DNA of 64,000 bases from a virus, in the IMG/VR virus record IMGVR_UViG_3300045988_103228, positions 1-64,000 of that record. One strand, 5' to 3'. How positions within the stretch are numbered: position 1 is the first letter of the stretch; each line of letters opens with the position of its first letter. A program made the position numbers and the translations under genes. The notes beneath the pieces are model-generated. The model had not been told where the DNA came from and made no database searches. It was given only the letters and a program-made list of their open reading frames with translations. Of the stretch, positions 1 through 64,000 are shown piece by piece.

Positions 1-79
1 GGTAAGACCTCCTGCTTATCTTTGTGAGTTTCAAAATTAGGTATATTATACCCGATTTTCTACTTTTTTTCAAGATGGT

Positions 80-107
80 CTATGCAAATCTCTATAAGTC
101 TATATTT
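80..107. repeat. Direct repeat copy 1 (TCTATGCAAATCTCTRTAAGTCTATAT) beside integrase; candidate arm-type Int binding site or att region
   Basis: 28-nt sequence at 80-107 is repeated at 159-186 with 1-2 mismatches, directly upstream (in gene orientation) of the integrase gene. Confidence 0.5.
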
Positions 108-158
108 ATCGATATTGCGACATTATTTCGAAATCGTTTTTGCCATTCCAAAATGGAC

Positions 159-186
159 TCTATGCAAATCTCTGTAAGTCTATATA
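159..186. repeat. Direct repeat copy 2 of the integrase-proximal 28-mer
   Basis: Near-identical to 80-107. Confidence 0.5.
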
Positions 187-198
187 TCTTTTGAAGAT

Positions 199-222
199 TT
201 GGTGTCAAAATTGGTGTCAAAT
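199..222. repeat. Tandem 12-mer TTGGTGTCAAAA x2 immediately before the int start codon
   Basis: ttggtgtcaaaattggtgtcaaa read directly. Confidence 0.45.
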
Positions 223-224
223 AA

Positions 225-1391
225 TTAGGAAACAATCTTATTAAACTGTTTGATTGCCTCTGCTTCGGTCTCTTCTTTTAAGATATGAGTATACACTTTC
301 AAGGTTATATCGGGCGACGAATGTCCCATAAGGTATTGAACCGATTTAACATCCATCTTGGCTTTGACAAGCCGTGTACAATATTCGTGGCGCATACTAT
401 GGGCAGTGACTTCAGGCAATGGTTCATCATGGCAACTATTATAGGCTTTGATTAGTCCTTCAAAAATTCTAACAAGGTTTTTATTCGTATAGGGCCTTCC
501 AGTTTTTGCTATAAACAAGAAGTCGGCTTGCCCATCTATTATTCTCTCTGCTTTTACAATCGGACGTTGTTTTACCGCTTCTTCAAAAGCAATGATGGCG
601 TCTTTAGATAATGGGATAGTCCTTATCCCACTTTCTGTTTTTGTAGGTGCTAAATACAGCCCGCCGCTCTTTCCATCGTACACCATCTGATGAGATATAG
701 TAACAGTGTTGTTATCAAAATCAAATGACTTTTTTGTTAGCCCGCATAATTCTCCTGCTCGAAGTCCTGTCTCGTGCAAAAGCATCACCATGCCAACATG
801 CCTTTTATATACTCGACTAGATTTCATGAACTTGATCAGATTTTGATACTGCTCTTCTGTTAATATTTCTTTTTCTTTTGAGTCGCATTTGACAACTGTA
901 TTTAATTTAAAAACGAATGGATTTCTAGGAATTATATTCTCATCAAACATTTCTTGAAATGCCGGTCTAGCTAAAGACATGACATCTCTGATTGTTGTAT
1001 AACAATATCCTTCGTTATCCAATTCTCGTGCAAATTGTTTTACATCGCGCACTAAAATATCAGTTGCATTCATTTCCCCAATTAGATGATTCTGAAAGAT
1101 TTTCAAAGTCTGCGATTTTGTTTTATAGCTGCTTGGCCTAATAGTGAGTTTTGTTTCTTCGAGATGTCTTTTTGCTAATTGGTACACTGTGATTTTTGAA
1201 GTAAACGTTGTACCCAAATTAAGTTTTTCTTGGATTTCAGCTTCTTTTTCTCTTAATTCTTTAAGTGAAGTGGCGTATATTATTGAGCGTTTTCCAAGTT
1301 TGTTTGTCCATCTATATTGGTATCTTCCATCCTTTCTCTGGCTCTCGCCGTCTTTTAAAACTTTGCCATTATTATCTTTACGTCTTATCAT
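225..1391 (-). CDS. int: Tyrosine-type site-specific integrase
   Basis: 388 aa. C-terminal box II HSMRHEYCTRLV...LMGHSSPDITLKVYTHI carries the R..H.xR..Y signature. Terminal position next to repeats. Confidence 0.85.
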   Translation of the reverse strand: MIRRKDNNGKVLKDGESQRKDGRYQYRWTNKLGKRSIIYATSLKELREKEAEIQEKLNLGTTFTSKITVYQLAKRHLEETKLTIRPSSYKTKSQTLKIFQNHLIGEMNATDILVRDVKQFARELDNEGYCYTTIRDVMSLARPAFQEMFDENIIPRNPFVFKLNTVVKCDSKEKEILTEEQYQNLIKFMKSSRVYKRHVGMVMLLHETGLRAGELCGLTKKSFDFDNNTVTISHQMVYDGKSGGLYLAPTKTESGIRTIPLSKDAIIAFEEAVKQRPIVKAERIIDGQADFLFIAKTGRPYTNKNLVRIFEGLIKAYNSCHDEPLPEVTAHSMRHEYCTRLVKAKMDVKSVQYLMGHSSPDITLKVYTHILKEETEAEAIKQFNKIVS

Positions 1392-1464
1392 GATGCAGAA
1401 CTCCTTACGTTATATAAGAAGCTCTGGTGTGACACCATGAGTATACCACATCAGAGCCTATATT

Positions 1465-1659
1465 TCAAACAGAATACGTTTGGTCTATATATTTTTCGAG
1501 AGCCTTACGCTTGATAAGACGTTTATTCCCCACCCAAAGTACCAATGGACAGTTTTCATCATCAGTAATCGCTCTTAGTCGGCAGACCCCAATCCCCGTG
1601 TAAGCAGCTGCTTCATCTAACGTCAGGGTCGTCTTTTCCCAAATTGGGACTTCCTTCAT
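1465..1659 (-). CDS. xis: Excisionase-family HTH DNA-binding protein (Xis-like)
   Basis: 64 aa. LTLDEAAAYTGIGVCRLRAI...RLIKRKALEKYI is a typical Xis/MerR-type HTH. Directly upstream of int, with a 4-nt overlap to folD. Confidence 0.6.
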   Translation of the reverse strand: MKEVPIWEKTTLTLDEAAAYTGIGVCRLRAITDDENCPLVLWVGNKRLIKRKALEKYIDQTYSV

Positions 1660-2483
1660 TCAATCGCCTCCTCCATCTTCTCTTCCCCATACCTTGCCAC
1701 ACATACATTATAAAGTAGCATGGCACGTGTCATAAGGCCAACTCCGCCGATACGAGGGGTCACCTTGATATTTTCCATCTCATAAATATCATCGGCACAG
1801 TCGCCGTGTTGTTTTCCGTTCTCGTCATAGTTGATGCCAACATCGATGCAGACTTCAACCCGATCAAGCCCAAACGGTGTGATAAAGTTACGCTTACCCA
1901 CAGCAGAGATAATCACATCAACCATTTCAAACCCAAGAGCAGTGGCCTTCATGCGGGAGCCCGTGCTATTCACGGAGATCACGTTACAGTGCCGCTTAAT
2001 CAGCATATCGACCAACGGACGACCTACAATATCAGATTGACCGCACACAAGCACATTCTTGCCATCCAGGTCGTAACCGATGGAGCCAAAAATCTTCATA
2101 ACGCCCAGTGGAGTGCAGGGCTGAAATGGAGATGTAGTATTAAAACCATCGACATCAACTGCGTCTGGAATGTAGATATTTTGGGGATCGATATGTTTTG
2201 GCAGCGGGAGCTGAACAATAATACCGTCCACATCTTCCCAATTATAATCTTCCAGTATCCTGTTATTTAATTCATCTTCCGTAATATTTTCTGGTAGCTT
2301 GATAAGCTTTGCTTCGATTCCAACCTCTTCACAGTCACGCAATTTACCGCGAATATAAGCGTTAGACGCAGGGTTGTCCCCTACTTGATAAATATGTAAA
2401 ATAGGAGCGTAGTCATCTTCTGCGATGATATTCTTGATTTTATTTTTGATATCTTGTGCAATAGATTTGCAATCAATAATCAT
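1656..2483 (-). CDS. folD: Bifunctional methylenetetrahydrofolate dehydrogenase/cyclohydrolase FolD
   Basis: 275 aa. NAD(P) Rossmann segment LVCGQSDIVGRPL and C-terminal TPRIGGVGLMTRAML (the FolD PGGVGP motif region). Typical FolD length. Confidence 0.75.
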   Translation of the reverse strand: MIIDCKSIAQDIKNKIKNIIAEDDYAPILHIYQVGDNPASNAYIRGKLRDCEEVGIEAKLIKLPENITEDELNNRILEDYNWEDVDGIIVQLPLPKHIDPQNIYIPDAVDVDGFNTTSPFQPCTPLGVMKIFGSIGYDLDGKNVLVCGQSDIVGRPLVDMLIKRHCNVISVNSTGSRMKATALGFEMVDVIISAVGKRNFITPFGLDRVEVCIDVGINYDENGKQHGDCADDIYEMENIKVTPRIGGVGLMTRAMLLYNVCVARYGEEKMEEAIE

Positions 2484-2514
2484 TGTGGCCCTCCTTTATA
2501 TAAAAGTCTAGCTC

Positions 2515-2787
2515 TTAATCTTCTTTCCACCACATACAGATATCATCATCTCGAACCTGAAGTCCAGTACGCTTTTCAAAGAAACATTTGTTGATACTGT
2601 CCCATGCAGCTTCTATAATAGAATCATCAGTTCCGTATGGTTCGTATCCATAATATATATGGAAATTGAGAAGCAGTTTGAATGACCTTCCATCTTGTTC
2701 ATAAGTGGGAATTGGTTCATCTTCAATTTTTTTTTTCCCACATGCTACCCTCCGTAAATCATACATTTTACTCTGTGAAAACATCAC
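2515..2787 (-). CDS. Hypothetical protein
   Basis: 90-aa minus-strand ORF in the operon run. Confidence 0.4.
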   Translation of the reverse strand: MMFSQSKMYDLRRVACGKKKIEDEPIPTYEQDGRSFKLLLNFHIYYGYEPYGTDDSIIEAAWDSINKCFFEKRTGLQVRDDDICMWWKED

Positions 2788-3004
2788 TTTTGGGAACCGC
2801 TACTTCTGCACTATAAGCAATGCCAATACATTCCGGGCATCTTGTTTCATAATGAACGAGTTTAGAAATGCTCAGTCCTCCACGAATACGATATTCTTTA
2901 ACAGAATTTTGGTCTGCCCAGAATTCACATCCACAGCTACACTTAAAATGAACTGCGTATTCTACAGGTTTAACAATTCTATGCTTAATAATTTGATACG
3001 CCAT
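2768..3004 (-). CDS. Hypothetical zinc-ribbon protein
   Basis: 78 aa with CSCGC...CPEC cysteine pairs. Confidence 0.45.
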   Translation of the reverse strand: MAYQIIKHRIVKPVEYAVHFKCSCGCEFWADQNSVKEYRIRGGLSISKLVHYETRCPECIGIAYSAEVAVPKSDVFTE

Positions 3005-3014
3005 ACTATATTCC

Positions 3015-3368
3015 TCATTGCATACTCACATGACCATATACTGACCCATTCTTATCAGCTAGTAAACACTGCTCCAGATATTCTTGCTTTTTCATAAGCT
3101 TGTATTTGGTAGCGAAAATCATTCTGTTATATTCAGTTGCCGCTTCTTCATAAGTGTCTGCGAAACGATAACAATCAGGATTTGCCCCAACGCTAAAAGT
3201 CTTTGATCTAGTTTTGTTACTCAAGGTATGGAACTTAGAATAGCAACTTCTTTCTTCAAAAGTACCAAAGACAGGTTCACATTTGATGCCAGCCTTTGTA
3301 TCGTCAAATCTAAATCCAGTACACCATAGAAGAGTATCTTCTGGGACTGTTTTAATGTCGTAAACCAT
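3015..3368 (-). CDS. Hypothetical protein
   Basis: 117-aa ORF, tight spacing. Confidence 0.45.
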   Translation of the reverse strand: MVYDIKTVPEDTLLWCTGFRFDDTKAGIKCEPVFGTFEERSCYSKFHTLSNKTRSKTFSVGANPDCYRFADTYEEAATEYNRMIFATKYKLMKKQEYLEQCLLADKNGSVYGHVSMQ

Positions 3369-3378
3369 ATTTTATTCC

Positions 3379-3615
3379 TCAAATATTATTCGCCGCAAAC
3401 ACAAACGACCTATTAAAAATATCTTTGAGATTTTTTTCTTGAATCTTATTTTCTTCAGATAAAGCAACCTTGATAACCTCATCGTCAGTATGCGTCTCGT
3501 CATATTCTGCCGTGTCGCAAATCTTATACAGTTTGCCGTCTTTATTTTGAAATAGAGTTCCTTTACCAAGTTCTAATGTAGTTGTTTTCTTTTCTTCTCG
3601 AATATGTGCTTTCAT
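3379..3615 (-). CDS. Hypothetical protein
   Basis: 78-aa ORF with a 4-nt overlap to the downstream MTase start. Confidence 0.4.
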   Translation of the reverse strand: MKAHIREEKKTTTLELGKGTLFQNKDGKLYKICDTAEYDETHTDDEVIKVALSEENKIQEKNLKDIFNRSFVFAANNI

Positions 3616-4349
3616 GATACCTCGATTCTTTCTTTGGCAATCTCAAAATATTTTTGGTCAAGTTCTATACCAATATAATTTCGTTCAAGATTTTTAGCGG
3701 CAATACCACTTCCACCAACACCCATACAATTATCAAGAATGGTCTCACCCTTATTTGTGTAAGTACTGATAAGCCACTCCATCAAAGCTACCGGTTTCTC
3801 GGTTGGATGGAGCATAACGGAACTATGTGCTCTTTGAAATGTCACCAGCGATTTCGGATACTTTTTCGTGTCACCCGCTCTTTCCGCAGATGCCTGATTT
3901 GTAGAATTAAAGTTGCCGTAGTTGTTGTTTTTACGGTTTCCTTCTTTATATTTTGTGCCCATTCCGTGGAGCGGTTTACCTTCTGTGAATTGTGGATTAT
4001 ATGTAGGAAGCTTCTTATAAAAAACAACAATTTCTTCTGTACTGCGGAGTGGCATTCGTTTTGCATTCAAAAATCCAGATGAAAGAACTTTATCCCACAC
4101 GAGATTATATCGCCACATTTTGCGGTTACTTTCCATAAGATCTGCCATGAACATTCCATCAGCAAACAGACAAATCGCACCGTTATCTTTGATGATTCGA
4201 TTGTATTGTTCCCACAGCTTGTCGAAAGGAATCACAGAATCCCATTTATTGTGAGTGACACCATATGGCAAGTCACAAAGAATCATATCGATAGATTTAT
4301 CTGTGATTTGTGGCATAATTTTCAGACAATCATCATTATAAAGTTCCAT
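3612..4349 (-). CDS. DNA methyltransferase, N6-adenine/N4-cytosine (N6_N4_Mtase family, beta class)
   Basis: 245 aa. Motif IV-like LCDLPYG near the N-terminus. C-terminal AdoMet motif DNCMGVGGSGIAA...RNYIGIELDQKYFEIAKERI is typical of PF01555. No cognate restriction gene nearby. Confidence 0.75.
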   Translation of the reverse strand: MELYNDDCLKIMPQITDKSIDMILCDLPYGVTHNKWDSVIPFDKLWEQYNRIIKDNGAICLFADGMFMADLMESNRKMWRYNLVWDKVLSSGFLNAKRMPLRSTEEIVVFYKKLPTYNPQFTEGKPLHGMGTKYKEGNRKNNNYGNFNSTNQASAERAGDTKKYPKSLVTFQRAHSSVMLHPTEKPVALMEWLISTYTNKGETILDNCMGVGGSGIAAKNLERNYIGIELDQKYFEIAKERIEVS

Positions 4350-4396
4350 TCACATCCTCTTATTCCTCCCACCCACCCGTTAAGCTCAATTAACAA

Positions 4397-4870
4397 TTAC
4401 GAATGGTCCCAAGTCGAACCATAGTCAAATTCATCCAGAATTACAGTAAGGTCATATCGGCCATGACCAATTTCATAAAACCCACTAAAGTTCTTTGCGT
4501 CTTCTTTGAGTTTTGCAATATCTTCATCGTAATAATTCAGAGCACGCTGCCATGCACGATAATCTTTATCGAGTTCAGTTTCTAAATATCTTTCGTGAAG
4601 CCGTTCAAGCCACTCTTCTTTAATATCAAGAGCTGGATAGATCACAAAAACATATTCGTAATTACTCTTCAAAAGCTGTTTACGAACTGCATCATGTGAA
4701 GATACGAACACAACATGTCCCTGTCTCGATAAATCAATAGCGACATTGCAATACGATTTGACCCAATTATCATCCTTTACAAAATTACTGCTTTCAAGGT
4801 CGATTGCACGATACGGATGACCAACTGCGTATGTACTTTTACCAACACATGGATATCCAATAACAATCAT
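4397..4870 (-). CDS. P-loop NTPase, putative nucleotide/polynucleotide kinase
   Basis: 157 aa. N-terminal Walker A IGYPCVGKST. Confidence 0.5.
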   Translation of the reverse strand: MIVIGYPCVGKSTYAVGHPYRAIDLESSNFVKDDNWVKSYCNVAIDLSRQGHVVFVSSHDAVRKQLLKSNYEYVFVIYPALDIKEEWLERLHERYLETELDKDYRAWQRALNYYDEDIAKLKEDAKNFSGFYEIGHGRYDLTVILDEFDYGSTWDHS

Positions 4871-4894
4871 AAAAACCTCCGTAAAATTTACCTT

Positions 4895-5206
4895 TTAATC
4901 GAGAGTCACTGCGCCATTCGGCCAGTTACCGGTCATTTCATACCATTCCATCTGAAGTGCATTCTCCTTTTCCTTTATGCACATTTTAACAAAGTCATGG
5001 ATTTCTTCGTCCTGTGGCCTTTTAAAAGTCCATTGCTCATCCACGAATCCTATATCTTCAAGACACTTGCGGTAGCCAGCAATCTCGTTATAAAAGATAT
5101 GGTCGTATTCATCCAGAAGAGTATGCTCGTCAAACAGCTTTACTTGCCATGCAATTCCAAATGGAGCTTCTTTCTCGGCATAAGATTCAACCGTATAATA
5201 CTTCAT
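4895..5206 (-). CDS. Hypothetical protein
   Basis: 103-aa ORF. Confidence 0.45.
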   Translation of the reverse strand: MKYYTVESYAEKEAPFGIAWQVKLFDEHTLLDEYDHIFYNEIAGYRKCLEDIGFVDEQWTFKRPQDEEIHDFVKMCIKEKENALQMEWYEMTGNWPNGAVTLD

Positions 5207-5224
5207 TATGTATTCTCCTTGCGT

Positions 5225-5758
5225 TTACTGCTTTCCGGTAGAACCAAAACCGCCCGCTCCACGCTCAGTTTCGTCCAATTCGGAAACCTCTTCAAAATCA
5301 GCCTGCCAGAACGGAACAACTGCCATCTGCGCAATGCGGTCGCCATGAGTAATCATTTGAGGGATATTGGAATGATTATGTAGTGCTACGATATATTCTC
5401 CACGGTAATCCTGATCACAAATCCCTGTTTTATTCGCAGGTGCAAGCCCCTGTTTCGTTGCCATACCACTGCGAGCATAGATAGCGACATACCAACCTTC
5501 CGGCGGAGCCATCCGCAGCCCAGTGGATACCTTAACGGTTTCGCCCGGCTGAATCATGATGCAACGGTCACCATTCTTGTTTACCATCGTTGCGTCATCA
5601 AAACCGATATAGGCATACAGGTCTGCACAAGCAGCATTTTTAGAACCATAAGTCGGAAGATGAGCATCATCGTGTAGTTTATTGATTTTAATGTTTGGGC
5701 GATACGGCATTCGACTCATGCCATAGCCAAGATTAGTAGTTGCGTTTCCTAAATCCAT
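5225..5758 (-). CDS. dut: dUTP diphosphatase (trimeric dUTPase)
   Basis: C-terminal motif V RGAGGFGSTGK, plus RSGMA and GICDQDYRGE motifs. Start moved to the internal Met (MDLGNATT...) so the gene abuts the nrdG stop instead of overlapping it by 71 nt. Confidence 0.8.
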   Translation of the reverse strand: MDLGNATTNLGYGMSRMPYRPNIKINKLHDDAHLPTYGSKNAACADLYAYIGFDDATMVNKNGDRCIMIQPGETVKVSTGLRMAPPEGWYVAIYARSGMATKQGLAPANKTGICDQDYRGEYIVALHNHSNIPQMITHGDRIAQMAVVPFWQADFEEVSELDETERGAGGFGSTGKQ

Positions 5759-5759
5759 A

Positions 5760-6287
5760 TTATTTTCCTTTCTCTTCTGGAGCCCACCAAAGGGTTGGCT
5801 CTTTATATCCAAGACTCCATTTAATATCAATTACTCGTTGGTTCTTGCTTCCCATGTACGGAAGTGAAATATCTTTTTCTGCTTCAATAAAAGGACCATC
5901 TACGAGGACGTTGATGTTAGCAAGAATGTCAGCTACGAGCCCATCCTGATTCCACAATTCTTCCCACTTATATCCAGTCCAGAGCCAAACGTCTTTTTTG
6001 TCCTGAAATTCAGCCCATACACGACGGACGATTTTCTCAACAACTTCTCTGTTCTCAGGATATAGTGGATCTCCACCAGTGAGCGTAAGCCCTTGAATAT
6101 AATCAGGTCGAAGTAAATCTACAATTTTATCAAGCGTTTCATCCGTGAATGGCCGACCACCATTCGGGTCCCATGTGGTAGGATTCTGACAGCCGGGGCA
6201 GTGATGGTCACAACCCTGTACGAACAATGTGACGCGCACCCCTTCGCCATTCGCTATATCACATGGAACGATTTTAGCGTAATTCAT
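5760..6287 (-). CDS. nrdG: Anaerobic ribonucleoside-triphosphate reductase activating protein NrdG (radical SAM)
   Basis: 175 aa. CDHHCPGC is the CxxxCxxC radical-SAM cluster. N-terminal MNYAKIVPCDIANGEGVRVTLFVQGC is typical of NrdG. Confidence 0.8.
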   Translation of the reverse strand: MNYAKIVPCDIANGEGVRVTLFVQGCDHHCPGCQNPTTWDPNGGRPFTDETLDKIVDLLRPDYIQGLTLTGGDPLYPENREVVEKIVRRVWAEFQDKKDVWLWTGYKWEELWNQDGLVADILANINVLVDGPFIEAEKDISLPYMGSKNQRVIDIKWSLGYKEPTLWWAPEEKGK

Positions 6288-6445
6288 TTTGTATTACCCA
6301 TCGATTTCAAGATTTTATTTCGTTCTTCATAAAGATCTACTAATTCCTCTCCGACGATAGAAATCGGCTGACGCATCCTCATGAGTTCGTGCATATCGTA
6401 TCTTACAATCTCAATGTCGCGATCTACTTGTTCTAGTGTTCTCAT
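6284..6445 (-). CDS. Hypothetical small protein (53 aa, below the ORF-track cutoff)
   Basis: Hand-translated MRTLEQVDRDIEIVRYDMHELMRMRQPISIVGEELVDLYEERNKILKSMGNTK. ATGA overlaps with both neighbouring genes. Confidence 0.35.
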   Translation of the reverse strand: MRTLEQVDRDIEIVRYDMHELMRMRQPISIVGEELVDLYEERNKILKSMGNTK

Positions 6446-6816
6446 TCATACACCTTCTCTTCCATTTTTGCGCCACAATAAGGGCAATATTTAAAAGGCT
6501 TATATTTTTCAGAACCCAAGCAAGGCGTTTCACGCGGATAAAAGAAATCTTCGTAAAACTGTTCATTGCAATTAGAGCAGTGATATACAAAGTCTTCTTC
6601 GTCATCACACGGCCAGTGATTCCAGTGTGCAATAGCACGAACTGTATTAGATTCTGCTTTCGGAAGTCTTAGTAGGTTTTCGCGTTCTTCTGCTAGGAAA
6701 TCGGAATAATCATCTCGTTCGTCATAAAAGCGCATGTGCTTCAAGCCACTGTCAATTTCGTCTAACAAAGGAGTGATATCCGCCCATTGAGCGTTTTCAG
6801 GAATATATTTTGCCAT
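6442..6816 (-). CDS. Hypothetical zinc-ribbon protein
   Basis: 124 aa with HCSNCN...CPYCG. Confidence 0.5.
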   Translation of the reverse strand: MAKYIPENAQWADITPLLDEIDSGLKHMRFYDERDDYSDFLAEERENLLRLPKAESNTVRAIAHWNHWPCDDEEDFVYHCSNCNEQFYEDFFYPRETPCLGSEKYKPFKYCPYCGAKMEEKVYE

Positions 6817-7017
6817 TTAAACAAACCTCGCCCACATACTTGCACAAACGATAATAAAAACATTCAGCGCGACGCAACCATATATTCCGTTCTTCCTATC
6901 ACCTCGGAAAATATATGTAGTGGTGTCATACAGAATCTGCTCAGAGCGAATCACCGCTGCGGTGAAAATCAAAATAATATAAGCCTTGGTCATAAGCCAA
7001 TCAATCTCAGCCAGCAT
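6817..7017 (-). CDS. Hypothetical small membrane protein
   Basis: 66 aa, hydrophobic. Confidence 0.4.
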   Translation of the reverse strand: MLAEIDWLMTKAYIILIFTAAVIRSEQILYDTTTYIFRGDRKNGIYGCVALNVFIIVCASMWARFV

Positions 7018-7059
7018 TTACGTCACTTCCTTTCTGTTAAAGCGGAATTTTTTATTTTG

Positions 7060-7404
7060 TTATTTATGCTTCTCATCCTCGGTCATGTATCGCCAGAAGT
7101 CTGGCTTGTCGATTACATCGCAATTCAAGTCATACCACTGAGTATTCCATGCCATAAAGGCAATCTCTGCTGGACCGTCGTTACCATATCGGATATATAC
7201 ATTTTCGGAGCAGAGCTTGTTGCTGACAACCGGCTCTCTGTCTTTTACTCGAATCCATCGTGGGTCATAATCAACCTCTTTGTAAGACGAGATTTCAATA
7301 TTGTGGTAACAATTAGAAAGCTCTATACGAATATCGTCTTCGATAGACTTGATATTCTCATTGTCGATTTCATCAACCAGAAGTTCAAGAGTCACTTTCT
7401 TCAT
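7060..7404 (-). CDS. Hypothetical protein
   Basis: ORF 7060..7569 trimmed to the internal Met (MKKVTLELL...) so it does not overlap the next genes. Confidence 0.4.
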   Translation of the reverse strand: MKKVTLELLVDEIDNENIKSIEDDIRIELSNCYHNIEISSYKEVDYDPRWIRVKDREPVVSNKLCSENVYIRYGNDGPAEIAFMAWNTQWYDLNCDVIDKPDFWRYMTEDEKHK

Positions 7405-7546
7405 CGTTATCCTCCGGCCAATCAATCCGAGCGCCGCACTGGCCACAAAAGTTGTTGTGATTTCCATCTTCGTTATAAAGGTACTCACCGCTTCCGCAGC
7501 ACTGGCAAGCAATAATACCTTCTTCTGCAAAAGGATTGTTAAACAT
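7385..7546 (-). CDS. Hypothetical zinc-ribbon protein
   Basis: Internal start MFNNPF.... Contains CQCCGSG...CGQCG. Confidence 0.35.
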   Translation of the reverse strand: MFNNPFAEEGIIACQCCGSGEYLYNEDGNHNNFCGQCGARIDWPEDNDEESDS

Positions 7547-7793
7547 TTTTGGCCTCGATTTCTTTCCATCCAATGAAATCACAAATACAAAGCTTCTCCG
7601 GATCACACCGATGAAGCAGGAATTTATTCTGTCCAGAAAGCCTAGAACCGCCAGACACTTCAGCGTGTTCACAACCATCTTTAAACATTTCGGAAAGACT
7701 CCATTCCTCAACAGCAGATAAATCAACATCATTTTTAATGATATTGCGATCGCATCCACGACATTTAAAGATTTTTACGTATTTCTTTTCCAT
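7539..7793 (-). CDS. Hypothetical protein
   Basis: 84 aa with CRGCDRN cysteine motifs. Confidence 0.4.
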   Translation of the reverse strand: MEKKYVKIFKCRGCDRNIIKNDVDLSAVEEWSLSEMFKDGCEHAEVSGGSRLSGQNKFLLHRCDPEKLCICDFIGWKEIEAKNV

Positions 7794-7794
7794 A

Positions 7795-8238
7795 TCAATC
7801 TACCTTAGTATCCTTATCATCGTCAGCGTCGTTTTCTATATCATCAAAGAATGATTTGTAATCAAACCACTGATCTTTGATGATGTTACCGATGATTTTC
7901 ACATACTCTCCTCTTTTGATAGCTGCACGGATATATTTCCCTTTTAGTGATTCAAGTTCAGAACAATCAACAACATCTAAAATTCTTACGATAGCTTCAG
8001 CTCCGTCTTCATAACCTTCAAAATTTGCGGCATTCCCATCTTTAATAGACTCTCCGTTGATGTAGTATTTTCTACCAATAGAAGGACCCATGTAATTTAC
8101 TCCCCATCCATCACCTTCTAAAGTGAGTGTAAGAGAAAGCCATCCGTAATCTTTTATTCCAAAAGATACATTTTTAATGTATGCGTTTCTTAGCTCGTAT
8201 CCATTGGCTTCAAGAAGATCTTTTGTCCATTTCTTCAT
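7795..8238 (-). CDS. Hypothetical protein, tandem paralog A
   Basis: 147 aa. N-terminal M(K/N)KWTK and C-terminal K(I)IGNIIKDQWFDY(K/E)SFF are shared with 8265..8681. Confidence 0.55.
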   Translation of the reverse strand: MKKWTKDLLEANGYELRNAYIKNVSFGIKDYGWLSLTLTLEGDGWGVNYMGPSIGRKYYINGESIKDGNAANFEGYEDGAEAIVRILDVVDCSELESLKGKYIRAAIKRGEYVKIIGNIIKDQWFDYKSFFDDIENDADDDKDTKVD

Positions 8239-8264
8239 ATTTGCACCTCGCTAGAACGGCACTT

Positions 8265-8681
8265 TTATAAAGCTGGCGTTTCACTTATTTCTTGTTTTTT
8301 CTCGTAATCTTCAAAGAAAGATTCATAATCAAACCACTGGTCTTTAATTATATTGCCGATGATTTTAATGGAACTTCCCCAGCCTTTCGATGCAACGCGA
8401 ATGTACATATTCTTCATATGAGTAAATTCACTACATCCAACAACGTCCATGATTCGCATGATGGATTCCATGCCAGCGGCAGAGCCCTCAAACTTCTTAG
8501 CTCCTAGATATCCTTTTCCAAGCACATATCCACCATAACAGGCTCCCCATCCACCGCCGTCAAGAGTAAGACCAGAAGTCAAAACCCCATGGTCTTCCAT
8601 GTTAAGAGAAACATTCGTGATACGAGCGTTCTCAATTTTATATCCAGCAGCCTCAAGAGAATTTTTAGTCCACTTATTCAT
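8265..8681 (-). CDS. Hypothetical protein, tandem paralog B
   Basis: 138 aa. Diverged copy of 7795..8238 with the same C-terminal block. Confidence 0.55.
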   Translation of the reverse strand: MNKWTKNSLEAAGYKIENARITNVSLNMEDHGVLTSGLTLDGGGWGACYGGYVLGKGYLGAKKFEGSAAGMESIMRIMDVVGCSEFTHMKNMYIRVASKGWGSSIKIIGNIIKDQWFDYESFFEDYEKKQEISETPAL

Positions 8682-8891
8682 TCAGCAATCGCAGCCTCCT
8701 ACGTCTCTCACATCCTGAATCATGCAATCAGCACCGTTATGAGACTTCTCAAATCGATGCCGTGCCTTGTTCATTGCTTCATTCTGATCGTATGCTTGGA
8801 CATAATATGTATTAGTTGCCTGAATTCCATCTTCATAAAACAGGACTTCTACCGACCAATAATTCATATAGCTCCTTTCATGCCACCACAC
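8682..8891 (-). CDS. Hypothetical protein
   Basis: 69-aa ORF. Confidence 0.35.
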   Translation of the reverse strand: MWWHERSYMNYWSVEVLFYEDGIQATNTYYVQAYDQNEAMNKARHRFEKSHNGADCMIQDVRDVGGCDC

Positions 8892-8903
8892 CCACCCTAT
8901 TAT

Positions 8904-9107
8904 TTATTCTACTTCCTCGTAGGTTTCCTCAAAGATATCCGGCTTACATGGATAAATTTCTCCACTCGCGCCACGGATGATGTAATCACCATAGTTAGCG
9001 TGCATAACGCCTTCCAACGTTTCGATATCCGCATTGGTATCTGGAATATGAACAAATCCGCTACTAGACCCATGAAAAGTAACTGTTCCGTTTGTCACCT
9101 TATCCAT
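8904..9107 (-). CDS. Hypothetical protein
   Basis: 67-aa ORF. Confidence 0.35.
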   Translation of the reverse strand: MDKVTNGTVTFHGSSSGFVHIPDTNADIETLEGVMHANYGDYIIRGASGEIYPCKPDIFEETYEEVE

Positions 9108-9181
9108 AAACTAGTCAGGAATATAGTCAATTCCAAGCTGAAATGCTTCAATTACAACCGGTCTCTTACGATACTGTCCCA

Positions 9182-9376
9182 TTACTTTCGATTTCCTTTC
9201 AAGAATCCTTCAATCAAAATAAGCACCAGCCAAATGCCTGTCGCAACTTTGATATTAAAATTCAAACTGAATAGCTGATAAATAACCCAGATGAGTGCAG
9301 TGGAGATTGCCCACAACACAAAGTAGTTTGCTGCAAACACAAGGATTGCTCCTAGAATATTCTTAAATGAGTTCAA
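9182..9376 (-). CDS. Hypothetical small membrane protein (2 predicted TM helices)
   Basis: 64 aa, strongly hydrophobic. Confidence 0.4.
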   Translation of the reverse strand: MNSFKNILGAILVFAANYFVLWAISTALIWVIYQLFSLNFNIKVATGIWLVLILIEGFLKGNRK

Positions 9377-9600
9377 ACCATCACCTCCGGCTTATCCTCT
9401 TCAATATGAACATGAGCTACTTGCACAATATCATGGTCACTCATTAGATATGAGTGTCCATCTTTTAAGCAAACAGCAGTGACCCCATTTAAATCTTCGC
9501 ATGGTTGCAATTTAATAAACAGATCTCCACCCCAATAAAACGCTTCGCCAATTCCAATGCGTTTGAAGAATGTGTCACCAGAATTTTTAAGAATTTTCAT
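9373..9600 (-). CDS. Hypothetical protein
   Basis: 75 aa, 4-nt overlap with neighbours. Confidence 0.4.
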   Translation of the reverse strand: MKILKNSGDTFFKRIGIGEAFYWGGDLFIKLQPCEDLNGVTAVCLKDGHSYLMSDHDIVQVAHVHIEEDKPEVMV

Positions 9601-9601
9601 T

Positions 9602-9877
9602 TTATAGCTCCTCTTTGATGCACTGATTAGTCAGCTTTTCATATACATCCTCGTAAAGCTCCTGCTTGTCGCCGTTGTAGGTATACTCTGCATAGATGCC
9701 GTCACCGCTAATGGTGGTGGACAGCAGAGCCTTATAGTTCTGGAGAGTTTTGCAGCTCCAGACCACAAAAACGTTTTCCAGCGTAATTTCATCGGACGTA
9801 TGCTCATAGTACCACTTGACAAGAGCATTCTTACAAACACTTTCGAAGTGAGCCATACCTGTAATAATCATAATCAA
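9602..9877 (-). CDS. Hypothetical protein
   Basis: 91-aa ORF. Confidence 0.4.
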   Translation of the reverse strand: MIMIITGMAHFESVCKNALVKWYYEHTSDEITLENVFVVWSCKTLQNYKALLSTTISGDGIYAEYTYNGDKQELYEDVYEKLTNQCIKEEL

Positions 9878-10365
9878 GTCTCCTTTTTGAATATAACCGT
9901 AATCCAGTTATCTGGATAATCATCTTCTTCCTTTGTTGTTTTCACATATCCGGGCATTTCAAAATTCCACGCAAGATAATTTAGAATTTCAAGGTTGTGT
10001 AAATCGCAATAATACCCGTCCCATGGTCTACTCCATTCCGACCAATGAAGAAGATATGCATTATCACGGCAAGTAAGATAAAAACTATTGTCCAAAGTAC
10101 ACACGCTGCACACTTTTGGAAACGCATATCTTAGGATACGGTCAGTTCGCTTATCGCTCCACTTATTCAACTTCTTGCGACGGAACCTCTCTGCGACAAC
10201 AAAGAGTCTCTCAAGCCAGTAGATAATGATAAGAATCGGATACAGAAACCAATAAGGTGTTTTAATGTTCATGTCCTTGTAATGATAGTATTTTGTGACC
10301 TTGGTTTCTTTCTTCTTTTCTTCTTGCAGCTTCTTACTAAGTCTGTCCATATTTAATCCCACCAA
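9874..10365 (-). CDS. Hypothetical membrane protein
   Basis: 163 aa. TM segment YWFLYPILIIIYWL plus a Cys cluster. Confidence 0.45.
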   Translation of the reverse strand: MVGLNMDRLSKKLQEEKKKETKVTKYYHYKDMNIKTPYWFLYPILIIIYWLERLFVVAERFRRKKLNKWSDKRTDRILRYAFPKVCSVCTLDNSFYLTCRDNAYLLHWSEWSRPWDGYYCDLHNLEILNYLAWNFEMPGYVKTTKEEDDYPDNWITVIFKKET

Positions 10366-10400
10366 CCCACCCTGCTTTTATTCCATCAATAAGATGCTAC

Positions 10401-11252
10401 TTACTCACCCTTAGTTACAACGGTGTCAGCACCCTGTACAGTTACCCAGCCATGCTTCAAACGTGCCTCTGCTTCCTTCATCTGAATTAGTTCAGGAGTG
10501 ATGGACTCGGAAAGTACCTTATTTGCATCAGCCTCAGCCTGTGCCTCAATCATCTTAACGTCAGCTTCCGTCTGAGCCTTGACCTTATCAGTTTCGGCCT
10601 GAGCCAGAGCGGTCTGCTTATTCAACTCAGCAATCTCTGCGTCCTGCTTGGCCTGCTCCTTGGCACGAATCTTCTGCATCAGGGTATCATCCGGCTGTGC
10701 ATCAACAATCAGAGCGGAAGAGACATTGATACCGTATTCGGCGGTCAGCTTCTCATTCAGGTAATTGGTAATTGCAGTATTCACACCTGCTCGATCATCA
10801 GAGTAAATCTGCATGACACTAAACTGAGGAGTCACTTCCTTGACATAAGCAATAATGTCATTCTGAATCTTGCTCTCCATAAGGCTCTCGCCGTCCATGC
10901 CACCAAACTTGGTATACAGCTCAACGACATGCTCAGGCAGGAAATTATAGTTTACAGTCAGATTGATTGCAATCGTACCGCCATTTGCAGGAGCGTCAAT
11001 ATGCCAGTCTGCGTGCTCCTTTGCACCGTAATCAGATGCTGCATTAGAGAATACCACACGCTGCTGAGTGATCGGGAACTCAGACACATGCTTCAATGGG
11101 CTCATAAAGTGCCAGCCCTGAGAAATAGTCTGCTGCTCAACACCCTTAGCAGAATATACAACACCTACATAACCGGTATGTACCCGCTCAGTACACAGCA
11201 ATACACATACTGCCATAATAAACGCACCAATAATGGCTCCAAACTTTTTCAT
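10401..11252 (-). CDS. SPFH/band-7 (prohibitin/HflC-like) membrane protein
   Basis: 283 aa. N-terminal signal/TM segment, an SPFH core, and an EA-rich coiled-coil tail (AEIAELNKQTALAQAETDKVKAQTEADVKMIEAQAEADA). Confidence 0.65.
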   Translation of the reverse strand: MKKFGAIIGAFIMAVCVLLCTERVHTGYVGVVYSAKGVEQQTISQGWHFMSPLKHVSEFPITQQRVVFSNAASDYGAKEHADWHIDAPANGGTIAINLTVNYNFLPEHVVELYTKFGGMDGESLMESKIQNDIIAYVKEVTPQFSVMQIYSDDRAGVNTAITNYLNEKLTAEYGINVSSALIVDAQPDDTLMQKIRAKEQAKQDAEIAELNKQTALAQAETDKVKAQTEADVKMIEAQAEADANKVLSESITPELIQMKEAEARLKHGWVTVQGADTVVTKGE

Positions 11253-11262
11253 ATAGTTCTCC

Positions 11263-11337
11263 TTATTTAAAATTGTCTTTTAAGATGTAGTAGGAAATCG
11301 CCCACACAATCAAAAAGAAAATCACGATTTCTCGCAT
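11263..11337 (-). CDS. Putative 24-aa hydrophobic peptide upstream of the SPFH gene
   Basis: Hand-translated MREIVIFFLIVWAISYYILKDNFK. RBS-like ATAAGGAG follows for the SPFH gene. Confidence 0.2.
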   Translation of the reverse strand: MREIVIFFLIVWAISYYILKDNFK

Positions 11338-11362
11338 TTTACTATCCCGTCTTATACTTTAT

Positions 11363-13540
11363 TTAGTTGTCGCTCAGATGAACTACTCGATCTCGAATTT
11401 CCTGAGTGCGCCCCTGATTCCAAAAATTGGTTCCCAGGTAACCGCAGGTACGTCTTACGACATTCATTTTGTTCTGGTCACGATTACCACAATTCGGGCA
11501 CTCCCATACAAGCTTGTGGTTTTTCTCATCTTCTACAATTTTAATTTCGCCGTCGTAACCACAGCACTGGCAGTAGTCGGACTTGGTGTTCAGCTCCGCA
11601 TACATGATGTTGTCGTAAATGAACTGCATAACACTAAGCACCGCAGGAATGTTCTGCTGCAGATTTGGCACCTCGATATAGCTAATCGCTCCTCCGGGAG
11701 AAAGCTTCTGGAACTCGCTCTCAAACTTTAGCTTAGTGAAAGCATCGATATGTTCACGGACAACGACATGATAAGAATTTGTTACGTAGTCAGGGTCAGT
11801 AACATCTGGAATCATACCGAACCGCTTCTGCAAGCAACGTGCAAATTCATATGTAGTGGACTCCAAAGGAGTACCATACAGGGAGTAATCGATGTTTTCA
11901 GCGGCCTTCCACTCGTTACACTTATCATTCATGTGCTGCATAATTTCGAGAGCGAAAGGTTTAGCATCAGGATCGGTGTGGCTCTTGCCGGTCATATACT
12001 TCACACACTCATACAGACCGGCATAGCCCAGGCTGATGGTGGAATAGCCGCCGAAGAGCAACTTGTCGATCTTCTCGCCCTTCTTTAGACGAGCTAATGC
12101 ACCGTATTGCCACAGGATAGGGGCCATATCAGAAGGAGTGCCGAGTAGACGCTTGTGACGAATCTGTAGAGCTCGATGACACAATTCGAGTCGTTCATCG
12201 AAGATTTTCCAGAATTTATCTTTGTCCCTTTTTGAACTGCAAGCCACATCTACCAGATTGATAGTTACCACACCCTGGTTAAAGCGGCCATAATACTTAT
12301 GCCCCTTAACCCAATTCTTGGCATTAGCTACGTTCTCAGTGGTGCGGTCAGGAGTAAGGAAGGATCTACAGCCCATGCTAGGCCACACACCGCCTTTAAG
12401 CTCCTTCATAACCTTTGCGGAAATATAATCAGGAACCATTCGCTTGGCAGTACACTTAGCCGCCAGCTCAGTCAGGTAATAATACTTAGAATCAGGATGA
12501 ATGTTATCCTCATCAAGAGCATAAATGAGCTTCGGAAATGCTGGAGTAACCCATGCACCAACCTCATTCTTTACACCCTGAATACGCTGCTTTAAAACCT
12601 CTTCGATAATCATTGCAAGGTCGTCACGAGTCTGACCTTCAGGAACCTCATCCAGATACATAAACACGGTAATGAATGGAGCCTGACCGTTGGTTGTCAT
12701 CAGGGTGACCACCTGATACTGGATGGTCTGCACGCCCTTTTCGACTTCTTTATGTAAACGCTTTTTAACAATTTCGGTTTTACGTTCTGCCGAAATATTA
12801 AGCCCTTCCAGCTCTTCATCAACTTCTTTTATAATCTTCTTGCGAGAGACATCCACAAAGGGTGCCAAATGAGAAAGCGTAATGCTTTGGCCTCCAAATT
12901 GAGAAGAGGCCACCTGTGCGATGATCTGGGTCGCAATGTTGCAGGCAGTAGAGAAGCTGTGCGGCTTCTCGATATAGGTGCCGGAGATGACGGTGCCGTT
13001 CTGCAGCATATCCTCCAGATTCACCAGATCGCAGTTGTGAATATGCATCACGAAATAATCTCGATCATGCACATGAAGAATACCCTCTTTATTTGCTTCT
13101 CGAATGTCATCAGACAGAAGGAGACGGTCAGTAAGTTCCTTTGAAACCTCGCCAGCCATATAATCTCGCTGTGTACTGTTAATAGTAGGATTCTTATTGC
13201 TATTCTCTTCGTTGATTGCGTCGTTCTGTGCATCAAGGATTTCAAGGATACTTGCATTCGTCTTTTCCTTATCCCGAATCTCCTGTCGCAACTTACGCCA
13301 ATGGCTATAAGCCTCTGCCACATCTGCGAGTGGACTATTATTCAGCTGATCCACCACAATATCCTGAATCTGCTCAACAGACATCGTGTCCGGCATATCT
13401 GCAATATAGTCAGCAATCGCATTCGACACACGAGAGTCAATACCGCCGGGTGTATTGGTCATCGCCTTCTCAATTGCATTTACAATCTTTGACTTGTCAA
13501 AAGGAACTTTCGTTCCGTTTCGTTTAATCACATAATCCAT
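11363..13540 (-). CDS. nrdD: Anaerobic ribonucleoside-triphosphate reductase NrdD (class III RNR)
   Basis: 725 aa. N-terminal ATP-cone MDYVIKRNGTKVPFDKSKI. C-terminal Zn site CCGYDGE...CPNCG. Glycyl-radical motif RRTCGYLG. Confidence 0.9.
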   Translation of the reverse strand: MDYVIKRNGTKVPFDKSKIVNAIEKAMTNTPGGIDSRVSNAIADYIADMPDTMSVEQIQDIVVDQLNNSPLADVAEAYSHWRKLRQEIRDKEKTNASILEILDAQNDAINEENSNKNPTINSTQRDYMAGEVSKELTDRLLLSDDIREANKEGILHVHDRDYFVMHIHNCDLVNLEDMLQNGTVISGTYIEKPHSFSTACNIATQIIAQVASSQFGGQSITLSHLAPFVDVSRKKIIKEVDEELEGLNISAERKTEIVKKRLHKEVEKGVQTIQYQVVTLMTTNGQAPFITVFMYLDEVPEGQTRDDLAMIIEEVLKQRIQGVKNEVGAWVTPAFPKLIYALDEDNIHPDSKYYYLTELAAKCTAKRMVPDYISAKVMKELKGGVWPSMGCRSFLTPDRTTENVANAKNWVKGHKYYGRFNQGVVTINLVDVACSSKRDKDKFWKIFDERLELCHRALQIRHKRLLGTPSDMAPILWQYGALARLKKGEKIDKLLFGGYSTISLGYAGLYECVKYMTGKSHTDPDAKPFALEIMQHMNDKCNEWKAAENIDYSLYGTPLESTTYEFARCLQKRFGMIPDVTDPDYVTNSYHVVVREHIDAFTKLKFESEFQKLSPGGAISYIEVPNLQQNIPAVLSVMQFIYDNIMYAELNTKSDYCQCCGYDGEIKIVEDEKNHKLVWECPNCGNRDQNKMNVVRRTCGYLGTNFWNQGRTQEIRDRVVHLSDN

Positions 13541-13552
13541 GTGATTCCTCCT

Positions 13553-15076
13553 TTACTCAACGTTCTGTGCGTTGTTATTCTCGGAAGTGATAGTAGAATC
13601 ACTTACAAGATTTACATTCTTAGTAACCTTGGCATCGTAACTGTTGGCACGTACAATCTCTCGCATATCAATGCCAGTGGCTTCCTTAACAGCCTCAAAA
13701 GTCTGTGCCATGACCGCCGGGACATTCCCAGAAATCTCAGAAACGCCATTTGCGTTACCGCCGATAATGGAAACCTTATCAATAGATGCCAGAGGCTTTG
13801 CAACCTGTTCTGCGATACTAGGCAGAATTTTAATGATCATCTCGCCCATTGCAGCACCGTTATACTGTTTGTAAGCCTCAGCCTTCTTCAGCATAGCCTC
13901 TGCTTCGGCAATACCCTTCTGCTTGATAGCATCTGCTTCAGCAGTACCAACCATTCGGATACCTTCAGCTTCCTGCTCCTTAGCAAACTTGGCAGACTCG
14001 GCAGCACGCTCTGCCTCGTACTTCTTTGCCTCAGCTTCCTTTTGACGCTTATACAGGTCTGCATCAGCCTGTTTGCGAATTTCAGCGTCCAACTTCTGCT
14101 GACGAACCTCTGCTTCCTGAGCGGCCAGTTCAACCATCTTCTTCTGTTTTGCAATCTCTGCATCAGCCTCAGCTTCCTTGATTTCCTTGGCACGAAGATT
14201 CATCTGAATCTGACCAGCAGCTTCAGCATCAGCGGTCGCCTTGTCAGCTTTAGTCTTCAGAGCAGCCTGTGCCAGGACGAACTCATTGTTGCGTTGCGCA
14301 ATAGCAGTCTTAGATTCAATTTCCTTCTCGTTTGCTTCGCGAGTAGTATCAGCCTTAGCGCGAGCAATATCACGAGCTGCTTCAGCCTTAGCAATCTCTG
14401 CCTGCTTCTTCACCAACTCTTCCTGCTGAACACCAATTGCCTCGATGACACCATGATTATGGCCCTGAGCATCAATAGCATCCTTGATATCCTGAACATT
14501 GAAAGTAACAACTTCCAGACCCATCTTTGCCAGATCAGGACGAGCATTCTCAACAACGGAAATTGCCATCTGCTTACGATTGGTCAGGATATCGTTGACA
14601 GTCATCTCAGAAACAATCTCTCGCAGATTGCCCTGAAGGACATCGTTAATCTTCTCGTTAATGCCATCTTCACTCATGCCAAGGAAGTTGGAAATAGCAG
14701 CCTGCTGACGAGCACTAATGTAAGTCTTTGCATCCTCGCAACCGGCGCTCTTAATCTCATCATCAGTTACAGTAGAGTTTTCAGAGTAAACCTGAACAGT
14801 AACAACAGAGTCCAGCCACAGAGAAACACCCTCTTTAGTCTTGACACCGGTTTCAGGAGTCTTGACATCAATCTTGAGCAGTCGCATATTCAGACGGTCA
14901 GCTCGCTGAATAACCGGAAGGACGAACACGCCACGACCACAGATAACTTTCGGCTTAGACAGTCCAAAACCTGTTACGACAATTGCCTGAGTAGGAGGAG
15001 CCTTCTTGTAGCAAGTAAATGCAAAGGCGACCAGAAGAACAATAACGACAGGAATTGCAATAAACATCATATTCAT
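13553..15076 (-). CDS. Flotillin-like SPFH protein (FloT/YuaG homolog)
   Basis: 507 aa. N-terminal TM, an SPFH domain (VVTGFGLSKPKVICGRGVFVLPVIQRADRLNMR), a long EA/K-rich coiled coil, and the FloT-like C-terminus IIKILPSIAEQVAKPLASIDKVSIIGG. Confidence 0.75.
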   Translation of the reverse strand: MNMMFIAIPVVIVLLVAFAFTCYKKAPPTQAIVVTGFGLSKPKVICGRGVFVLPVIQRADRLNMRLLKIDVKTPETGVKTKEGVSLWLDSVVTVQVYSENSTVTDDEIKSAGCEDAKTYISARQQAAISNFLGMSEDGINEKINDVLQGNLREIVSEMTVNDILTNRKQMAISVVENARPDLAKMGLEVVTFNVQDIKDAIDAQGHNHGVIEAIGVQQEELVKKQAEIAKAEAARDIARAKADTTREANEKEIESKTAIAQRNNEFVLAQAALKTKADKATADAEAAGQIQMNLRAKEIKEAEADAEIAKQKKMVELAAQEAEVRQQKLDAEIRKQADADLYKRQKEAEAKKYEAERAAESAKFAKEQEAEGIRMVGTAEADAIKQKGIAEAEAMLKKAEAYKQYNGAAMGEMIIKILPSIAEQVAKPLASIDKVSIIGGNANGVSEISGNVPAVMAQTFEAVKEATGIDMREIVRANSYDAKVTKNVNLVSDSTITSENNNAQNVE

Positions 15077-15092
15077 GTATTTTTCTCCTTGA

Positions 15093-15182
15093 TTATCTTA
15101 AAACAAATTTGGCAAAGCCAAAAAACAACATTGTAACAAACAGGGCGAATGCCACAAATGGTTCTTCCCAGTTGTATCTCAT
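15093..15182 (-). CDS. Putative 29-aa hydrophobic peptide
   Basis: Hand-translated MRYNWEEPFVAFALFVTMLFFGFAKFVLR, between the FloT-like and DUF3310 genes. Confidence 0.2.
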   Translation of the reverse strand: MRYNWEEPFVAFALFVTMLFFGFAKFVLR

Positions 15183-15195
15183 ATATGTAAATCCT

Positions 15196-15294
15196 TTACC
15201 AATGAAAAATTCTAACCATTATCTCTACTATTGCACCAGCTATAAAGAACATCGCTGACGCTAAAAGATAATTCCAATCGTCGTTTTTTCTCAT
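15196..15294 (-). CDS. Putative 32-aa hydrophobic peptide
   Basis: Hand-translated MRKNDDWNYLLASAMFFIAGAIVEIMVRIFHW. Its ATG overlaps the stop of the upstream gene (TAATG). Confidence 0.2.
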   Translation of the reverse strand: MRKNDDWNYLLASAMFFIAGAIVEIMVRIFHW

Positions 15295-15734
15295 TAAAAC
15301 TTAACCTCATCGGCGCAATCAGGAACCACGGCAGTTTCGATGTTTGGAGCATGGATTTCTGGACGGAAAACCAAATCATCCGTATAGTCAGGCTTTGCAT
15401 GACGAGGAATGTAATCCGACATCGTAGTCAGCTCATCAGTCACCTCGTTAGGAATCTTCTTTAGCGTATCTACGACACTTTCAGCAACCTTCTGCTGTTC
15501 CTCTAAAAGCCGGATTTTATAGTCCAAATACCAACGTGCCTTCGTCAAATCTTGAAGCTGAGAATTGCCATCTTTATGCCCTGCCCTGCTTAGATACTTA
15601 CCAACATTCCAAAGATAAGCATCCTTGTCCAGCTGCCACTCACGTAGCACTTTGATGGCCTCATAGGGATTGTCTGCACCGCCGTAATGGACTGGATGGT
15701 CTACGTTCTTCTTAATTTCGTCAAGTGTTTCCAT
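15294..15734 (-). CDS. DUF3310-family phage protein
   Basis: 146 aa. HPVHYGGADNPYEAIKV...NVGKYLSRAGHK...DLTKARWYLDY matches the conserved HY...NAxKY...DLxKAxWY pattern of this phage family. Confidence 0.55.
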   Translation of the reverse strand: METLDEIKKNVDHPVHYGGADNPYEAIKVLREWQLDKDAYLWNVGKYLSRAGHKDGNSQLQDLTKARWYLDYKIRLLEEQQKVAESVVDTLKKIPNEVTDELTTMSDYIPRHAKPDYTDDLVFRPEIHAPNIETAVVPDCADEVKF

Positions 15735-16512
15735 TTAATGCCTCCTGTTTCAGTTTGTCGTATTTATCACGAATCTCGTGGAACTTACCACAAGACATCA
15801 TACCTTCAGTACAACCGTTACCACAGCAGTTGGGGCCAGCACACTTAAACAGATGAGGAGCAATCGGATAGACAAGCTTTAGCATCTCAGTTGCAAGTTC
15901 CCTGATTTCAGACTGTGCACGTTCACAGCAACGCAGATTAAAGAAATTATTCAACGAACGAGCGTTCATTGTAACAATCATCTTTGTAGAACAAGCATTT
16001 GGAAGAACAGAACGTGCATTCTCATTTGCAATCTTGGATGCTTTTGCGCGTGCTTTTTTCTCAGTCAAACGAGAATCAGCAACCATCAGTTCCTCAGTAA
16101 TCTTGTCCTCAAGAATCTGACATAGATGCTTATAGGAATATTCAGCAGTCTGAATTGCCTGTTCAAACACTTCTCGTGCTTCGCTATCATCATCAATAAC
16201 GTCAGGGACGATGATCTCTGCATTGTCCATTCGCACATAGCGCTGACTCTGCACACTGAACGATGCAATGCGATGCCTGGTAATTTGAGCAAGCAAAGAC
16301 CGGCTCACACCTTCAATTCCAAAAGTAAAAGTCACATGCTCCGTAGGACTAGCGTGACCAAGGCTAGAAAGCCGATTCAGAAACTCATCGACCTTCTCAT
16401 CGGTCAGTCCATCCATCAGATCCTGAATACTCGAATTGGAGTAACACAGTTTTGCGGCTGCAGCTACTACCTTTTCAGGGTCAGGAGTATTTGTAATCAG
16501 TTTAACTACCAT
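15721..16512 (-). CDS. thyX: Flavin-dependent thymidylate synthase ThyX
   Basis: 263 aa. ThyX signature RHRIASFSVQSQRY (RHRxxSxxxxSxRY). Confidence 0.85.
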   Translation of the reverse strand: MVVKLITNTPDPEKVVAAAAKLCYSNSSIQDLMDGLTDEKVDEFLNRLSSLGHASPTEHVTFTFGIEGVSRSLLAQITRHRIASFSVQSQRYVRMDNAEIIVPDVIDDDSEAREVFEQAIQTAEYSYKHLCQILEDKITEELMVADSRLTEKKARAKASKIANENARSVLPNACSTKMIVTMNARSLNNFFNLRCCERAQSEIRELATEMLKLVYPIAPHLFKCAGPNCCGNGCTEGMMSCGKFHEIRDKYDKLKQEALNGNT

Positions 16513-16522
16513 TCAACTCTCC

Positions 16523-16747
16523 TTAATATTCGTCCTGCCAGTTTTCAGGAATATCATTCTCATCAATTACGATACAATTCCTGGGTGCAACATTCGTTGT
16601 GTACTTTCCGTTTTGAACTTTAATCATTACATTCATAATTGAGACAACTTTATGAATGCTCCAAAGAACTCCCGTACTCTTGTATGTTCTTGCCCGAAGA
16701 ACCGTATCACCAACATGAATCTCTCTATTAAGAATATCGGTTACCAT
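16523..16747 (-). CDS. Hypothetical protein
   Basis: 74-aa ORF. Confidence 0.4.
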   Translation of the reverse strand: MVTDILNREIHVGDTVLRARTYKSTGVLWSIHKVVSIMNVMIKVQNGKYTTNVAPRNCIVIDENDIPENWQDEY

Positions 16748-16923
16748 TTAATCCTCCTTTATTTTAGAAGTGCAAATTTAAACCAATCTGGGAAGTTGGA
16801 TACTGAAATCCCATACTTGATAAGGCAAGACAGCAGCCACAACGCAATCATGATTCCGACCGCAATAAGATAATCCTTAAAAATCTTAATGAACGCGATC
16901 CACATCTTAATCCTGTCTCTCAC

Positions 16924-17208
16924 TTACCTCACCTCTTTATCCCACTCATCTCTGCGTTTTAAAGCAACAAGATAATTATGTTCAGTTGTTACAACACAAT
17001 CATCTGCTTCCCGGTAAATAAGTTCGCCACGTTGTTCAATCGGATACCATCGTTCGAAATAAACTATATCTTTTTGATGATTATCCTTTTCGATTTTTTC
17101 GACCCTTACAGCCGAAATCATTGCAAAATAAGGGAGGCCAGATGGAACCTCTGCAATCAACACATAATCTCCAACACTAAATGAATTCCCGTATTGGTCA
17201 ACTGCCAC
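16924..17208 (-). CDS. Hypothetical protein
   Basis: 94-aa ORF. Confidence 0.4.
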   Translation of the reverse strand: MAVDQYGNSFSVGDYVLIAEVPSGLPYFAMISAVRVEKIEKDNHQKDIVYFERWYPIEQRGELIYREADDCVVTTEHNYLVALKRRDEWDKEVR

Positions 17209-17395
17209 TTACCTCACCTCTTTCAATCAGTTCATCAACAGTAACATCTCCGCAGAGAACATGTCTAAGTTGCTCTTCTGACAGCTGATATGTAATCGGC
17301 TCTCCACACTCGGTAGGATATCGAGCCAAGGTTCTGTAATATTCTGCAATGGCTCGTTCTTTACGCCCCTGCTCACGATGGTCAATACCAATCAT
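17198..17395 (-). CDS. Hypothetical protein
   Basis: 65-aa ORF. Confidence 0.35.
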   Translation of the reverse strand: MIGIDHREQGRKERAIAEYYRTLARYPTECGEPITYQLSEEQLRHVLCGDVTVDELIERGEVSGS

Positions 17396-17643
17396 ATCGC
17401 CCCACCTCCTTCCTTAAATTCTTTACTCTTACCGGTCACGACATAGACGTCATCCTCAAGATCTTCTTTTAGAATCACAGTCATCTCAAACGGACGAAAT
17501 CCCTTCTTCGTACACTCTGGTATATTACAGATCAGATAACCTTCATCATAATCATCAAGCACATCATACCAATGGCCTTTCATAAGCAATGCACCAGATG
17601 GAAGAAGCGTATCTTTGTAGTCCGTCCTGAAGTACATCCTCAT
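17392..17643 (-). CDS. Hypothetical protein
   Basis: 83-aa ORF, overlapping start/stop. Confidence 0.4.
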   Translation of the reverse strand: MRMYFRTDYKDTLLPSGALLMKGHWYDVLDDYDEGYLICNIPECTKKGFRPFEMTVILKEDLEDDVYVVTGKSKEFKEGGGAI

Positions 17644-17990
17644 TAGGGCTCCTTGTAGGGTTCCATATCACCCTTCCAAATCTGGAAATAAGGATGTGCG
17701 TCAATGCCGTAAACCTGACCCTTCATTCCGGTACTGGTAATCTTGTAAGGCTTTCCATCTTCAAGGCTATTGATAAAGTCCTGATACTGAGGACTCATCT
17801 TAAAGAAATCCTTCTTTCCTTGAATCCGCTTTACCTTAATGGTGACCTCATCACCAATCTTTGGCTCCCATTCCTCTGCTGGCATTCCAGCCAGAAAGTC
17901 GGGGCCACCAGCCTTCTTAATTCGCCGGGCAAGAATTCGTGCCTTACGCTGCTCTCTGCGCCGGTCTTCTCGATTCATCGAATTACTCAT
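17643..17990 (-). CDS. Hypothetical protein with a basic N-terminus
   Basis: 115 aa, N-terminal REDRRREQRKARILARRIKK. Confidence 0.4.
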   Translation of the reverse strand: MSNSMNREDRRREQRKARILARRIKKAGGPDFLAGMPAEEWEPKIGDEVTIKVKRIQGKKDFFKMSPQYQDFINSLEDGKPYKITSTGMKGQVYGIDAHPYFQIWKGDMEPYKEP

Positions 17991-18222
17991 ATTCTGTTCC
18001 TTTCAGCTTATCAAAGTAGGGATCGCCGTCTCGCTTCTCTAATAAGTTGAGCTCCCCGGCGGAGCCTACAGAATACAAACGAAAATTTTTAAAAATCTCA
18101 GCACCTTTAATAGTGGCTAGAGATGTAATTATGTACAATATATCGTGTTCTTCTGTGCCATCAGTAAGTTGAACTTCAAGTCGTTCTTTCTTTGGGATGG
18201 CTAGTTTTCGGAAGTCGTTCAT
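17983..18222 (-). CDS. Hypothetical protein
   Basis: 79-aa ORF. Confidence 0.4.
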   Translation of the reverse strand: MNDFRKLAIPKKERLEVQLTDGTEEHDILYIITSLATIKGAEIFKNFRLYSVGSAGELNLLEKRDGDPYFDKLKGTEYE

Positions 18223-18224
18223 AG

Positions 18225-18440
18225 TTAATCCTTCGGCATAGAATACATATCCTGTCCATGTGCATATTCGTCATAAATTTCTGCAATAACATCGTAGCAT
18301 CTGCTCTCGGAGTTATAACTACCAAGAATAATTCCACGTTCACCCATGCCTTGTCGTGCATAAACATTAAGGCTTGCGGTATCAATGATTGCCATACGGT
18401 CAAGATTTATAATTTCTCCGCCTTGCGTTAAAAGTAGCAT
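18225..18440 (-). CDS. Hypothetical protein
   Basis: ORF 18225..18575 trimmed to the internal Met to avoid overlap with 18451..18723. Confidence 0.3.
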   Translation of the reverse strand: MLLLTQGGEIINLDRMAIIDTASLNVYARQGMGERGIILGSYNSESRCYDVIAEIYDEYAHGQDMYSMPKD

Positions 18441-18450
18441 TTTAAATACC

Positions 18451-18723
18451 TCACAAATCAGCAAGCTGTGCAGGAGACCAGATATCTGGAATATCCCAAT
18501 CTTCTTCCGATTTCCCATTATAAATTCCGTAAAAATATCCTTCGGACGGTACATAGACAATTCGTTGCCAGCCATTCATGCCATGTGACACCTTTGGCTC
18601 AAAATCACGAGTCAAAATTCTACGTCCACCACTGCTATAAGCAGATGCCTTTGTAGGAACTTCGACACATTTGTTATCCAGAATCCGAAGAATGTGTTTA
18701 ATAGACTTCTTAGAAAGATTCAT
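18451..18723 (-). CDS. Hypothetical protein
   Basis: 90-aa ORF. Confidence 0.4.
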   Translation of the reverse strand: MNLSKKSIKHILRILDNKCVEVPTKASAYSSGGRRILTRDFEPKVSHGMNGWQRIVYVPSEGYFYGIYNGKSEEDWDIPDIWSPAQLADL

Positions 18724-19103
18724 GCCAGCCCCTCCCGTTCAGCTTTCCACTGAGCATACTTATCATAAGCAATCTTCTGAGCAAGTTCTCTATTCTCAGC
18801 GGTCACATAAATAGTCCACACCATTCCCTTATCGTAAGGAGCCGAATCAAAATAATCAGGTTTCCACTCTTTGTCTTTAATATCTTCAACATCTCTATTA
18901 GAATGGATTACGAGCCAGTTTCCATTTTTTTCGTAGTGATAAACCTTCCAGATCCCAATCGGATTTATAATACAATCCTCGTACTCTTCGACATCACCGT
19001 CGTAGGCTGCAGCGATTCTTTCTGCTTTTTCTTTATCTTCAGTAATAGTAATAATCCGATAGTCTGAGTATTCGCCTTCGGTTACTGCATAATAAGTTTT
19101 CAT
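18720..19103 (-). CDS. Hypothetical protein
   Basis: 127-aa ORF. Confidence 0.45.
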   Translation of the reverse strand: MKTYYAVTEGEYSDYRIITITEDKEKAERIAAAYDGDVEEYEDCIINPIGIWKVYHYEKNGNWLVIHSNRDVEDIKDKEWKPDYFDSAPYDKGMVWTIYVTAENRELAQKIAYDKYAQWKAEREGLA

Positions 19104-19113
19104 AATCTTCTCC

Positions 19114-20445
19114 TTAGCCGTAGCTCACTTCGTTCTTGTCGTTTCGGAACCGCACAAAGGTCGGGAACTGCAGGGACTCAACACCAGTTTTCTTATCACA
19201 GCTGACCTCTTTGTATTTACACTCAACAATCTTGCCAATGTATTCATCAGGATTCGCCCACACAGCAGCTCTCGTAGCGTCATCAAAACCAGATCCGATT
19301 CGAAGCTCATTGCCCTTATAGTCAACAACAAGAGCGCCCATCGTGTCTGCCAGACGGTTCTGGCCTTTTTCAATCGCGGTGATTCGCAGGTCAACAGTAT
19401 AAAAACGCTTGATTTTAAGACAACCATTGTGACGAGCCCGGCGGTAAGGAACGTCCGTGTTCAACATCAAACCTTCCCATCCAATTTCGACCGCATAATC
19501 GAGCCACTTAGAAATCACACTCTGGTCAGTACCTTCATAGACCATCGGCACAATCTCAATATTTTTAAGGTGCTTGTGAGCAATCTCTGCACGAAGGCAA
19601 TTCAACCATTCACGGCGCGTCCGATACGGAACCGTGCATTTACTGCGGTCGAACTCGACAACAGGGATGATATCAAAAATAACGAACTTGATGCCAGTCT
19701 TGTCCTTACTATCCGAGTTCAATAGGCCAGTGCCATAACGAAAAGCCTCTCCGTCTGACATTCCTTCTGGATTCTTATAGATCAGCTCACCATCAAACAC
19801 CCACGCATCTCGCCTTGAGGCGTCTCCATCGTATAGAGAAAGCAGGTCATTCTTTATATGGTCGAGCCCCTTAAACTTCTGTGCTTGCCGAGAGATGATT
19901 TCACCTCTATGCATGGTGCCCCTATTGCCATTTTCTTTCTGACTAAGGCTGAACCAAGTGCCCTTCTTTAGCTTGACCTTATCAATTGGGTATCCCTGCT
20001 GAACCTCCCAGACAGGAATAATCTCTTCACCGTACACCTTATTGATGGTAGCTGCCTCAACACCAATCGGCAGATTCTTGGTGAACAGTCGCTTCAGAAA
20101 TTCTTCGTATTCAGGATTCTTATGTAAATAATTCTGGATTGTTGCGATGGATGCGTCAGAACCTGTATTGTGACCAGCACCCATAATATAAAGGTATCCG
20201 CAACTGAGATACTGAATATCGATATCAGGCTTTGCCGTTACCTTCTTGTTGATCTTTGCGTCAGACAGACCAGTAACAATTGCCGGGTCGAGCAGGAATC
20301 GGAAAAACGCCATCAGTTCATCAGCTTCATCTCCAAAATCCTTACGTGCATCTAGCAAAATGCGGGTCTTGTCCGTCTTCTTCTTTGCTTTCTGCAATGC
20401 ATTAACCATTGCATCAAGCTTACCTATGAGTTCTTTATCTGTCAT
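19114..20445 (-). CDS. ATP-dependent DNA ligase
   Basis: 443 aa. Motif I KENGNR (KxNGxR variant), motif III VFDGELIY, motif IV EGLMLN, motif V CLKIKR. Confidence 0.8.
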   Translation of the reverse strand: MTDKELIGKLDAMVNALQKAKKKTDKTRILLDARKDFGDEADELMAFFRFLLDPAIVTGLSDAKINKKVTAKPDIDIQYLSCGYLYIMGAGHNTGSDASIATIQNYLHKNPEYEEFLKRLFTKNLPIGVEAATINKVYGEEIIPVWEVQQGYPIDKVKLKKGTWFSLSQKENGNRGTMHRGEIISRQAQKFKGLDHIKNDLLSLYDGDASRRDAWVFDGELIYKNPEGMSDGEAFRYGTGLLNSDSKDKTGIKFVIFDIIPVVEFDRSKCTVPYRTRREWLNCLRAEIAHKHLKNIEIVPMVYEGTDQSVISKWLDYAVEIGWEGLMLNTDVPYRRARHNGCLKIKRFYTVDLRITAIEKGQNRLADTMGALVVDYKGNELRIGSGFDDATRAAVWANPDEYIGKIVECKYKEVSCDKKTGVESLQFPTFVRFRNDKNEVSYG

Positions 20446-20459
20446 AAAGCCTCCTTTTA

Positions 20460-20480
20460 GTATCCTGTGTTACTTAGCTA
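20460..20480 (+). repeat. Conserved intergenic 21-nt motif, copy 1
   Basis: gtatcctgtgttacttagcta, ending 4 nt from the ligase RBS AAAGGAGG. Confidence 0.7.
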
Positions 20481-20484
20481 TATC

Positions 20485-20518
20485 TAATAAAGAAAGGCTT
20501 GTCGTTATGAGCAAGCCG
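20485..20518 (-). terminator. Rho-independent terminator-like hairpin downstream of the helicase gene
   Basis: Stem ggcttg/caagcc with a T-run on the minus strand (tttctttatt). Confidence 0.45.
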
Positions 20519-20528
20519 TCTTTTTATT

Positions 20529-20549
20529 GTATCCTGTGTCACGTAGCTA
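20529..20549 (+). repeat. Conserved intergenic 21-nt motif, copy 2
   Basis: gtatcctgtgtcacgtagcta. With copy 3 it forms an inverted pair (~20-bp stem). Confidence 0.7.
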
Positions 20550-20587
20550 TAGGGAAAATTTTAAGCCTCTGGGATAGAGACTTCTTA

Positions 20588-20608
20588 TAGCTACATTATA
20601 CAGGATAC
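20588..20608 (-). repeat. Conserved intergenic 21-nt motif, copy 3 (inverted)
   Basis: tagctacattatacaggatac is the reverse complement of the motif. Confidence 0.7.
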
Positions 20609-20619
20609 CATTTGTTTTG

Positions 20620-22950
20620 TCAATGCTTTTCTGAAAATTCTTTCCGTAAAAATTCCTTCAGGAACGTCTGCTTATATGGCACTCTCGAAGTCTTTACAGC
20701 CCGATCAAGAGCATGAGTTTCGGCGCAAATTACGCAATACTTCTTGGCACGAGTAATGGCCGTATAGAGCCATTCTCTCGTCAACATCAGATACGCAGAG
20801 TTGTCCATGCCAACAATCACATACGGAGCCTCACTGCCCTGCAGTTTATGACAACTCAGAGCATAAGCAAGTTCAAGCGTTGCCCAGATGTTATTCCCAC
20901 CAAAGTAATGTGGAATGAAGATCGTTCCCCACTGGTCAAAATCAACCAGAATAAAACTACTCTCAATCTTTCGGATAATGCCACGGTTCCCGTTGAACAC
21001 AGGGCACTTCTTTTCCTTTTTCTTTGTCTTGAGATTGTATGTGTGAAGCTCATAGTTGTTCTTGTTGATAATGACCTGATCGCCCTCACGCAGAGTATAC
21101 GCTCTATCCTTGCCATCACCATAGATTGTGACCTTTGCTTCTGCTTGACCACGACTCGGATTCACAATTTCCTGAATAGCATTATTGACTTCATAGGTGC
21201 AGATACTGCCACGCAGCTTCTGTGGAAGTACAATCTGAATCTTCGCACTATCATTCCCTACCTTATTATATAAGGTACGATATTGATTGATGATGTGGTT
21301 GAATGACTCACTTGCGTCCTTATAGATATCCAACTCCAAATCACGAAGTTCACCACGAATCTCACTACCAGCCCAGCCATAAGGCACCAACTGCGTAGCG
21401 TTACGAACCTTAATGCTCTCCGTGATAATTGCAGACTTGGCTGCCTGACGATGGATCTTAGTCAAACGAGCCACAGGAACAACCTTAGATGCAAGCATAT
21501 CCTTGAAAATATTACACATACCGATGCTCTCAAGCTGTCCGTCATCACCAATCATGATGAATCGCTTTCCGGTCTCGATAGCTTGAATCAAGTCATAGAA
21601 CAACTGAGCTCCGACCATAGAGGTCTCATCCAGAATGATAATGTCTTCTTCAAGAGGATTGTCCTTGTCATGGATGAAACCACCATTCTCAATATCATAA
21701 CCAAGAAGACGATGAATGGTCTTACCGTCCTGACCAGTAATCTCCTGCATACGAGCTGCGGCACGACCAGAAAGCGCAGTCTGAGCGAAAGACTTACCAC
21801 GAAGAACCTTTAGAACACCAGCGACAACGGTACTTTTACCAGTTCCGCCGTAGCCTGTTAAGATACAGACGTTGCTAGAGCATACCTTTTTAATAGCATC
21901 TCTCTGCTCTTCTGTATACTCGATGCCAAGTGCATCTTCTGCCTCATTAATTGCTACATCCATGTTTCGACCAATCGGCTCAATAGGTGCATCCGCCAGT
22001 CGCTTGATCTCTTTTGCAATTTCATCTTCAAGATTCCACACTCTAGTTAAAGCAAATTCCTGACGGTCATCACTCCACCAAAGTGTTTTACGGACATCAT
22101 GCAGATGGAAAAGTGCCATTTTGATGACTTCTTGGTCACCCTCGTTCAAATCAAGTTCCTTAATACAGCTATTGATTGTCTGGTTTGCCGGGATAATAGA
22201 GTTACCTTCTTCGGCACGGGCGGCAAGAAAATGCATGACATAAGCTTCGATTCTGAATTGCGAATTGTGCTTTAAGCCCATATTCAAAGCAAGAGCGTCA
22301 GCTTTTTTCCAGCCGATGCCATACGCATCATCGATCAGAACATAAGGATTCTCTTCAATCTTTCTCACTAGAGTGTCTGCACCATGATATTGACGGACAA
22401 GCTTTTCAATAGCACTAGAAGTCAAGCCATACTCAATCAGCTTTGTATATGCTTCACTGTTATCAATGTTGTTTTCATAGGCATCAATGATTTTCTTGGC
22501 TCGACCTTCCGTAATACCACTAACAGTACAAAGAGACTTGATATCACCATTCTTGATAATCTCATACGGATTGTCGAATGCTTCATAGAGCATCTCAAAC
22601 TGATGGTCGGTCAAGATAAAACGGAGAAAGCTTTTTTGTTCTTCCGGGTCAGTAATCTCTTGAAACTCATTCATGTAGATAATTTTATACTGATCACCGA
22701 ACTTTTCATGATGAACGTACTCACCACAGAACGAATAAGTTTTATTCATATCGAGACTAGGAACGTTTCCTTTTAGCCGGAGGTCGCTGTATCGGCTCAT
22801 GATAGGATTTCCCTGCTTGACTTTTACCACCTCGGCAGAGAAAGTGGCAAAGCCGCCGGGCTCCACCTCCCTCCCATCTTTCGGATAAAAGACTCGTTTT
22901 ATCCTGATGTAACAACGGATCATATTTTCATTAAATTTCTTATCTGCCAC
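20620..22950 (-). CDS. RecD-like SF1 DNA helicase (AAA_30/UvrD_C_2 type)
   Basis: 776 aa. Walker A GYGGTGKST, Walker B IILDETSMV, C-terminal HKLQGSEAPYVIVGMD. Confidence 0.75.
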   Translation of the reverse strand: MADKKFNENMIRCYIRIKRVFYPKDGREVEPGGFATFSAEVVKVKQGNPIMSRYSDLRLKGNVPSLDMNKTYSFCGEYVHHEKFGDQYKIIYMNEFQEITDPEEQKSFLRFILTDHQFEMLYEAFDNPYEIIKNGDIKSLCTVSGITEGRAKKIIDAYENNIDNSEAYTKLIEYGLTSSAIEKLVRQYHGADTLVRKIEENPYVLIDDAYGIGWKKADALALNMGLKHNSQFRIEAYVMHFLAARAEEGNSIIPANQTINSCIKELDLNEGDQEVIKMALFHLHDVRKTLWWSDDRQEFALTRVWNLEDEIAKEIKRLADAPIEPIGRNMDVAINEAEDALGIEYTEEQRDAIKKVCSSNVCILTGYGGTGKSTVVAGVLKVLRGKSFAQTALSGRAAARMQEITGQDGKTIHRLLGYDIENGGFIHDKDNPLEEDIIILDETSMVGAQLFYDLIQAIETGKRFIMIGDDGQLESIGMCNIFKDMLASKVVPVARLTKIHRQAAKSAIITESIKVRNATQLVPYGWAGSEIRGELRDLELDIYKDASESFNHIINQYRTLYNKVGNDSAKIQIVLPQKLRGSICTYEVNNAIQEIVNPSRGQAEAKVTIYGDGKDRAYTLREGDQVIINKNNYELHTYNLKTKKKEKKCPVFNGNRGIIRKIESSFILVDFDQWGTIFIPHYFGGNNIWATLELAYALSCHKLQGSEAPYVIVGMDNSAYLMLTREWLYTAITRAKKYCVICAETHALDRAVKTSRVPYKQTFLKEFLRKEFSEKH

Positions 22951-22962
22951 CTTACAACCCTC

Positions 22963-25900
22963 TTACCTTATCTCTCTATCATGCAGCCATTGCTTGTAAG
23001 GCTTGAAGTCATTCGCAATAACGTGCGAATCATCTTCCTTCTTGCCAAGCACAGCTACCTGACTTCCCTTAACAATCAAATCCTGATAATCAGAAAGGAT
23101 TCTCGGCCACACAGTTAGCTCAATGATACCATCACCAGAGTACAGATTTACAAACGCAAACTGCATACCAGTCTTTGTTTTCTTCTTCTGAATCTTTGCG
23201 ATAATACCAACCAGCATACAAGAGTCACCACTCTCAACCTCTGAGAAATCCTGAATGTACTCGTATGCCTTTTCAAACGGATTCTTATCGATGATGAACG
23301 CCTGTAATGTCTGGAATTCCCAGAATTGCTCGTCCTTCAAATATTTCTCTGATTGCTCAGTCATATATGCTTCTTTTTTCTTGAACTTTTCAGTTTCATG
23401 TACGACACGGCGTTTTTCGTTATAGATTCGTAAGACAGTTTCTTTATCAACCTTCTTACCAACCTTATAGTGCTCCGTGTCAATGTCCCACTTACTCAGC
23501 AAGACAGCTTTTGTCGGAAGCGTGCTTACTGGCTTGAACTCAGATTGCTCCAAACCACTCGCAATGTACTTTTCCAAGAATGCTCGTTTATTCTTTGTAG
23601 GAATGGCACCAGACTTAACCAGTGCGATGATCTGCGCCTTTGTTGCACGGACACGGCTCGTGAAGTCATCAAGACCCTTGAACTTTCCATTCTTATCTCT
23701 TTCGGCAATAATAGCATCGGCAAGCGTATCACCAATACCACCGATTGCGGATAGACCAAATAGAATTTTCCCATTTGATACAGTAAAATCCATGCCAGAA
23801 CGATTGATACTCGGAGGAAGAACCTGAATGCCAAAACTTCTTGCATCCACCATAATCTTGTTGACCTTGCCAACCTTTGCTTTATTTAGGTTCAGCATAG
23901 CCTTAAAGAATGCAAGCGGATGGTGTGTTTTTAAGTATGCTGTTTGAAGGCAGATAACGGCATACGCCTGAGAATGTGACTTGTTAAATCCGTAGCCGCC
24001 CTTCGTTGACAGTTCATCGCAAATATATTCGGCGGTTGCTTTATCGTATCCGTTTGCAAGAATCTCATCGTAAAGAAGCTCGACCTCTTCCTTGACTTTC
24101 TCAGGCTTTTTCTTTGCCAAGCATTTACGCATTCTATCAGCTCCGGCATCGTTTCGACCGCCAAAGACCTTCGTGAGCTTCATACTCTGTTCCTGATAGA
24201 TATTCACACCATAGGTGCTGCGAAAAATTGGTTCCATGTCAGGATGGAAGTAGTGAATGTGTTCAGGGTGGTACTTGCAATCAACGTATGTAGGAATGGA
24301 CGGCATCGCATCAGGACGATAAAGTGCAATCAAAGCGGATAGTTCTTCAATCGACCTCGGCTGAAGCTGTGCAACCAGATCCTTCATGCCTGAAGACTCA
24401 ATCTGGAATAGATTGTCTGTCCGCCCGGAACAAATCAAATCGTAAGTTGCCTTATCGTTCTCGAAATCTGGATTGTTGATATCAATTTCCCAGTCTGGAA
24501 TATTATCCTCACGCTTCGCTTCATCAATAGCGACCAGTGATGCAACACCAAGAATATCAAACTTAACAAGTCCAATCTTCTCGTCCATCACCTTATCAAC
24601 AGAGATAACATGCTCTCCGTCAGTACCATGCCGGATACCGATATATTCATAGTAAGGATGTCGGCAGACGATAACACCACCAGCATGGATACCGTATCCT
24701 CGTGGACGACCATTGATGTGACTTGCGATGTCAAGTAATTCCTGATACTTCGGATTTTTTGCAACTTCTGGGTTGGCTTCAAGGCAATCTTTCCATGTCT
24801 TTTGAACGAACTTCTCGCTGATTTTTCTTATCTCGGCATACGGGAAACCGAGCACCTTACCAACATCCTGAATTGAAGTAACCGGAGTAGTGTACACGAT
24901 ATTCATAACCTGAACTACTCGATCTTCACCGTACTTCCGTGTCAGATACTCAACAACCTTGGCACGGTCACTGACATCAACATCAACGTCAGGAAGGTCT
25001 TTTCTCTCAATGGTAAGGAATCGTCCGAAGTCAAGTTCATACTTGATGGAATCAAGCTGCGTAATGCCAATCAGGTAACATACAAGCGAGCCAGCGGCAG
25101 AGCCACGGCCAGGGCCAACAATAACATCATTTTTCTTACACCAGTTGATGTAATCAACCAGAATCAAAAAGTAATCACAGAAGTCTTTCTTCTCAATGAC
25201 AAATAACTCGTCATCAACACGCTTACGATAGATTTTCTGTTTTTCTACATCAAACTTGTCAATACCGCGTTTCTTCCATCCCTCTTTTACAAGGTCTTTC
25301 AAGTAAGCTGCTGAGTTAGAATACTGTGGGGGAATCTCGATTTTAGGAAGTTCAGGTTCGTGCCAAGGCATATCCACATAGTCACATAAGTCAGCAACCT
25401 CATCAGTGTTGTTGATACACCATTCTGCTGCATCATATCCAATCTGGCCGTCAAGAACTTCATGTTGCTCTTCACGAGACATGAAATAACATCCTTCATA
25501 GATCTCTGCGGCAGTTTCCGTATCATGTGCGATACGAAGGAAGTAATCTTGATAATAAAGATCCTCTTTGGTAGCAGCATGAACATCGTTTGTGACAACT
25601 ACTTTTGTGTGAGTATCGTTTGCCAACCGCATGATTTTCTGATTGTATTTTGCCTGTTCACTGTTTGCATGAGCCTGAACCTCAAGATAATAATGAGGAA
25701 ATAAGCTCTTATACTCTTGGACCAGCTTGACACAAGTGTCATAATCATCCGTTCTGGACAGCCTACTCGCCAAACAAGCAGACAGGATAATCAAATTATT
25801 CGTATCTTCCTTAGCGATATCATCTTTTGTGATACGAGGACGGCTGTAAAAGCCATGAAGATGACCGAGTGTAGACAAGCGATTGACTGCCTGACGACCA

Positions 25901-26178
25901 GCTTCGTTTTTTGCAATGATGATCAAGTGCCAGTATTTACTGTTCTTATCCTTAACTTCCCTGTCCTCACACTCATATGCCTCAATACCATAAAGAAGTT
26001 TTACATCAGGATACTTGTCTTTTAGTTCTGAGTAGTACGGCCAGCTTGTCACCTCACCATGCTCCGTAATAGCAACGGCCTTTAAACCGAGTTCAGATGC
26101 TCTTTTTAGATTTTCTTCAGGAGAAGAGTACCCATCTAGCAGACTGTAATTCGAGTGCGTGTGTAAACTACTTGACAT
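22963..26178 (-). CDS. dnaE: DNA polymerase III alpha subunit (DnaE-type, PHP domain)
   Basis: 1071 aa. N-terminal PHP motif HTHSNYSLLDG...ITEHG, polymerase core, C-terminal OB region. Confidence 0.85.
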   Translation of the reverse strand: MSSSLHTHSNYSLLDGYSSPEENLKRASELGLKAVAITEHGEVTSWPYYSELKDKYPDVKLLYGIEAYECEDREVKDKNSKYWHLIIIAKNEAGRQAVNRLSTLGHLHGFYSRPRITKDDIAKEDTNNLIILSACLASRLSRTDDYDTCVKLVQEYKSLFPHYYLEVQAHANSEQAKYNQKIMRLANDTHTKVVVTNDVHAATKEDLYYQDYFLRIAHDTETAAEIYEGCYFMSREEQHEVLDGQIGYDAAEWCINNTDEVADLCDYVDMPWHEPELPKIEIPPQYSNSAAYLKDLVKEGWKKRGIDKFDVEKQKIYRKRVDDELFVIEKKDFCDYFLILVDYINWCKKNDVIVGPGRGSAAGSLVCYLIGITQLDSIKYELDFGRFLTIERKDLPDVDVDVSDRAKVVEYLTRKYGEDRVVQVMNIVYTTPVTSIQDVGKVLGFPYAEIRKISEKFVQKTWKDCLEANPEVAKNPKYQELLDIASHINGRPRGYGIHAGGVIVCRHPYYEYIGIRHGTDGEHVISVDKVMDEKIGLVKFDILGVASLVAIDEAKREDNIPDWEIDINNPDFENDKATYDLICSGRTDNLFQIESSGMKDLVAQLQPRSIEELSALIALYRPDAMPSIPTYVDCKYHPEHIHYFHPDMEPIFRSTYGVNIYQEQSMKLTKVFGGRNDAGADRMRKCLAKKKPEKVKEEVELLYDEILANGYDKATAEYICDELSTKGGYGFNKSHSQAYAVICLQTAYLKTHHPLAFFKAMLNLNKAKVGKVNKIMVDARSFGIQVLPPSINRSGMDFTVSNGKILFGLSAIGGIGDTLADAIIAERDKNGKFKGLDDFTSRVRATKAQIIALVKSGAIPTKNKRAFLEKYIASGLEQSEFKPVSTLPTKAVLLSKWDIDTEHYKVGKKVDKETVLRIYNEKRRVVHETEKFKKKEAYMTEQSEKYLKDEQFWEFQTLQAFIIDKNPFEKAYEYIQDFSEVESGDSCMLVGIIAKIQKKKTKTGMQFAFVNLYSGDGIIELTVWPRILSDYQDLIVKGSQVAVLGKKEDDSHVIANDFKPYKQWLHDREIR

Positions 26179-26180
26179 CC

Positions 26181-26939
26181 TTACTCCTTCCTCTTATCTC
26201 CAAACTTAATAATATCATCAAAAAGCATTACATAGTCATCGGTATACTTGTTGCCATGAAAATGGCCGAAGTACCAGAATGGTTTACGATCGTTAGGATA
26301 GCATTCGTATATATTATCAAAGAATATTTCAGTTGACTGATCCACTGTGTTTTGATCAATACCACCGACAAACAATTCAGTTGGAATGAACCGGAATGGA
26401 CAGGTATGCGTGAGCATAACATCAATATCATTGATTTTAGGGTCATGTGTAATATTCCAAATCTTTTTCTTAGTCTTCTCATTAGGCTGTTCATCCGGCC
26501 ACCAATTCCATCCATGATCTAACCGATAATATTTATCTACAGAATAGGCTCCGCCACAGACAAGACAGTTTAAAATTTCCCTATCAGCAAGAATCTGGTA
26601 AACCTCGCCATCAATAGCAAAATACTGATTAGGATAATGTGGGTCATACCACACTTTACCGCAAATATCTCCACTGATTTCCTTTATTTTATAGCCACCT
26701 TTACGAGATGGGCGGCGTTCATGATTTCCATGAATACAAAACAGATTCGCAGGAATATATGCTGCAGTAGTCTTAATACTCCATTCACGAGGGTCGTCTT
26801 TGCCGTAGTAGTTCAAACCGACATCGCCAAGGCAAATGATCCAGTCATTCTTTCCAAGATTATGTTTATGGCAGAATTTCTCTAATTTAAAAAAACGGTA
26901 AAATTCGCCATGAATATCACCTGTAATGTAAACAGCCAT
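26181..26939 (-). CDS. Calcineurin-like metallophosphoesterase (PP-lambda-like Ser/Thr phosphatase)
   Basis: 252 aa. GDIHG, GDVGLNYYG and GNHE metallophosphatase motifs. Confidence 0.65.
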   Translation of the reverse strand: MAVYITGDIHGEFYRFFKLEKFCHKHNLGKNDWIICLGDVGLNYYGKDDPREWSIKTTAAYIPANLFCIHGNHERRPSRKGGYKIKEISGDICGKVWYDPHYPNQYFAIDGEVYQILADREILNCLVCGGAYSVDKYYRLDHGWNWWPDEQPNEKTKKKIWNITHDPKINDIDVMLTHTCPFRFIPTELFVGGIDQNTVDQSTEIFFDNIYECYPNDRKPFWYFGHFHGNKYTDDYVMLFDDIIKFGDKRKE

Positions 26940-27281
26940 TTAATCCACCTCAACAAGACAACCATTCTTTACAACCTTGGCCTTATCATCCCAATACTCA
27001 TCCGCACCAATCTTTCGAGGTGAAGTTCCAAAACGTTCTTTCCATTCAGGAAGGCTCTCGTTGATGGCATCAAACTGAATACCCCAATCAAAACAAGCCT
27101 CCATCGCATCGTACAGAAGCTTTCCTTCCCGGCAAGTCCAAAGAATCAAGCCAGCACCATGCTTCTGTTCCTGAATTGCCTGATAGATGACATTCCAATT
27201 CGGCTCACCAATATCAGGATATTCATTCTCGCAGAGCGTACCATCAAAGTCGATGGCAATAGCACGTTTCCAATTTCCCAT
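26940..27281 (-). CDS. HAD-superfamily-like small hydrolase
   Basis: 113 aa. DFDGTL is the HAD motif I DxDGT. Confidence 0.45.
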   Translation of the reverse strand: MGNWKRAIAIDFDGTLCENEYPDIGEPNWNVIYQAIQEQKHGAGLILWTCREGKLLYDAMEACFDWGIQFDAINESLPEWKERFGTSPRKIGADEYWDDKAKVVKNGCLVEVD

Positions 27282-27282
27282 A

Positions 27283-29025
27283 TCAAATCACCTCAAAATC
27301 CACAATCTGTGCCTGCGGTGTGACCTTGTTCCCATACTGATTTAGAGACAACCGACATACCGCATTGATGTATTTCTCTTCCTGACCACCATAGAAGTCA
27401 TTATTGATCCAACCAATCATCCGGCCATTGTCATTAAAACACACAAAATCAATGCCTTTTTCTTCGTCAGAATACTTCCACATATTGCCGTTCTTGCCCA
27501 TCGGAGCACATCCACTATGAATCAGCGGAATATTTTTAATGTAGAAATACGGCTCGGAAATTCCTTGTGCCCAGATTTTATGCATTTCATACATGGTCTT
27601 CGGCAATGCAACAGTCAACCTACTATAGTCAAAATCAAAATCAACTACGATTGCCTTACTCATCGTGACATCTTTAAGCAGCTCATTGCAATCTGCAATC
27701 GCCTTTGGCACATTTTCTTTCTTGATTTTCACACCAGCAGCATTATCATGACCAAGAACGGACTCAAAATCTCCGGTACTCATTAAGAACTCCTTTAAAC
27801 TTTCAATCGGAGAGCCGTCAGGATTTCTCATTGAACCACCAAAATACTCTTGATTCTCGTCTGGTTCTTCAGGGCAGGCCATCTCTCGAAGTAGTACGCA
27901 AGGTTTACCATACATTTCAGCCAGCTTAATTGCTACAACGCCAGTCAAATTACTGTCAAGAATGCCAGTGGAATTACAAAACAAAACTTTACTTCTGTCC
28001 GCTCCATACTTAGAAATCCAGTTTTGAAGTTCTACAACAGCTTTGTCCTTAGTCTTGTTTTGCTGATACTTGCAAGACGAACACTCACGAGCTACATGCT
28101 GCGCCAGGGTCTCATCAATCGTAATGCCGGCATTCTTGCCACGAGTCGGAGTATACTGGAACGTCTGTTCCTCACCGACCATTGCACGGAACATCCGCTT
28201 CTTTTGCTCAAATGAGCCAACACGAATCAGTGCGTTCATCATCGGAACGATATAGAACTGAACATCATTGATAGTCGGGTCACCCTTGATGTTGAAGCTA
28301 TTCGCCTCAATCAAAGCACAAATCATCGGATTTACAATTCGTGCCAGACCTTTCGTGCAAAGGCGCTTTGTTTCATGCGAGTGCATATCCATGACATCAC
28401 CGATGTTTCCAACAGCCACCAAATCAAGATATCGGTCTGCAACATTAGTCCAATTATCTTCATCAACAGCCTGAAGGAATTTATGCACCACGCCAGCGCC
28501 AGAAAGTTCCTTGTTAGGATATGTACCATTCTGATTGTTGACGATTACTGCGTAAGGATTCTCTCTGTCGCAGATGTGATGGTCAAGAATCAGAATATCG
28601 ATGCCCTTATCACGAAGTTCCTTGCATTGCTCAACATCGTTACTGCCAGCGTCAGGAATAATCAGCAGAGTGGTTTCAGGTGGAACCTCAATTTCTTTAG
28701 AGAGTCCATGCTCCTTGCCACTATGATGCAGAACATTGATTTTTCCAAAATAACCAATCGTCTTCAAATATTGAAACATCATTGAGGCACTTGTGAAACC
28801 ATCCACATCACAGTCTACAAGGATAGAGATAATAGACTTATTCCAGATGTGTTTGTTCAACAGCCTGACAGCATCTTCCATGTTGTCCAGTTCCCACGGA
28901 GAATTTAAGCAAGAATCATCCAGATTCATGTAGGTCTTATAATCCTCAATCCCTCTATTCTCCATAATCGTTCCAATCGGGTCTGATAGGTCGTTCCTAC
29001 TCCCATTCCAGAGTTTTACATTCAT
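27283..29025 (-). CDS. DHH-family phosphoesterase, RecJ-like ssDNA exonuclease
   Basis: 580 aa. DCDVDG, DAGSND and ILDHH motifs of the DHH domain, with a C-terminal DHHA1-like region. Confidence 0.7.
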   Translation of the reverse strand: MNVKLWNGSRNDLSDPIGTIMENRGIEDYKTYMNLDDSCLNSPWELDNMEDAVRLLNKHIWNKSIISILVDCDVDGFTSASMMFQYLKTIGYFGKINVLHHSGKEHGLSKEIEVPPETTLLIIPDAGSNDVEQCKELRDKGIDILILDHHICDRENPYAVIVNNQNGTYPNKELSGAGVVHKFLQAVDEDNWTNVADRYLDLVAVGNIGDVMDMHSHETKRLCTKGLARIVNPMICALIEANSFNIKGDPTINDVQFYIVPMMNALIRVGSFEQKKRMFRAMVGEEQTFQYTPTRGKNAGITIDETLAQHVARECSSCKYQQNKTKDKAVVELQNWISKYGADRSKVLFCNSTGILDSNLTGVVAIKLAEMYGKPCVLLREMACPEEPDENQEYFGGSMRNPDGSPIESLKEFLMSTGDFESVLGHDNAAGVKIKKENVPKAIADCNELLKDVTMSKAIVVDFDFDYSRLTVALPKTMYEMHKIWAQGISEPYFYIKNIPLIHSGCAPMGKNGNMWKYSDEEKGIDFVCFNDNGRMIGWINNDFYGGQEEKYINAVCRLSLNQYGNKVTPQAQIVDFEVI

Positions 29026-30044
29026 TTAATTCTCCTAACACAGTTCTCGATCAATGCCTTAAATTTTTCAGGATTATCAGTCGGGGCTTCCTTTTCATCC
29101 AGAATCCCTTTATCATCTACTACAGCATACACACTTACGCCATCAACGAATCGATTGGCGAGAACCATAAGCTCACTAAGCTGAACGTCTTTATCAAAGA
29201 CAAAACAAATATCAACGCAAAGACGTGTCAAAATTTCAATTTGATTTTGTGAAACCTTCTTACCGCCAGTCGCCACACAGTTGCAGACATCCATGTTCCA
29301 CATCTGCATGACAGACTTTTCAGCTTCACCAACATATACCAGACCTTCATTCTTGATATAAGGCTCTGTTTTGTACAGGCCATACAGAATACGGTTTCTG
29401 GCACACGGTTCAATATACTTGTACTTCATCTCGCCTTCAGGCGGCTTGCCAAAGTATCTTCCCTTTACACCAACCAGAGTACCAATTTCATCTCTGATTG
29501 GAATCGTGATTCTATTTGTCAGTTCATCAAAGCCAATCTCAAACTCCTGCTGTGTCTCATAAGATATCCCATCGTCAGCAAAAATCTGGTTCACATAAGG
29601 TTTGTAATAACCGAGGATGGCTTCGGAGATTGGGATTATCGGACGGTCATCCTCGTGTTCTTCACCTTCATTTTGCATGGCAATGAGCTCTTTTAGAATC
29701 AACATACTTTTAGGAAGGTCTTCCTCAAAGTTGTGATAGTAGTCAAGACCAACCCATTCGCAGATTTGCTTAATGGCTTTTGGGAAAGACAGTTCCAGAA
29801 AGAACTGGACGACAGAAATCAAATCATAACTGGTCTTTCCATTAGCAATATCTCGTGTGTAATCTACCGCAGTAAGATTTTCATTCTCGTAAATACAGAG
29901 TGCCGTTCTATTGTCACCATCTGGGTTTGCACACTGGTAATAACCAGCTTTATGACTGATATGATGGCAACCAAGTTCCTCTAAAATCGGTTCAATCTGC
30001 TGTTCTTCAAGAATGTAATTTTTCAGATCTGCGATATTTACCAT
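29022..30044 (-). CDS. DNA primase (TOPRIM domain)
   Basis: 340 aa. N-terminal Cys/His cluster CHHISHK...CANPDG. TOPRIM segment YVGEAEKSVMQ...FVFDKDV. Confidence 0.55.
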   Translation of the reverse strand: MVNIADLKNYILEEQQIEPILEELGCHHISHKAGYYQCANPDGDNRTALCIYENENLTAVDYTRDIANGKTSYDLISVVQFFLELSFPKAIKQICEWVGLDYYHNFEEDLPKSMLILKELIAMQNEGEEHEDDRPIIPISEAILGYYKPYVNQIFADDGISYETQQEFEIGFDELTNRITIPIRDEIGTLVGVKGRYFGKPPEGEMKYKYIEPCARNRILYGLYKTEPYIKNEGLVYVGEAEKSVMQMWNMDVCNCVATGGKKVSQNQIEILTRLCVDICFVFDKDVQLSELMVLANRFVDGVSVYAVVDDKGILDEKEAPTDNPEKFKALIENCVRRIK

Positions 30045-30349
30045 ATTTTAGCCATCCACTCATCAATACACGTATTGATATCTCTCATCAAACAGACGTA
30101 TCGAATACTATCGAGTCGAATAATTACATGACCATCTGGATCGTCAGGATAGAAACTTTTTAATGAAACATAGTTTTCATCCAGCCAAGCAACCTTACCT
30201 TCCCAGCAAGCACCATTCTCGCAACAGATATCGGTCACAATAGTGTCATTACTCTTCTTATTTACGGCTTGCCGTTTTAGATTTCGGAGAATTGTTTCCT
30301 TATCCTGTTTGAAATTCCCTTCTGTAACTTTTATATAATGGCAATCCAT
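30038..30349 (-). CDS. Hypothetical protein
   Basis: 103-aa ORF. Confidence 0.4.
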   Translation of the reverse strand: MDCHYIKVTEGNFKQDKETILRNLKRQAVNKKSNDTIVTDICCENGACWEGKVAWLDENYVSLKSFYPDDPDGHVIIRLDSIRYVCLMRDINTCIDEWMAKIW

Positions 30350-30361
30350 CAGGCCACCTCC

Positions 30362-31885
30362 TTACTTTCTGGTGCAGACACCGACCTCTTTCCAGACATT
30401 CTGGTTCAAATTCACTTCAAACATGATTTTCTTTTTCTCACCAAAACGGTTCTTGTCGATGTTTCCAACGTAATACCGCTTATCTGGGTTCAGCCGATGG
30501 GCACAGTCACCGCCCCACTCAGGGTCATGAGAAATGTATTGATATTTCACAAACTTGTCTTTTGGAATCTCCTTGAACAGAACCATCGTCCAAGCAACAT
30601 GCTTAATCATTTTTGACTCAGCAATATTGTTTGAATTCAGCTCATCAGGAAGATATTCATGGGCATTTTCAGCCAACTGGATACTACCGTAGATAAAGAT
30701 CTTTAGATTTTTCGCAATCTCTTCAAGCTCGGTGGCCGTGACCTTGAATGCCGCCCATTCACCAATAGATGCAATATCGTTCTTTAGAGTATCATAGAAC
30801 ACATACTTAACTCCCTGAGTGAGAGCTGCCTTCTGGATTTCAAATCGTAGGGACTTGTCACTATAATCAGCAGAGACATCCTTTGCGATAATCAAGCCTT
30901 GTGATTCGCTCTCGATCCACTGGCAGACATCAAGTACATTGCGATACTCCTCGCTTTCCTCGTAGACACGAGCGGTGAACTCATCAATGCTTTCTATGTA
31001 TTCCCCGTCTTCGTTTTGCTTTCGGAAGATGAAGTTTCCATTTGCATCCCGGTACATTCCAAGAGTGATCTCTCGCTCATCCTTATGGAAACGATGACCA
31101 TGCAACTCTTGGAATTCGGGATTATTGATAGCGGTGACCAGTAAGCAATACCTGACTGACTCAAGATCCATCTCATTCAAAAGCAGAAGGGCTTTCTGCT
31201 TTTGAACCAATGTGACGTATGCAACAATCGCCATCATGTATCTAGTCTTACCAGCGTTAGATGGCATACCATTGAACATCACAGTGCCCAGCTTCAATCC
31301 TCGAAACAAATCATTCATGATAGGATACTGGAACGGCAAACCCATATCAGGAACACTCAGACGTTCATTGACCATTGGCAGCAGACCATTATTCAAAATC
31401 TCAGCATCATCGTTTGTGATGATAACCGTATTGATCTTGTCGGCCTTGCCACGAATCAATTTGTAAATGTCCTGAGCGCCAAACATTTCAAACTGTCGAT
31501 GCTTCAAGATTCCTTCAATGTTAAAACCGTTTCTCTGATACTCACGAAGTAGCGAATATTTCTTCAGGATATTGAAGTATCCCTTGATATCATCGTCATT
31601 CGCAAGGCTCATGTAGTATTCAATGGTTGACCAGCCCTTCAGCCGCTTGTATTGTGACAATCTGGACTCGTCTTCAGCCATAAACGTTAAAACAGACGTT
31701 TTATTGAATTCTTGAGTCCGAGTTTCGTAAATAATTAACGCTGCGCCGTAGAAAAATTTTGTTGCTTCATCGGCAAAATCGTACTTGCTCTTGACATAAT
31801 GCCCATACTCGACCAAATAGTCAGGATGCTTGTAAATTGCGCCGACAAATAAAATTTCGTTCGGGATATTTGAAATGAGTTCCAC
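30362..31885 (-). CDS. Replicative DNA helicase (DnaB family)
   Basis: 507 aa. Walker A GMPSNAGKT in the C-terminal RecA-like domain. Sits next to the primase. Confidence 0.65.
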   Translation of the reverse strand: MELISNIPNEILFVGAIYKHPDYLVEYGHYVKSKYDFADEATKFFYGAALIIYETRTQEFNKTSVLTFMAEDESRLSQYKRLKGWSTIEYYMSLANDDDIKGYFNILKKYSLLREYQRNGFNIEGILKHRQFEMFGAQDIYKLIRGKADKINTVIITNDDAEILNNGLLPMVNERLSVPDMGLPFQYPIMNDLFRGLKLGTVMFNGMPSNAGKTRYMMAIVAYVTLVQKQKALLLLNEMDLESVRYCLLVTAINNPEFQELHGHRFHKDEREITLGMYRDANGNFIFRKQNEDGEYIESIDEFTARVYEESEEYRNVLDVCQWIESESQGLIIAKDVSADYSDKSLRFEIQKAALTQGVKYVFYDTLKNDIASIGEWAAFKVTATELEEIAKNLKIFIYGSIQLAENAHEYLPDELNSNNIAESKMIKHVAWTMVLFKEIPKDKFVKYQYISHDPEWGGDCAHRLNPDKRYYVGNIDKNRFGEKKKIMFEVNLNQNVWKEVGVCTRK

Positions 31886-31906
31886 TCATCCACCTCCCTC
31901 GTGCTT

Positions 31907-32599
31907 TTATATCTCATCGAGAATTGCATTTATATCAATTTCATTCTCGTTTTTGCTCTGTTTTGGTACTGTTTTCATCCGTTTCAGTACCGTTTCCGTC
32001 AGATTTTCCTTTGTTTTACCTTCGCATTCACTACGAATCGAAGCTTGCCTTTCTTTTTGTTCGAGATAACTCGGATATTGTGCCAGTAAAACAGCCAAGT
32101 CATAATTCCATCGCTGACTCATATCAAAACCTTTTGCTTCTTTCTCGGCAATTATTTTATCTAGTCGGGGTTTCGCTAGAACCCACATATCGTAAAGTTC
32201 TAGCGGAGGAATCGAACCTCTATATTTGTAATAATTACCGGAAATCAACTGCGTAAGTTTCGAGTAGAAGCTACCCGGAACAACCGCCGGGGCGTATGTA
32301 TCTCGAATATGGTCGAAAAGAATCTTTTTTTCTTCCTGTTTGATATGTGCAAGCTCACGATTGTGGTCTTGTTCTCTCTTTTTGGAAAGAAGATCATCGA
32401 CCTTTTTATCCGTAGCGGGTTTCGCTTTGTCAAAAAATGCCCTTAGCAGGTCATCTGTCCAAGGGCGTTTTTGATTTTTCTTTTTTTCTACAAAACAATC
32501 CTTATGATAAAAACCAGTCTTGTCGTAGAAAAACGTGCTACGGTCTCGCTCGATGAAAATGTTCTTCCCGCAAATCTTGCATTTACGGGTTAGTTCCAT
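31907..32599 (-). CDS. Hypothetical protein (possible replication accessory or helicase loader)
   Basis: 230 aa. N-terminal CKICG Zn-finger-like motif. Lies between the dnaB-like and AAA_24 genes. Confidence 0.4.
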   Translation of the reverse strand: MELTRKCKICGKNIFIERDRSTFFYDKTGFYHKDCFVEKKKNQKRPWTDDLLRAFFDKAKPATDKKVDDLLSKKREQDHNRELAHIKQEEKKILFDHIRDTYAPAVVPGSFYSKLTQLISGNYYKYRGSIPPLELYDMWVLAKPRLDKIIAEKEAKGFDMSQRWNYDLAVLLAQYPSYLEQKERQASIRSECEGKTKENLTETVLKRMKTVPKQSKNENEIDINAILDEI

Positions 32600-33759
32600 T
32601 AAGCCAGTTCCTTCTCCATGACTGCGGCAACCTTCTTCAGTTCCTCAATATCAGTCATAGAACGGAATGCGGTAGACAGGCCAGCCGCCTTAACAGCCTT
32701 CTGTGCGGCACTCTTCTTCACAGGAGAAGCGGAAGCAATCAGATCATTCAGCTTTGCCTTAATGTCATCCAGAGAAGGCTCCTTGGATTCGGAGGTGTTC
32801 TCTGCAGGAGCATCATCACTGATATCATTGTCATCAAGACCAAGTTCACGAGCACGAAGCTTCATCTCGGTCTTAACTGCATCGTTCAGACCATTCTTGA
32901 TAATGACCTCACGATTCTTTGCGGAACGGTCGAGATATTCCTGATACTCAAGCAGAGTCAAATCTTCTACAACCTCACCGCCATTATGAACACCGGTACG
33001 ATCCTTATCAAAGTAAGCAAAGTTGATAGACTTATCATCGCTGGGATGATACATACGGAACTCAGTACCGACATTGTACTCCTGACCCTTGAAGCCATCA
33101 GGAATCTTGCGGCCAGTAGAAACGCTCACAGAAGAACCATTCACCAGCTTGGTTTCAGTCTCATCCTTCTCACGGCAAATGACGATGTAGCTCACGCCAG
33201 TTGCATTCAAATCCAGGATCAGGGACTGACCCTTAAAGTTCAGCTGCTGATAATCCTTCAACTCCATACCAGCACCCTCGATCTTCACCGACTTCTCATC
33301 ACCGGTCAGACCCTGTGCTGCAGCCTTAACTTTTGCACGCTTCTGCGAGAAATTAGTCAAGCCCTGTTTCGTAGTCAGATTAAGGATGGTTGCGGAATCA
33401 ACAACAATAGCGTCAGCACGGAAAGGCTTACCGTCAGCATCCAGCCAAACATTACCATCCTCATCCTCGAAGTCCTCATTGTCAGCAACGGTATGGATGA
33501 AATCCTGTACCTCTGCGAGAGACTGAGTGTAAACAATACGGAGATTCATCGGGTCGAGCCCATTATCCATCAGTTCCTCACGATAATCGTCGATAGAACC
33601 AGACTCAGTATCCAGATACAGAACACGGAACGGACGACCTTCAGGAGTCTTCATGTAGCAGAACTGCATAGCAAATCGAGACTTACCAGTTCCCTGCTCG
33701 CCATACACAAGCATACGAAGCTTCTTACGAATAGCAGATGCATCACAAACAATAGCCAT
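32599..33759 (-). CDS. AAA_24/Sak4-like RecA-fold ATPase (recombination/annealing)
   Basis: 386 aa. N-terminal Walker A LVYGEQGTGKSRFAMQF, acidic C-terminal extension. Confidence 0.55.
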   Translation of the reverse strand: MAIVCDASAIRKKLRMLVYGEQGTGKSRFAMQFCYMKTPEGRPFRVLYLDTESGSIDDYREELMDNGLDPMNLRIVYTQSLAEVQDFIHTVADNEDFEDEDGNVWLDADGKPFRADAIVVDSATILNLTTKQGLTNFSQKRAKVKAAAQGLTGDEKSVKIEGAGMELKDYQQLNFKGQSLILDLNATGVSYIVICREKDETETKLVNGSSVSVSTGRKIPDGFKGQEYNVGTEFRMYHPSDDKSINFAYFDKDRTGVHNGGEVVEDLTLLEYQEYLDRSAKNREVIIKNGLNDAVKTEMKLRARELGLDDNDISDDAPAENTSESKEPSLDDIKAKLNDLIASASPVKKSAAQKAVKAAGLSTAFRSMTDIEELKKVAAVMEKELA

Positions 33760-33795
33760 ATATGTAAATTCCTCTCTAAATCTTTTCTTTTATTT

Positions 33796-33818
33796 GTATC
33801 CTGTGTCACTTAGCTAAG
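33796..33818 (+). repeat. Conserved intergenic 21-nt motif, copy 4
   Basis: gtatcctgtgtcacttagctaag. Contains the perfect palindrome CTTAGCTAAG. Confidence 0.7.
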
Positions 33819-33826
33819 ACTAAAAA

Positions 33827-34930
33827 TTACACTCCCCAGTCATCCTCTTCCTCGTTTACAGGAGTTGCAGTAGACTTGTTAGAACCACCCCACCAAGAAG
33901 TGTCGTTCTCAGCAGCCTTACCGTCAAAGTCCTTCTTGGCCTGAGCATTGGCGGCAATTTTTGCCCGTGCCTCAGAGATATTGTCCTCAGTGTAAGTGGA
34001 CTCCGCATCCTTATCACCAGGATTCGGATCAAAGGAATCAGGGTTAACACCCTCAATATACAGCTTGCGAACCGCCGGAGTGCTCTGGCGCTTCATCTTG
34101 TTGGGGCCACCCCAGATATTCTCGGTCTCAACTTCCTCAACCTTCTGCTGATTAACGATAGGGCCAAAGCACTCAAAACTGGTATAGGGCTTCAGACGCT
34201 TACGAATAGAGTCTGCCAGAACCTTATTCTGAGTATTTGCCTTGTAATCAATGAAGAACTCCGCATCCTCAATGGTGCTGTAGTTCACGATCTTTGCATC
34301 GACAACTACCTCATCGCCCTCATCACTCTTGCGGCAACCAGTGTAAACAATGGTCTGAGTAAACAGAGCCAGCTCCTCGAAACCCTCTGCATCGAAGTCA
34401 ATTTCCTTAGAACTCAGAGACACCTGAGTAGGAACAAAACGAATCTGGTGCTTATCATTGTAAGTGCTGTACTCGATGTTACCACGAACATACACATTAT
34501 CGCCATCATGCAGGTTCTCAGAAATCTCCTTAGCTGCATCGAAATCGGTCAGAGTCTTGTTATCATTGATAACCTTACCGGACTCATTCGTCTTCTTGGT
34601 AACACCGACCTTAACGCCAATCATGTCATAACCTTCCGGTGCAACATAGGTCATGCGATCCTTCCAAGCGACTTCCTTCTTGTCCTTCTCAATGCCCTTG
34701 TCCTTATCGGCACGGCGGAAGAAGTAAACCTTATCACGAGGCATACCAGCCAGATCAACATAGAAAGTATTTTCGTTGGAAGTCTGAACGCCAAAGCTCA
34801 GGACACGGCGCATAGCACCACTCTTGGTCTCCTTCTCGTTATAGAAGTTGCTACGCTGGGTGCCGGTGACCTTACCAGCCATCTCAAAAGAACCACGGGT
34901 CTGAGGAAGATTAAAAATTCTATCTGCCAT
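33827..34930 (-). CDS. Putative ssDNA-binding protein (phage SSB-like, acidic tail)
   Basis: 367 aa. Directly upstream of the AAA_24 gene (the usual Sak4-SSB pairing). Acidic C-terminus EEEDDWGV. Family not confirmed. Confidence 0.35.
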   Translation of the reverse strand: MADRIFNLPQTRGSFEMAGKVTGTQRSNFYNEKETKSGAMRRVLSFGVQTSNENTFYVDLAGMPRDKVYFFRRADKDKGIEKDKKEVAWKDRMTYVAPEGYDMIGVKVGVTKKTNESGKVINDNKTLTDFDAAKEISENLHDGDNVYVRGNIEYSTYNDKHQIRFVPTQVSLSSKEIDFDAEGFEELALFTQTIVYTGCRKSDEGDEVVVDAKIVNYSTIEDAEFFIDYKANTQNKVLADSIRKRLKPYTSFECFGPIVNQQKVEEVETENIWGGPNKMKRQSTPAVRKLYIEGVNPDSFDPNPGDKDAESTYTEDNISEARAKIAANAQAKKDFDGKAAENDTSWWGGSNKSTATPVNEEEDDWGV

Positions 34931-35075
34931 ATCAAGTCTCCTTTATGTAATTTTGTTTCACTGATAATCACTTATGTTTCTTTCTGCTGTCTTAAATCAA
35001 TTCATGCACTGTTCATTCTATATATTGTCCTCCGTTTGGCTTATTGATGGCTTATATCTCATACGGCTTTTGCCG

Positions 35076-35288
35076 TTAGAAATCGTCCTTTAAGGGATTA
35101 TGTAAAAACATCGCACCGAGCACTACTGGGAGCCGTTCTGAACATTCAGGACACAGATCAAAACTCAAACATGAACCATCAAGTTGGCTACCGTAAGAGT
35201 ATTGATGTTCAAAACTGATTCCCTGCTCGCTGCCTATCGGCTTGATTTCACGACCACACCAGTTACATATTTTCTTACATGTGTTCAT
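35076..35288 (-). CDS. Hypothetical zinc-ribbon protein
   Basis: 70 aa with CNWCG...CPEC. Confidence 0.4.
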   Translation of the reverse strand: MNTCKKICNWCGREIKPIGSEQGISFEHQYSYGSQLDGSCLSFDLCPECSERLPVVLGAMFLHNPLKDDF

Positions 35289-35304
35289 ACGGCATCACCC
35301 CATT

Positions 35305-35583
35305 TTAATATTCCCTATCACGGAACATCTTAGATTGAGCACGAGTCAATCTGTTGTTCCGGCCATACTTAGGTCTGAATGCGGACTGTAGCTTGTTGTT
35401 TGCATATTCGAGGTCACTCTCCAGAATCTTCGCAGCTTCTTCAATGTAATCTCGAATGGCGCAATACTGGTCGTTGTTGATGTAGTGCGTCTTTAGGTAA
35501 TCAAGCATATCGACTGCCTGATTTTTCAAAAGAAGCGTATCTTCAAGCTGTGTCTTGCGCCGTTGGAAGAAATCTATATTCAA
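35305..35583 (-). CDS. Hypothetical protein
   Basis: 92-aa ORF. Confidence 0.4.
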   Translation of the reverse strand: MNIDFFQRRKTQLEDTLLLKNQAVDMLDYLKTHYINNDQYCAIRDYIEEAAKILESDLEYANNKLQSAFRPKYGRNNRLTRAQSKMFRDREY

Positions 35584-35786
35584 CTAAACATCTCCTCCTT
35601 CTTTTCAGTAAACCTGCTCCAATCCATCTTGCGATGACAATCAGAACATTCACACTCGAACTTTTCCAGCTTCGTCACACAAAACGGACAGAGATACGTG
35701 TTCTTCTCCTTCTGAAAGATAGGACTTGCCGGAAGGCTCAAGGAACCGTGGTCGATAGTTACATTGATAGGAATTTTGCTGTTCAT
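35580..35786 (-). CDS. Hypothetical zinc-finger protein
   Basis: 68 aa with CPFC...CECSDCH. Confidence 0.4.
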   Translation of the reverse strand: MNSKIPINVTIDHGSLSLPASPIFQKEKNTYLCPFCVTKLEKFECECSDCHRKMDWSRFTEKKEEMFS

Positions 35787-35814
35787 TAGGTCACCTATTA
35801 TTTGAATTAGCCTT

Positions 35815-36360
35815 TTATGAGATTTTTTTATCGAGTTTCCGTAACTCTAACTTACTTGGAAGAAAATTTCTACAGAAGTACGCACTTCCAAACGACACTC
35901 CCTCAACAGGGCTGTCAGTATGTTCAGGGTCCATAAATCCGATTCGAGAATCAAAACACAGCATCTGTACATCATTTTTGAAGATGTCAAATCGTGTCTT
36001 ACCCTGAATACTATTTGCAGGAAGTAGTAGAGCAAACGGCTTTTCAAGCTCATAGGCTCTACGCAATACTTCATCCTTCCTACTAAAAGGAGGATTTGAA
36101 ATCATAACATCCCAACGCTCTGGTTCATATGTAAAGAAATCTTGCCCGTTATCAATGTGGCTACATTCTACCTTGTACCCAGCATCTCTGAATACCTTCA
36201 CAAAGGAAGACCATTCTTTATCAAACGGACACCAAATCACAGCTTTACTCGACGGGGGGGTGAACTCAAGCAGTGGAACAACCGCATAAACCGGTGTATA
36301 TCGCTCATCACCTGATACAGATCGGTCAGCTGTAAGATATCCTTTGTTTTCTGGCATCAA
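35815..36360 (-). CDS. Putative DNA N6-adenine methyltransferase (NPPF motif)
   Basis: 181 aa. Catalytic motif IV ISNPPFS. Confidence 0.5.
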   Translation of the reverse strand: MMPENKGYLTADRSVSGDERYTPVYAVVPLLEFTPPSSKAVIWCPFDKEWSSFVKVFRDAGYKVECSHIDNGQDFFTYEPERWDVMISNPPFSRKDEVLRRAYELEKPFALLLPANSIQGKTRFDIFKNDVQMLCFDSRIGFMDPEHTDSPVEGVSFGSAYFCRNFLPSKLELRKLDKKIS

Positions 36361-36989
36361 TTCACCTCATTTTCAATGTACTCTGAAAATTGTTCTGCGA
36401 TAGCACGAGCAATCCCATGGAAGGTCTTAGCTCTATTCTTTGCATCCTCACCACGTTTAGCTGCGCCACGATTTCTTACATTGCCTTTATTGGCCGAAGT
36501 TCCACAAGGGCAATACGGACCCTTCGGTTCAACCGCTTCAACCGGAACCAGATTAGGAAGACCTTTCAGCCATAAACAGGTCTTCTTTGTCCATGGATGG
36601 TCCTTACCATAAAATTCATATGGCTGAATCATCTGCGATGGTTTTGGCATTTCATAAACAGCACTCGGAATTGGATTCTCAACACAAATGTGTTTGATCG
36701 GTGCGTTGTAAAACGCCATAAAGAATTCCTTAGCTTCTAATCCCTGTTGATACCGTTCTTGATTCAATTTGTGCCCAGCCCACAACCATCGTGCGCCAGC
36801 GTTTGATAAATATGTACACGGAGGATGTGCAATCAATAGATCCCACTGCTTAACATAGTGTTGTGTGCCGTCCATTGTGACTATCTGCCCACCCTGTAAA
36901 GCTGCCAGTGCATTACCCAAAATATGCCACTCTGGGTGACCACCGGACGGAGGTTGAATATCACAAGAATACGCTTCATGACCAAGCAA
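36357..36989 (-). CDS. DNA C5-cytosine methyltransferase (short; degenerate motif I)
   Basis: Motif IV HPPCTYLS (PC catalytic Cys), motif VI ICVENP (ENV), C-terminal motif X-like FHGIARAIAEQF. The called start is a TTG with no RBS. The in-frame upstream extension ...SYIIQDTKGGVVILRVLIACEESQE covers a degenerate motif I region and has no ATG/GTG. Confidence 0.55.
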   Translation of the reverse strand: MLGHEAYSCDIQPPSGGHPEWHILGNALAALQGGQIVTMDGTQHYVKQWDLLIAHPPCTYLSNAGARWLWAGHKLNQERYQQGLEAKEFFMAFYNAPIKHICVENPIPSAVYEMPKPSQMIQPYEFYGKDHPWTKKTCLWLKGLPNLVPVEAVEPKGPYCPCGTSANKGNVRNRGAAKRGEDAKNRAKTFHGIARAIAEQFSEYIENEVN

Positions 36990-37062
36990 TCGAAATGCTT
37001 TACAAACTTCCTGTGATTCCTCACAGGCAATTAGAACTCGTAAGATTACAACCCCTCCTTTT

Positions 37063-37083
37063 GTATCCTGTATTATATAGCTA
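37063..37083 (+). repeat. Conserved intergenic 21-nt motif, copy 5
   Basis: gtatcctgtattatatagcta. On the gene strand it is followed directly by AAAAGGAGGGG. Confidence 0.7.
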
Positions 37084-37189
37084 AAACTTTAAAAATGAGC
37101 AAAAAATAATAGACGTATTAACGTCATATTATTCATTCGCTTATAAAACAAAAGTTCTAGCGGGGTTTATGTATGCCCTTTCAGGCTGG

Positions 37190-37263
37190 TGGGACAGGAG
37201 AGATTTGAACTCCCGACCAAGCGGTTATGAGCCGCCAGCTCTGACCAACTGAGCTACTATCCC
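37190..37263 (-). tRNA. tRNA-Met(CAT): tRNA-Met/fMet (anticodon CAT)
   Basis: Hand-folded GGGATAG/CTGTCCC acceptor, D-arm GCTCAGTTGGTCAGAGC, anticodon loop CTCATAA, T-arm GGGAGTTCAAATCTCTC, CCA encoded. Confidence 0.7.
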
Positions 37264-37292
37264 ATGCAAACGCCGACTTTCATCGGCGTGAT

Positions 37293-37360
37293 GCCAGTGA
37301 AGGAATCGAACCTTATCTCTCGGTGTTTCCGAGCGCTTTTACCATTAAGCTATCCAGCCG
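37293..37360 (-). ncRNA. Degenerate tRNA-like element (possible pseudo-tRNA)
   Basis: Canonical D-arm TAGCTTAATGGTAAAAGC and T-arm AAGGTTCGATTCCTT. The anticodon arm CTCGG-AAACA-CCGAG has only a 5-nt loop, and the 5' and 3' acceptor strands do not pair. Confidence 0.3.
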
Positions 37361-37493
37361 TATACCTCAGAATTTAATTCTCACTATCCAAGCTATGTCG
37401 CGTTCCAATATGATCACTCTTGACAACCATGTCGTAACATATAGGTTTCTTTCGGCTCTGAGTAACCGGTGCAGCGTAAGGGGCTGCGTGTGG

Positions 37494-37566
37494 AGCGACT
37501 GACGGGGTATGATCCCGCAACATTCAGATTGGAAATCTGACGCTCTGCCAATTGAACTACAGTCGC
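37494..37566 (-). tRNA. tRNA-Gly(TCC): tRNA-Gly (anticodon TCC)
   Basis: Acceptor GCGACTG/CAGTCGC, anticodon arm TCAGA-TTTCCAA-TCTGA, unusual T-loop ATCATAC, CCA encoded. Confidence 0.6.
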
Positions 37567-37675
37567 ATAATCACCCAGCTTGCAAAGCACTACTGCACCA
37601 TCACTGGCGAGCTGGGAATAATAGTGGTAATCAAAGGAGATCAACAAACGGTACGCAACCATAAGTTGATAATGG

Positions 37676-37761
37676 TGGACACGACCCGATTTGAACGGGC
37701 ACACCGCTGTTAACGGCAAAAGAGCCTAAATCTTTCATGTCTGCGATTCCATCACGTGTCC
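37676..37761 (-). tRNA. tRNA-Leu(TAG): tRNA-Leu (anticodon TAG), class II
   Basis: Acceptor GGACACG/CGTGTCC, anticodon arm AAAGA-TTTAGGC-TCTTT, long variable arm, T-arm GCCCGTTCAAATCGGGT, CCA encoded. Confidence 0.6.
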
Positions 37762-37766
37762 ATAAA

Positions 37767-37856
37767 TTGAGGGTGTCGGGATCGAACCGACGATCGGCTA
37801 TAAAGCACGCTGTCTGGGTCAAAGCCAGATGCCATTTACCACTTGGTGAACCCTCA
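37767..37856 (-). tRNA. tRNA with anticodon TTG (nominally Gln) but a class-II-like 21-nt variable region; identity uncertain
   Basis: Perfect 7-bp acceptor TGAGGGT/ACCCTCA. Anticodon arm TCTGG-CTTTGAC-CCAGA. T-arm GTCGGTTCGATCCCGAC. Discriminator A, no encoded CCA. Confidence 0.45.
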
Positions 37857-37955
37857 TTATGTAACTTGGCTTGCTGCGTCCTACTGCTCCGTTTTTTTGG
37901 AGAGCCAAGAATAATAGGAAGGTATTCATGAAAAGCAAGTGGAATACTCCACTGG

Positions 37956-38026
37956 TCCAAAATGTCGAATTCGAATCGCTCTTCTGCGTCCCAAACGCAG
38001 CGTGCTGCCATTACACTACATTTTGG
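37956..38026 (-). tRNA. tRNA-Pro(TGG): tRNA-Pro (anticodon TGG)
   Basis: Anticodon arm CTGCG-TTTGGGA-CGCAG. 8-bp complementarity at the termini CCAAAATG/CATTTTGG. Weak T-stem around TTCGAAT. CCA encoded. Confidence 0.5.
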
Positions 38027-38032
38027 ATATGG

Positions 38033-38117
38033 TGCCGCAGGTGGGATTCAAACCCACGATCCGTGTTTCAGGCGTCCCGGTTTAAGCGGGAAATGTATGT
38101 CACTCCATCACTGCGGC
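38033..38117 (-). tRNA. tRNA-Leu(TAA): tRNA-Leu (anticodon TAA), class II
   Basis: Acceptor GCCGCAG/CTGCGGC, anticodon arm TCCCG-CTTAAAC-CGGGA, T-arm GTGGGTTTGAATCCCAC, CCA encoded. Confidence 0.65.
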
Positions 38118-38159
38118 ATATACAGAAGCTGTATAAAATACAGCTTCATTCTTTTGAAA

Positions 38160-38756
38160 TTATTCTTTGCTAGTATTGTTTATATCGGATCTTCTATAAG
38201 GCAGTCCATAGTATTTACACCACTTACGAATAGAAGTTCCTGTTACACCATACTTTTCTCCAACTTTAGAAAATGACATAACACGGATATCTTTTTCAAG
38301 CTGACTTCTTTCTGGCAACCCTTTAGATCTTCTGTATGGAAGACTATAAAGACATTCTTTGCATAGTGTCCCTTTTGTTCTTGGACTCAATTCTTTCCAA
38401 CATTTTGCGCAAGATTTTGTCTCGCGCTTTTTGCGTTCGTTCTTTCCTTTTTGTATTGTTTCTTTCTTCGGGAACTTGATTTCATTTTCAAGCATAAGTT
38501 CTCGTGCTTTTTCATACCAGCTTTTAGCTATGTAATTTATTCCCACTTTTCCTAACGCCTCACCAATAGACTTCGATGTTTTAAGCGCCTTTACAAACTC
38601 TTCATCGGATACAGCTCTATGTCTCTTAATATTTCTCCCGCAATAATTTTCTGTTTGTGAATGACAATTAGGACACAGTAGCTTGAGATTTGATAACTCA
38701 TTATTCAGCCTATCTCCATCAATATGATGAACTTCTAACGAAATTTCCTTTCCCAT
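38160..38756 (-). CDS. HNH homing endonuclease with a C-terminal HTH DNA-binding region
   Basis: 198 aa. N-terminal HNH motif LEVHHIDGDRLNN...NLKLLCPNCH. C-terminal HTH-like KVGEKYGVTGTSIRKWCKYYGL. Adjacent to the tRNA cluster, as with seg/HNH genes in T4-like tRNA regions. Confidence 0.75.
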   Translation of the reverse strand: MGKEISLEVHHIDGDRLNNELSNLKLLCPNCHSQTENYCGRNIKRHRAVSDEEFVKALKTSKSIGEALGKVGINYIAKSWYEKARELMLENEIKFPKKETIQKGKNERKKRETKSCAKCWKELSPRTKGTLCKECLYSLPYRRSKGLPERSQLEKDIRVMSFSKVGEKYGVTGTSIRKWCKYYGLPYRRSDINNTSKE

Positions 38757-38873
38757 CTATTCCTTGTTTCCACAGCATTCACATTTATGTTCTCTTATGA
38801 GTAAGAGCGATTCTCTTAACCCTTTGAATGGAACGCCCTGTTTAAATCTTGTCAAATCAATATTACCTTTATT

Positions 38874-39056
38874 CTAACCTTGTCCCGTAAAATAAGAAGT
38901 GTCAATATTATTTTCGTCTGCATATGTTTGGATTACATCCCTAGAGCTTCCTCCGAATTTGCTGTAACCAAGTTTCTCAGCCACAGTAGCCCAGTTGTTG
39001 CTCTCTTTAAAAATCTGCTCGATCTCTTCTTTTGAAAATTTTTCAATTCTTTTCAT
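38874..39056 (-). CDS. Small HTH-like protein (possible homing-endonuclease DNA-binding-domain remnant)
   Basis: 60 aa. SNNWATVAEKLGYSKFGGSSRDVI resembles NUMOD/HTH modules of homing endonucleases. Confidence 0.3.
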   Translation of the reverse strand: MKRIEKFSKEEIEQIFKESNNWATVAEKLGYSKFGGSSRDVIQTYADENNIDTSYFTGQG

Positions 39057-39090
39057 GAACTTGCCTCCAGTATTTAATAGGTGAATATTC

Positions 39091-39177
39091 GGACTCTGGT
39101 GCCCAAGGCGGTATTCGAAACCGCACGCGATATCTCACGCAAAGCTGTTTGGGAGCTTCATGTCTACCTCATTCCAT
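39091..39177 (-). tRNA. tRNA-Leu(CAA): tRNA-Leu (anticodon CAA), class II, with C at position 33
   Basis: Acceptor GCCCAAG/CTTGGGC. Anticodon arm AAGCT-CCCAAAC-AGCTT. Canonical T-arm GCGGTTTCGAATACCGC. CCA encoded. Lies inside the spurious plus-strand ORF 39081..39299. Confidence 0.55.
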
Positions 39178-39187
39178 CACTTGGGCA

Positions 39188-39236
39188 TATAATTGCCGGT
39201 CTTTCCCGGCTGTCAGCCCCGCGCAGGGCATTTTCG
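39188..39236 (-). terminator. Tandem hairpins downstream of the Pnkp-like gene (putative terminator or processing site ahead of the tRNA)
   Basis: gccggtctttcccggc and gccccgcgcagggc stem-loops, read on both strands. Confidence 0.3.
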
Positions 39237-39255
39237 GAGGAAGAAAATATCTTAG

Positions 39256-41466
39256 TTATTCGTGCCGATTCTCATAGAATTCATTCCGTAACTGAATAAT
39301 ACCCTTCTTGCAAAAAGATTCCTGGTCTTTCTCTCGTTGCTCACGCATCCAACCATAGAACAGGTTATCCTCAGCAGTAAACAACTTTGCGGTATTTTCA
39401 TAATAGCCACGCTTTTGAACGCTCTGCATAACACTACGCAAAAACTTCCAGTGTTTGTAGTAAGGAAGCTTCAGCTTGAACATAAAGTTCGTGCTATCCA
39501 GAAGGACAAACCCTTCAATATGTTCAAAGCCATGATGCAGATAGTTCTCGTTCATGACTCCCTCGTACCAAGGATAGAATTCACTCCAGCTCTCAAAGAT
39601 TTTAACCTTCTCCTTAATCTGCAAATGACACTTTTCAGCAGCACGCTTCAGATCATCGTAATCCATCACACTGAAGTTCATATCATTCGCAACAATATCC
39701 AGCAAAACAATGTGCGGTTTCTTGTATTCGATGATATGAGCATCATTTACAGGATCAATCACCTCAAAAATGATGGAACCATTCTCTTTTGCAACTTCCT
39801 TCAGATTCTTACGGTCTTCATCAGAAGTCGTATCCATGAGAATCTTTCGGAACATATCTGCAAAAGGCCCTTCAGGAGTGGATTTACTTGCAATGAACAG
39901 ACCATCCTGTTCTGCATCATACGAGACAATGCCAAGAAATCCGTTTTCCTTCAGATATGCAGTCACCGGGAACTTCAAAGTGTTCTGTAGGTTTCCAATT
40001 CTCGTTTCATTCCGCTCATCGACCGCAAAGAACTTATCATAGCTTCGAGCTACAATCTTATTCGTCTTTGTGTTAATGAACAATCCCCTTGCTTTGGTAG
40101 AAACCTCATCCCAGTGCTTCTTATAAAATGCTTCACGAGAGAAGTTGAAAGAAGAAATATCTCCGAATCGCTTCTCAAACACATATTTGCTTTGACGCAT
40201 CTTACTGACAAGTTCTGCGTTATCGAACTCAGTTTTCATTTCAACGGTAGTTTCAGTCTTTGACTCCTCTTTTCGGAACACATCATTCTTTGTTTCTACA
40301 CATTTGATTGACTGACCGTGTTCAAGTTCCACGCAACGGAGATATCCACCAAACTCGATTTTTCCTTCGAGGTTGTAGCACCGATGCCCCATATCAATAG
40401 GAACATCCTGCACATTTCGATGACCGAATATCTGAATGTAGCTATCCGGCATCGATTTTTCCCAAGACTCAGCCACGGTTAGCATATCAGGATAGCGACC
40501 AACACCCTTTACCATCTGGTCAGTAGACACGAATGGTAGAAATTCAGGCAAATAACTCAAACCACCATGGCTAACGAAGTATCTTTTCTCGTCGTAATCA
40601 AAATAGGAGCACTGTCCTACTCTCGAATAAACCTTACGAGCCGTATTATGGTCAATCCCTGCTTTGAAAAGCTGCGGACGAGTGTAGTTTGCGAACTCCT
40701 CGCTCTGAACCGGTTCATCATGGCCCCACTTGTTCAGCCACCGTTCGTGATTTCCTTCAAGGAGAATTACATTCTTCCGATTATTGTCTACAACATCACA
40801 AAGGAACTTGAACATCTCTACATTCTCAATACCGCGATCCAGATAATCACCAACAAAAATGTACAGTTCATCATCCTTCAGGTCACCAAGGTACTCTTTC
40901 AAGCAACTGTAACATCCATGTACATCACCGATGATATGAATTTTGTTCCAGTTGTTAAAGTCCTGCGGAACATAGTTCAATTTCTCAAGGACATTTATAT
41001 CTGACGAAAGTACAGTCACACCAGACGGAATCTTCTGTGTAGCAAATCGCGCATACATCTTATCAATAGCAGCATCTGGAACTCGCTTCAGAGGAGCACG
41101 AAGCGCATTACGCCGTTTACACTCATCAATCGGCAAATCAGTCATGTCGATGATGTACATTCTGTATCTGTACTGCTTTGCAAGATTCTTATAGCGATTG
41201 ATTTCAACAGTTTTAGAGTTCGTTGCATCAATCACGGTAAATTCACCGTGAGACATCCGAACCTCCAACAGTTTAAAGAGCATATCCCAGACAACATCAT
41301 CGTTCTGGGGAGAGATTTCCATTGTGCCAGCCGGGGTTTCCTGACCACCCTGACACATAAGGCGAATCGTATCGGCACTAAGCGTATACTTTTCCAGATC
41401 ATGCTCTTTAATATAGGTGGACTTCCCGCATCCTGGTGCTCCACGGAAAAGAAGCAAAGTTCTCAT
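39256..41466 (-). CDS. Polynucleotide kinase-phosphatase-ligase (bacterial Pnkp-like RNA repair enzyme)
   Basis: 736 aa with three domains. N-terminal P-loop kinase GAPGCGKST. Central calcineurin-like phosphatase GDVHG, GDYLDRG, GNHE. C-terminal ~350-aa nucleotidyltransferase/ligase-like domain with STKARGLFIN. Confidence 0.7.
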   Translation of the reverse strand: MRTLLLFRGAPGCGKSTYIKEHDLEKYTLSADTIRLMCQGGQETPAGTMEISPQNDDVVWDMLFKLLEVRMSHGEFTVIDATNSKTVEINRYKNLAKQYRYRMYIIDMTDLPIDECKRRNALRAPLKRVPDAAIDKMYARFATQKIPSGVTVLSSDINVLEKLNYVPQDFNNWNKIHIIGDVHGCYSCLKEYLGDLKDDELYIFVGDYLDRGIENVEMFKFLCDVVDNNRKNVILLEGNHERWLNKWGHDEPVQSEEFANYTRPQLFKAGIDHNTARKVYSRVGQCSYFDYDEKRYFVSHGGLSYLPEFLPFVSTDQMVKGVGRYPDMLTVAESWEKSMPDSYIQIFGHRNVQDVPIDMGHRCYNLEGKIEFGGYLRCVELEHGQSIKCVETKNDVFRKEESKTETTVEMKTEFDNAELVSKMRQSKYVFEKRFGDISSFNFSREAFYKKHWDEVSTKARGLFINTKTNKIVARSYDKFFAVDERNETRIGNLQNTLKFPVTAYLKENGFLGIVSYDAEQDGLFIASKSTPEGPFADMFRKILMDTTSDEDRKNLKEVAKENGSIIFEVIDPVNDAHIIEYKKPHIVLLDIVANDMNFSVMDYDDLKRAAEKCHLQIKEKVKIFESWSEFYPWYEGVMNENYLHHGFEHIEGFVLLDSTNFMFKLKLPYYKHWKFLRSVMQSVQKRGYYENTAKLFTAEDNLFYGWMREQREKDQESFCKKGIIQLRNEFYENRHE

Positions 41467-41544
41467 CGTTTTCTCTCCTTTTTATCAACGTATTATCGCT
41501 ATTTATTTATTTCCAATTCTTCATAAAATGTCTATTTTAGTTTA

Positions 41545-41565
41545 GTATCCTGTGTCATATAGTTA
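41545..41565 (+). repeat. Conserved intergenic 21-nt motif, copy 6
   Basis: gtatcctgtgtcatatagtta, ~75 nt upstream of the Pnkp RBS. Confidence 0.65.
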
Positions 41566-41577
41566 TGATGTTAAAAT

Positions 41578-41600
41578 CAAGGGGCCGAAGCCCCCTGTTT
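41578..41600 (-). terminator. Rho-independent terminator after the integrase-like gene
   Basis: ggggccgaagcccc stem with T-runs on both strands (bidirectional shape). Confidence 0.55.
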
Positions 41601-42527
41601 TTAATTTTTGTGGAAGTATTCGACCCAGCCCTTGTATCCCTGCCGGAAACTAATGTAAGCTACCTTGCTACACTTTCTTCCAATAATGTCTGCAAGAGGT
41701 TTTTTACCATTTCCGAAACTAAGCTCCGCAAGGTTGAACTCTGAATTACTCTTACAGTAATCGTAGACCTTCACATACTCACCATTTCTGGTCAGATGTC
41801 TTCGATCTAAAATCTTTGTATGATGTCTTTTTTCGAGAATGTCATTCAGCCTCACAAAATAACTATGGATTGTATTTACAGACATCTTCGGGTCGCTGTC
41901 TACACCAGTTCTATCCTCTGTTTTACGAAGAATGTAATCACCATTTATGACATAAAATGTTCTGTATCCTCCCATATTGGGCGCATCATACTGTTTCATT
42001 TCATAACACTGCTTGATGATATCCATCAACCTTGCGTCAACATCAGTCCTATCGAGGACAGTACGAGATTCAAAGTCTACATCGTTAATTGTTAGATTAG
42101 AAACCTCACTAGAAGTAAGACCGATCCAGTACAAAACAGCAATCACATTCATACGAATCTGATACGCTTCTTCATACTTGTTTAAGAAACCAACAAACTC
42201 ATCAACCGATGCAAAATACTTATCCTCGTACATATTGTCTGAACTCACATCGCTCTCTGAGAATTCAGCCAAATCATACATGCTTGTACGATTTTCGTTC
42301 TTGATATAACCAGTGATTATCGATTTCACATTTCTGAATGAACGACTTGAGTTTACCCAATTGTATTTGGCAAACATCTTTACAAAATCATCTTTTGTGA
42401 AGTCGAATAGCTCATACCCGCACTCCGCTTCGTAGTCCATAACATGGTTAAGTGTCGATATAACAAACTCGCCGCTTCTATCAGAATACTTTTCAGCAAA
42501 AGCGTTGATCTTTTCTTCAGTAAGCAT
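41601..42527 (-). CDS. Hypothetical protein with divergent tyrosine-recombinase-like features
   Basis: 308 aa. IAVLYWIGLTSSEVSNLTINDVDFESRTV resembles the integrase box I region. HSYFVRL and a C-terminal VAYISFRQGY are weak matches to box II and the catalytic Tyr. Confidence 0.3.
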   Translation of the reverse strand: MLTEEKINAFAEKYSDRSGEFVISTLNHVMDYEAECGYELFDFTKDDFVKMFAKYNWVNSSRSFRNVKSIITGYIKNENRTSMYDLAEFSESDVSSDNMYEDKYFASVDEFVGFLNKYEEAYQIRMNVIAVLYWIGLTSSEVSNLTINDVDFESRTVLDRTDVDARLMDIIKQCYEMKQYDAPNMGGYRTFYVINGDYILRKTEDRTGVDSDPKMSVNTIHSYFVRLNDILEKRHHTKILDRRHLTRNGEYVKVYDYCKSNSEFNLAELSFGNGKKPLADIIGRKCSKVAYISFRQGYKGWVEYFHKN

Positions 42528-42580
42528 AATGGCACACTCCTTCTTATTATATGTAGTGTACCATTAACCCTTATAAAAAA

Positions 42581-43000
42581 TCAAGCAAATGCGGCAAAAT
42601 TCTGAAATTCCATAGTATGTTGTACGCCGCTCACGAACGCCGAGATCAAAAACGGTTCATCCTTGCATCTGGCCATTGCGATCATATTCATATGACGCTC
42701 AGACAAGACACCAAGCTTTTTGATAAACTGCCCTTTGTTAAGTGTGTCAGTCTCTTCACAGAGAACGATACTGTCAACCTCTAGGAAATCGCAATCTTCC
42801 TTTGAGAGCAGGACATGAACCGGAGAACGCTTGTATGTTCTGGAAGACAACGGATTCCCTTTGATTGTGGGACTGAAGAAGTTGCGCTTATTGTTACTCG
42901 TCACAACGAACGGTCGAATACCGCGCTGCTGATGACCTGTCGCATTGGATAGATCAACCAACCAAACCTCTCCGACCTTTGGGTCAATATTGTTGTCCAT
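42581..43000 (-). CDS. MazF/PemK-family endoribonuclease toxin-like protein
   Basis: 139 aa. GEVWLVDLSNATGHQQRGIRPFVVTS aligns to the MazF N-terminal motif (GDIVWVDFDPTVGHEQAGKRPAVVLS). Further similarity across the MazF fold. No MazE-like partner adjacent. Confidence 0.6.
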   Translation of the reverse strand: MDNNIDPKVGEVWLVDLSNATGHQQRGIRPFVVTSNNKRNFFSPTIKGNPLSSRTYKRSPVHVLLSKEDCDFLEVDSIVLCEETDTLNKGQFIKKLGVLSERHMNMIAMARCKDEPFLISAFVSGVQHTMEFQNFAAFA

Positions 43001-43036
43001 AGTCTTTCTCCTCTATAATAGTGTAGCTCCGTTCCA

Positions 43037-43057
43037 TAGCTATATTATACAGGATAC
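43037..43057 (-). repeat. Conserved intergenic 21-nt motif, copy 7 (inverted)
   Basis: tagctatattatacaggatac, just upstream of the mazF-like RBS. Confidence 0.65.
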
Positions 43058-43091
43058 CTTTACAGAAGTCAATAGGTTTTCGAAAATATTT

Positions 43092-43418
43092 TTAGTGCCC
43101 GTACAACTCTGGATTCTCTGATACGAACACGCTGGTGTTATCGAAGATCATCTCATACGCTTTCTCTTTATCGCCCGGCCTAAACTCAACCCTCCTTACT
43201 TCGTAGCATTCTTGCCGCAGCTCAACATGACTTTCGTTTCCAAAAAATCCAATGCCTTTGACAATCCCATGTGTCTCTACACCAATATCGTTCATCTTCT
43301 TGCAGATCATGTGAACATCCACACCATTACAAATAAAGCAGACCCACACTCGCTTTTTTCTTATGTACTTCAAAAAGTTTTCAACCTGTATAATTTCCAA
43401 AACCTTTTTCTCACTCAT
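43092..43418 (-). CDS. Hypothetical protein
   Basis: 108-aa ORF. Confidence 0.45.
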   Translation of the reverse strand: MSEKKVLEIIQVENFLKYIRKKRVWVCFICNGVDVHMICKKMNDIGVETHGIVKGIGFFGNESHVELRQECYEVRRVEFRPGDKEKAYEMIFDNTSVFVSENPELYGH

Positions 43419-43456
43419 TGAAATACCGCCTTCCGCTCACATAAACAACTTTCAAG

Positions 43457-43509
43457 ATATATTATACACATCTTTTTGTTTTCGTCAATATATTACACAT
43501 CTTTTTGTT
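43457..43509. repeat. Direct repeat pair ATATATTA(T)ACACATCTTTTTGTT (2 copies, ~30 bp apart) upstream of 43092..43418
   Basis: Copy 1 at 43457-43480 and copy 2 at 43488-43509, read directly. Confidence 0.5.
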
Positions 43510-43541
43510 GTATTATTTATCGAAATTTTAGATGATGCCAT

Positions 43542-44168
43542 TTACTCAGCATCATCCACAACCAGCTTCGCGTCATAATAAAACCTGTGTGCGCCAAATT
43601 GTCCAGCAAATGTTGCTCCTCGCTCGTGCCAACTGCCGGGAGCTGCCGCCGGGGTTACAAACCATTGAATAGGTTTGTCCGAAATCTTAGCGCCGTAGTC
43701 AAACACCATAGATACGGCCAGCTCGTTCTCTGCCGTCACATTCCTATTATATAAGGTACTATACCCATACTTCTTAAAGACTTCCTGTATTGTAATCCCA
43801 TCAATCACAGCAGAATCATAAAGACATTGAGCCACAGCCATCTGACCTTCTAAGCTATCAGCACCTGCTTCACAAGCAACGATCTGCTCTGCAAGAGCAC
43901 GCTCGTCATCGGTGAGTTCGCATTTCCCCTGGCTAAAGTTCACCACTTTCGTCTCAACAACAGTCTCTACAATGACTTCTGGCTCCTTTTCCTCTTGCTG
44001 CACAGTACTCACTGCCGGAGGACTACTATTATAAAGGTACGAATTGCTCTGATTCTGAATCACCGGGCTGATCTTCGATACCAGATTCCCTGCCAGCAGG
44101 CACATTATACATATAATAGCAATACTTTGCTCACGATTTATTAACAAATTAGGGTTAATAAGAATCAC
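43542..44168 (-). CDS. Cell-wall hydrolase, SleB-like (Hydrolase_2 family) with N-terminal TM/signal anchor
   Basis: 208 aa. ALAEQIVACEAGADSLEGQMAVAQCLYDS matches the Hydrolase_2 core. Hydrophobic N-terminus. Confidence 0.6.
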   Translation of the reverse strand: MILINPNLLINREQSIAIICIMCLLAGNLVSKISPVIQNQSNSYLYNSSPPAVSTVQQEEKEPEVIVETVVETKVVNFSQGKCELTDDERALAEQIVACEAGADSLEGQMAVAQCLYDSAVIDGITIQEVFKKYGYSTLYNRNVTAENELAVSMVFDYGAKISDKPIQWFVTPAAAPGSWHERGATFAGQFGAHRFYYDAKLVVDDAE

Positions 44169-44189
44169 TTCCTTTCAAAAATATTGGTT

Positions 44190-44501
44190 TTATAAGTCAT
44201 GCTCTGCAATGTATGGCCCATACAGACATCTTTTTACATCGTTGTTGAATAGCATACAAGCCACTTTTCCAAATGTTTGATATGCAGCCTCTACGACTTC
44301 AAATTGAAGTGCCTCTGGAACATCTTGCAACTGCAGCAAGTTAAGCGTTCTGCTGTACACTCCATCGTTTTTATCTTTCTTGAGACATATAACATCAAAC
44401 ATATCATCACAAAGCGCAAGAAGTTCAGTAGGGCCAAGATTGTTGTTAATGTATCGTCGAGCAGATTCTCGTTTGGAATCTGGAATCACTATAAGTTTCA
44501 T
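44190..44501 (-). CDS. Hypothetical protein
   Basis: 103-aa ORF. Confidence 0.45.
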   Translation of the reverse strand: MKLIVIPDSKRESARRYINNNLGPTELLALCDDMFDVICLKKDKNDGVYSRTLNLLQLQDVPEALQFEVVEAAYQTFGKVACMLFNNDVKRCLYGPYIAEHDL

Positions 44502-44526
44502 AAGACTGCCTCCTATAAAAGATTAG

Positions 44527-44696
44527 TTTTACTCTACGCTTTGTTCGTCTTTGCAATTTGCGTCCAACACTCGGAATCCATCTTCCCAGTCGAATTCTTC
44601 TTGCTTCATCTCTCTTGCAATTCTACAAGCATCCCACGCATCGACAGAATCGATTTCAACGTATCCGTGTTTTGTGATTGACACAATATACTTCAT
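44527..44696 (-). CDS. Hypothetical small protein (55 aa, hand-translated)
   Basis: MKYIVSITKHGYVEIDSVDAWDACRIAREMKQEEFDWEDGFRVLDANCKDEQSVE. Fills a gap the >=60-aa track leaves empty. Confidence 0.3.
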
Positions 44697-44717
44697 AGTG
44701 TAACCTCTCCTTAAATC

Positions 44718-44891
44718 TCAGCTCTTATCAGAATTTTTAAAACGGCATGATAATGGCGCACACATATCAATCTGTTCAAGTCTTACCAATTTTTCATTTC
44801 CTTTTACTTTGACAAAAACAATTGCTCCACAATCCAAAAATTTATTTACAGTATCAATAGCTCTTGCAAATTCCTTCGTATTATCTTCCAT
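44718..44891 (-). CDS. Hypothetical small protein (57 aa, hand-translated)
   Basis: MEDNTKEFARAIDTVNKFLDCGAIVFVKVKGNEKLVRLEQIDMCAPLSCRFKNSDKS with upstream RBS GGAGG. Confidence 0.3.
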   Translation of the reverse strand: MEDNTKEFARAIDTVNKFLDCGAIVFVKVKGNEKLVRLEQIDMCAPLSCRFKNSDKS

Positions 44892-44924
44892 AACACATCC
44901 TCCTAAATCTTAACTTTTATCACA

Positions 44925-45224
44925 TCAACTACGTTCTTTAATCAAACCATTAGCCGATGCCTCTGCTCTTAATTTTATGAGTTCTTTCTTTGTTTCAAAA
45001 TTTTTCTCATATCTTTCCATAAAAGCCCGAACGTTCATGTTCTTCTGGTTATTCGGAAAGATAAATTCATCTAAAATACCATCTTTTGTTACCGTATAAA
45101 TATCCTTTGATGTATACTGTTTTTTCAATTTCACCTCAAAGCCATATTTTAATAGCCAAGAGATAGCTAGTTCCTCTTGTTTATTAAAGTCCCATTTTTT
45201 ATTTTCAAGTCCTTGTAAATTCAT
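44925..45224 (-). CDS. Hypothetical protein
   Basis: 99-aa ORF. Confidence 0.45.
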   Translation of the reverse strand: MNLQGLENKKWDFNKQEELAISWLLKYGFEVKLKKQYTSKDIYTVTKDGILDEFIFPNNQKNMNVRAFMERYEKNFETKKELIKLRAEASANGLIKERS

Positions 45225-45329
45225 AAGTCCACCTCATTCCATGCTTGCGCATTCTGTGATTATGCAAAGTTTAACAGCATAACCAGTTATCGTCAAGCTT
45301 TTTACAGCAATCTCATAAGAACCCGGATT

Positions 45330-45545
45330 TTATCGACCATTGTGCATTGCATCTTCGATCTTGCCATTGATAGAATCGATTTCACGCATCAGCTTACAGC
45401 GGTAGTTGCCGTTCTTGTCAAGTCTAAAACATAAATCATTATCGTCACTCTTGTAACCAATGTAGCATCCAGACCGACACAGACTCGTTACATCAAGCGC
45501 ATCTTGTATAACTCGTGCTTCATTGAGAGTCAAATCAATTTTCAT
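45330..45545 (-). CDS. Hypothetical protein
   Basis: 71-aa ORF. Confidence 0.4.
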   Translation of the reverse strand: MKIDLTLNEARVIQDALDVTSLCRSGCYIGYKSDDNDLCFRLDKNGNYRCKLMREIDSINGKIEDAMHNGR

Positions 45546-45560
45546 CGTTGTTCACCACCT

Positions 45561-45785
45561 TTACTCTTCTGCCTTTCCTCCGATACCACAGATAAATACC
45601 TTATGCTTTCCAATCTCGTTACGCTGCCAGTCACCGCCGAGCACTTCAACAGCTTTTAAAAGCCCTTCGTAATACATTTCGTCTGGATTACGATTAAATC
45701 CTCTTGCAAGAATATATCGCTCATCCAGATAACCAGCTAATCTTAGAACGCCAGCCCGCAGTTCTTTTTCTTTCATGTTTGTCAT
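45561..45785 (-). CDS. Hypothetical protein
   Basis: 74-aa ORF. Confidence 0.4.
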   Translation of the reverse strand: MTNMKEKELRAGVLRLAGYLDERYILARGFNRNPDEMYYEGLLKAVEVLGGDWQRNEIGKHKVFICGIGGKAEE

Positions 45786-45805
45786 TTTATTTTACTCCTT
45801 ATTTT

Positions 45806-46330
45806 TTACATATCCTGATTAACAACATTCCATACCTCGGTCGAAATACTGTCGTTCTCATCAGACAAGCGATCAATCCAAGCGTTCAACACTTCACGGT
45901 ACACTGTCATATTCGGACAAAAATGACTGTTGGTGAATACCGGCATATCGTCATTGCACAAGATTCTCATGATGGCAGCACACACAGCGGCAGATCTCGA
46001 TACGCCAGCAGCACAATTCACGCAGAACCAATCGGTCTTATCTTCCTCGTGATTATCAAGAACAAACTTCACAATATTCTTGGCCTGAACATCCGTAATG
46101 CAGGTGCCTTCCAAATCAGTAGTGCAATCATCAAACTTCAGCGGAAGGAAAGTAATATTCCCCTCACATTTATGAAAATCAATATGATAACCATTAGCTT
46201 CAGTAATTGAGATAAACCGAATCCGTTCAAAATGCGGCTGTCGGATAAAGTCTTCTGCATCTTCTGCACTCATCACCGAAAACTTCCATTTTCTTCGATA
46301 CATAGTAATAATCATTTCATTTTCCTCCAA
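45806..46330 (-). CDS. Dual-specificity/protein-tyrosine phosphatase (CX5R active site)
   Basis: 174 aa. CVNCAAGVSRSAAV is the HCxxGxxRS(T) P-loop. Confidence 0.7.
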   Translation of the reverse strand: MEENEMIITMYRRKWKFSVMSAEDAEDFIRQPHFERIRFISITEANGYHIDFHKCEGNITFLPLKFDDCTTDLEGTCITDVQAKNIVKFVLDNHEEDKTDWFCVNCAAGVSRSAAVCAAIMRILCNDDMPVFTNSHFCPNMTVYREVLNAWIDRLSDENDSISTEVWNVVNQDM

Positions 46331-46335
46331 AGAAT

Positions 46336-46578
46336 TTAGGTTTTATATGGGTCTACGTCAAAAGCTTCTTTGATATATTCTGCCTTAACCCTTTCGAGCA
46401 CTTCATCGACGATGTTAATAGCAATTTCTAACCCATGCACTTTACCATGTAGATATATTCTGCCACCATTCTTTTTCATATCGAGAGCAGACTCAAAATG
46501 CTCTCGTCTAGCGTTAATGTATTCATCATATAATCGATTGTAAATTTCTTCCAGTTCTTTCATATCCACACCTCTCAA
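46336..46578 (-). CDS. Hypothetical protein
   Basis: 80-aa ORF. Confidence 0.4.
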   Translation of the reverse strand: MRGVDMKELEEIYNRLYDEYINARREHFESALDMKKNGGRIYLHGKVHGLEIAINIVDEVLERVKAEYIKEAFDVDPYKT

Positions 46579-46664
46579 TCAAAACGCAAACGGACTATTG
46601 TTCACTACTATTATCAGTGCCATATTCAGAGTAAACATTACAAACGCGGTCATTCTTTATCACC

Positions 46665-46853
46665 TCAGTCTCTAAATTCAATATCTACAACAATATTCTC
46701 AGGCTCTGTCATGTACCTTCGTGCCAGCAGTTCTACCATACGTTCCTTATCCCCAAGATTGCTATTACGCAAAAGATACGAATAAACTTGTTTGCCTCTG
46801 TACAAGAACACAGCCCATGCGTTTCTCCTCAATGGGTTTGTTGTGTTAATCAT
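46665..46853 (-). CDS. Hypothetical protein
   Basis: 62-aa ORF. Confidence 0.35.
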   Translation of the reverse strand: MINTTNPLRRNAWAVFLYRGKQVYSYLLRNSNLGDKERMVELLARRYMTEPENIVVDIEFRD

Positions 46854-47194
46854 TCCATCGCTTCCTCCAGAGATGTGGTCACATCACCAAAGTCAAAATC
46901 CAGAGCACTAATCATATCATCTAGAGCATCCATAGCATCGGACAGTTTTGTACAAGCCTCGTCTGCCTTGTCATACCGCTCACTCCCCTGCAGATTCTCC
47001 GGCATGTTATCACGATACTCTTCTTCTTCCCACTGGATATACTCAACATCGGATCTTACACTTTCGACCTCAGACACAAGCTCGTCCAGCTTCTTACGGA
47101 TGGAATCAAAACGGTCAATGGTCTGCTTAATATCTTTTCTACGAGTGTTATTCATTTTCAAATCTCCTCTCAATCCACAATACCAAGCTTGCAA
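46850..47194 (-). CDS. Hypothetical coiled-coil protein
   Basis: 114-aa ORF. Confidence 0.4.
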   Translation of the reverse strand: MQAWYCGLRGDLKMNNTRRKDIKQTIDRFDSIRKKLDELVSEVESVRSDVEYIQWEEEEYRDNMPENLQGSERYDKADEACTKLSDAMDALDDMISALDFDFGDVTTSLEEAME

Positions 47195-47571
47195 ATATTT
47201 TTCGGATCAGTGATATAACCAAACGTCAACGTGTTTCGCAGATACCCTTTGTACTCAAACCCACGGTCACGAGCTGCCAGACGACACACATCTCGAATCG
47301 CGGATTCTCTCGGCCAAGATATGCCAGCCAGCTGATACTTCCATTGAAGATCTCTCAGCTTCTGCCACTCAATCACAGGCTTCTTCTCATCCTCGAAACA
47401 CAAACCATTCTGTACGGCATATTTCAAAGCATCACACCGCTTATTTTCTTCCGATGTACAAGTACCCCATTCATTTTCGAGACGGCGATATGCTCTATCA
47501 AACGGTGCTTGTTTTACCGCATCAATACCAAACGCTGCACCAAGCAAGCCTAAACCAAGTAACAATCCCAT
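47170..47571 (-). CDS. Hypothetical secreted/membrane-anchored protein
   Basis: 133 aa. N-terminal signal-like MGLLLGLGLLGAAFG. Confidence 0.45.
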   Translation of the reverse strand: MGLLLGLGLLGAAFGIDAVKQAPFDRAYRRLENEWGTCTSEENKRCDALKYAVQNGLCFEDEKKPVIEWQKLRDLQWKYQLAGISWPRESAIRDVCRLAARDRGFEYKGYLRNTLTFGYITDPKNICKLGIVD

Positions 47572-47574
47572 AAT

Positions 47575-48282
47575 TCAAACCTCCATTCGTGCTGTTTCTA
47601 GCTCTCTTTTAACTAGTGAACGACGTTTCGTCGCATTTTTTAACCAATCATTCCCACTAGGAGCTTGTCTATCAACTCTCGTGTTGCGGCCACTCCCTAT
47701 CGGACATGCCCGGCGGTAATCATCAGCAGTCTTACAACCAAGTGATTCAGCTTCGTCCAGTGCTTTTCGCACATAAGCCCATGTACTACCACCTAGATCA
47801 GAACACTTTCCAATCACAGCAAGTACAAGTTCATCGCCCATGCGCTCAACATATTCTGCTAAAGCTTTCCGCCCAGTAGCGCCAAGCTTTCCGATATTCT
47901 CTCGAAAAACATCCTCAATAGGTTTCGTCGTTGTCGTCGTTTCATCACAAGACGAAGACGATATCTTATCTTTTTCTTTCTCTTTTTCTTTCTCTAGCTT
48001 GGCTTTGCTTGCGTTTGCTTCGTTTTGCTTGCGCTTGCTTTCACCGCCAGCCTTTCCAGAAATGCGCTTACCTTCGATGTATTCGGCATCTTTAATTAAA
48101 TCTCTCTTGATAGCAGGCCACACATACCGCTCATTTCCGTTGAGCTCAGGCTCCGTTCCAGACGATTTGTATTTCATCATCGCCAGTACCAGACGCCCCA
48201 CCTCAGCAGCACTAAGGGGTTCGAAGTAGCTATCATAAGTATCCCAGATTTTAATATAAGTATCAGCCATAACACACCTCAA
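47575..48282 (-). CDS. Hypothetical protein with a KE-rich low-complexity linker
   Basis: 235 aa. 4-nt overlap with the upstream integrase (operon). Confidence 0.45.
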   Translation of the reverse strand: MRCVMADTYIKIWDTYDSYFEPLSAAEVGRLVLAMMKYKSSGTEPELNGNERYVWPAIKRDLIKDAEYIEGKRISGKAGGESKRKQNEANASKAKLEKEKEKEKDKISSSSCDETTTTTKPIEDVFRENIGKLGATGRKALAEYVERMGDELVLAVIGKCSDLGGSTWAYVRKALDEAESLGCKTADDYRRACPIGSGRNTRVDRQAPSGNDWLKNATKRRSLVKRELETARMEV

Positions 48283-49148
48283 GAGTTTTCATGGCAGTCC
48301 ACGCCATAATCAATCCCAGAGTAGTATTCATCATCCACTTCTTCATCCAGACCAATATAGCGAAGCGTAATTGCCTGGCTACTATGATTAAGACTATGCT
48401 GTAACCAAGCTAAGGCTTTTACATCATTTGGATGAGATGCAATAAACTGATATCCGAAGGTTTTACGACAACTATGAGAACCAAGCTGGACGGGAAGATT
48501 TAATTCCTTACCGACTTGACGCATAATCCTACCAAAAGAATCCACATCAAGCGGATCTCTCGTCTCTTTTGGATTAGCATCATACTTACGGAACACATCA
48601 GACTTGCTTACGCTCGTTCCACCGTTTGTTCTCATAGAGCTTTTCCAACTACCTTGCCGAGACGGGAAAAGCCAATCGTCATAAGACAATTCATCAATAT
48701 TGATATAAGTTTGAATACACTTTAGTGCCGGGGCCGGAACTTTAAGAATGCGATACTTATTTGTTTTCTTTTCCTTAACACGAAGTTTTGCGTTGAAATT
48801 CACCACAACCTTTCCATTCATATCTGTAGCTGCTACATCAGAAACCTTCAAACGAAGCAAATCACTTGCTCTGAATCCTGTGCAACATCCTACATTAAAC
48901 AAGCACCAGTTGCGGTACTGACGTTTAATCCAGAAATATTCTGAAATACGTTTGATATCCTCTTTGTCTTTAATTGGCTGAACTGACCCATGATTTGCTT
49001 CCATACGAGTCAGGCTATAGTTCTTTTTAACTACTTTCTGACGTTTTTCTTTGTTAGAAGAATCATAGTCAGAAAAATCAAGAGCAACAGTATTTTCGAT
49101 TTTCTTTTCGTTTTCAAGCGCACTCATCACATTCACCTCAAATTCCAT
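48279..49148 (-). CDS. Tyrosine-type site-specific recombinase/integrase (second copy in window)
   Basis: 289 aa. Box I TGFRASDLLRLKVSDV. Box II HSCRKTFGY...LQHSLNHSSQAITLRYI (R..HxxR..Y). Confidence 0.75.
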   Translation of the reverse strand: MEFEVNVMSALENEKKIENTVALDFSDYDSSNKEKRQKVVKKNYSLTRMEANHGSVQPIKDKEDIKRISEYFWIKRQYRNWCLFNVGCCTGFRASDLLRLKVSDVAATDMNGKVVVNFNAKLRVKEKKTNKYRILKVPAPALKCIQTYINIDELSYDDWLFPSRQGSWKSSMRTNGGTSVSKSDVFRKYDANPKETRDPLDVDSFGRIMRQVGKELNLPVQLGSHSCRKTFGYQFIASHPNDVKALAWLQHSLNHSSQAITLRYIGLDEEVDDEYYSGIDYGVDCHENS

Positions 49149-49362
49149 ACTTCAAGCAATACTTACCGTAAGATAATCCTTCAGCGTCTGCCATTCTTGC
49201 AATCTCAACAAATGTTGGTTTATGTTTCTTTTTATTCTTGCATCGAATGGACGCCTCATTTCTTATTATCTTACGACATTTATCACAATAGAGCTTTCCA
49301 CATTTAGGGCCATACCATGTAATGCCACAGCGATTACACGTTATGTTTCCATATACCATCAT
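49138..49362 (-). CDS. Hypothetical zinc-ribbon protein
   Basis: 74 aa with CNRCG...CGKLYCDKC. Confidence 0.4.
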   Translation of the reverse strand: MMVYGNITCNRCGITWYGPKCGKLYCDKCRKIIRNEASIRCKNKKKHKPTFVEIARMADAEGLSYGKYCLKYGI

Positions 49363-49365
49363 AAT

Positions 49366-49635
49366 TTACACCTCAAACTTGTCAATTTTCCAATGATGTC
49401 GATAGTAATTTCCAGAGTTCCAACTAACAACGGACGCTTCACATGAATCACACCACGTTTCGTCCTGGCTCACGCTATTTCCTTCCGAGTCCCGGCAATC
49501 CTTATAAAGCAAGAACATCTTTTCGGACAACTTCTCTTTATCTTTGTTAATGGTAATAATATTACCTTCCGCATAAAAATCGCTAGAGTCGATACATTCG
49601 TGTAAAATATGAATCGTCATTTTTATGTACCTCAA
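49366..49635 (-). CDS. Hypothetical protein
   Basis: 89-aa ORF. Confidence 0.4.
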   Translation of the reverse strand: MRYIKMTIHILHECIDSSDFYAEGNIITINKDKEKLSEKMFLLYKDCRDSEGNSVSQDETWCDSCEASVVSWNSGNYYRHHWKIDKFEV

Positions 49636-50252
49636 TTCTTTTCAAACAGATCGTTACGAACTTTCGGAGTGAACTGACGAGCGCCAAGCTGCTCAATAGC
49701 AGTTTCCAGCTTGCCATCTCCCCACTCTCTGGTTTTTGTGTTCATAACAATTTCAAGCAAAAGCTTTGCATCCTTAGCTTCTCTACGCTTCCGGCGAGCT
49801 CTTTTAAGTTCTGCCATAAGCTGATAACCTTGTGCTGCGTTCACAGTCTTGAACTCAATAGCGTGTTCAATATCAGCAATCTCATCGCTGGCCGCAGTTA
49901 AATCGCCGTAGACTTTGGTGTATAAATCATTGAGACTGCCCATCGTTTTGTCTGTAATCTCAAGATTTTTCTTCAACTCGGTCAGCCATTCAGAATCTTC
50001 CATGTGAAACGCATATGTATTTTGCTTTACAGCTTGAGCCGTTATATTCGGACTCTTACCTGCGATGGTAGCTTCATCCATAGACTTCGGCGCGTAGTGC
50101 CCGTTCTTATACCCGGCGGGAAGCTTGTTGATTTCACAAATCGCCAGTCCCTTAGATTCAAACTGTAATGCCAAATTGATATCACAGGTAGCGCAGATTC
50201 GACCTCCCTTCCGTTTCATAATATAATTATGACCATTCGATATTACGTACAT
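49632..50252 (-). CDS. Hypothetical protein
   Basis: 206-aa ORF. Confidence 0.45.
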   Translation of the reverse strand: MYVISNGHNYIMKRKGGRICATCDINLALQFESKGLAICEINKLPAGYKNGHYAPKSMDEATIAGKSPNITAQAVKQNTYAFHMEDSEWLTELKKNLEITDKTMGSLNDLYTKVYGDLTAASDEIADIEHAIEFKTVNAAQGYQLMAELKRARRKRREAKDAKLLLEIVMNTKTREWGDGKLETAIEQLGARQFTPKVRNDLFEKN

Positions 50253-51557
50253 TTACTTGTTCTCCTGTTCTTTCATCAGCTCTTTAACCGCTTTCTTGAA
50301 CATCCGCATAGCTTTGTCATTCTCAAGGAACACTTTTGTCTTAGGACTCGGAATCCGACCATGAACACGCTTATACTGTTTCATCATGTTTTCCATCTTA
50401 GTGAATCCAATTTTGTTGTAAACCATACGATAAGTCTTGTGATAATGAATTGTATTGTCTCCAATTTTCTTTGCCAGAGGTTCAACAACTGGAACCAGTT
50501 TTAATGCTGTTTCACTCTGCTTCTTAGGCTTCTCATTAACAACTTCCTTGGCTTCCACCTCAACTACGGGAGCATCGTTCACATTTACTTCAGGAATTGC
50601 TTCAATGGTCTTCAAAGCAGGACGAAGTTCACTCTGGTTCTGATGCAGACGTTCAATAGATGCTGCGTACATATCTGCAACAACAGCACCCATAATGGAT
50701 TTCCAAGTGGAGTCCTCTTCGATAATATCAATCGTAGAGATTTTTCCACTACGATTCGTTCTCTTAATATACTTTGCACGAGCATCTTCCAAAACGAAAC
50801 CATAATTACGATTCAGATATTCATAGATCTTGTGAATCGTCTCTTTATTTGTGTAACCTTTAGTATTTGCAATCACACCAATCTTGCTATACAAATCTTT
50901 ACGCCATTCACTCATTTCGTTCTGAAAAACATTGCGAGGAGTGTAGCTCTTAGCACGAATCGCATCATCCATCTGCTTGTCCTTAATCTGATGGACACAC
51001 TGAGATACGCTGCTAATCACATTCAGCGCTTCATTGCTGGTGGCGCGAGCTTCCTCAATCTGTTCACTGAGATTCTTACGGGTGGAATCAAGTTCACTCT
51101 GAAGATTCTTCATACTATCAAACAGAGCGTGAAGTCTTACATCAATGAATTCCTTGCTCAGTGCTGCATCCATATTAGGAGTAGCCAAAACGGAATCACC
51201 ACGCATCAAAGATTCCATAATGTCCCAGCAGAAATCCATGAACGCATCAGCCTTCGGCTGACGAGACAGACGGCAGATTTCCATAACACCGCGCAAACTG
51301 TATACAATATATTCACGTTCCTTCGTAATTCCGCCCTCAACATTCCTCAGTTTGAGGAATGTTGAAAGAGGGTCAAGACGATCCGTATTCTTAACATGGA
51401 TGTTTTGAATCGCCTTATTAGGATTATTGTATTCAAGCGCCGTACCAATTTGTTCACGGGTCATGTAATACTGATGATTGTTGTCCTCGTATACATTCAT
51501 ACTCAATGCGCCGAAGGGCTTAGAGGTTATTACAGTCATAGGATTATTAGTAGTCAT
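50253..51557 (-). CDS. Phage antirepressor-like protein (Bro-N/ORF6N-type N-terminal domain)
   Basis: 434 aa. N-terminal FGALSMNVYEDNNHQYYMTREQIGTALEYNNPNKAI resembles Bro-N/antirepressor domains. Long coiled-coil C-terminus. Confidence 0.45.
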   Translation of the reverse strand: MTTNNPMTVITSKPFGALSMNVYEDNNHQYYMTREQIGTALEYNNPNKAIQNIHVKNTDRLDPLSTFLKLRNVEGGITKEREYIVYSLRGVMEICRLSRQPKADAFMDFCWDIMESLMRGDSVLATPNMDAALSKEFIDVRLHALFDSMKNLQSELDSTRKNLSEQIEEARATSNEALNVISSVSQCVHQIKDKQMDDAIRAKSYTPRNVFQNEMSEWRKDLYSKIGVIANTKGYTNKETIHKIYEYLNRNYGFVLEDARAKYIKRTNRSGKISTIDIIEEDSTWKSIMGAVVADMYAASIERLHQNQSELRPALKTIEAIPEVNVNDAPVVEVEAKEVVNEKPKKQSETALKLVPVVEPLAKKIGDNTIHYHKTYRMVYNKIGFTKMENMMKQYKRVHGRIPSPKTKVFLENDKAMRMFKKAVKELMKEQENK

Positions 51558-51576
51558 TTTTGTTTACTCCCTCCAC

Positions 51577-51828
51577 TCACTCTTTAATCATAAGTTGTTC
51601 TTTAGTCCAGCGCATTATATTGGTGCATTCATCCGTAGACGTATTTTCCCAGATAAAGACTCTGCCTTCGCCAGTTTCTTTATCAATTTCCGTACAAGAC
51701 AAATCAATTTGAACGCCATCTTCTCTCTGAAGATAAATGTAAATTCCTGGATAATCCTTATAATCTCCATCAGCTTCAGCAACCAGTTTTCCAATAGGCG
51801 TGTCAATTTCAAATCTCTTTTCATTCAT
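51577..51828 (-). CDS. Hypothetical protein
   Basis: 83-aa ORF. Confidence 0.4.
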   Translation of the reverse strand: MNEKRFEIDTPIGKLVAEADGDYKDYPGIYIYLQREDGVQIDLSCTEIDKETGEGRVFIWENTSTDECTNIMRWTKEQLMIKE

Positions 51829-51857
51829 ATTACTATCTCCTTAGAAGAACTGTTTTA

Positions 51858-52067
51858 TCAAAACTGGTATTTCCAGAACAGTCGCGCATTGCCTGTGATA
51901 TCTTGCAAGCAAGAAATGTACTCCCGGAACGAAATCAGCCCTTGCATCTTCATAACCCATGCTCGCTTTGCACGAACCGCAATCGCTGGATCGTATTTCA
52001 CCGCATCGTCAAATGCACTGTCGGTCATCTTGCGTTCAAAGTAACGAATTTCATTGACATTCATCAC
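51858..52067 (-). CDS. Hypothetical protein
   Basis: 69-aa ORF. Confidence 0.35.
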   Translation of the reverse strand: MMNVNEIRYFERKMTDSAFDDAVKYDPAIAVRAKRAWVMKMQGLISFREYISCLQDITGNARLFWKYQF

Positions 52068-52321
52068 AATTTATACTCCTTTTTAGCTCTCTTATATTCT
52101 TTCGTATTACGAAACGCAACCTTCGGATGAGAACCATCTGGATTTAATTCTGTGACCCCGCAAACTAAATAACCAGCATTTTCGAGGTCAACAATTCGTT
52201 TACACAAATAATAAAGAACTACGTTCTTGCTTGTAAAATCTTCATCGAAAACAACAATCTTTTTGCTTGCTTCTGTCGCAATACAAAATACATTATTCAT
52301 ATCAAATAAATAACTTTTCAT
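52064..52321 (-). CDS. Hypothetical protein
   Basis: 85-aa ORF. Confidence 0.4.
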   Translation of the reverse strand: MKSYLFDMNNVFCIATEASKKIVVFDEDFTSKNVVLYYLCKRIVDLENAGYLVCGVTELNPDGSHPKVAFRNTKEYKRAKKEYKL

Positions 52322-52337
52322 ATCTAAAACCTCGATT

Positions 52338-52661
52338 TTATTTAATTTTAATATTTATTTTGTTAAATAAATGTTTAACAGATTCTTCAATTGCATCAAT
52401 AGACCAAACATTAGGATTACATACACCAAGAATTTTATCGCCAGAAGCATTATCACGCGCATCACAAAAATGCCACCAGCTATTATCGCCAGCATCATAT
52501 TCATAATAAACATCCACATCAATTTCAGGGTGACCATCTACATGATATCTAATCTGATCTTTATCATTAAATGTATCCGGTTTGTATCCACGTCCATTCC
52601 ATCTACATGGATTCATCTTAGAAATAAAATCTCTTGCGATCTCTCGTGCCGTCATATTCAT
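52338..52661 (-). CDS. Hypothetical protein
   Basis: 107-aa ORF. Confidence 0.4.
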   Translation of the reverse strand: MNMTAREIARDFISKMNPCRWNGRGYKPDTFNDKDQIRYHVDGHPEIDVDVYYEYDAGDNSWWHFCDARDNASGDKILGVCNPNVWSIDAIEESVKHLFNKINIKIK

Positions 52662-52666
52662 TCTCC

Positions 52667-52993
52667 TTATTCTGAAATTTCATCAATATTATGACGATAA
52701 CAATATTCGACTTTCTTCATCATATAAACAGGATCAATACTACAAAGAATAGTGTCACATCGCAGTTCGCTCCAATGTGTATTCAAAGGAAGTTTTTCTT
52801 TGCGACGATATTTATTATTCTTTGTTTTGTTATGAATCATTTTATCACGGGACATCCCCATCCAAATATCAGGTTCCCATTTGTTTTGCCAGACACAAAG
52901 ATAGTCTTTTCCAATATAAACATCGTAATATTTTTGATGTTCGTTTTCCCCGTATTTCCAGCTATATTTCAAATTACTCATATCTATTTCCAT
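52667..52993 (-). CDS. Hypothetical protein
   Basis: 108-aa ORF. Confidence 0.4.
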   Translation of the reverse strand: MEIDMSNLKYSWKYGENEHQKYYDVYIGKDYLCVWQNKWEPDIWMGMSRDKMIHNKTKNNKYRRKEKLPLNTHWSELRCDTILCSIDPVYMMKKVEYCYRHNIDEISE

Positions 52994-53188
52994 TCATATC
53001 ATTATCTTATCTTCACTAAGCGTTTCGGTTTTCATACGTTGTATAGACAAGCTCTGTCGGCTTACTATAACACGTTTTCATCCAGTTAAGTTCTGCATCA
53101 CGCAGCTCTTTTGTTGGATAGATTTCATGCCCTTTGTATGTATCGCCGTACATAAAATGCCTGACAGAATATTCAAGATGGTAATACA

Positions 53189-53374
53189 TTATCGTTTTTC
53201 CAACTCCTCACACACTTTTACAATGATAGCCAAACCTGTACGCCGAAAATCTGCATTGTAAGGATTTTGTGCTTGAACATCTAAATGGTACAGCAATTTT
53301 TCCAAATCAGAGCTATATTCAACGCCTGCTGTTTTACAAAGGACCTCGGCCATCGCTTGAGTGTCATATTTCAT
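53189..53374 (-). CDS. Hypothetical protein
   Basis: 61-aa ORF. Confidence 0.35.
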   Translation of the reverse strand: MKYDTQAMAEVLCKTAGVEYSSDLEKLLYHLDVQAQNPYNADFRRTGLAIIVKVCEELEKR

Positions 53375-53389
53375 AATAAAACTCTCCTT

Positions 53390-53626
53390 TTACATCAATT
53401 TATTAGAAATATCAAATGCTTTCCATCTAAAACCAAATTCATCCGTCCAAACCTGTGCTTCGAGTTCGTCATTGTCATGATAAGCCAGAACATTAGGAAG
53501 GTCAGAATACATTGCATAGCATTTTTTCGAATCATCCACGATATATTTCATAGCTTCTTTTTCGTTTTGAAAAAACTCAGGCTCAAAAATTTCACCTTTG
53601 GAACCGCATTCGATAACACACCACAT
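53390..53626 (-). CDS. Hypothetical protein
   Basis: 78-aa ORF. Confidence 0.4.
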   Translation of the reverse strand: MWCVIECGSKGEIFEPEFFQNEKEAMKYIVDDSKKCYAMYSDLPNVLAYHDNDELEAQVWTDEFGFRWKAFDISNKLM

Positions 53627-53629
53627 ATT

Positions 53630-54124
53630 TTACACCTCATTAAAATCTGCATTAAAAAGAATCTCATTACCATATTCAGTAAGAGTATCCTTGAACCACT
53701 TTTCGTTCTTCTGCCACCACAGTTCAGCCTGCTTCGGAGTCAACACAATTCCTTTCTGTTTTGCTGCATCGATAACATCATCAGTACACCAACACGTTGG
53801 TGCAAACCAATATTGATCTACACCATCATCTTTTTCCTGTTCGTCTTCAATGTAGTTAGGGCAATAGTTGGTATAGAAAACCACATCAAAAAGTGTGATA
53901 GTCATATCATTGCCGCTTAATTCACGTTCAACGTCAGCTACTTCTTCTCTGAGATACAGCTCAGACATAATACCGTCTTCATGTTCCTGAATCCATTTCT
54001 CTGTAATATTGAACTTTTTCGCCAGTTCATCTACCTCAAACACCCATGTGCCATAATTCGTATTTTCAGTACCATGTTTCACCATATAATCAGCAATCTG
54101 ACGTTCCATCATGTTGTCATCCAT
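53630..54124 (-). CDS. Hypothetical protein
   Basis: 164-aa ORF. Confidence 0.45.
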   Translation of the reverse strand: MDDNMMERQIADYMVKHGTENTNYGTWVFEVDELAKKFNITEKWIQEHEDGIMSELYLREEVADVERELSGNDMTITLFDVVFYTNYCPNYIEDEQEKDDGVDQYWFAPTCWCTDDVIDAAKQKGIVLTPKQAELWWQKNEKWFKDTLTEYGNEILFNADFNEV

Positions 54125-54143
54125 GATATCTTCCTCCTAAAAT

Positions 54144-55001
54144 TCAACATTTATCAAAACTGTAAGTAACGGTCACAATCTTCTCTGCATCACCAATACG
54201 GCACCGATCTTCCTTTAATGCTATTTCGAGACCGTAACCAATACTGTACACAATACCGTTTTCAAACACGTCAGAACCGATAAATCCGAATGCTCTGTCA
54301 ATTTCCTTCCATTCTCCGTGTTCTTCTCGATAAACCGTATAGCCGTAGTTCTCACCGGAAATATAATCGCTATAAGTCTTTACCTCATCACGCATGATTC
54401 GTTCTGCTTCATTTTTGGTATTATCCGAACTATCCGTAACAGCGGTCACAATCCAACCAACATTGCTATCGTCCCACGAACTTTTGAATCGTGTATCACA
54501 ATCCATAGACAAACCAGAATGGTCACGCAACCAAAGAGGAAGCCATGCAATATGCTTATCCAGAAGAATCTGACAATCACGAATAGAAAAATTGCCACGA
54601 GCATACACCGCAATTTCATTGTATTTCAAATTGGTGTACCAAGGATTGTCTTGATCTTCACGACAACAAATCGCATAACGAGTTTCTTCAATACTACTAT
54701 TATCGTTGTCAATAACCACACATACCTCTTCCAGTTTTATACACGTTAAAGCATCCACAATCTCTTCATCAGAGCAATACTTGTAAACAAGATTGTTCCA
54801 AAACTCTTCTGCCGTACTCGCATCAATCTTATCACCAAGACAATAACGAGAATGAAAACAGGCCATTACGGAATCATGGTCGTCCCACCAACGAGGATTA
54901 TTGTCTGCTACATCGTCGTGCTGAATATGTAAGCAGTATAGATTACCGCAGGAAGATATCCACTTTATAATTTCGTTGTCATAACAATACAGAGCAGTCA
55001 T
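54144..55001 (-). CDS. Hypothetical protein
   Basis: 285-aa ORF. Confidence 0.45.
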   Translation of the reverse strand: MTALYCYDNEIIKWISSCGNLYCLHIQHDDVADNNPRWWDDHDSVMACFHSRYCLGDKIDASTAEEFWNNLVYKYCSDEEIVDALTCIKLEEVCVVIDNDNSSIEETRYAICCREDQDNPWYTNLKYNEIAVYARGNFSIRDCQILLDKHIAWLPLWLRDHSGLSMDCDTRFKSSWDDSNVGWIVTAVTDSSDNTKNEAERIMRDEVKTYSDYISGENYGYTVYREEHGEWKEIDRAFGFIGSDVFENGIVYSIGYGLEIALKEDRCRIGDAEKIVTVTYSFDKC

Positions 55002-55019
55002 GTTTATTCTCCTTGAAGT

Positions 55020-55538
55020 TTATTCATACCAGTAAGTTTCTTTATCGTCTTCATCGATGTCATCATGATTTGCAGCTGAATAATCTACGCCATCAATAGT
55101 GACATATTCTTCGTCGAGTTCATTCACGGCATCTGCAGTAGATTCCGACACTTCGATATCAAAGATCTCTTTTGTTTCCGTATTCACCTTGCATTTCGTA
55201 GTGACTTCAAAGCCACCGTCCCAAACAGAAGTAAACATGGCATCTTTAATATTTTCAGGGTATTTCGTATCAGCCACTTCGCAAATTGCAAAATCCCAGT
55301 TTCCATCGCCAAGCTCAAAATGAGCGTCCGTCACATAGGCACTGTCATTGTTGATTTCAAAATCAACCTCTGTTTTTCCGCCAGATTGACTCACGATTTG
55401 CTCAACACGTTTTCTCATCTCTGCTTGCGCCTCATCAAAAGTTTCAAAATAGTTAGGCTCAAAAATTTTACGTTCGTTGACGGTAATCAAAATATATTTA
55501 CTCATATCTAAAATCTCCCTTTTATAAAATGATTCCAT
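55020..55538 (-). CDS. Hypothetical acidic protein
   Basis: 172-aa ORF. Confidence 0.45.
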   Translation of the reverse strand: MESFYKREILDMSKYILITVNERKIFEPNYFETFDEAQAEMRKRVEQIVSQSGGKTEVDFEINNDSAYVTDAHFELGDGNWDFAICEVADTKYPENIKDAMFTSVWDGGFEVTTKCKVNTETKEIFDIEVSESTADAVNELDEEYVTIDGVDYSAANHDDIDEDDKETYWYE

Positions 55539-55707
55539 AATTCTTCATTTTTTCGATTGTTTCAATAGACTTTTTAATTCCGGTTGCTTTGCCATAATAC
55601 CATGTCATTTTCTCTTCATCGCCTTCTTTTTGTGCAATGTAAGCAATATCTTGGCAATAAGAATATTCGTCCTTCAAGGCATTGATAATCTTTTCAACAT
55701 CATTCAT
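55522..55707 (-). CDS. Hypothetical protein
   Basis: 61-aa ORF. Confidence 0.35.
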   Translation of the reverse strand: MNDVEKIINALKDEYSYCQDIAYIAQKEGDEEKMTWYYGKATGIKKSIETIEKMKNYGIIL

Positions 55708-55720
55708 ATTCCATCACCTC

Positions 55721-55993
55721 TTATGCACTAGCCTTTTCTTCAAAAGCATACCAATTAGACCAGATCTTATCGACTTCGCCATTCTTAAAACCGTTCTTGT
55801 AATCGGTAAACTCAACATAATAGTTGCTTGTCCACTCATTTAGGTAATGTTCATAGATAGCTGCAACTCCACGCTTTGTTTCAACGACAAAACTATCAAC
55901 CAGAACACCCTCAACGTAAGCACCAGTATGTTGTGCTTTATTCTGGTGCATCCAGCAGCCAAGAGCGCCTGCGTTAAGATAAAACCGTGTCAT
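55721..55993 (-). CDS. Hypothetical protein
   Basis: 90-aa ORF. Confidence 0.4.
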   Translation of the reverse strand: MTRFYLNAGALGCWMHQNKAQHTGAYVEGVLVDSFVVETKRGVAAIYEHYLNEWTSNYYVEFTDYKNGFKNGEVDKIWSNWYAFEEKASA

Positions 55994-56009
55994 AGTTCAT
56001 TCTCCTTTA

Positions 56010-56261
56010 CTCTTACTCTGCCAAAATCATAGCGAGAACCGGTTCACCGGAGTCTTTCAGCTGAAGCTCCAGAATATCACCGTCATCCACGATTTCACAC
56101 TTACTTAGATAATCCTGAAGGAAGAACATCTAACATTCCTGCCAGAAGATTTCTTTCGGATCTTCATTCTCACCTACGAACACATTCTTGTGATGAAAAG
56201 ATTCATTCCAAACCCAGCCATCACCATCAAAACAAGCGTGAACTTCCCTTAGATCCCACAT
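56010..56261 (-). pseudogene. Fourth MWDL-family paralog, interrupted by an in-frame TAG (amber) codon
   Basis: Hand translation: MWDLREVHACFDGDGWVWNESFHHKNVFVGENEDPKEIFWQEC*MFFLQDYLSKCEIVDDGDILELQLKDSGEPVLAMILAE. Same MWDL N-terminus as the three downstream paralogs. TAG at 56129..56131. Confidence 0.4.
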
Positions 56262-56490
56262 AATCTTCACTCCTTAAAACTCCATTGTTTCTCAGTTCTG
56301 CTACAAGTGCTTCTTCGATTCGTATTTTTTCATTCTCTGAAATATTAAGAGAATAAAAAGTACAAATCGAATTGTATAACGGCCCACACACGTACATAAC
56401 ATCAAGATAATACCTATCACTTGTGTTGAACATTAAGGCATAACCTGTTCCATCTTCTTCGTGGTAAATATTTGCAATTAAATCCCACAT
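56227..56490 (-). CDS. Hypothetical protein, MWDL-family tandem paralog
   Basis: 87 aa, N-terminal MWDLIANIYHEEDGTGYALMF. Confidence 0.5.
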   Translation of the reverse strand: MWDLIANIYHEEDGTGYALMFNTSDRYYLDVMYVCGPLYNSICTFYSLNISENEKIRIEEALVAELRNNGVLRSEDYVGSKGSSRLF

Positions 56491-56492
56491 AA

Positions 56493-56729
56493 TCAGTCCT
56501 CCCCAAAAATATGACGCTTGCTAAGGTCATCATAAATAATATCCTCAATTTTATTTTTGGTATTATCATCGAGTTCTCCGTAAGGAGCATCATCAAGATA
56601 ATAGAAGTAAATTTCATTTCCAAGGTTCTTGTACATGACACTTACATAAAACCCAGCTGAAATTCCATTCAGTAAAGCATATCCAATACCGTACACTTCT
56701 GAATAATTGTTATCCATTAAATCCCACAT
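56493..56729 (-). CDS. Hypothetical protein, MWDL-family tandem paralog
   Basis: 78 aa, N-terminal MWDLMDNNYSEVYGIGYALL. Confidence 0.5.
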   Translation of the reverse strand: MWDLMDNNYSEVYGIGYALLNGISAGFYVSVMYKNLGNEIYFYYLDDAPYGELDDNTKNKIEDIIYDDLSKRHIFGED

Positions 56730-56731
56730 AG

Positions 56732-56983
56732 TTAATCCTCTACAAAAATCCCTTTCTCTTTCAAATAGGCTTTTAAGATATTCTCACACGTTTTCTTTTC
56801 TAGCAGAGTGCTCATTTCTAATAGACAATAAAAGAACTCAATAGAATTTGTATCTTCATATATTTTGAACATAAGTGTTACACACCCAAGTTTATCAATA
56901 TCGTAAAATACAGCATATCCAATCTTGTTATCATCTGAATATTGACATTTAGCTAAAACCCACATTTTATCACTCCTCCGCAT
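56732..56983 (-). CDS. Hypothetical protein, MWDL-family tandem paralog (diverged)
   Basis: 83 aa, MWVLAKCQYSDDNKIGYAVFY shares the GYA core. Confidence 0.45.
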   Translation of the reverse strand: MRRSDKMWVLAKCQYSDDNKIGYAVFYDIDKLGCVTLMFKIYEDTNSIEFFYCLLEMSTLLEKKTCENILKAYLKEKGIFVED

Positions 56984-57167
56984 TCCTTACCGTAACATAA
57001 TCAATATCTATCGGATTCGGATTGTCAGGTTCGATTTCTCCGGCAATAAACCTATCTTTTGCAATCTCATAAGCATCATCTTTATTGTCTGCTTTAACAA
57101 ACGTTGTGTAAGTAACGCTTGTTTCAATAGTAACGTAATAGCCGTTCATTTTATACTCCTCCAACAT
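56970..57167 (-). CDS. Hypothetical protein
   Basis: 65-aa ORF. Confidence 0.35.
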   Translation of the reverse strand: MLEEYKMNGYYVTIETSVTYTTFVKADNKDDAYEIAKDRFIAGEIEPDNPNPIDIDYVTVRNAEE

Positions 57168-57387
57168 TCTTGAATCCGTAAAGGCTATAACCTTTACATT
57201 TAAAGTACCGCATCGCTTTGTTAATCTGGGAAGAACTTGCTGTCGAATGACTTTTTAGGTATGTATTCTTGTATTCGCACAGCTTCTTATACTCATCACT
57301 TTCACGATGGGCTTTCAGCTTTTCACAATGGTCGTGGCAACCAGGATAACGCTCCGGTGCTACACAATAACGGCAAGGGTCAGTCAT
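57151..57387 (-). CDS. Hypothetical Cys-rich protein
   Basis: 78 aa with CRYCVAPERYPGCHDHC. Confidence 0.4.
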   Translation of the reverse strand: MTDPCRYCVAPERYPGCHDHCEKLKAHRESDEYKKLCEYKNTYLKSHSTASSSQINKAMRYFKCKGYSLYGFKNVGGV

Positions 57388-57575
57388 ATTGCAAACTCCT
57401 TTTCTCTCGTAAACTTAATCACCAGCGCATTCACGTTGGCTGCTTCCATCGTGCTCGCTTTCGCATCTTCATGGTTTCCTGCTCTAAGGAACACAACAGA
57501 CTGGTCAATCAGTTTTCTGCGGTAGAAACTAAGTGCTGTGAGAATCACTTTCATATCTTTGTTGGTCATACTCAA
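57384..57575 (-). CDS. Hypothetical protein
   Basis: 63-aa ORF. Confidence 0.35.
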   Translation of the reverse strand: MSMTNKDMKVILTALSFYRRKLIDQSVVFLRAGNHEDAKASTMEAANVNALVIKFTREKEFAI

Positions 57576-57793
57576 ATCTCCTTATCGTATTCGTACCCAC
57601 CACCACAACGATTCTGAAGATACCAAAGAGCATCGTTTTGCGTTTCGTGACACGACACATGATAATTGAATCCGTAAGAATCATAGATAGCCAACTGATA
57701 TCCACGTTGCACTGGAGCACCGTAATAAGGATGCATCATAACTTCACTAATATAAGCCGTATTCTTCGATTCCTTGCTCTTATAAACTTTCAT
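57572..57793 (-). CDS. Hypothetical protein
   Basis: 73-aa ORF. Confidence 0.4.
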   Translation of the reverse strand: MKVYKSKESKNTAYISEVMMHPYYGAPVQRGYQLAIYDSYGFNYHVSCHETQNDALWYLQNRCGGGYEYDKEI

Positions 57794-57807
57794 AGTGTAA
57801 TCTCCTT

Positions 57808-58239
57808 TTACATCATTTCGTAATAGTTATTGTAATATTTGAAAGATTTATCTGTTCTTTTATCTTCGTTGCATACAATCTTTAACGGAACCCACTTCAA
57901 AACAGTTGGTTTTCTTCTGTACACTTCACGTAAAGATAAGGTTCTACAAACATCAATGCGATCAAAATACCATTGATTGTCTTGATAGCTGTAATAACAT
58001 GAAAGGTCAACATACGTTCCGTATTCTGTACCATCACTCATAAAAACAATACACGGAACGGAAAGATATTTTGATTCTCCTAAAATCCCAAAATCAAGTT
58101 TTGGTGGAAGTTCGCTTTCTGCATCATGAATATATTTCGTTGGAATCATAGAAAATTGTCTTTCTACTCTTTCGACGATATCCAAATAGTATGGATCGGA
58201 AAATAACGGACGATTCTTTTTATACTGTTCAAATGTCAT
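57808..58239 (-). CDS. Hypothetical protein
   Basis: 143-aa ORF. Confidence 0.45.
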   Translation of the reverse strand: MTFEQYKKNRPLFSDPYYLDIVERVERQFSMIPTKYIHDAESELPPKLDFGILGESKYLSVPCIVFMSDGTEYGTYVDLSCYYSYQDNQWYFDRIDVCRTLSLREVYRRKPTVLKWVPLKIVCNEDKRTDKSFKYYNNYYEMM

Positions 58240-58251
58240 AATGTAACCTCC

Positions 58252-58473
58252 TTAGTCATTGTAAAAGTCATTAAGAAATTCTAAACGACACTCTTGTTCT
58301 TCCTCCTCTAACAGATCATAATATCGGTCCAAATAATCCTGTTCGTAATCTCTGATTTCTTCTTCGAGTTTTTGCTTTTCTTCTTCGAGTCTTTGTTTTT
58401 CTTCAAAGAAAGCATCTATTCCTTCTTCGATAGGATTATCTCTTAATGGTTTCATTAGAATCTCCCTAGTCAT
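58252..58473 (-). CDS. Hypothetical acidic coiled-coil protein
   Basis: 73 aa, E-rich. Confidence 0.35.
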   Translation of the reverse strand: MTREILMKPLRDNPIEEGIDAFFEEKQRLEEEKQKLEEEIRDYEQDYLDRYYDLLEEEEQECRLEFLNDFYND

Positions 58474-58492
58474 TGTAAAAGCATGATTTTAG

Positions 58493-58699
58493 TTAATCCA
58501 TATCTTCAAACTCACAGTTCTCTTCATCTAACACGTCACTATCAGGAACCCATTCAAGACCTTCAGGAATAGGAACATCGGAAAGATGTTCTTTTGCATA
58601 TTTAATAGCTTCATCAATATCCATATTATCGGGGACATCAATAAAGCTATTGTAAACCGCCATACAGTTCACAGTTATATCCAATCTTTTCATAAACAA
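58493..58699 (-). CDS. Hypothetical acidic protein
   Basis: 68-aa ORF. Confidence 0.35.
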   Translation of the reverse strand: MFMKRLDITVNCMAVYNSFIDVPDNMDIDEAIKYAKEHLSDVPIPEGLEWVPDSDVLDEENCEFEDMD

Positions 58700-58715
58700 A
58701 CACTCCTTTTAATAT

Positions 58716-58973
58716 TTAGATATTCCAAGCATCACAAAGATCTTTAGGCTTATCATTCGGCATCCATACTTTTACGTTATCATTAAGGAAGTAACAGCAA
58801 CCAAAAAATCCCATAGGAGAATCACAAAGATTCTGTTCACCATCTTTAACACCAACTTGATAAACAACATAGATAAACTCAGCAAGTTCATGCTTGTCCA
58901 TTCGCTTGATGCGGTCGTACATTGTTTCCATATCAATCGCTCCTTTTCTTTTTATATTTTTATGCTTTTGCAT
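58716..58973 (-). CDS. Hypothetical protein
   Basis: 85-aa ORF. Confidence 0.4.
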   Translation of the reverse strand: MQKHKNIKRKGAIDMETMYDRIKRMDKHELAEFIYVVYQVGVKDGEQNLCDSPMGFFGCCYFLNDNVKVWMPNDKPKDLCDAWNI

Positions 58974-59025
58974 TGGTAGCGGTTATGTCTGCCCTAGTAC
59001 CGCTAATCACCTAGCATTTGTTCGT

Positions 59026-59265
59026 TCACACTACCCAGACCTGACTTCTTATGTAACTTTCAATGTCTGCCGGGTAACCATTGCGCCGGATATACTGACA
59101 CAGAACACGCTGCACATCTCTGTTGTCGCCATAATCCATAGCGATTGAAATATCTTCACCGTGAGTACCTACACCCAGACGCTCATAATCTCTGATATCG
59201 TTGTAAAATTCGTGAGCGTTGTAAGGATAGCCATTCCGGCGATCAAGAATTGAATCAATAATCAT
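59026..59265 (-). CDS. Hypothetical protein
   Basis: 79-aa ORF. Confidence 0.4.
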   Translation of the reverse strand: MIIDSILDRRNGYPYNAHEFYNDIRDYERLGVGTHGEDISIAMDYGDNRDVQRVLCQYIRRNGYPADIESYIRSQVWVV

Positions 59266-59296
59266 CTTTTCACCTCATTACAACAACAACTTATAA

Positions 59297-60019
59297 TCAC
59301 ACCCACGCAGGCTTGACAGGTGTGTCAGGCAGTGCAAACAGCCAGTCGATCACTTCCTGCGGAACTTCTTCTGTCTGCCATGCGTGGCCATACTGGTAGC
59401 CGCAGACCGGGCAGGGCTTGCCAAGGATGCCATCGGGGCAGAGCCAGCCGAGGGTCTTCGTTTCGGTCGCGCCGGTCATTCCGGGATAGAGCGATTTCTG
59501 CGGCTCATAGTACAGAGCTGCATCACCAGAGATTTCGTGCGGTAGGGTGATGCTGTACGGCAGTTTGGCAACCTTAATCTGGTCATCGCTAAGAGCTGCG
59601 GTCATGCCATCGCAGAGCATCTTCCACGAGCTTTTCTTCATGGATTCCTGCCGCCGGAGGGTTTTGCTGTTCAGCCGATAGTGGTACAGGGTGACAGGCG
59701 TGACGGCCAGCTTGTCCCAGCCAAGCTCCTTCTGGTGCTTGCAGTACGGACGCATATCGTTCAAATGCCACTCGTCCCAGATGGAGCAGAACTTGTCGAG
59801 CATTTCCTGCGTCCACTCATCGCAGGGGCGGCCTTCGCGGATTTCATCAACGCACTGGCCAGCACCGCCACGGCAGTTTCCGCTCGGCATAGGGCCGATA
59901 ACGCCGGTGATGCTGAGTCTGCCATTCTCAAAGCAGATTTCGCAGAACGCCCGCGCGGTAACTTCATTGCCGCTGCGGGTGTAGACCTTACAGAAACACG
60001 GACTGACGACCTTTTTCAT
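59297..60019 (-). CDS. Hypothetical Cys-rich protein encoded by a GC-rich (~60% GC) island; probable recent horizontal acquisition
   Basis: 240-aa ORF. Its base composition is visibly different from the ~38% GC flanks, and the GC richness spawns multiple overlapping artefact ORFs on the plus strand. Cys motifs SPCFC...CEIC and CPVCG. Confidence 0.55.
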   Translation of the reverse strand: MKKVVSPCFCKVYTRSGNEVTARAFCEICFENGRLSITGVIGPMPSGNCRGGAGQCVDEIREGRPCDEWTQEMLDKFCSIWDEWHLNDMRPYCKHQKELGWDKLAVTPVTLYHYRLNSKTLRRQESMKKSSWKMLCDGMTAALSDDQIKVAKLPYSITLPHEISGDAALYYEPQKSLYPGMTGATETKTLGWLCPDGILGKPCPVCGYQYGHAWQTEEVPQEVIDWLFALPDTPVKPAWV

Positions 60020-60027
60020 ATCATTCT

Positions 60028-60048
60028 CTCTCCTTTTGTATCCTATAT
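60028..60048 (+). repeat. Conserved intergenic 21-nt motif, copy 8 (variant CCTAT)
   Basis: gtatcctatattatgtagtta, directly upstream of the GC-rich gene's RBS. Confidence 0.6.
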
Positions 60049-60089
60049 TATGTAGTTATGTAGCAAAAATTTTGATGTATCGGCGTGTC

Positions 60090-60350
60090 TTAAACTCTTC
60101 CTGCTATCTCACACCAGTATGGGTCGTATTGAAAAGCGCAGTCATACATCACGCTTCCTGTAACCTGATCCACGAATTTGGGGCAGTGCCAATCCATTGT
60201 GTATTTGTTTTCATTACACCATTCAGAAATAATTTTTGTGGTCAAAGGTGTAACGTAAACATACAAATCACTATTATGGTGATCCATATCCTCTTTTGGA
60301 TAACCAGCATCCATCAAACGCTGCATCAAACTCTTACTCATACAAATCAC
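60090..60350 (-). CDS. Hypothetical protein
   Basis: 86-aa ORF. Confidence 0.4.
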   Translation of the reverse strand: MICMSKSLMQRLMDAGYPKEDMDHHNSDLYVYVTPLTTKIISEWCNENKYTMDWHCPKFVDQVTGSVMYDCAFQYDPYWCEIAGRV

Positions 60351-60676
60351 TCCTCACGAGAAACATCATTTTCAAAGTAATATAATTCCATGTCCGCAGC
60401 TACAGTGAAACGACACTGAACATCAAACACACGATTGAATTCAATTCCGGCACTGCCAAACTTCTTGTGATACCTCTTTGCTTCTTCCGTTGCAATCTGG
60501 AAATAATAATCAATTGCTTTTTCTTTGTCGTACTTCCCCGCCTTGTACTTCTTTTTCAGCTTGTCAATAAATGGGAAAATCATCTGACGATACAAATCGC
60601 CGTCATTGATGGTAGTGATATAGAGATCTTCACTTTCGTAAGTCTCACGATAAACCATAGATTTTGTGCGTTTCAT
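60347..60676 (-). CDS. Hypothetical protein
   Basis: 109-aa ORF. Confidence 0.45.
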   Translation of the reverse strand: MKRTKSMVYRETYESEDLYITTINDGDLYRQMIFPFIDKLKKKYKAGKYDKEKAIDYYFQIATEEAKRYHKKFGSAGIEFNRVFDVQCRFTVAADMELYYFENDVSREE

Positions 60677-60697
60677 GTTTGATTCTCCTTTTCTTTC

Positions 60698-60718
60698 GTA
60701 TCCTGTATTATATAGCTG
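60698..60718 (+). repeat. Conserved intergenic 21-nt motif, copy 9
   Basis: gtatcctgtattatatagctg. With copy 10 it forms a ~21-bp inverted repeat around a 39-nt loop. Confidence 0.7.
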
Positions 60719-60757
60719 AACGGTAAAAATAAAAGTCCTCTAACGGACTGCCTTTCT

Positions 60758-60778
60758 TAGCTACATAATACAGGATAC
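60758..60778 (-). repeat. Conserved intergenic 21-nt motif, copy 10 (inverted)
   Basis: tagctacataatacaggatac. Confidence 0.7.
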
Positions 60779-60793
60779 CTGCAAAAATGTCAA

Positions 60794-60833
60794 GCACTAA
60801 AATGTAGATTTTATTAACGTCAAATTTTAGTGC
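60794..60833. promoter_or_regulatory. Perfect 10-bp inverted repeat GCACTAAAAT-N20-ATTTTAGTGC (candidate operator or protein-binding palindrome)
   Basis: Read directly. Lies between gene 60876..61199 and the motif hairpin. Confidence 0.5.
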
Positions 60834-60875
60834 GTTGATACGTTGTTTATTCGTGACTGTTTTGTGAACGTCCGG

Positions 60876-61199
60876 TCAAGCCATACCAAACAGATTCTTG
60901 CCAGCAATACCCATATCTGCCGGGTAAAGGATGATTTCTTTGTTGTCGAAAAACTCTGCAATCAAGTCATCCTGACTGCTGATTTCATTGTAAACAGAAT
61001 CCATATCCATGCCGGAAAATTCTGCCGGATTGAAATCATCCGATTCATAGCACCCATGCAGGCACTGGTCAATGAATTCTGCCGTAGAAATCATTTCATG
61101 GCAAAAACCAGGAACGACATTTTCCAGACCGTTCCGACCAAAGACGGCAACAAAGATACCGCCTGCGTTGTTTTCATAAACTTCAACAGTAGCACGCAT
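60876..61199 (-). CDS. Hypothetical protein
   Basis: 107-aa ORF. Confidence 0.45.
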   Translation of the reverse strand: MRATVEVYENNAGGIFVAVFGRNGLENVVPGFCHEMISTAEFIDQCLHGCYESDDFNPAEFSGMDMDSVYNEISSQDDLIAEFFDNKEIILYPADMGIAGKNLFGMA

Positions 61200-61219
61200 T
61201 TTTGTATTCTCCTTTTCTT

Positions 61220-61360
61220 ATCAATGACCCCAACGGCATACCACAACGCCGTTGATCCAGATGGAAATGTTTGCACCCTGCCGATACCACTCGACAGCTT
61301 CCCGATGAATGTTGGTGATAACACCGGTCTCATCATTCATGAACCATTGACCTTTTTTCA
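61220..61360 (-). CDS. Hypothetical small protein (46 aa, hand-translated)
   Basis: MKKGQWFMNDETGVITNIHREAVEWYRQGANISIWINGVVVCRWGH, with RBS AAGGAGAA. Preferred over the overlapping track ORF 61091..61336. Confidence 0.3.
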
Positions 61361-61374
61361 TATTGTATTCTCCT

Positions 61375-61641
61375 TTACACTCTCATGCACTCATCAAGAT
61401 AAATTCGTTTACCGAAACACTTGACGTATGCTCTGCCAGACGGTGCATAGATGATCTTTAAATGGTGATAGCTATGATATTTTTCATCACTGTACAACAC
61501 ACCAGATACACCATAAATGTAATCGTCAATGCCGTATTCGATATCGCCGTGAATCTGAAATCCACCACATTTGCCGTAATGGCCATCATAAGCGGTTACA
61601 GGATGGTTTTTACAATACTCTTTTGCGTTCATAGTTTTCAC
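61375..61641 (-). CDS. Hypothetical protein
   Basis: 88-aa ORF. Confidence 0.4.
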   Translation of the reverse strand: MKTMNAKEYCKNHPVTAYDGHYGKCGGFQIHGDIEYGIDDYIYGVSGVLYSDEKYHSYHHLKIIYAPSGRAYVKCFGKRIYLDECMRV

Positions 61642-61670
61642 TCCTTAAAACATATCTTTTATGTAATAAA

Positions 61671-62576
61671 TCACTCTACGTTCTTAGCGATAGCCGGGAC
61701 TTTGATACCCATGCCTGCAATCTTTTCGAGGAATTTCATTCTGGTATCACGATTGCTTGCAATCATGTTGGTGTAAAGCTGATACATAGCAAGAAAACCC
61801 TGCTTGTTGCTCTTAGCAAACACCAGTTCCGACACGTTACGGAGCGTATCAGGACGGTTTGCCGACATGATAGGAACCAGAACATTCTCGATTCTATCCA
61901 TTTTGTTGAAGTCCTTATTATACAGCTCATGCAAGCTCTTGAGCGTGGTACGGCTGAAGCAGTTGTGCTGACCATACCACTCAGTGCGGACGATCAGACC
62001 GATAAGCCAATCAATTTCCGTGGGATTCTTAGCAGAAATCTCCATAGCCGTTCCGATACCGTTCACCTCTTTCATGTCGATACCGTACTTAGCAAGCGTA
62101 TTCACAAGGGTAATGCAATCCTTGTGCTCTGCGATAACACCGGCCTTGCACTTGTCGTGCATAGAAATTTTGGTCATATTATCATCCTGGGTTAAGAATG
62201 CTTCTGCTTCATCCTTCAGTTCGAGGTTTTGAAGAATCTGACAAGTGATAGTTTTCAGCCCTGCTTTCTGAGCGGCCACAAAACGTCCCTGACCATCGAG
62301 GACAAAGAAGAACTGCGTATCAGTACGGTAACTGACCAACACAGAATTTGCCTTGCTTGCGTCCCAACCTGCGGCCATCGCATTGATACGCGGCCACCGT
62401 GCGCCACCGATTTCACGCTGATAAGCCACATCAACACGGATGAGGTCAAGAGGAATCTCTGCGTACAAGCAATCGTTCAGGGTTACACCATTGCTTATAA
62501 CCTTCTGACAAGCAATCTGACGAGCAGAAATTGCGGCTGCGGTGGTAGCAACGGAAGCAGTAGTATTCTTTTTCAT
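61671..62576 (-). CDS. ParB-like nuclease domain (ParB/Srx) protein
   Basis: 301 aa. LDLIRVDVAYQREI...FVLDGQGRFVAAQKAGLKTITCQI matches the ParBc N-terminal domain. Confidence 0.55.
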   Translation of the reverse strand: MKKNTTASVATTAAAISARQIACQKVISNGVTLNDCLYAEIPLDLIRVDVAYQREIGGARWPRINAMAAGWDASKANSVLVSYRTDTQFFFVLDGQGRFVAAQKAGLKTITCQILQNLELKDEAEAFLTQDDNMTKISMHDKCKAGVIAEHKDCITLVNTLAKYGIDMKEVNGIGTAMEISAKNPTEIDWLIGLIVRTEWYGQHNCFSRTTLKSLHELYNKDFNKMDRIENVLVPIMSANRPDTLRNVSELVFAKSNKQGFLAMYQLYTNMIASNRDTRMKFLEKIAGMGIKVPAIAKNVE

Positions 62577-62632
62577 GGTTGATTCTCCTTTGATTATGTA
62601 AATATTTTTGAATTGACGGTCACAAAACGGGT

Positions 62633-62809
62633 TTACTTTACGATAATTTCCGCATCAGGATAGTACATTTTTGCACACTCCACGGCCTCTCCCGCATCTG
62701 CCACAATGAGGGTACAACACTTATTCGCATCCATGATATATGCGCTGTAGTTCTCGTAAGTGGTCATCTTCCACCCACCAAAGTGGTTAAAAACAACGAT
62801 CTTTTTCAT
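62633..62809 (-). CDS. Hypothetical protein
   Basis: Track ORF 62633..62890 trimmed to the internal start MKKIVVFNH. The upstream part overlaps a better small ORF. Confidence 0.35.
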   Translation of the reverse strand: MKKIVVFNHFGGWKMTTYENYSAYIMDANKCCTLIVADAGEAVECAKMYYPDAEIIVK

Positions 62810-62811
62810 TA

Positions 62812-62937
62812 GTTCAACCACCCTTTCCATTCTGCCACACCCATAGCGACAGCACCAACAACGAAAACCCACATCATGGGAGCAATACACCCAGCCTGAT
62901 ATGCCGAATAACCAAAGAACATCAACAAAGTTTTCAT
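62812..62937 (-). CDS. Putative 41-aa membrane peptide
   Basis: Hand-translated MKTLLMFFGYSAYQAGCIAPMMWVFVVGAVAMGVAEWKGWL. Confidence 0.25.
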
Positions 62938-62952
62938 TTCAATCTTCCTTTC

Positions 62953-63090
62953 TTATTCCATCCAGCTTTTCGCCGTACTGACATAATCAACACCAGCGTC
63001 TGCCAGGGCTTCCTGATAGATTTTCACAAGCTCTGTGTCACCAAACGTTATGGCAACATCAAGAGCCGATTCAATAGCCAAAATTGCCAT
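62953..63090 (-). CDS. Hypothetical small protein (45 aa, hand-translated)
   Basis: MAILAIESALDVAITFGDTELVKIYQEALADAGVDYVSTAKSWME with RBS GAGGAG. Confidence 0.3.
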   Translation of the reverse strand: MAILAIESALDVAITFGDTELVKIYQEALADAGVDYVSTAKSWME

Positions 63091-63235
63091 GGTAGAACTC
63101 CTCTTTTATGTGATTTCTGACGTGTTTTCATTTTGAATATTCTGTATAATATTTGCATAATTATACAATTTTGAGCATAAAGAAAACGCCTTGCGATAAA
63201 TTCACAAGACGTTTGTTGCTAGAGTTATGGGGTTC

Positions 63236-63559
63236 TTAGTTGGATTCTGACGGCTCTGCCTGAGAAACAATCAATTCACCATGAACGATTTTTTTCAAAA
63301 GCTGAGAAACATTATCGCATTCAAATTTTGCAAGAAAGTTATTTTCAAGCGTTTCGCCTTCTTGCAAAGTAAGAGTGCAAGTCTTTTTCCACTGATAAGA
63401 GGCGTTTTTTTTCTGCCGTTCACGCATTGCTGCAAGAATTTCTTCTTTGCTCATATTATCATATTTGCTAGGTCTGCCCATAATCGCACCACCTTTGTTT
63501 TTCATTGATGGTACAATTATAGCATGGTTCTGCCGTTCTGACAAGGGATTCATAGCCAT
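63236..63559 (-). CDS. HTH DNA-binding protein (GRPSKY motif; possible terminase small subunit or regulator)
   Basis: 107 aa. MGRPSKYDNMSKEEILAAMRE is an N-terminal HTH of the type seen in phage small terminase subunits. Confidence 0.35.
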   Translation of the reverse strand: MAMNPLSERQNHAIIVPSMKNKGGAIMGRPSKYDNMSKEEILAAMRERQKKNASYQWKKTCTLTLQEGETLENNFLAKFECDNVSQLLKKIVHGELIVSQAEPSESN

Positions 63560-63563
63560 ACTA

Positions 63564-63992
63564 TCACCTTGCCTTTTTGCCGGATTTCAAAGGCATTTGC
63601 GGATTCAAAGGACGCATATCACCACGAAATTTTCCTAATCCGCTGCCGTCCATGTATTCTGCCGTTCTATTCCGGCAACGTCTGACCGTTCCATTCATAT
63701 CAATGGATTCACCATAGATACGTTTAGAAAGATCGTTATATTCTGCCGTATAAAAATTAGGCTTTGCCCGCATTGCCTTTGTGTGCTTGCTAGGTTTATG
63801 CCCAGCTGAATCACGGTTTTTCTGTGCGGATCGAATTTCTTTCCATTCTTTGCGCTCTGATTTACGCTTGTTTTCACGTTCTACAATGCGCATTTCTGCC
63901 CTTTGTTCTGCCTTATGATTCCAGTATGTGAGCGTGATTTTTCCGTCATTTGCAAGGCTTTTCACGCTCTGAGAAATAGCAGATTCAAGCAT
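63564..63992 (-). CDS. Hypothetical basic protein
   Basis: 142-aa ORF, Lys/Arg-rich. Confidence 0.4.
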   Translation of the reverse strand: MLESAISQSVKSLANDGKITLTYWNHKAEQRAEMRIVERENKRKSERKEWKEIRSAQKNRDSAGHKPSKHTKAMRAKPNFYTAEYNDLSKRIYGESIDMNGTVRRCRNRTAEYMDGSGLGKFRGDMRPLNPQMPLKSGKKAR

Positions 63993-64000
63993 AGCCGAAT

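Follow-up and report, generated by a model that had tools for sequence, protein, structure and literature searches.

In the SPFH-NfeD operons (YuaF-FloT, YqeZ-FloA, YbbJ-QmcA, YqiJ-YqiK), a small membrane protein gene lies directly upstream of the SPFH gene and is translationally linked to it. In the HflK/HflC-FtsH complex, the SPFH proteins are type-II anchored and form an extracytoplasmic ring. Two reports on Bacillus subtilis describe the PspA-YdjG/H-YdjI system (SamGHI), where small membrane proteins recruit a membrane-stress SPFH protein, and SPFH proteins tie PspA to the membrane via small membrane proteins (PMC8581546; bioRxiv 10.64898/2026.02.06.704340). Kayvirus phages encode MbpV (102 amino acids, with an N-terminal transmembrane (TM) segment and a charged tail, which "resembles holins") and the SPFH protein MbpS, between lysK and tgl (PMC7150955).

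Here I describe two SPFH genes on either side of nrdD in a stretch of 64,000 nucleotides of viral DNA (hereafter the window). One encodes a flotillin and the other a prohibitin-like protein (SPFH2), each preceded by a gene for a membrane microprotein, and the two are independent, swappable cassettes rather than parts of one system.

Genomic context

The DNA originates from a common, integrase-bearing prophage of ∼125–140 kb in the chromosome (63% GC) of a Faecalibacterium-like gut bacterium. The window encodes a DnaE-type polymerase, primase, helicase, ligase, seven tRNAs and an integrase, and its gene order is common to more than 80 IMG/VR contigs, the longer of which are mostly 120–150 kb. 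Host genes are found only past base 1 of the window, directly after the integrase end; in loci L065–L068 these are the host carboxyltransferase, gmk, def and fmt (63% GC). The replication module, the tRNAs, the integrase-defined end and the conserved gene order bear out the original prediction that the SPFH genes are phage-encoded and not host-derived DNA. The features discussed below are as follows.

225–1391, minus strand: tyrosine integrase with a Tn916-type DNA-binding domain, at the prophage end (Pfam Phage_integrase and Integrase_DNA)
5760–6287, minus strand: NrdG activase, closing the variable stretch after nrdD (Pfam Fer4_12, Radical_SAM)
9874–10350, minus strand: 158-residue protein with one predicted TM, an independent accessory gene (also called as 158 residues in locus L065)
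10401–11252, minus strand: SPFH2, 283 residues, prohibitin-like, cargo of variable site B (Band_7, phrog_200)
11263–11337, minus strand: pepA, 24-residue single-pass membrane microprotein upstream of SPFH2, its stop overlapping the SPFH2 ribosome-binding site (RBS)
11363–13540, minus strand: NrdD anaerobic ribonucleotide reductase, between sites A and B (Pfam NRDD, ATP-cone, Gly_radical)
13553–15076, minus strand: flotillin, 507 residues, cargo of variable site A (Pfam Band_7 and Flot)
15093–15182, minus strand: pepB, 29-residue single-pass membrane microprotein (MRYNWEEPF...), 16 nt upstream of the flotillin gene
15196–15294, minus strand: pepC, 32-residue hydrophobic peptide ORF, a variable accessory with a GAGG RBS, its start overlapping the DUF3310 stop (TAATG)
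15294–15734, minus strand: DUF3310 protein, conserved, bounding site A on the left (Pfam PF11753, PHROG "nucleotide kinase" families)

All the ORFs noted were confirmed at their given positions on the minus strand; the cluster is tightly spaced, with gaps of 12–16 nt and one TAATG overlap. Promoter-like sites number 22, against 14.1 in shuffled sequences (sd 3.7), that is about 2 sd above and all weak, and terminator-like sites occur at the shuffle level. Both cassettes have thyX, nrdD and nrdG as neighbors. Relatives were collected as 80 loci anchored on nrdD, and site contents and co-occurrence were counted over 61. The DUF3310 gene is conserved among relatives, as is nrdD, which starts 12 nt past the flotillin stop; the nrdG-nrdD spacing differs between them.

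The gene after SPFH2 had been read as a 163-residue membrane protein. The ORF and its single predicted TM stand, but the likelier start is the ATG at 10350, giving 158 residues, and not the TTG at 10365. The protein has no Pfam, PHROG or PADLOC family match, its relatives form just 21 clusters among 1.8 billion proteins, and the gene occurs with or without SPFH2, assorting independently.

The flotillin of site A

The 507-residue product shows an N-terminal hydrophobic anchor, an SPFH domain, an EA-rich coiled coil and a flotillin C-terminal region, as had been noticed from the sequence. It matches Pfam Band_7 (PF01145) with an E-value of 2.7e-19 (70.3 bits, for a gathering score of 23.6) and Flot (PF15975) with 32.5 bits (cut-off 27). 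Residues 27–489 align with residues 6–434 of human flotillin-1 (PDB 9l3g/9bq2; E 1.6e-48), and a single N-terminal hydrophobic segment is predicted at residues 1–19. The proposed FloT-type C-terminus is supported by the PF15975 match and the collinearity with flotillin-1, but the score against the FloT equivalog model NCBIfam NF058507 is 259.4 bits, below its curated cut-off of 700. By these profile matches the product is a flotillin, though not one filed as a FloT orthologue. A long plus-strand ORF at 13541–15136 is an antisense shadow of this gene.

The phage flotillin shares 76–79% identity with the flotillins encoded on the chromosomes of Gemmiger and Subdoligranulum (Oscillospiraceae), where the flanking genes are thiamine, ABC-transporter and MatE genes; sequences named "Gemmiger sp." were counted toward a bacterial origin. 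In a neighbor-joining tree the phage flotillins form one clade, within which pN/pS is 0.05–0.08, indicating strong purifying selection. The phage gene thus belongs to a bacterial (Oscillospiraceae) subfamily and is of host-lineage origin. Directly upstream of the Gemmiger and Subdoligranulum chromosomal genes, neither an NfeD-like nor a small hydrophobic ORF was seen.

Two other phage contexts were observed. In phage csAssE-Sib, the flotillin gene lies within the replication module. In a second phage lineage it comes after NAD-salvage genes, and its neighbor is weakly PspA-like (E 0.015, below threshold), with no PDB sequence match.

Microproteins and alternative cargo at site A

Among the 61 relatives, site A holds LemA and p258 in 33, a 30-residue microprotein alone in 15, and flotillin in 13. 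Since the site can carry the microprotein alone, its cargo is dispensable. pepB, lemA and the 30-residue microprotein have an upstream RBS and the first five codons in common. Two divergent elements (L031/L245 and L001) have LemA, p25x and flotillin side by side, with 52–53% identity between their LemA and 39% between their p25x proteins.

The three hydrophobic peptides of the original prediction differ in standing. pepB is found in nearly every flotillin-bearing relative, and a homologous allele, MRYNWEYPLVALMLLAMIMTFWFSKVVLGI, occupies site A in 15 relatives without flotillin; there is indeed a tiny peptide beside the flotillin, but it is not specific to it. The two alleles are divergent (pN/pS 0.36 between them, ∼0.2 within allele 2) and keep their length and hydrophobicity, and pepB is a real gene, as is pepA (see below). 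pepC is a plausible but variable one. Of the 80 relatives anchored on nrdD, 1 has it, with an identical copy in L053/L125 only; at its position, four loci (L030, L031, L075 and L092) carry a divergent 28-residue allele (MRNENDTYLIF...), likewise TAATG-coupled.

SPFH2 and its microprotein partner

SPFH2 starts with an MKK-TM N-terminus (TM predicted at residues 1–19), followed by the SPFH domain, a coiled coil and a conserved C-terminal motif, SITPELIxMKEAEARLKHGWV. It matches Band_7 (E 7.5e-24) and, over its full length (residues 1–280), phrog_200 (E 7.7e-54). The family was compared in alignments A1 and A2. Against solved structures, the family profile detects prohibitin best (E 2.9e-27), then erlin (4e-18) and HflK/C (1e-9), in keeping with the earlier description as a prohibitin/HflC-like protein with a TM; a single-sequence AlphaFold model has a pLDDT of 47, too low for use. 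SPFH2 is 28–43% identical to annotated phrog_200 members and has the C-terminal motif in common with them, and on these matches it is a member of this phage prohibitin-like family. Relatives occur in 504 phage records, and annotations within phrog_200 include "lipoprotein", "prohibitin family" and "HflC/HflK". With both SPFH domains confirmed by profile search, two SPFH proteins do flank nrdD. Their presence in a nucleotide-metabolism and replication region had been called unusual, yet for this family it is not: Bacillus phage Thrax3, Brevibacillus phage Sundance and Clostridium phage Amboise also have the gene in such a region, and phrog_200 relatives often lie among replication or nucleotide genes.

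SPFH2 is present in 42 of the 61 relatives (pN/pS 0.11–0.33). pepA, at 24–25 residues, accompanies it in all 42 loci and occurs in none without SPFH2; with many synonymous variants and a pN/pS of 0.13, it is a real gene and an obligate partner of SPFH2. Homologous peptides of 24–28 residues (58–75% identity) are found upstream of SPFH2 homologues. More broadly, all 8 closer viral clusters have a small single-pass TM ORF directly adjoining the SPFH gene, compared with 3 of 44 control genes (p 8e-4). Amboise, Sundance, phiST1, phi127 and Thrax3 show such an ORF too. The literature search on SPFH and single-pass mini-protein pairing found the Kayvirus genes only, as neighbors and not as a module (PMC7150955), and as a conserved module the pairing seems undescribed.

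I tentatively suggest, at a probability well below even, that a prohibitin-like SPFH protein and an abutting single-pass mini-protein (24–100 amino acids) make up a conserved, unrecognized two-gene module of Firmicutes phages. If so, the module would correspond in function to the SPFH-NfeD or HflKC-client pairs, with a small membrane effector under the control of an SPFH cage on the outer face. Taken with the cassettes of flotillin, LemA and microprotein that are swapped at the adjacent site, it would define phage hot spots for host membrane integrity, with possible bearing on exclusion, counter-defense or lysis timing.

Two independent cassettes

Of the 13 relatives with flotillin, 4 have SPFH2, against 38 of the 48 that lack flotillin (Fisher p 0.0017, uncorrected for phylogeny), so that the two together are rarer than expected among the 61. 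The positive-inside rule, applied to charge distribution only, predicts that flotillin faces the cytoplasm and SPFH2 the outer side. The separate variable sites, the negative co-occurrence and the opposite predicted faces speak against the original view of a single system. That either protein remodels the membrane is a reasonable, if putative, idea.

Possible roles

I favor, at slightly less than even probability, the explanation that these are two independent accessory membrane-scaffold cassettes of the lytic phase, which would keep the host membrane intact until programmed lysis. The identities of the genes, their place in a phage, the host-lineage origin, the selection, the cassette arrangement and the linkage of SPFH gene and microprotein are shown above; for this model I infer the topology, oligomeric cages, expression timing and physiological role. 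One cassette each would be accepted at two sites prone to recombination, which flank nrdD in the prophage nucleotide-metabolism operon. Cassette A would consist of the 29-residue membrane microprotein and the full-length flotillin, the latter presumably acquired once from the bacterial Oscillospiraceae subfamily and then kept by strong purifying selection. Anchored through its N-terminal hydrophobic segment, the flotillin may, by homology, form flotillin-type domes on the cytoplasmic face. Cassette B would pair the 24-residue membrane microprotein with the prohibitin-like SPFH2 (phrog_200; MbpS/Phb1), whose positive N-terminus followed by a TM suggests a type-II anchor; the SPFH ring would then face outward, like those of HflK/C and prohibitin. 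The cassettes are tightly packed among thyX, nrdD and nrdG, and are therefore probably made in lytic development with the dNTP-supply genes. By analogy with the B. subtilis SPFH proteins that tie PspA to the membrane, and in view of the weakly PspA-like neighbor of the flotillin in the second phage lineage, the phage scaffolds may corral small membrane partners and could keep the host membrane fluid, energized and intact until programmed lysis. The cassettes would then add to fitness under certain conditions and could be exchanged for the LemA and phrog_3886 membrane cassette.

An unlikely explanation, which nevertheless deserves consideration, is that the cassettes are superinfection-exclusion, anti-phage or counter-defense cargo at hot spots for membrane-acting immunity genes, where SPFH cages and mini-proteins would keep out the DNA of other phages or weaken abortive-infection effectors that target the membrane. 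Unrelated membrane cassettes are present, absent or swapped at fixed sites between conserved genes, SPFH2 is predicted on the outer face, the phage is temperate, and in Salmonella phage PhiSH19 an SPFH gene adjoins an annotated superinfection exclusion gene. The flotillin of the second phage lineage, after NAD-salvage genes, also fits, as NAD-salvage genes can act in counter-defense. However, the PADLOC-DB v2 defense models gave no match for the flotillin, SPFH2, the 163-residue ORF, DUF3310 or DUF6275. Both cassettes share an operon with nucleotide-metabolism genes of lytic growth and do not have the layout of free-standing morons, each with a promoter and a terminator to itself. The flotillin sequence stays host-like under strong constraint, and the same SPFH family is also found in strictly virulent phages. 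The turnover of membrane proteins at the hot spots is an equally good fit to exclusion or defense cargo.

It is improbable that SPFH2 and pepA, by analogy to HflK/C, enclose a host membrane protease (FtsH, for example) in a cage, tuning the turnover of membrane proteins or of phage regulators in the lysis-lysogeny choice. The HflK/HflC match is accompanied by one to prohibitin, a partner of m-AAA proteases, and database names for SPFH2 include "HflC" and "high frequency of lysogenization C". Lambda CIII and SpoVM are examples of small peptides that modulate FtsH, this phage is temperate, and temperate Streptococcus phages have the gene between transcription regulators. Nonetheless, the profile match is far better for prohibitin than for HflK/C, there is no linked protease gene, and the family is found most often in virulent phages of Staphylococcus and Bacillus, for which there is no lysogeny decision.

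A lysis-timing module, with a holin- or antiholin-like single-pass protein sequestered by the SPFH cage until the right time, is a shade less probable again. The Kayvirus MbpV-MbpS pair next to the endolysin gene lysK (PMC7150955) and the N-terminal TM and charged tail of many partner mini-proteins agree with it, but the 24-residue pepA is nearly tail-less, and the pair has replication or nucleotide genes as its neighbors, far from the lysis genes, in this prophage as well as in Thrax3, Sundance and Amboise. Finally, cooperation of flotillin and SPFH2 in remodeling membrane microdomains, for example in anchoring replication complexes as first proposed, is highly improbable: the two SPFH scaffolds are encoded 2.3 kb apart and in the same direction, in one cluster with replication genes, and the csAssE-Sib flotillin has a similar location, but they are negatively associated in relatives, each has its own alternative states, their predicted topologies are opposite, and their origins differ (host-type flotillin and phage family phrog_200).

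Comparison with known systems

Compared with the SPFH-NfeD operons, the upstream products here are of 24–32 residues and have neither an NfeD OB-fold domain nor a Pfam match. An NfeD-like partner had been suggested; the 158-residue neighbor is also without Pfam match, and none was found in the flanking genes scanned. The domain order of the flotillin resembles that of FloT (B. subtilis YuaG; NF058507) and of the human flotillin-1/2 cage (9l3g, 9bq2), but the phage gene sits in a prophage dNTP-synthesis operon, and the place of the YuaF-type NfeD gene upstream is taken by the 29-residue microprotein. In csAssE-Sib, the flotillin is preceded by a 164-residue protein with N-terminal TM segments, judged NfeD-like by eye and without Pfam match.

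The predicted anchor and ring of SPFH2 would resemble those of the HflK/HflC-FtsH complex, but SPFH2 is a single SPFH gene and not a K/C pair. YdjI (SamI), according to the SamGHI reports, is cytosolic and recruited, unlike SPFH2, which carries an anchor of its own; the window has no PspA gene, and the weakly PspA-like neighbor belongs to the other phage lineage only. The LemA (PF04011, phrog_1383) and phrog_3886 cassette occupies exactly the same DUF3310/nrdD site in 33 of 61 relatives; it is missing from the window, and the flotillin differs from it in fold and family. The other members of phrog_200, including Kayvirus MbpS and Phb1 of Streptococcus phage phi3396, have the same N-terminal anchor and C-terminal KHGWV motif as SPFH2; here, in contrast, SPFH2 is an accessory cassette, found in about two thirds of close relatives, with its partner shrunk to 24–25 residues.

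Prophage and host

nrdD is the central gene of the region, and is flanked by the genes encoding the two SPFH proteins and by three small hydrophobic ORFs:

9874–10350, minus strand: 158-aa protein
10401–11252, minus strand: SPFH2, 283-aa prohibitin-like protein
11263–11337, minus strand: pepA, tiny hydrophobic ORF
11363–13540, minus strand: nrdD
13553–15076, minus strand: flotillin, 507 aa
15093–15182, minus strand: pepB, tiny hydrophobic ORF
15196–15294, minus strand: pepC, tiny hydrophobic ORF

Every gene in the window is on the minus strand; the 531-aa plus-strand ORF lying opposite the flotillin gene (13541–15136) is a shadow ORF arising from EA-rich repeat codons, and not a gene. Upstream of nrdD are thyX and a DUF3310 gene, while nrdG, dUTPase/dCTP deaminase, methylase, folD, xis and integrase genes are found downstream. 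The window also encodes a DnaE-type polymerase, a RecJ-like nuclease, a primase, a DnaB-like helicase, a ligase, a Pnkp/RNA ligase and seven tRNAs, and its gene order recurs in over 80 IMG/VR contigs, the longer of which mostly span 120–150 kb. In contigs with the exact integrase protein, host genes (carboxyltransferase, gmk, def, fmt, rsmB) are found 224 bp further on, with 63% GC in the host part vs ∼40% in the phage part. Positions 1–230 of the window match this phage-host junction, and positions 1–224 are near-identical (one mismatch) to positions 11161–11392 of contig L065.

These phage hallmark genes, the shared gene order and the integrase/host junction establish that the region is phage-encoded, as originally proposed, and not host-derived DNA. 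They identify the phage as an integrated, temperate ∼130-kb prophage. The host is a Faecalibacterium-like bacterium, since its Fmt shares 85% identity with proteins named Faecalibacterium prausnitzii and its GC content is 63%. Human gut metagenomes contain this prophage very often: an exact copy of the flotillin is present on 210 contigs, and one of SPFH2 on 714.

Positions 1–224, which separate the integrase from the host gene, include two direct repeats, ATATAGACTTA(C/T)AGAGATTTGCATAGA, that may be integrase arm sites, and a TATAAT-like box directly before the host carboxyltransferase RBS. Elsewhere, at 37187–39186 and 39256–41466, the seven tRNA genes adjoin a 736-aa polynucleotide kinase-phosphatase/RNA ligase (phrog_8238), the type of pair that repairs cleaved tRNAs. 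Tandem paralogues of 147 and 138 aa (7795–8238 and 8265–8681, minus strand) both end in IIGNIIKDQWFDY.SFF, and a Pfam scan of the first assigned it to no family.

Identity and origin of the two SPFH proteins

Profile searches bear out the identification of two SPFH proteins. In the flotillin, both Band_7 and Flot exceed the Pfam thresholds, and an alignment to human flotillin-1 spans nearly its full length (E 1.6e-48); the FloT equivalog cut-off is missed (259 vs 700 bits). SPFH2 possesses a Band_7 domain, and its match to phrog_200 (E 7.7e-54) is full-length. In a search of PDB sequences with the profile of its family, prohibitin comes first (2.9e-27), followed by erlin, HflK/C, stomatin and flotillin. 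A single-sequence AlphaFold2 model of SPFH2 reached a pLDDT of 47, unfit for a fold search.

Outside the phage clade, the closest flotillins are 76–79% identical, and include proteins named Gemmiger sp. as well as the products of genes on the Gemmiger formicilis and Subdoligranulum variabile chromosomes. These chromosomal genes have thiamine-synthesis, ABC-transporter and MatE genes as neighbours. Contigs L036–L054, labeled viral, encode flotillins of 76–78% identity next to TnpB, VWA and Y-family polymerase genes, and may be phage or bacterial. In a neighbour-joining tree the phage flotillins form one clade, sister to the Gemmiger/Subdoligranulum bacterial subfamily. Within this clade pS reaches 0.30–0.46 with a pN/pS of 0.05–0.08, compared to 0.10 for bacterial copies; the phage proteins are under constraint equal to that of their bacterial counterparts. 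From these sequences I infer that flotillin was captured from bacteria once, and not recently. The direction from bacteria to phage is favored because flotillins abound in bacteria while few phages have them: tblastn identified relatives in 10 of 50,697 GenBank phage records, at least one of which is probably host contamination, namely the Enterococcus phage Efs 1-1-1 match, flanked by ABC transporter and FtsX genes. Short Listeria phage records were also among the matches.

Two variable sites around nrdD

I next compared 80 relatives anchored on nrdD, of which 61 include the DUF3310 flank and extend far enough in both directions. The region varies at two sites, A (from DUF3310 to nrdD) and B (after nrdD).

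Gene content at the two variable sites among the 61 loci
Site A: LemA (phrog_1383) and a 258-aa two-TM protein (phrog_3886), 33 loci
Site A: 30-aa microprotein alone, 15 loci
Site A: microprotein and flotillin, 13 loci
Site B: pepA and SPFH2, 42 loci

All site A states are identical through ATGAGATACAACTGG, comprising the RBS and first five codons (MRYNW), and diverge immediately beyond, so that the end of this sequence resembles a recombination boundary. Whether the 158-aa protein is present at site B does not depend on SPFH2. A further combination, LemA with the phrog_3886 protein p268 and flotillin, is found in one more relative (L031/L245), which lies outside the 61, its probably intein-bearing nrdD being absent from the nrdD-anchored loci. 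The nrdD gene is much longer in L031 (9536–12610, 1024 aa), L110, L111 and L148, with an insert after the HDxDYF motif that is probably an intein.

The gene thyX (15721–16512; relatives L069–L148) exists as two alleles of 263 and 238 aa, ∼34% identical to each other. These are swapped among otherwise near-identical prophages, and cassette exchange is therefore general in this phage group. In L059, L061 and L063 (3147–4322), an IS110-family transposase has inserted, on the opposite strand, into the group of small ORFs that precedes thyX.

The original prediction read the two SPFH proteins and the peptides as one possible membrane-microdomain system. SPFH2 is present in only 4 of the 13 flotillin loci, vs 38 of the 48 flotillin-free ones (odds ratio 0.12, p 0.0017, uncorrected for shared ancestry). 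The flotillin N-terminus is uncharged and hydrophobic, followed by YKK, while that of SPFH2 is MKK-TM; by the positive-inside rule this suggests a cytoplasmic SPFH domain for flotillin, and one on the outer face for SPFH2. Separate sites, negative co-occurrence and opposite predicted topologies therefore argue that flotillin and SPFH2 are not a cooperating pair. The locus is not one new system: its swappable cassettes contain a host-derived flotillin and a member of an already known SPFH family of phages. The finding is real and moderately interesting.

The exchange of these cassettes raises the question of whether they are exclusion or defence cargo. PADLOC defence models gave no match, and I consider this explanation possible, if unlikely.

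Small hydrophobic ORFs

Two of the three peptides originally noted are real, and the third is plausible. pepA precedes SPFH2 in all 42 loci, its stop codon overlapping the SPFH2 RBS. The same peptide is encoded by many nucleotide variants (pooled pN/pS 0.13), and homologues of 24–28 aa precede SPFH2 homologues of just 58–75% identity.

pepB, which shares its start with lemA, was suspected to be a non-coding lemA remnant (about 4 synonymous to 11 non-synonymous changes in allele 1, and two frameshifted copies). This was revised by comparison with a second allele, found in flotillin-free relatives, of 50–59% identity and alike in length, hydrophobic core and conserved ends. Comparing the two alleles gives a pN/pS of 0.36, against about 0.2 within allele 2, and on this sequence evidence pepB is judged a real microprotein. 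It is not a flotillin-specific partner, as the homologous 30-aa allele occupies the same site without flotillin; no pepB-like ORF was found in the bacterial flotillin loci inspected. The start of pepC is coupled to the DUF3310 stop, and one divergent allele is found elsewhere; it is missing from most relatives, and is plausibly a gene.

SPFH genes and mini-proteins in other phages

The location of SPFH genes in a nucleotide/replication region had been considered unusual, but for phrog_200 it is common and typical: the gene lies between gyrA and an RNR gene in Thrax3, beside thymidylate synthase and DHFR in Sundance, and between an exonuclease and RNA ligase/DnaE in Amboise. The reason for the presence of SPFH genes in phages has been described as unclear (PMC13239085).

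In the GenBank phages Amboise (59 aa), Sundance (51 aa), phiST1 (58 aa), phi127 (101 aa) and Thrax3 (25 aa), the phrog_200 gene is directly adjoined by a small ORF whose product has an N-terminal TM. The one in Bacillus phage vB_BanS-Thrax3 (ON548419.1; L149, about 1050–1130), an unannotated hydrophobic ORF, MMYYVTMFVILSAVAWVVSGRFIKK, lies between gyrA and the prohibitin-family gene. Magritte has a 65-aa TM ORF immediately downstream instead, and phi3396 has no abutting small TM ORF. A first automated count of upstream small TM ORFs (3/15) was distorted by start-codon choice and was redone, by inspection and with permissive rules applied alike to SPFH genes and controls. Across 80 IMG/VR loci, an abutting small TM ORF was present in 8/8 clusters with at least 33% identity to SPFH2 and in 0/9 distant clusters, vs 3/44 control genes in the same loci (p 8e-4). 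In Kayvirus, the membrane-protein genes mbpV and mbpS are neighbours, and a Sec-related role has been speculated (PMC7150955). I found no literature description of the SPFH and mini-protein pairing as a conserved module, and it is the part most worth following up.

Flotillins are rarer than phrog_200 but recurrent in phages, with 395 matching stretches in IMG/VR and genes in no fewer than four distinct lineages of large gut phages; no paper addressing flotillin genes of gut phages was found. A second lineage of ∼142–166 kb (L284, 1486–7186, IMGVR_UViG_3300045988_122383, and ∼24 further contigs) encodes PRPP synthetase, NAMPT, NAD synthetase, a 110-aa protein and a flotillin of 38–39% identity. 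Next to the flotillin comes a TM coiled-coil protein of 244 aa, which matches PspA_IM30 weakly though from end to end (E 0.015) and has no match among PDB sequences. Another lineage is MT835492-like. In csAssE-Sib, an annotated flotillin lies inside the replication module and is preceded by a 164-aa TM protein that resembles NfeD by eye and has no Pfam match. LemA, a phrog_3886 protein and flotillin are adjacent in two divergent elements, an adjacency that hints at a functional link between membrane modules. L001 (6158–9560; GCA_027682645.1), which may or may not be phage, has an operon-like row of LemA, a 254-aa phrog_3886 protein, a 120-aa TM protein and flotillin. The same protein occurs in Clostridium sp. 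TM06-18, and the region is 43% GC, rich in family-less genes, and includes a PBECR5 nuclease.

Possible function and comparison with known systems

SPFH scaffolds are ubiquitous, and their function is poorly understood. Here, each has a tiny upstream membrane protein and is packed in a dNTP-supply operon with gaps of 12–16 nt. Promoter-like sites, all weak, number 22 against 14.1 in shuffles (sd 3.7), an excess of only ∼2 sd, and terminator-like sites are at shuffle level; Rfam gave no match over 9000–17000. On the likeliest reading, both scaffolds would be made during lytic growth and could form cages, flotillin inside and SPFH2 outside. These would be dispensable, and might preserve membrane function or keep small membrane partners in check.

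The pairing of SPFH2 with pepA could also be read as HflKC-like control of a protease, HflK/C being among the PDB matches behind prohibitin, and I regard this as doubtful. That SPFH2 and its mini-protein are a lysis-timing module, in an operon of dNTP supply, is slightly less probable still.

The phage versions of SPFH scaffolds are compact, dispensable and naturally swapped, each with a minimal partner, and so make the contents and purpose of an SPFH cage directly testable. Faecalibacterium is a keystone gut commensal; with a related host, gut ecology could therefore feel any change in membrane physiology, phage sensitivity or lysis. With respect to known systems, the phage flotillin has in common with FloT the uncharged hydrophobic N-terminus followed by YKK, and SPFH2 shares its MKK-TM-like start with HflK/C and prohibitin.

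Follow-up and report, generated by a model that had tools for sequence, protein, structure and literature searches.

A recurrent 21-bp motif in an SPbeta-like prophage

The window, that is, the whole 64,000-nt stretch analyzed here and about half of the genome, derives from an SPbeta-like temperate phage of a human-gut prophage family. It carries a Tn916-type integrase (225-1391) and a replication module (Sak4-like, DnaB, primase, RecJ-like and DnaE-type polymerase genes) that is collinear with yorG-yorL of SPbeta. Scattered along it are exactly ten copies of a 21-bp, asymmetric and non-palindromic motif with the consensus GTATCCTG-N7-TAGCTA or, in its fuller form, GTATCCTG-TRTWATR-TAGCTA. Three copies read in the sense of the genes (type A) and seven in the opposite sense (type B). 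The motif is conserved across a prevalent family of ~130-kb gut phages, whose consensus core is TRTTATA; the GTGACA core of some copies is not conserved.

The initial annotation had reported the repeat, and we reproduced it with no match in 100 shuffles of the window and a clean score gap to the background. With a position weight matrix derived from 177 distinct instances in the phage family, the ten sites score 24.7-36.7 bits (the best at 37063, with 36.7, and the most degenerate at 60038, with 24.7), against a shuffle maximum of 17.6; as every other window position stays at or below 8 bits, the list of copies is complete. The positions given for nine copies stand, namely 20460, 20529, 20588 (inverted), 33796, 37063, 41545, 43037 (inverted), 60698 and 60758 (inverted), whereas the copy placed at 60028 actually lies at 60038-60058. 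The assertion that the motif is intergenic is likewise borne out: the selected minus-strand ORFs account for 89.7% of the window, and none of the ten copies shares a single base with them.

Type A copies are embedded in sigma-A/70 promoters

Each of the three type A copies, all on the minus strand, holds the -10 box of a canonical sigma-A/70 promoter (TTGACA/T, a 17-nt spacer and TATAAT/TATTAT), with the motif in a fixed register. The copy at 60758-60778, which reads GTATCCTGTATTATGTAGCTA in gene sense, includes in its core the -10 box TATTAT (60765-60770), with the -35 box TTGACA of promoter P60793 17 nt upstream (60788-60793; 11 of 12 consensus positions). A second copy, at 43037-43057, lies in the promoter P43072 of an operon of a pemK-like and a sroF-like gene, with TATAAT at 43044-43049 and TTGACT at 43067-43072 (again 11/12). 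The third, at 20588-20608, belongs to P20623 downstream of the exonuclease V gene; its -10 box TATAAT (20595-20600) and -35 box TTGACA (20618-20623) match the consensus at 12 of 12 positions, and the latter overlaps the stop codon of ORF 20620-22950. The mixed orientation of the copies had been taken to speak against a sigma-70 promoter, an argument that fails since the three copies called inverted are precisely those embedded in such promoters.

Comparison of 50 distinct promoter cassettes from relatives revealed that the nine spacer bases beside the -35 box vary freely, and that the next eight (GTATCCTG), which are not specified by RNA polymerase, are fixed. The same pattern is seen in a sample ascertained via the PemK protein rather than via the motif.

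Type B copies precede ribosome-binding sites

The seven type B copies (plus strand) share one orientation, inverted relative to the genes, and each lies upstream of the ribosome-binding site (RBS) of the next gene. A terminator-like or 5' hairpin precedes five of them, and in four copies the gap to the RBS is 4-9 nt. The copy at 20460-20480 lies 4 nt before the RBS of an ATP-dependent DNA ligase gene (19114-20445) and is separated by a terminator-like hairpin, GGCTTG...CAAGCC with a T-run (20496-20517, minus strand), from that at 20529-20549, which forms an inverted pair with 20588, their starts being 59 nt apart. The copy at 33796-33816, between ORF 33827-34930 and the Sak4-like gene that heads the replication module, has a position analogous to that of the SPBRE box at yorE of SPbeta. 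Another (37063-37083) comes after a tRNA array and a hairpin (37112-37125), with 4 nt between it and the RBS of a methyltransferase-like ORF. The remaining copies lie just past the terminator of the pemK-sroF operon (41545-41565), as a solitary site 4 nt before the RBS of ORF 59297-60019 (60038-60058), and ~9 nt from the RBS of ORF 60347-60676 (60698-60718, starting 60 nt from its type A partner). The motif-RBS distances of 4, 27 and 75 nt noted initially are about right, as we find 4, ~25 and ~73 nt. Among relatives, the sequences downstream of the 41545-type and 33796-type boxes differ. The proposal that the methyltransferase copy had been inserted there is not sustained: its position has a homologous counterpart in relatives, where the gene starts with a normal ATG or GTG, and we therefore see no sign of insertion.

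Inverted pairs and RNA folding

Two pairs of copies (20529/20588 and 60698/60758) face each other with arms 38-39 nt apart. As the initial annotation held, they are real, and an RNA with both arms of a pair would fold strongly (-35 kcal/mol with z = -7 and -38 kcal/mol with z = -8), but this applies to read-through transcripts only and leaves the six solitary copies unexplained; transcripts starting at the embedded promoters fold in an ordinary manner (z = 0 and -0.75). The pair geometry is strictly kept at 59-61 nt in 53 pairs. It is the arm sequence itself that is conserved, not mere complementarity, and differences between arms are uncompensated. Between the arms lie small hairpins on the minus strand: AGTCCgttagaGGACT followed by a T-run (60734-60749), which is conserved in relatives and in the P60793 transcript would serve as a 5' stem-loop or a weak terminator, and AGTCTCTatcccAGAGGCT (20564-20582), which shows a compensatory T-A to C-G change in relatives. 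In both window pairs the promoter overlaps an arm, whereas one pair in relatives brackets a complete sigma-A promoter, so that only one arm of that cassette is transcribed. The promoter-hairpin-box cassette is conserved and is followed by at least four different genes among relatives; mosaic junctions thus coincide with the boxes. An Rfam scan returned only six tRNAs at gathering score and nothing at the motif copies.

A candidate repressor with an integrase fold

The operon behind P43072 has two genes only, both on the minus strand: a PemK/MazF-like toxin gene (42581-43000) and a sroF-like gene (41601-42527), after which comes a terminator hairpin, GGGGGCttcgGCCCC with a T-run (41580-41596, minus strand). 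The location of box 43037 in the promoter of this operon implies autoregulation. Upstream of the operon is an allele-specific small ORF (43092-43418), and the ORF downstream of the repressor gene encodes a 736-aa Pnkp-like protein. No GAAC-N4-GTTC (LexA) box was found near the repressor locus.

We propose that the 308-aa product of the second gene is the motif-binding repressor. Its family profile matches YopR/MrpR in the PDB over the full length (E = 4e-11), and hhalign against SPbeta YopR gives a probability of 96.8% (E = 2.9e-10) at 17% identity. The Pfam domain MrpR_N_CB is matched by 18 of 24 family members, with the window protein alone scoring 21.9 bits, below the cut-off of 27, and MrpR_C_cat is listed in precomputed annotations. 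A Foldseek search of the PDB with an AlphaFold model (pLDDT 88) retrieved SroF, YopR or MrpR as all of the top seven matches (E 6e-8 to 1e-6; TM 0.63 to DNA-bound SroF), true recombinases being listed only at E >= 1e-3; identity to the SPbeta-type repressors is ~14-17% in structural alignments. The position of the first catalytic arginine (Arg-I) is occupied by Thr138 (GLTSSE versus GLRISE in the Tn1549 Int), which is invariant in the close family, and an H244-x-x-R247 motif and Y298 are conserved at the sequence level. Profile and model identify the protein as a distant homolog of MrpR/YopR/SroF with an integrase fold.

Repressor allele and box co-vary

Contigs L245, L246 and L247 are syntenic with the window and have a PemK toxin that is 91% identical between the two repressor-allele types, with a repressor that is only 37% identical. 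At both homologous sites their box differs (RRATTCTGTWTACTA...) and reads RRATTCTGTWTACTAYWCTWM, the two copies, ~1.5 kb apart, sharing the substitutions. In the PemK-ascertained sample, all 78 loci with a repressor like that of the window have the window box at the operon promoter, and 77 of the 78 have it after the sroF terminator, the remaining locus being one without an assessable partner box; all three loci with the alternative allele have the alternative box at both sites. Repressor allele and box hence co-vary, and this amounts to effectively one evolutionary switch between two lineages, that is, one event. A point against the repressor-box reading is that L245, unlike the window phage, has no recognizable box upstream of the methyltransferase.

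An operator model and its alternatives

The motif is probably the operator box of a master lysogeny repressor encoded at 41601-42527. We infer that the repressor physically binds the box, that it represses transcription and that the inverted copies act as roadblocks. By analogy with SroF, one repressor monomer would clamp one long asymmetric box. At type A sites the box takes up the downstream spacer half together with the -10 hexamer and the start region, such that bound repressor would exclude RNA polymerase. The promoters so controlled would drive early genes (P60793), the pemK-sroF operon (P43072), and the ligase and downstream genes (P20623). At type B sites, bound repressor would most likely block polymerases reading through from upstream; where a promoter box is followed 59-61 bp downstream by a second box, as in two cassettes, this would provide a second lock. 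Among the roles offered by the initial annotation, that of a protein-binding site or operator is the one favored by the evidence; a phage-specific promoter, an RNA-processing or terminator element and a selfish element are weaker candidates.

An extended version of the operator model, to which we give a minor chance, is a dual use in which the box is a DNA operator and the 59-61-nt pairs are, upon read-through, processed as 21-bp stems (e.g., by RNase III), with the cassette serving as a joint for the shuffling of early-gene modules; alternatively, two monomers might cooperate over ~60 bp, although no such cooperation is known for the monomeric SroF. If dual use were true, one sequence would couple repression with mRNA processing. 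A mainly RNA-level role, with the inverted pairs acting as 20-21-bp stems in read-through RNA (RNase III sites, terminators or stabilizers), is improbable. The strong folding and the strict spacing of the 53 pairs would agree with it, and read-through RNA with both arms is plausible across the 20588/20529 pair, as no terminator lies between the exonuclease V gene and P20623. However, six of the ten copies have no partner, transcription from the embedded promoter begins only downstream of the arm that holds it, the relatives' cassette yields an RNA with one arm, and each arm is conserved as sequence with uncompensated differences, to which the lack of an Rfam match may be added. Furthermore, the concerted change of the L245 box affects two copies 1.5 kb apart that are unable to form a local hairpin.

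The box co-varies with the repressor allele and not with any polymerase, which speaks against the notion that type B copies act as promoters recognized by an RNA polymerase or sigma factor of the phage itself, akin to the ...GTGACAC... of SP6. Four window copies do read TAGCTA-AGTGACA-CAGGATAC in gene sense, which resembles the SP6 promoter core; all seven type B copies precede an RBS, five of them after a hairpin, and SPbeta-like phages encode the YonO RNA polymerase (an annotated ORF). We nevertheless regard this as very unlikely, since the GTGACA core gives way to TRTTATA in the family consensus, type A copies would direct antisense transcription of the genes upstream, it is replication and early-type genes rather than late ones that follow the sites, and no RNA polymerase or sigma factor was detected among the ~50 window ORFs scanned. 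There is equally little to commend a selfish or mobile (MITE-like) element, or a recombination cassette resembling the promoter-early stem-loops (PeSLs), with the shuffling of gene modules as its main role: the mosaic junctions at the boxes speak for it, but any operator or promoter would be expected to have junctions at its regulatory boundary, solitary copies occupy homologous positions at the operon promoter and after the sroF terminator throughout the sample (78/78 and 77/78) instead of varying in their place of insertion, every copy is in constant register with either a -35 box or an RBS, and no associated transposase was found among the approximately half of the ORFs scanned. Finally, the pairs could be conceived as invertible-promoter switches (invertons) flipped by an integrase-family protein such as that of ORF 48279-49148, given their 21-bp inverted repeats, the pair in relatives that brackets a whole promoter and the two Phage_integrase-family genes in the window. 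This is hardly credible, because no more than 38-40 bp separate the arms, far less than in any known recombinase-invertible segment, the promoters of both window pairs overlap an arm and are not enclosed by the arms, and the solitary copies are left unexplained.

Comparison with known systems

The initial annotation had considered the motif a candidate for an undescribed regulatory or selfish element; the same logic is in fact known for SPbeta, where the SPBRE box is bound by MrpR/SroF (PMC10516654; bioRxiv 10.1101/2025.11.27.690993). MrpR binds SPBRE at 10 promoter regions, including that of its own operon (PMC10516654), and SroF, as a monomer, recognizes an asymmetric box of 24-26 bp at sites dispersed through the genome (bioRxiv 10.1101/2025.11.27.690993). 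Our scan of SPbeta places SPBRE between the -35 (TAGACA) and -10 (TATAAT) boxes of sigma-A promoters or abutting an RBS. The likeness of the window phage to SPBRE/Phi3TRE and MrpR of the SPbeta family thus extends to a homologous repressor with an integrase-like CB+CAT fold, a long asymmetric box (~21-26 bp) with ~10 copies over early and replication regions, its placement in the spacer and -10 of sigma-A promoters or beside an RBS, a copy in the promoter of the operon that encodes the repressor (here 43037 in P43072), matched phage-specific alleles of repressor and box, and an SPbeta-like replication module. What we describe is most likely a lysogeny switch of known type in a new, very common phage lineage, and no new kind of mechanism is revealed. 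In the literature searched, integrase-fold master repressors (MrpR/SroF) are described only from Bacillus phages of the SPbeta family; to these the window is predicted to add, in a ~130-kb prophage family, a distant MrpR/SroF homolog with its operator of 21 bp, as well as a second specificity pair. The family is very common in human-gut metagenomes, with one protein variant present on >400 contigs. Three promoters and seven downstream sites make up a defined regulon that is open to experiment, and the natural swap of specificity can be used to learn how long asymmetric DNA is read by a recombinase fold. The system also offers an entry point to the induction or silencing of these abundant gut prophages.

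Two further systems are reminiscent of this arrangement. Mycobacteriophage L5 and other cluster A phages have stoperators, many asymmetric repressor sites in short intergenic gaps. One class of them coincides with a promoter, whereas the rest all point the same way relative to transcription and are considered to arrest RNA polymerase during elongation. Similarly, 7/7 non-promoter copies here share one orientation relative to transcription, but the L5 repressor gp71 is a small helix-turn-helix protein with 13-bp sites, as opposed to the integrase-fold candidate repressor and 21-bp site of the window phage, there being no known homology between the two systems. The PeSL cassettes of T4-type phages are repeated intergenic units of an early sigma-70 promoter and a small stem-loop, and are akin to the present cassettes in combining promoter and stem-loop at mosaic gene junctions; they lack the 21-bp box and are not known to act as operators for a repressor of their own.

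There are also differences from SPbeta, among which the orientation of the boxes and the make-up of the repressor locus weigh against the operator model. The box sequences are unrelated (GTATCCTGTRTTATRTAGCTA here versus ACAAATACAAAWAATATGTATA in SPbeta), and all SPbeta boxes have one orientation relative to the genes, whereas 7/10 are inverted here, which the cited SPbeta literature does not explain. The fixed 59-61-bp inverted pairs are a feature of the window phage. SPbeta has a small antirepressor (Sar) one ORF downstream of sroF and a LexA box, neither of which is present at that place here, and it has the arbitrium genes aimR/aimP/aimX, none of which, nor any AimR-like protein, was seen among the window ORFs scanned (about half of the ORFs). 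The repressor operon has two genes with the PemK/MazF toxin first, as against the six-gene sroA-F operon. Lastly, the host is a human-gut bacterium rather than Bacillus.

Copies and organization of the box

We found eight copies of GTATCCTGTGTCAYTTAGCTA in the window at up to three mismatches, as against none in 100 shuffles, and a search with the flanks GTATCCTG-N7-TAGCTA adds the copies at 60698 and 60038-60058, bringing the total to ten. A position weight matrix derived from 177 distinct instances from the window and related contigs scores these ten sites at 24.7-36.7 bits, whereas every other window position reaches 8 bits or less and the shuffle maximum is 17.6; this gap indicates that the copy list is complete and the motif sharply defined. 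The initial annotation had likewise counted ten copies; nine of its positions stand, and the copy that it placed at 60028 lies at 60038-60058, a slip of 10 nt. It was also right that all copies are intergenic, as not a single base of any of them falls within the greedy set of minus-strand ORFs that covers 89.7% of the window. The motif is highly informative across 21 bp and carries no information beyond them, with near-invariant GTATCCTG and TAGCTA flanks enclosing a 7-nt core of consensus TRTTATR. No Rfam family matches at the motif copies.

The minus strand carries all genes of the window, and the copies fall into two types relative to it. Type A copies (60758, 43037 and 20588, previously listed as the inverted ones) are gene-sense and read GGTATCCTG-TATAAT/TATTAT-RTAGCTA, with a spacer of exactly 17 nt between the hexamer and an upstream TTGACA or TTGACT; the promoters thus formed (P60793, P43072 and P20623, respectively) are the top sigma-70-type matches of their regions, with 11-12 of 12 consensus positions. 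Type B copies (60698, 60038, 41545, 37063, 33796, 20529 and 20460) are inverted with respect to transcription, and all seven read TAGCTA-N7-CAGGATAC in the gene sense. A terminator-like or 5' hairpin with a T-run precedes five of the seven, and the next RBS follows at 4 to about 75 nt. We rejected type B copies as sigma-A promoters, given that they have no acceptable -35 box at 16-18 nt, the best candidate being the weak TTGCTC-17-TATAAT at copy 37063. Two cassettes in the window combine both types, with a type A promoter followed by a small hairpin and then, 59-60 nt downstream, a type B box. The sequence GCACTAAAA(A)T is seen just upstream of the -35 box in two type A promoters (60795-60835 and 43075-43100, minus strand), and at the former a 9-bp inverted repeat, CACTAAAAT...ATTTTAGTG, abuts the -35 box.

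The box family in related contigs

Many IMG/VR contigs in the size range of about 120-140 kb carry the flank pattern, often in multiple copies and often as inverted pairs. These loci yielded 273 instances, and a -35 box stands in register with 55 of them. All 53 close pairs share one geometry, with the TAGCTA ends facing inward and 59-61 nt from start to start, and the differences between their arms are not compensatory. When 50 distinct promoter cassettes are compared, the 9 bases of the spacer beside the -35 box are free to vary and the next 8 (GTATCCTG) are fixed, at a place where RNA polymerase needs no sequence; the fixed half is partly inherent in motif-based sampling of the cassettes, and spacer conservation is equal in 80 loci fetched via the neighboring PemK protein. 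In relatives, the small inter-arm hairpin has undergone a compensatory change (AGTCTCT/AGAGGCT to AGTCTCC/GGAGGCT), so that it is probably a genuine 5' stem-loop or a weak terminator. A scan of GTDB genomes with the DNA motif returned only single matches in unrelated taxa, the chance level for 14 specified bases in 596 Gb.

In a part of the genome outside the window, some relatives display a full sigma-A promoter, TTGAAT-17-TATAAT, between two inverted boxes, only one arm of which is transcribed from it (contig L001, 664-743, with equivalents in L004, L017, L021, L024 and L034). An RBS serving a leftward gene is on the other side, and the arrangement suggests a doubly guarded divergent control region. 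At boxes of the 60698, 41545 and 33796 types, relatives keep the upstream sequence and differ in the downstream genes, and at least four different first genes are found downstream of the early cassette; mosaic recombination joints thus coincide with boxes. A second recurrent element (ACGT-loop-ACGT plus an A-rich stretch), suspected from the related contig L245, does not recur in the window.

A homolog of the MrpR/SroF repressor

The protein that we propose to bind the box, encoded by ORF 41601-42527 (308 aa), is a homolog of MrpR/YopR/SroF, the master repressor of SPbeta-family phages (PMC10516654). Its own Pfam match to MrpR_N_CB is below threshold, many of its metagenomic homologs bear precomputed MrpR_C_cat annotations, and a full-library HMMER search recovers sparse relatives that are 23-37% identical. 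A 24-sequence profile of this family (alignment A2) matches the YopR/MrpR entry in the PDB over its full length (E=4e-11) and can be aligned with SPbeta YopR at a probability of 96.8% (E=2.9e-10), and 18 of its 24 members match MrpR_N_CB. The structure model based on A2 (pLDDT 88), which supersedes one from a shallow alignment with pLDDT 60 and weak fold matches only, retrieves SroF, YopR or MrpR entries as its best seven Foldseek matches in the PDB (E 6e-8 to 1e-6) and has a TM of 0.63 to DNA-bound Phi3T SroF; genuine tyrosine recombinases appear in the Foldseek list only at E>=1e-3. At the position of the first catalytic arginine, the protein has Thr138, a residue that does not vary within the close family.

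The repressor family is found on hundreds of human-gut metagenome contigs of up to 784 kb, pointing to its occurrence as prophages. A scan of GTDB species-representative genomes with a pattern from the repressor alignment found no relatives, and viral-contig scans for two distant homologs, P0080 and P0083, found nothing. Co-transcribed with the repressor is a PemK/MazF-like toxin gene (42581-43000, minus strand) with no antitoxin gene evident. The first gene of the SPbeta repressor operon, yopM, acts via host MazE/MazF (PMC10516654), a possible functional parallel to the pemK-like gene.

By ChAP-seq, MrpR occupies ten promoter regions with the SPbeta repeated element (SPBRE), including its own operon promoter (PMC10516654). 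In the Phi3T SroF-DNA structure, one monomer clamps one asymmetric 26-bp box and reads 24 bp of it; SroF sites are scattered along the genome, and repressor, box and antirepressor are specific to each phage (bioRxiv 10.1101/2025.11.27.690993). Scanning the SPbeta genome, we located the box ACAAATACAAAWAATATGTATA between -35 TAGACA and -10 TATAAT at yonP, yorE, yorM, yorZ and yosX, and abutting the RBS at yopM, yopV and yonX. The window box thus shares the architecture of SPBRE, in a promoter or at an RBS, with an unrelated sequence. We predict as quite likely that it works as an operator in the manner of SPBRE/Phi3TRE. The window differs from these in that its non-promoter boxes are inverted, in its inverted pairs of fixed spacing and in its two-gene toxin-repressor operon. 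No Sar-like gene or LexA box is found downstream of the window repressor (the three matches of a LexA-box search are all in coding regions far from the locus), and no arbitrium genes are seen among the roughly half of the window ORFs that were scanned, the window being half a genome. The searchable literature on MrpR/SroF covers Bacillus phages only; the interest here is that this phage family is very common in the human gut and that two natural specificity pairs are now predicted.

The repressor allele and the box change together

The second of these pairs comes from three ENA contigs (L245-L247) that are syntenic with the window at 35-52 kb. Their PemK/MazF-like toxin is 91% identical to that of the window, and the repressor directly downstream is 37% identical; the DNA identity profile displays a conserved pemK island with divergence on either side, in the promoter region and in the repressor gene. 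Their operon promoter holds, with the register unchanged (TTGACA, 9 nt, box), AAATTCTGTATACTATACTTA or GGATTCTGTATACTATACTTA, and the site after the repressor terminator holds an inverted AAATTCTGTTTACTATACTAC or ...ACTACTCTTA, both copies differing from the window box alike at positions 1, 2, 5, 13, 18 and 19. In the sample ascertained through PemK, the window-type box is at the operon promoter in 78 of 78 loci with a window-like repressor and also after the repressor terminator in 77 of them (the partner box is unassessable in the remaining one), and the alternative box is at both sites in 3/3 loci with the alternative allele, a co-variation that amounts to a single evolutionary switch rather than a statistic. 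Even so, when two sites separated by 1.5 kb change in concert with the repressor allele, this is as expected of an operator and its repressor.

Just upstream of the operon is a 108-aa ORF (43092-43418, minus strand) with no Pfam match, whose place is taken in L245 (9116-9433) by a 105-aa ORF that shows no similarity to it; the 108-aa protein is a possible allele-specific partner for the repressor, e.g., an antirepressor.

Predicted mechanism and alternatives

We infer binding, repression and a roadblock role for the repressor. A monomer would occupy each box; at type A copies it would cover the promoter from the downstream spacer through the -10 box to the start site, excluding RNA polymerase and silencing the early promoter P60793, its own operon at P43072 (autoregulation) and P20623. 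At type B copies it would sit between the hairpin/T-run and the next RBS, most likely halting polymerases that read through from upstream, and in the two cassettes this box, some 60 bp past the promoter box, would serve as a second lock. Stoperators in mycobacteriophage L5 stop polymerases, and we liken the proposed type B roadblock to them.

An action of the inverted pairs at the RNA level is unlikely: they would fold at -38 and -35 kcal/mol, but such strong folding is confined to read-through RNA, transcripts from the embedded promoters are without unusual structure, six copies are solitary, and it is the sequence, not the pairing, that is conserved. Still less probable is that the boxes are promoters for a phage polymerase, as the family does not keep the GTGACA-like core seen in four copies, about 50 scanned ORFs include no polymerase or sigma gene, and type A copies would fire antisense. 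We give equally little credence to a mobile element or PeSL-like cassette, for which the mosaic junctions at boxes would speak; the copies occupy conserved homologous positions in fixed register to promoters and RBSs. Least plausible of all are inverted pairs serving as invertible switches, since the inter-arm segment is only 38 bp, shorter than any segment known to be inverted by a recombinase.

The phage and other local features

The proposed repressor and the boxes belong to a large SPbeta-like temperate phage. Its replication genes, which are collinear with yorG-yorL in Bacillus phage SPbeta, encode a Sak4-like annealing protein, DnaB-like helicase, primase, RecJ-like exonuclease, DnaE-type polymerase, exonuclease V-like helicase and ATP-dependent ligase. 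The phage also has a Tn916-type integrase (225-1391), genes of nucleotide metabolism, an array of six tRNAs and a Pnkp-like protein for RNA repair. A near-identity search of phage records gave three tiny fragment matches only, i.e., no close cultured relative. The Pnkp-like kinase-phosphatase-RNA ligase (736 aa; 39256-41466, minus strand) lies just upstream of the six tRNA genes (37190-38117, minus strand), which together suggest a tRNA-repair or counter-defense module; the listed ORFs 37414-37719 and 37631-38011 overlap the array and are probably spurious. The early region has a second Phage_integrase-family protein (289 aa, 55% identical in L245; 48279-49148, minus strand) beside a DUF6291 protein; this second integrase-family protein is distinct from both the terminal integrase and the repressor.

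The methyltransferase-like frame (35815-37050, minus strand) had been noted to lack a canonical start, and indeed, while it reads open from the RBS that follows box 37063 (…VVILRVLIACEESQEV…), TTG at 36989 is its first canonical start. The frame is divided between ORFs 36357-36989 and 35815-36360, L245 has a single 460-aa DNA_methylase ORF, and the methyltransferases of relatives start with ATG or GTG at the RBS. The frame may use a non-canonical start, contain a frameshift or be a pseudogene.

Upstream of ORF 43092-43418, ACAAAAAGATGTGTA is directly repeated without mismatch (43465-43479 and 43494-43508, within 43459-43512, minus strand), the two copies flanking the -35/-10 boxes of a separate strong promoter, TTGACG-16-TATAAT. 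The pair looks like a putative operator of a second regulator, and a similar arrangement is seen in L245 at 8991-9125.
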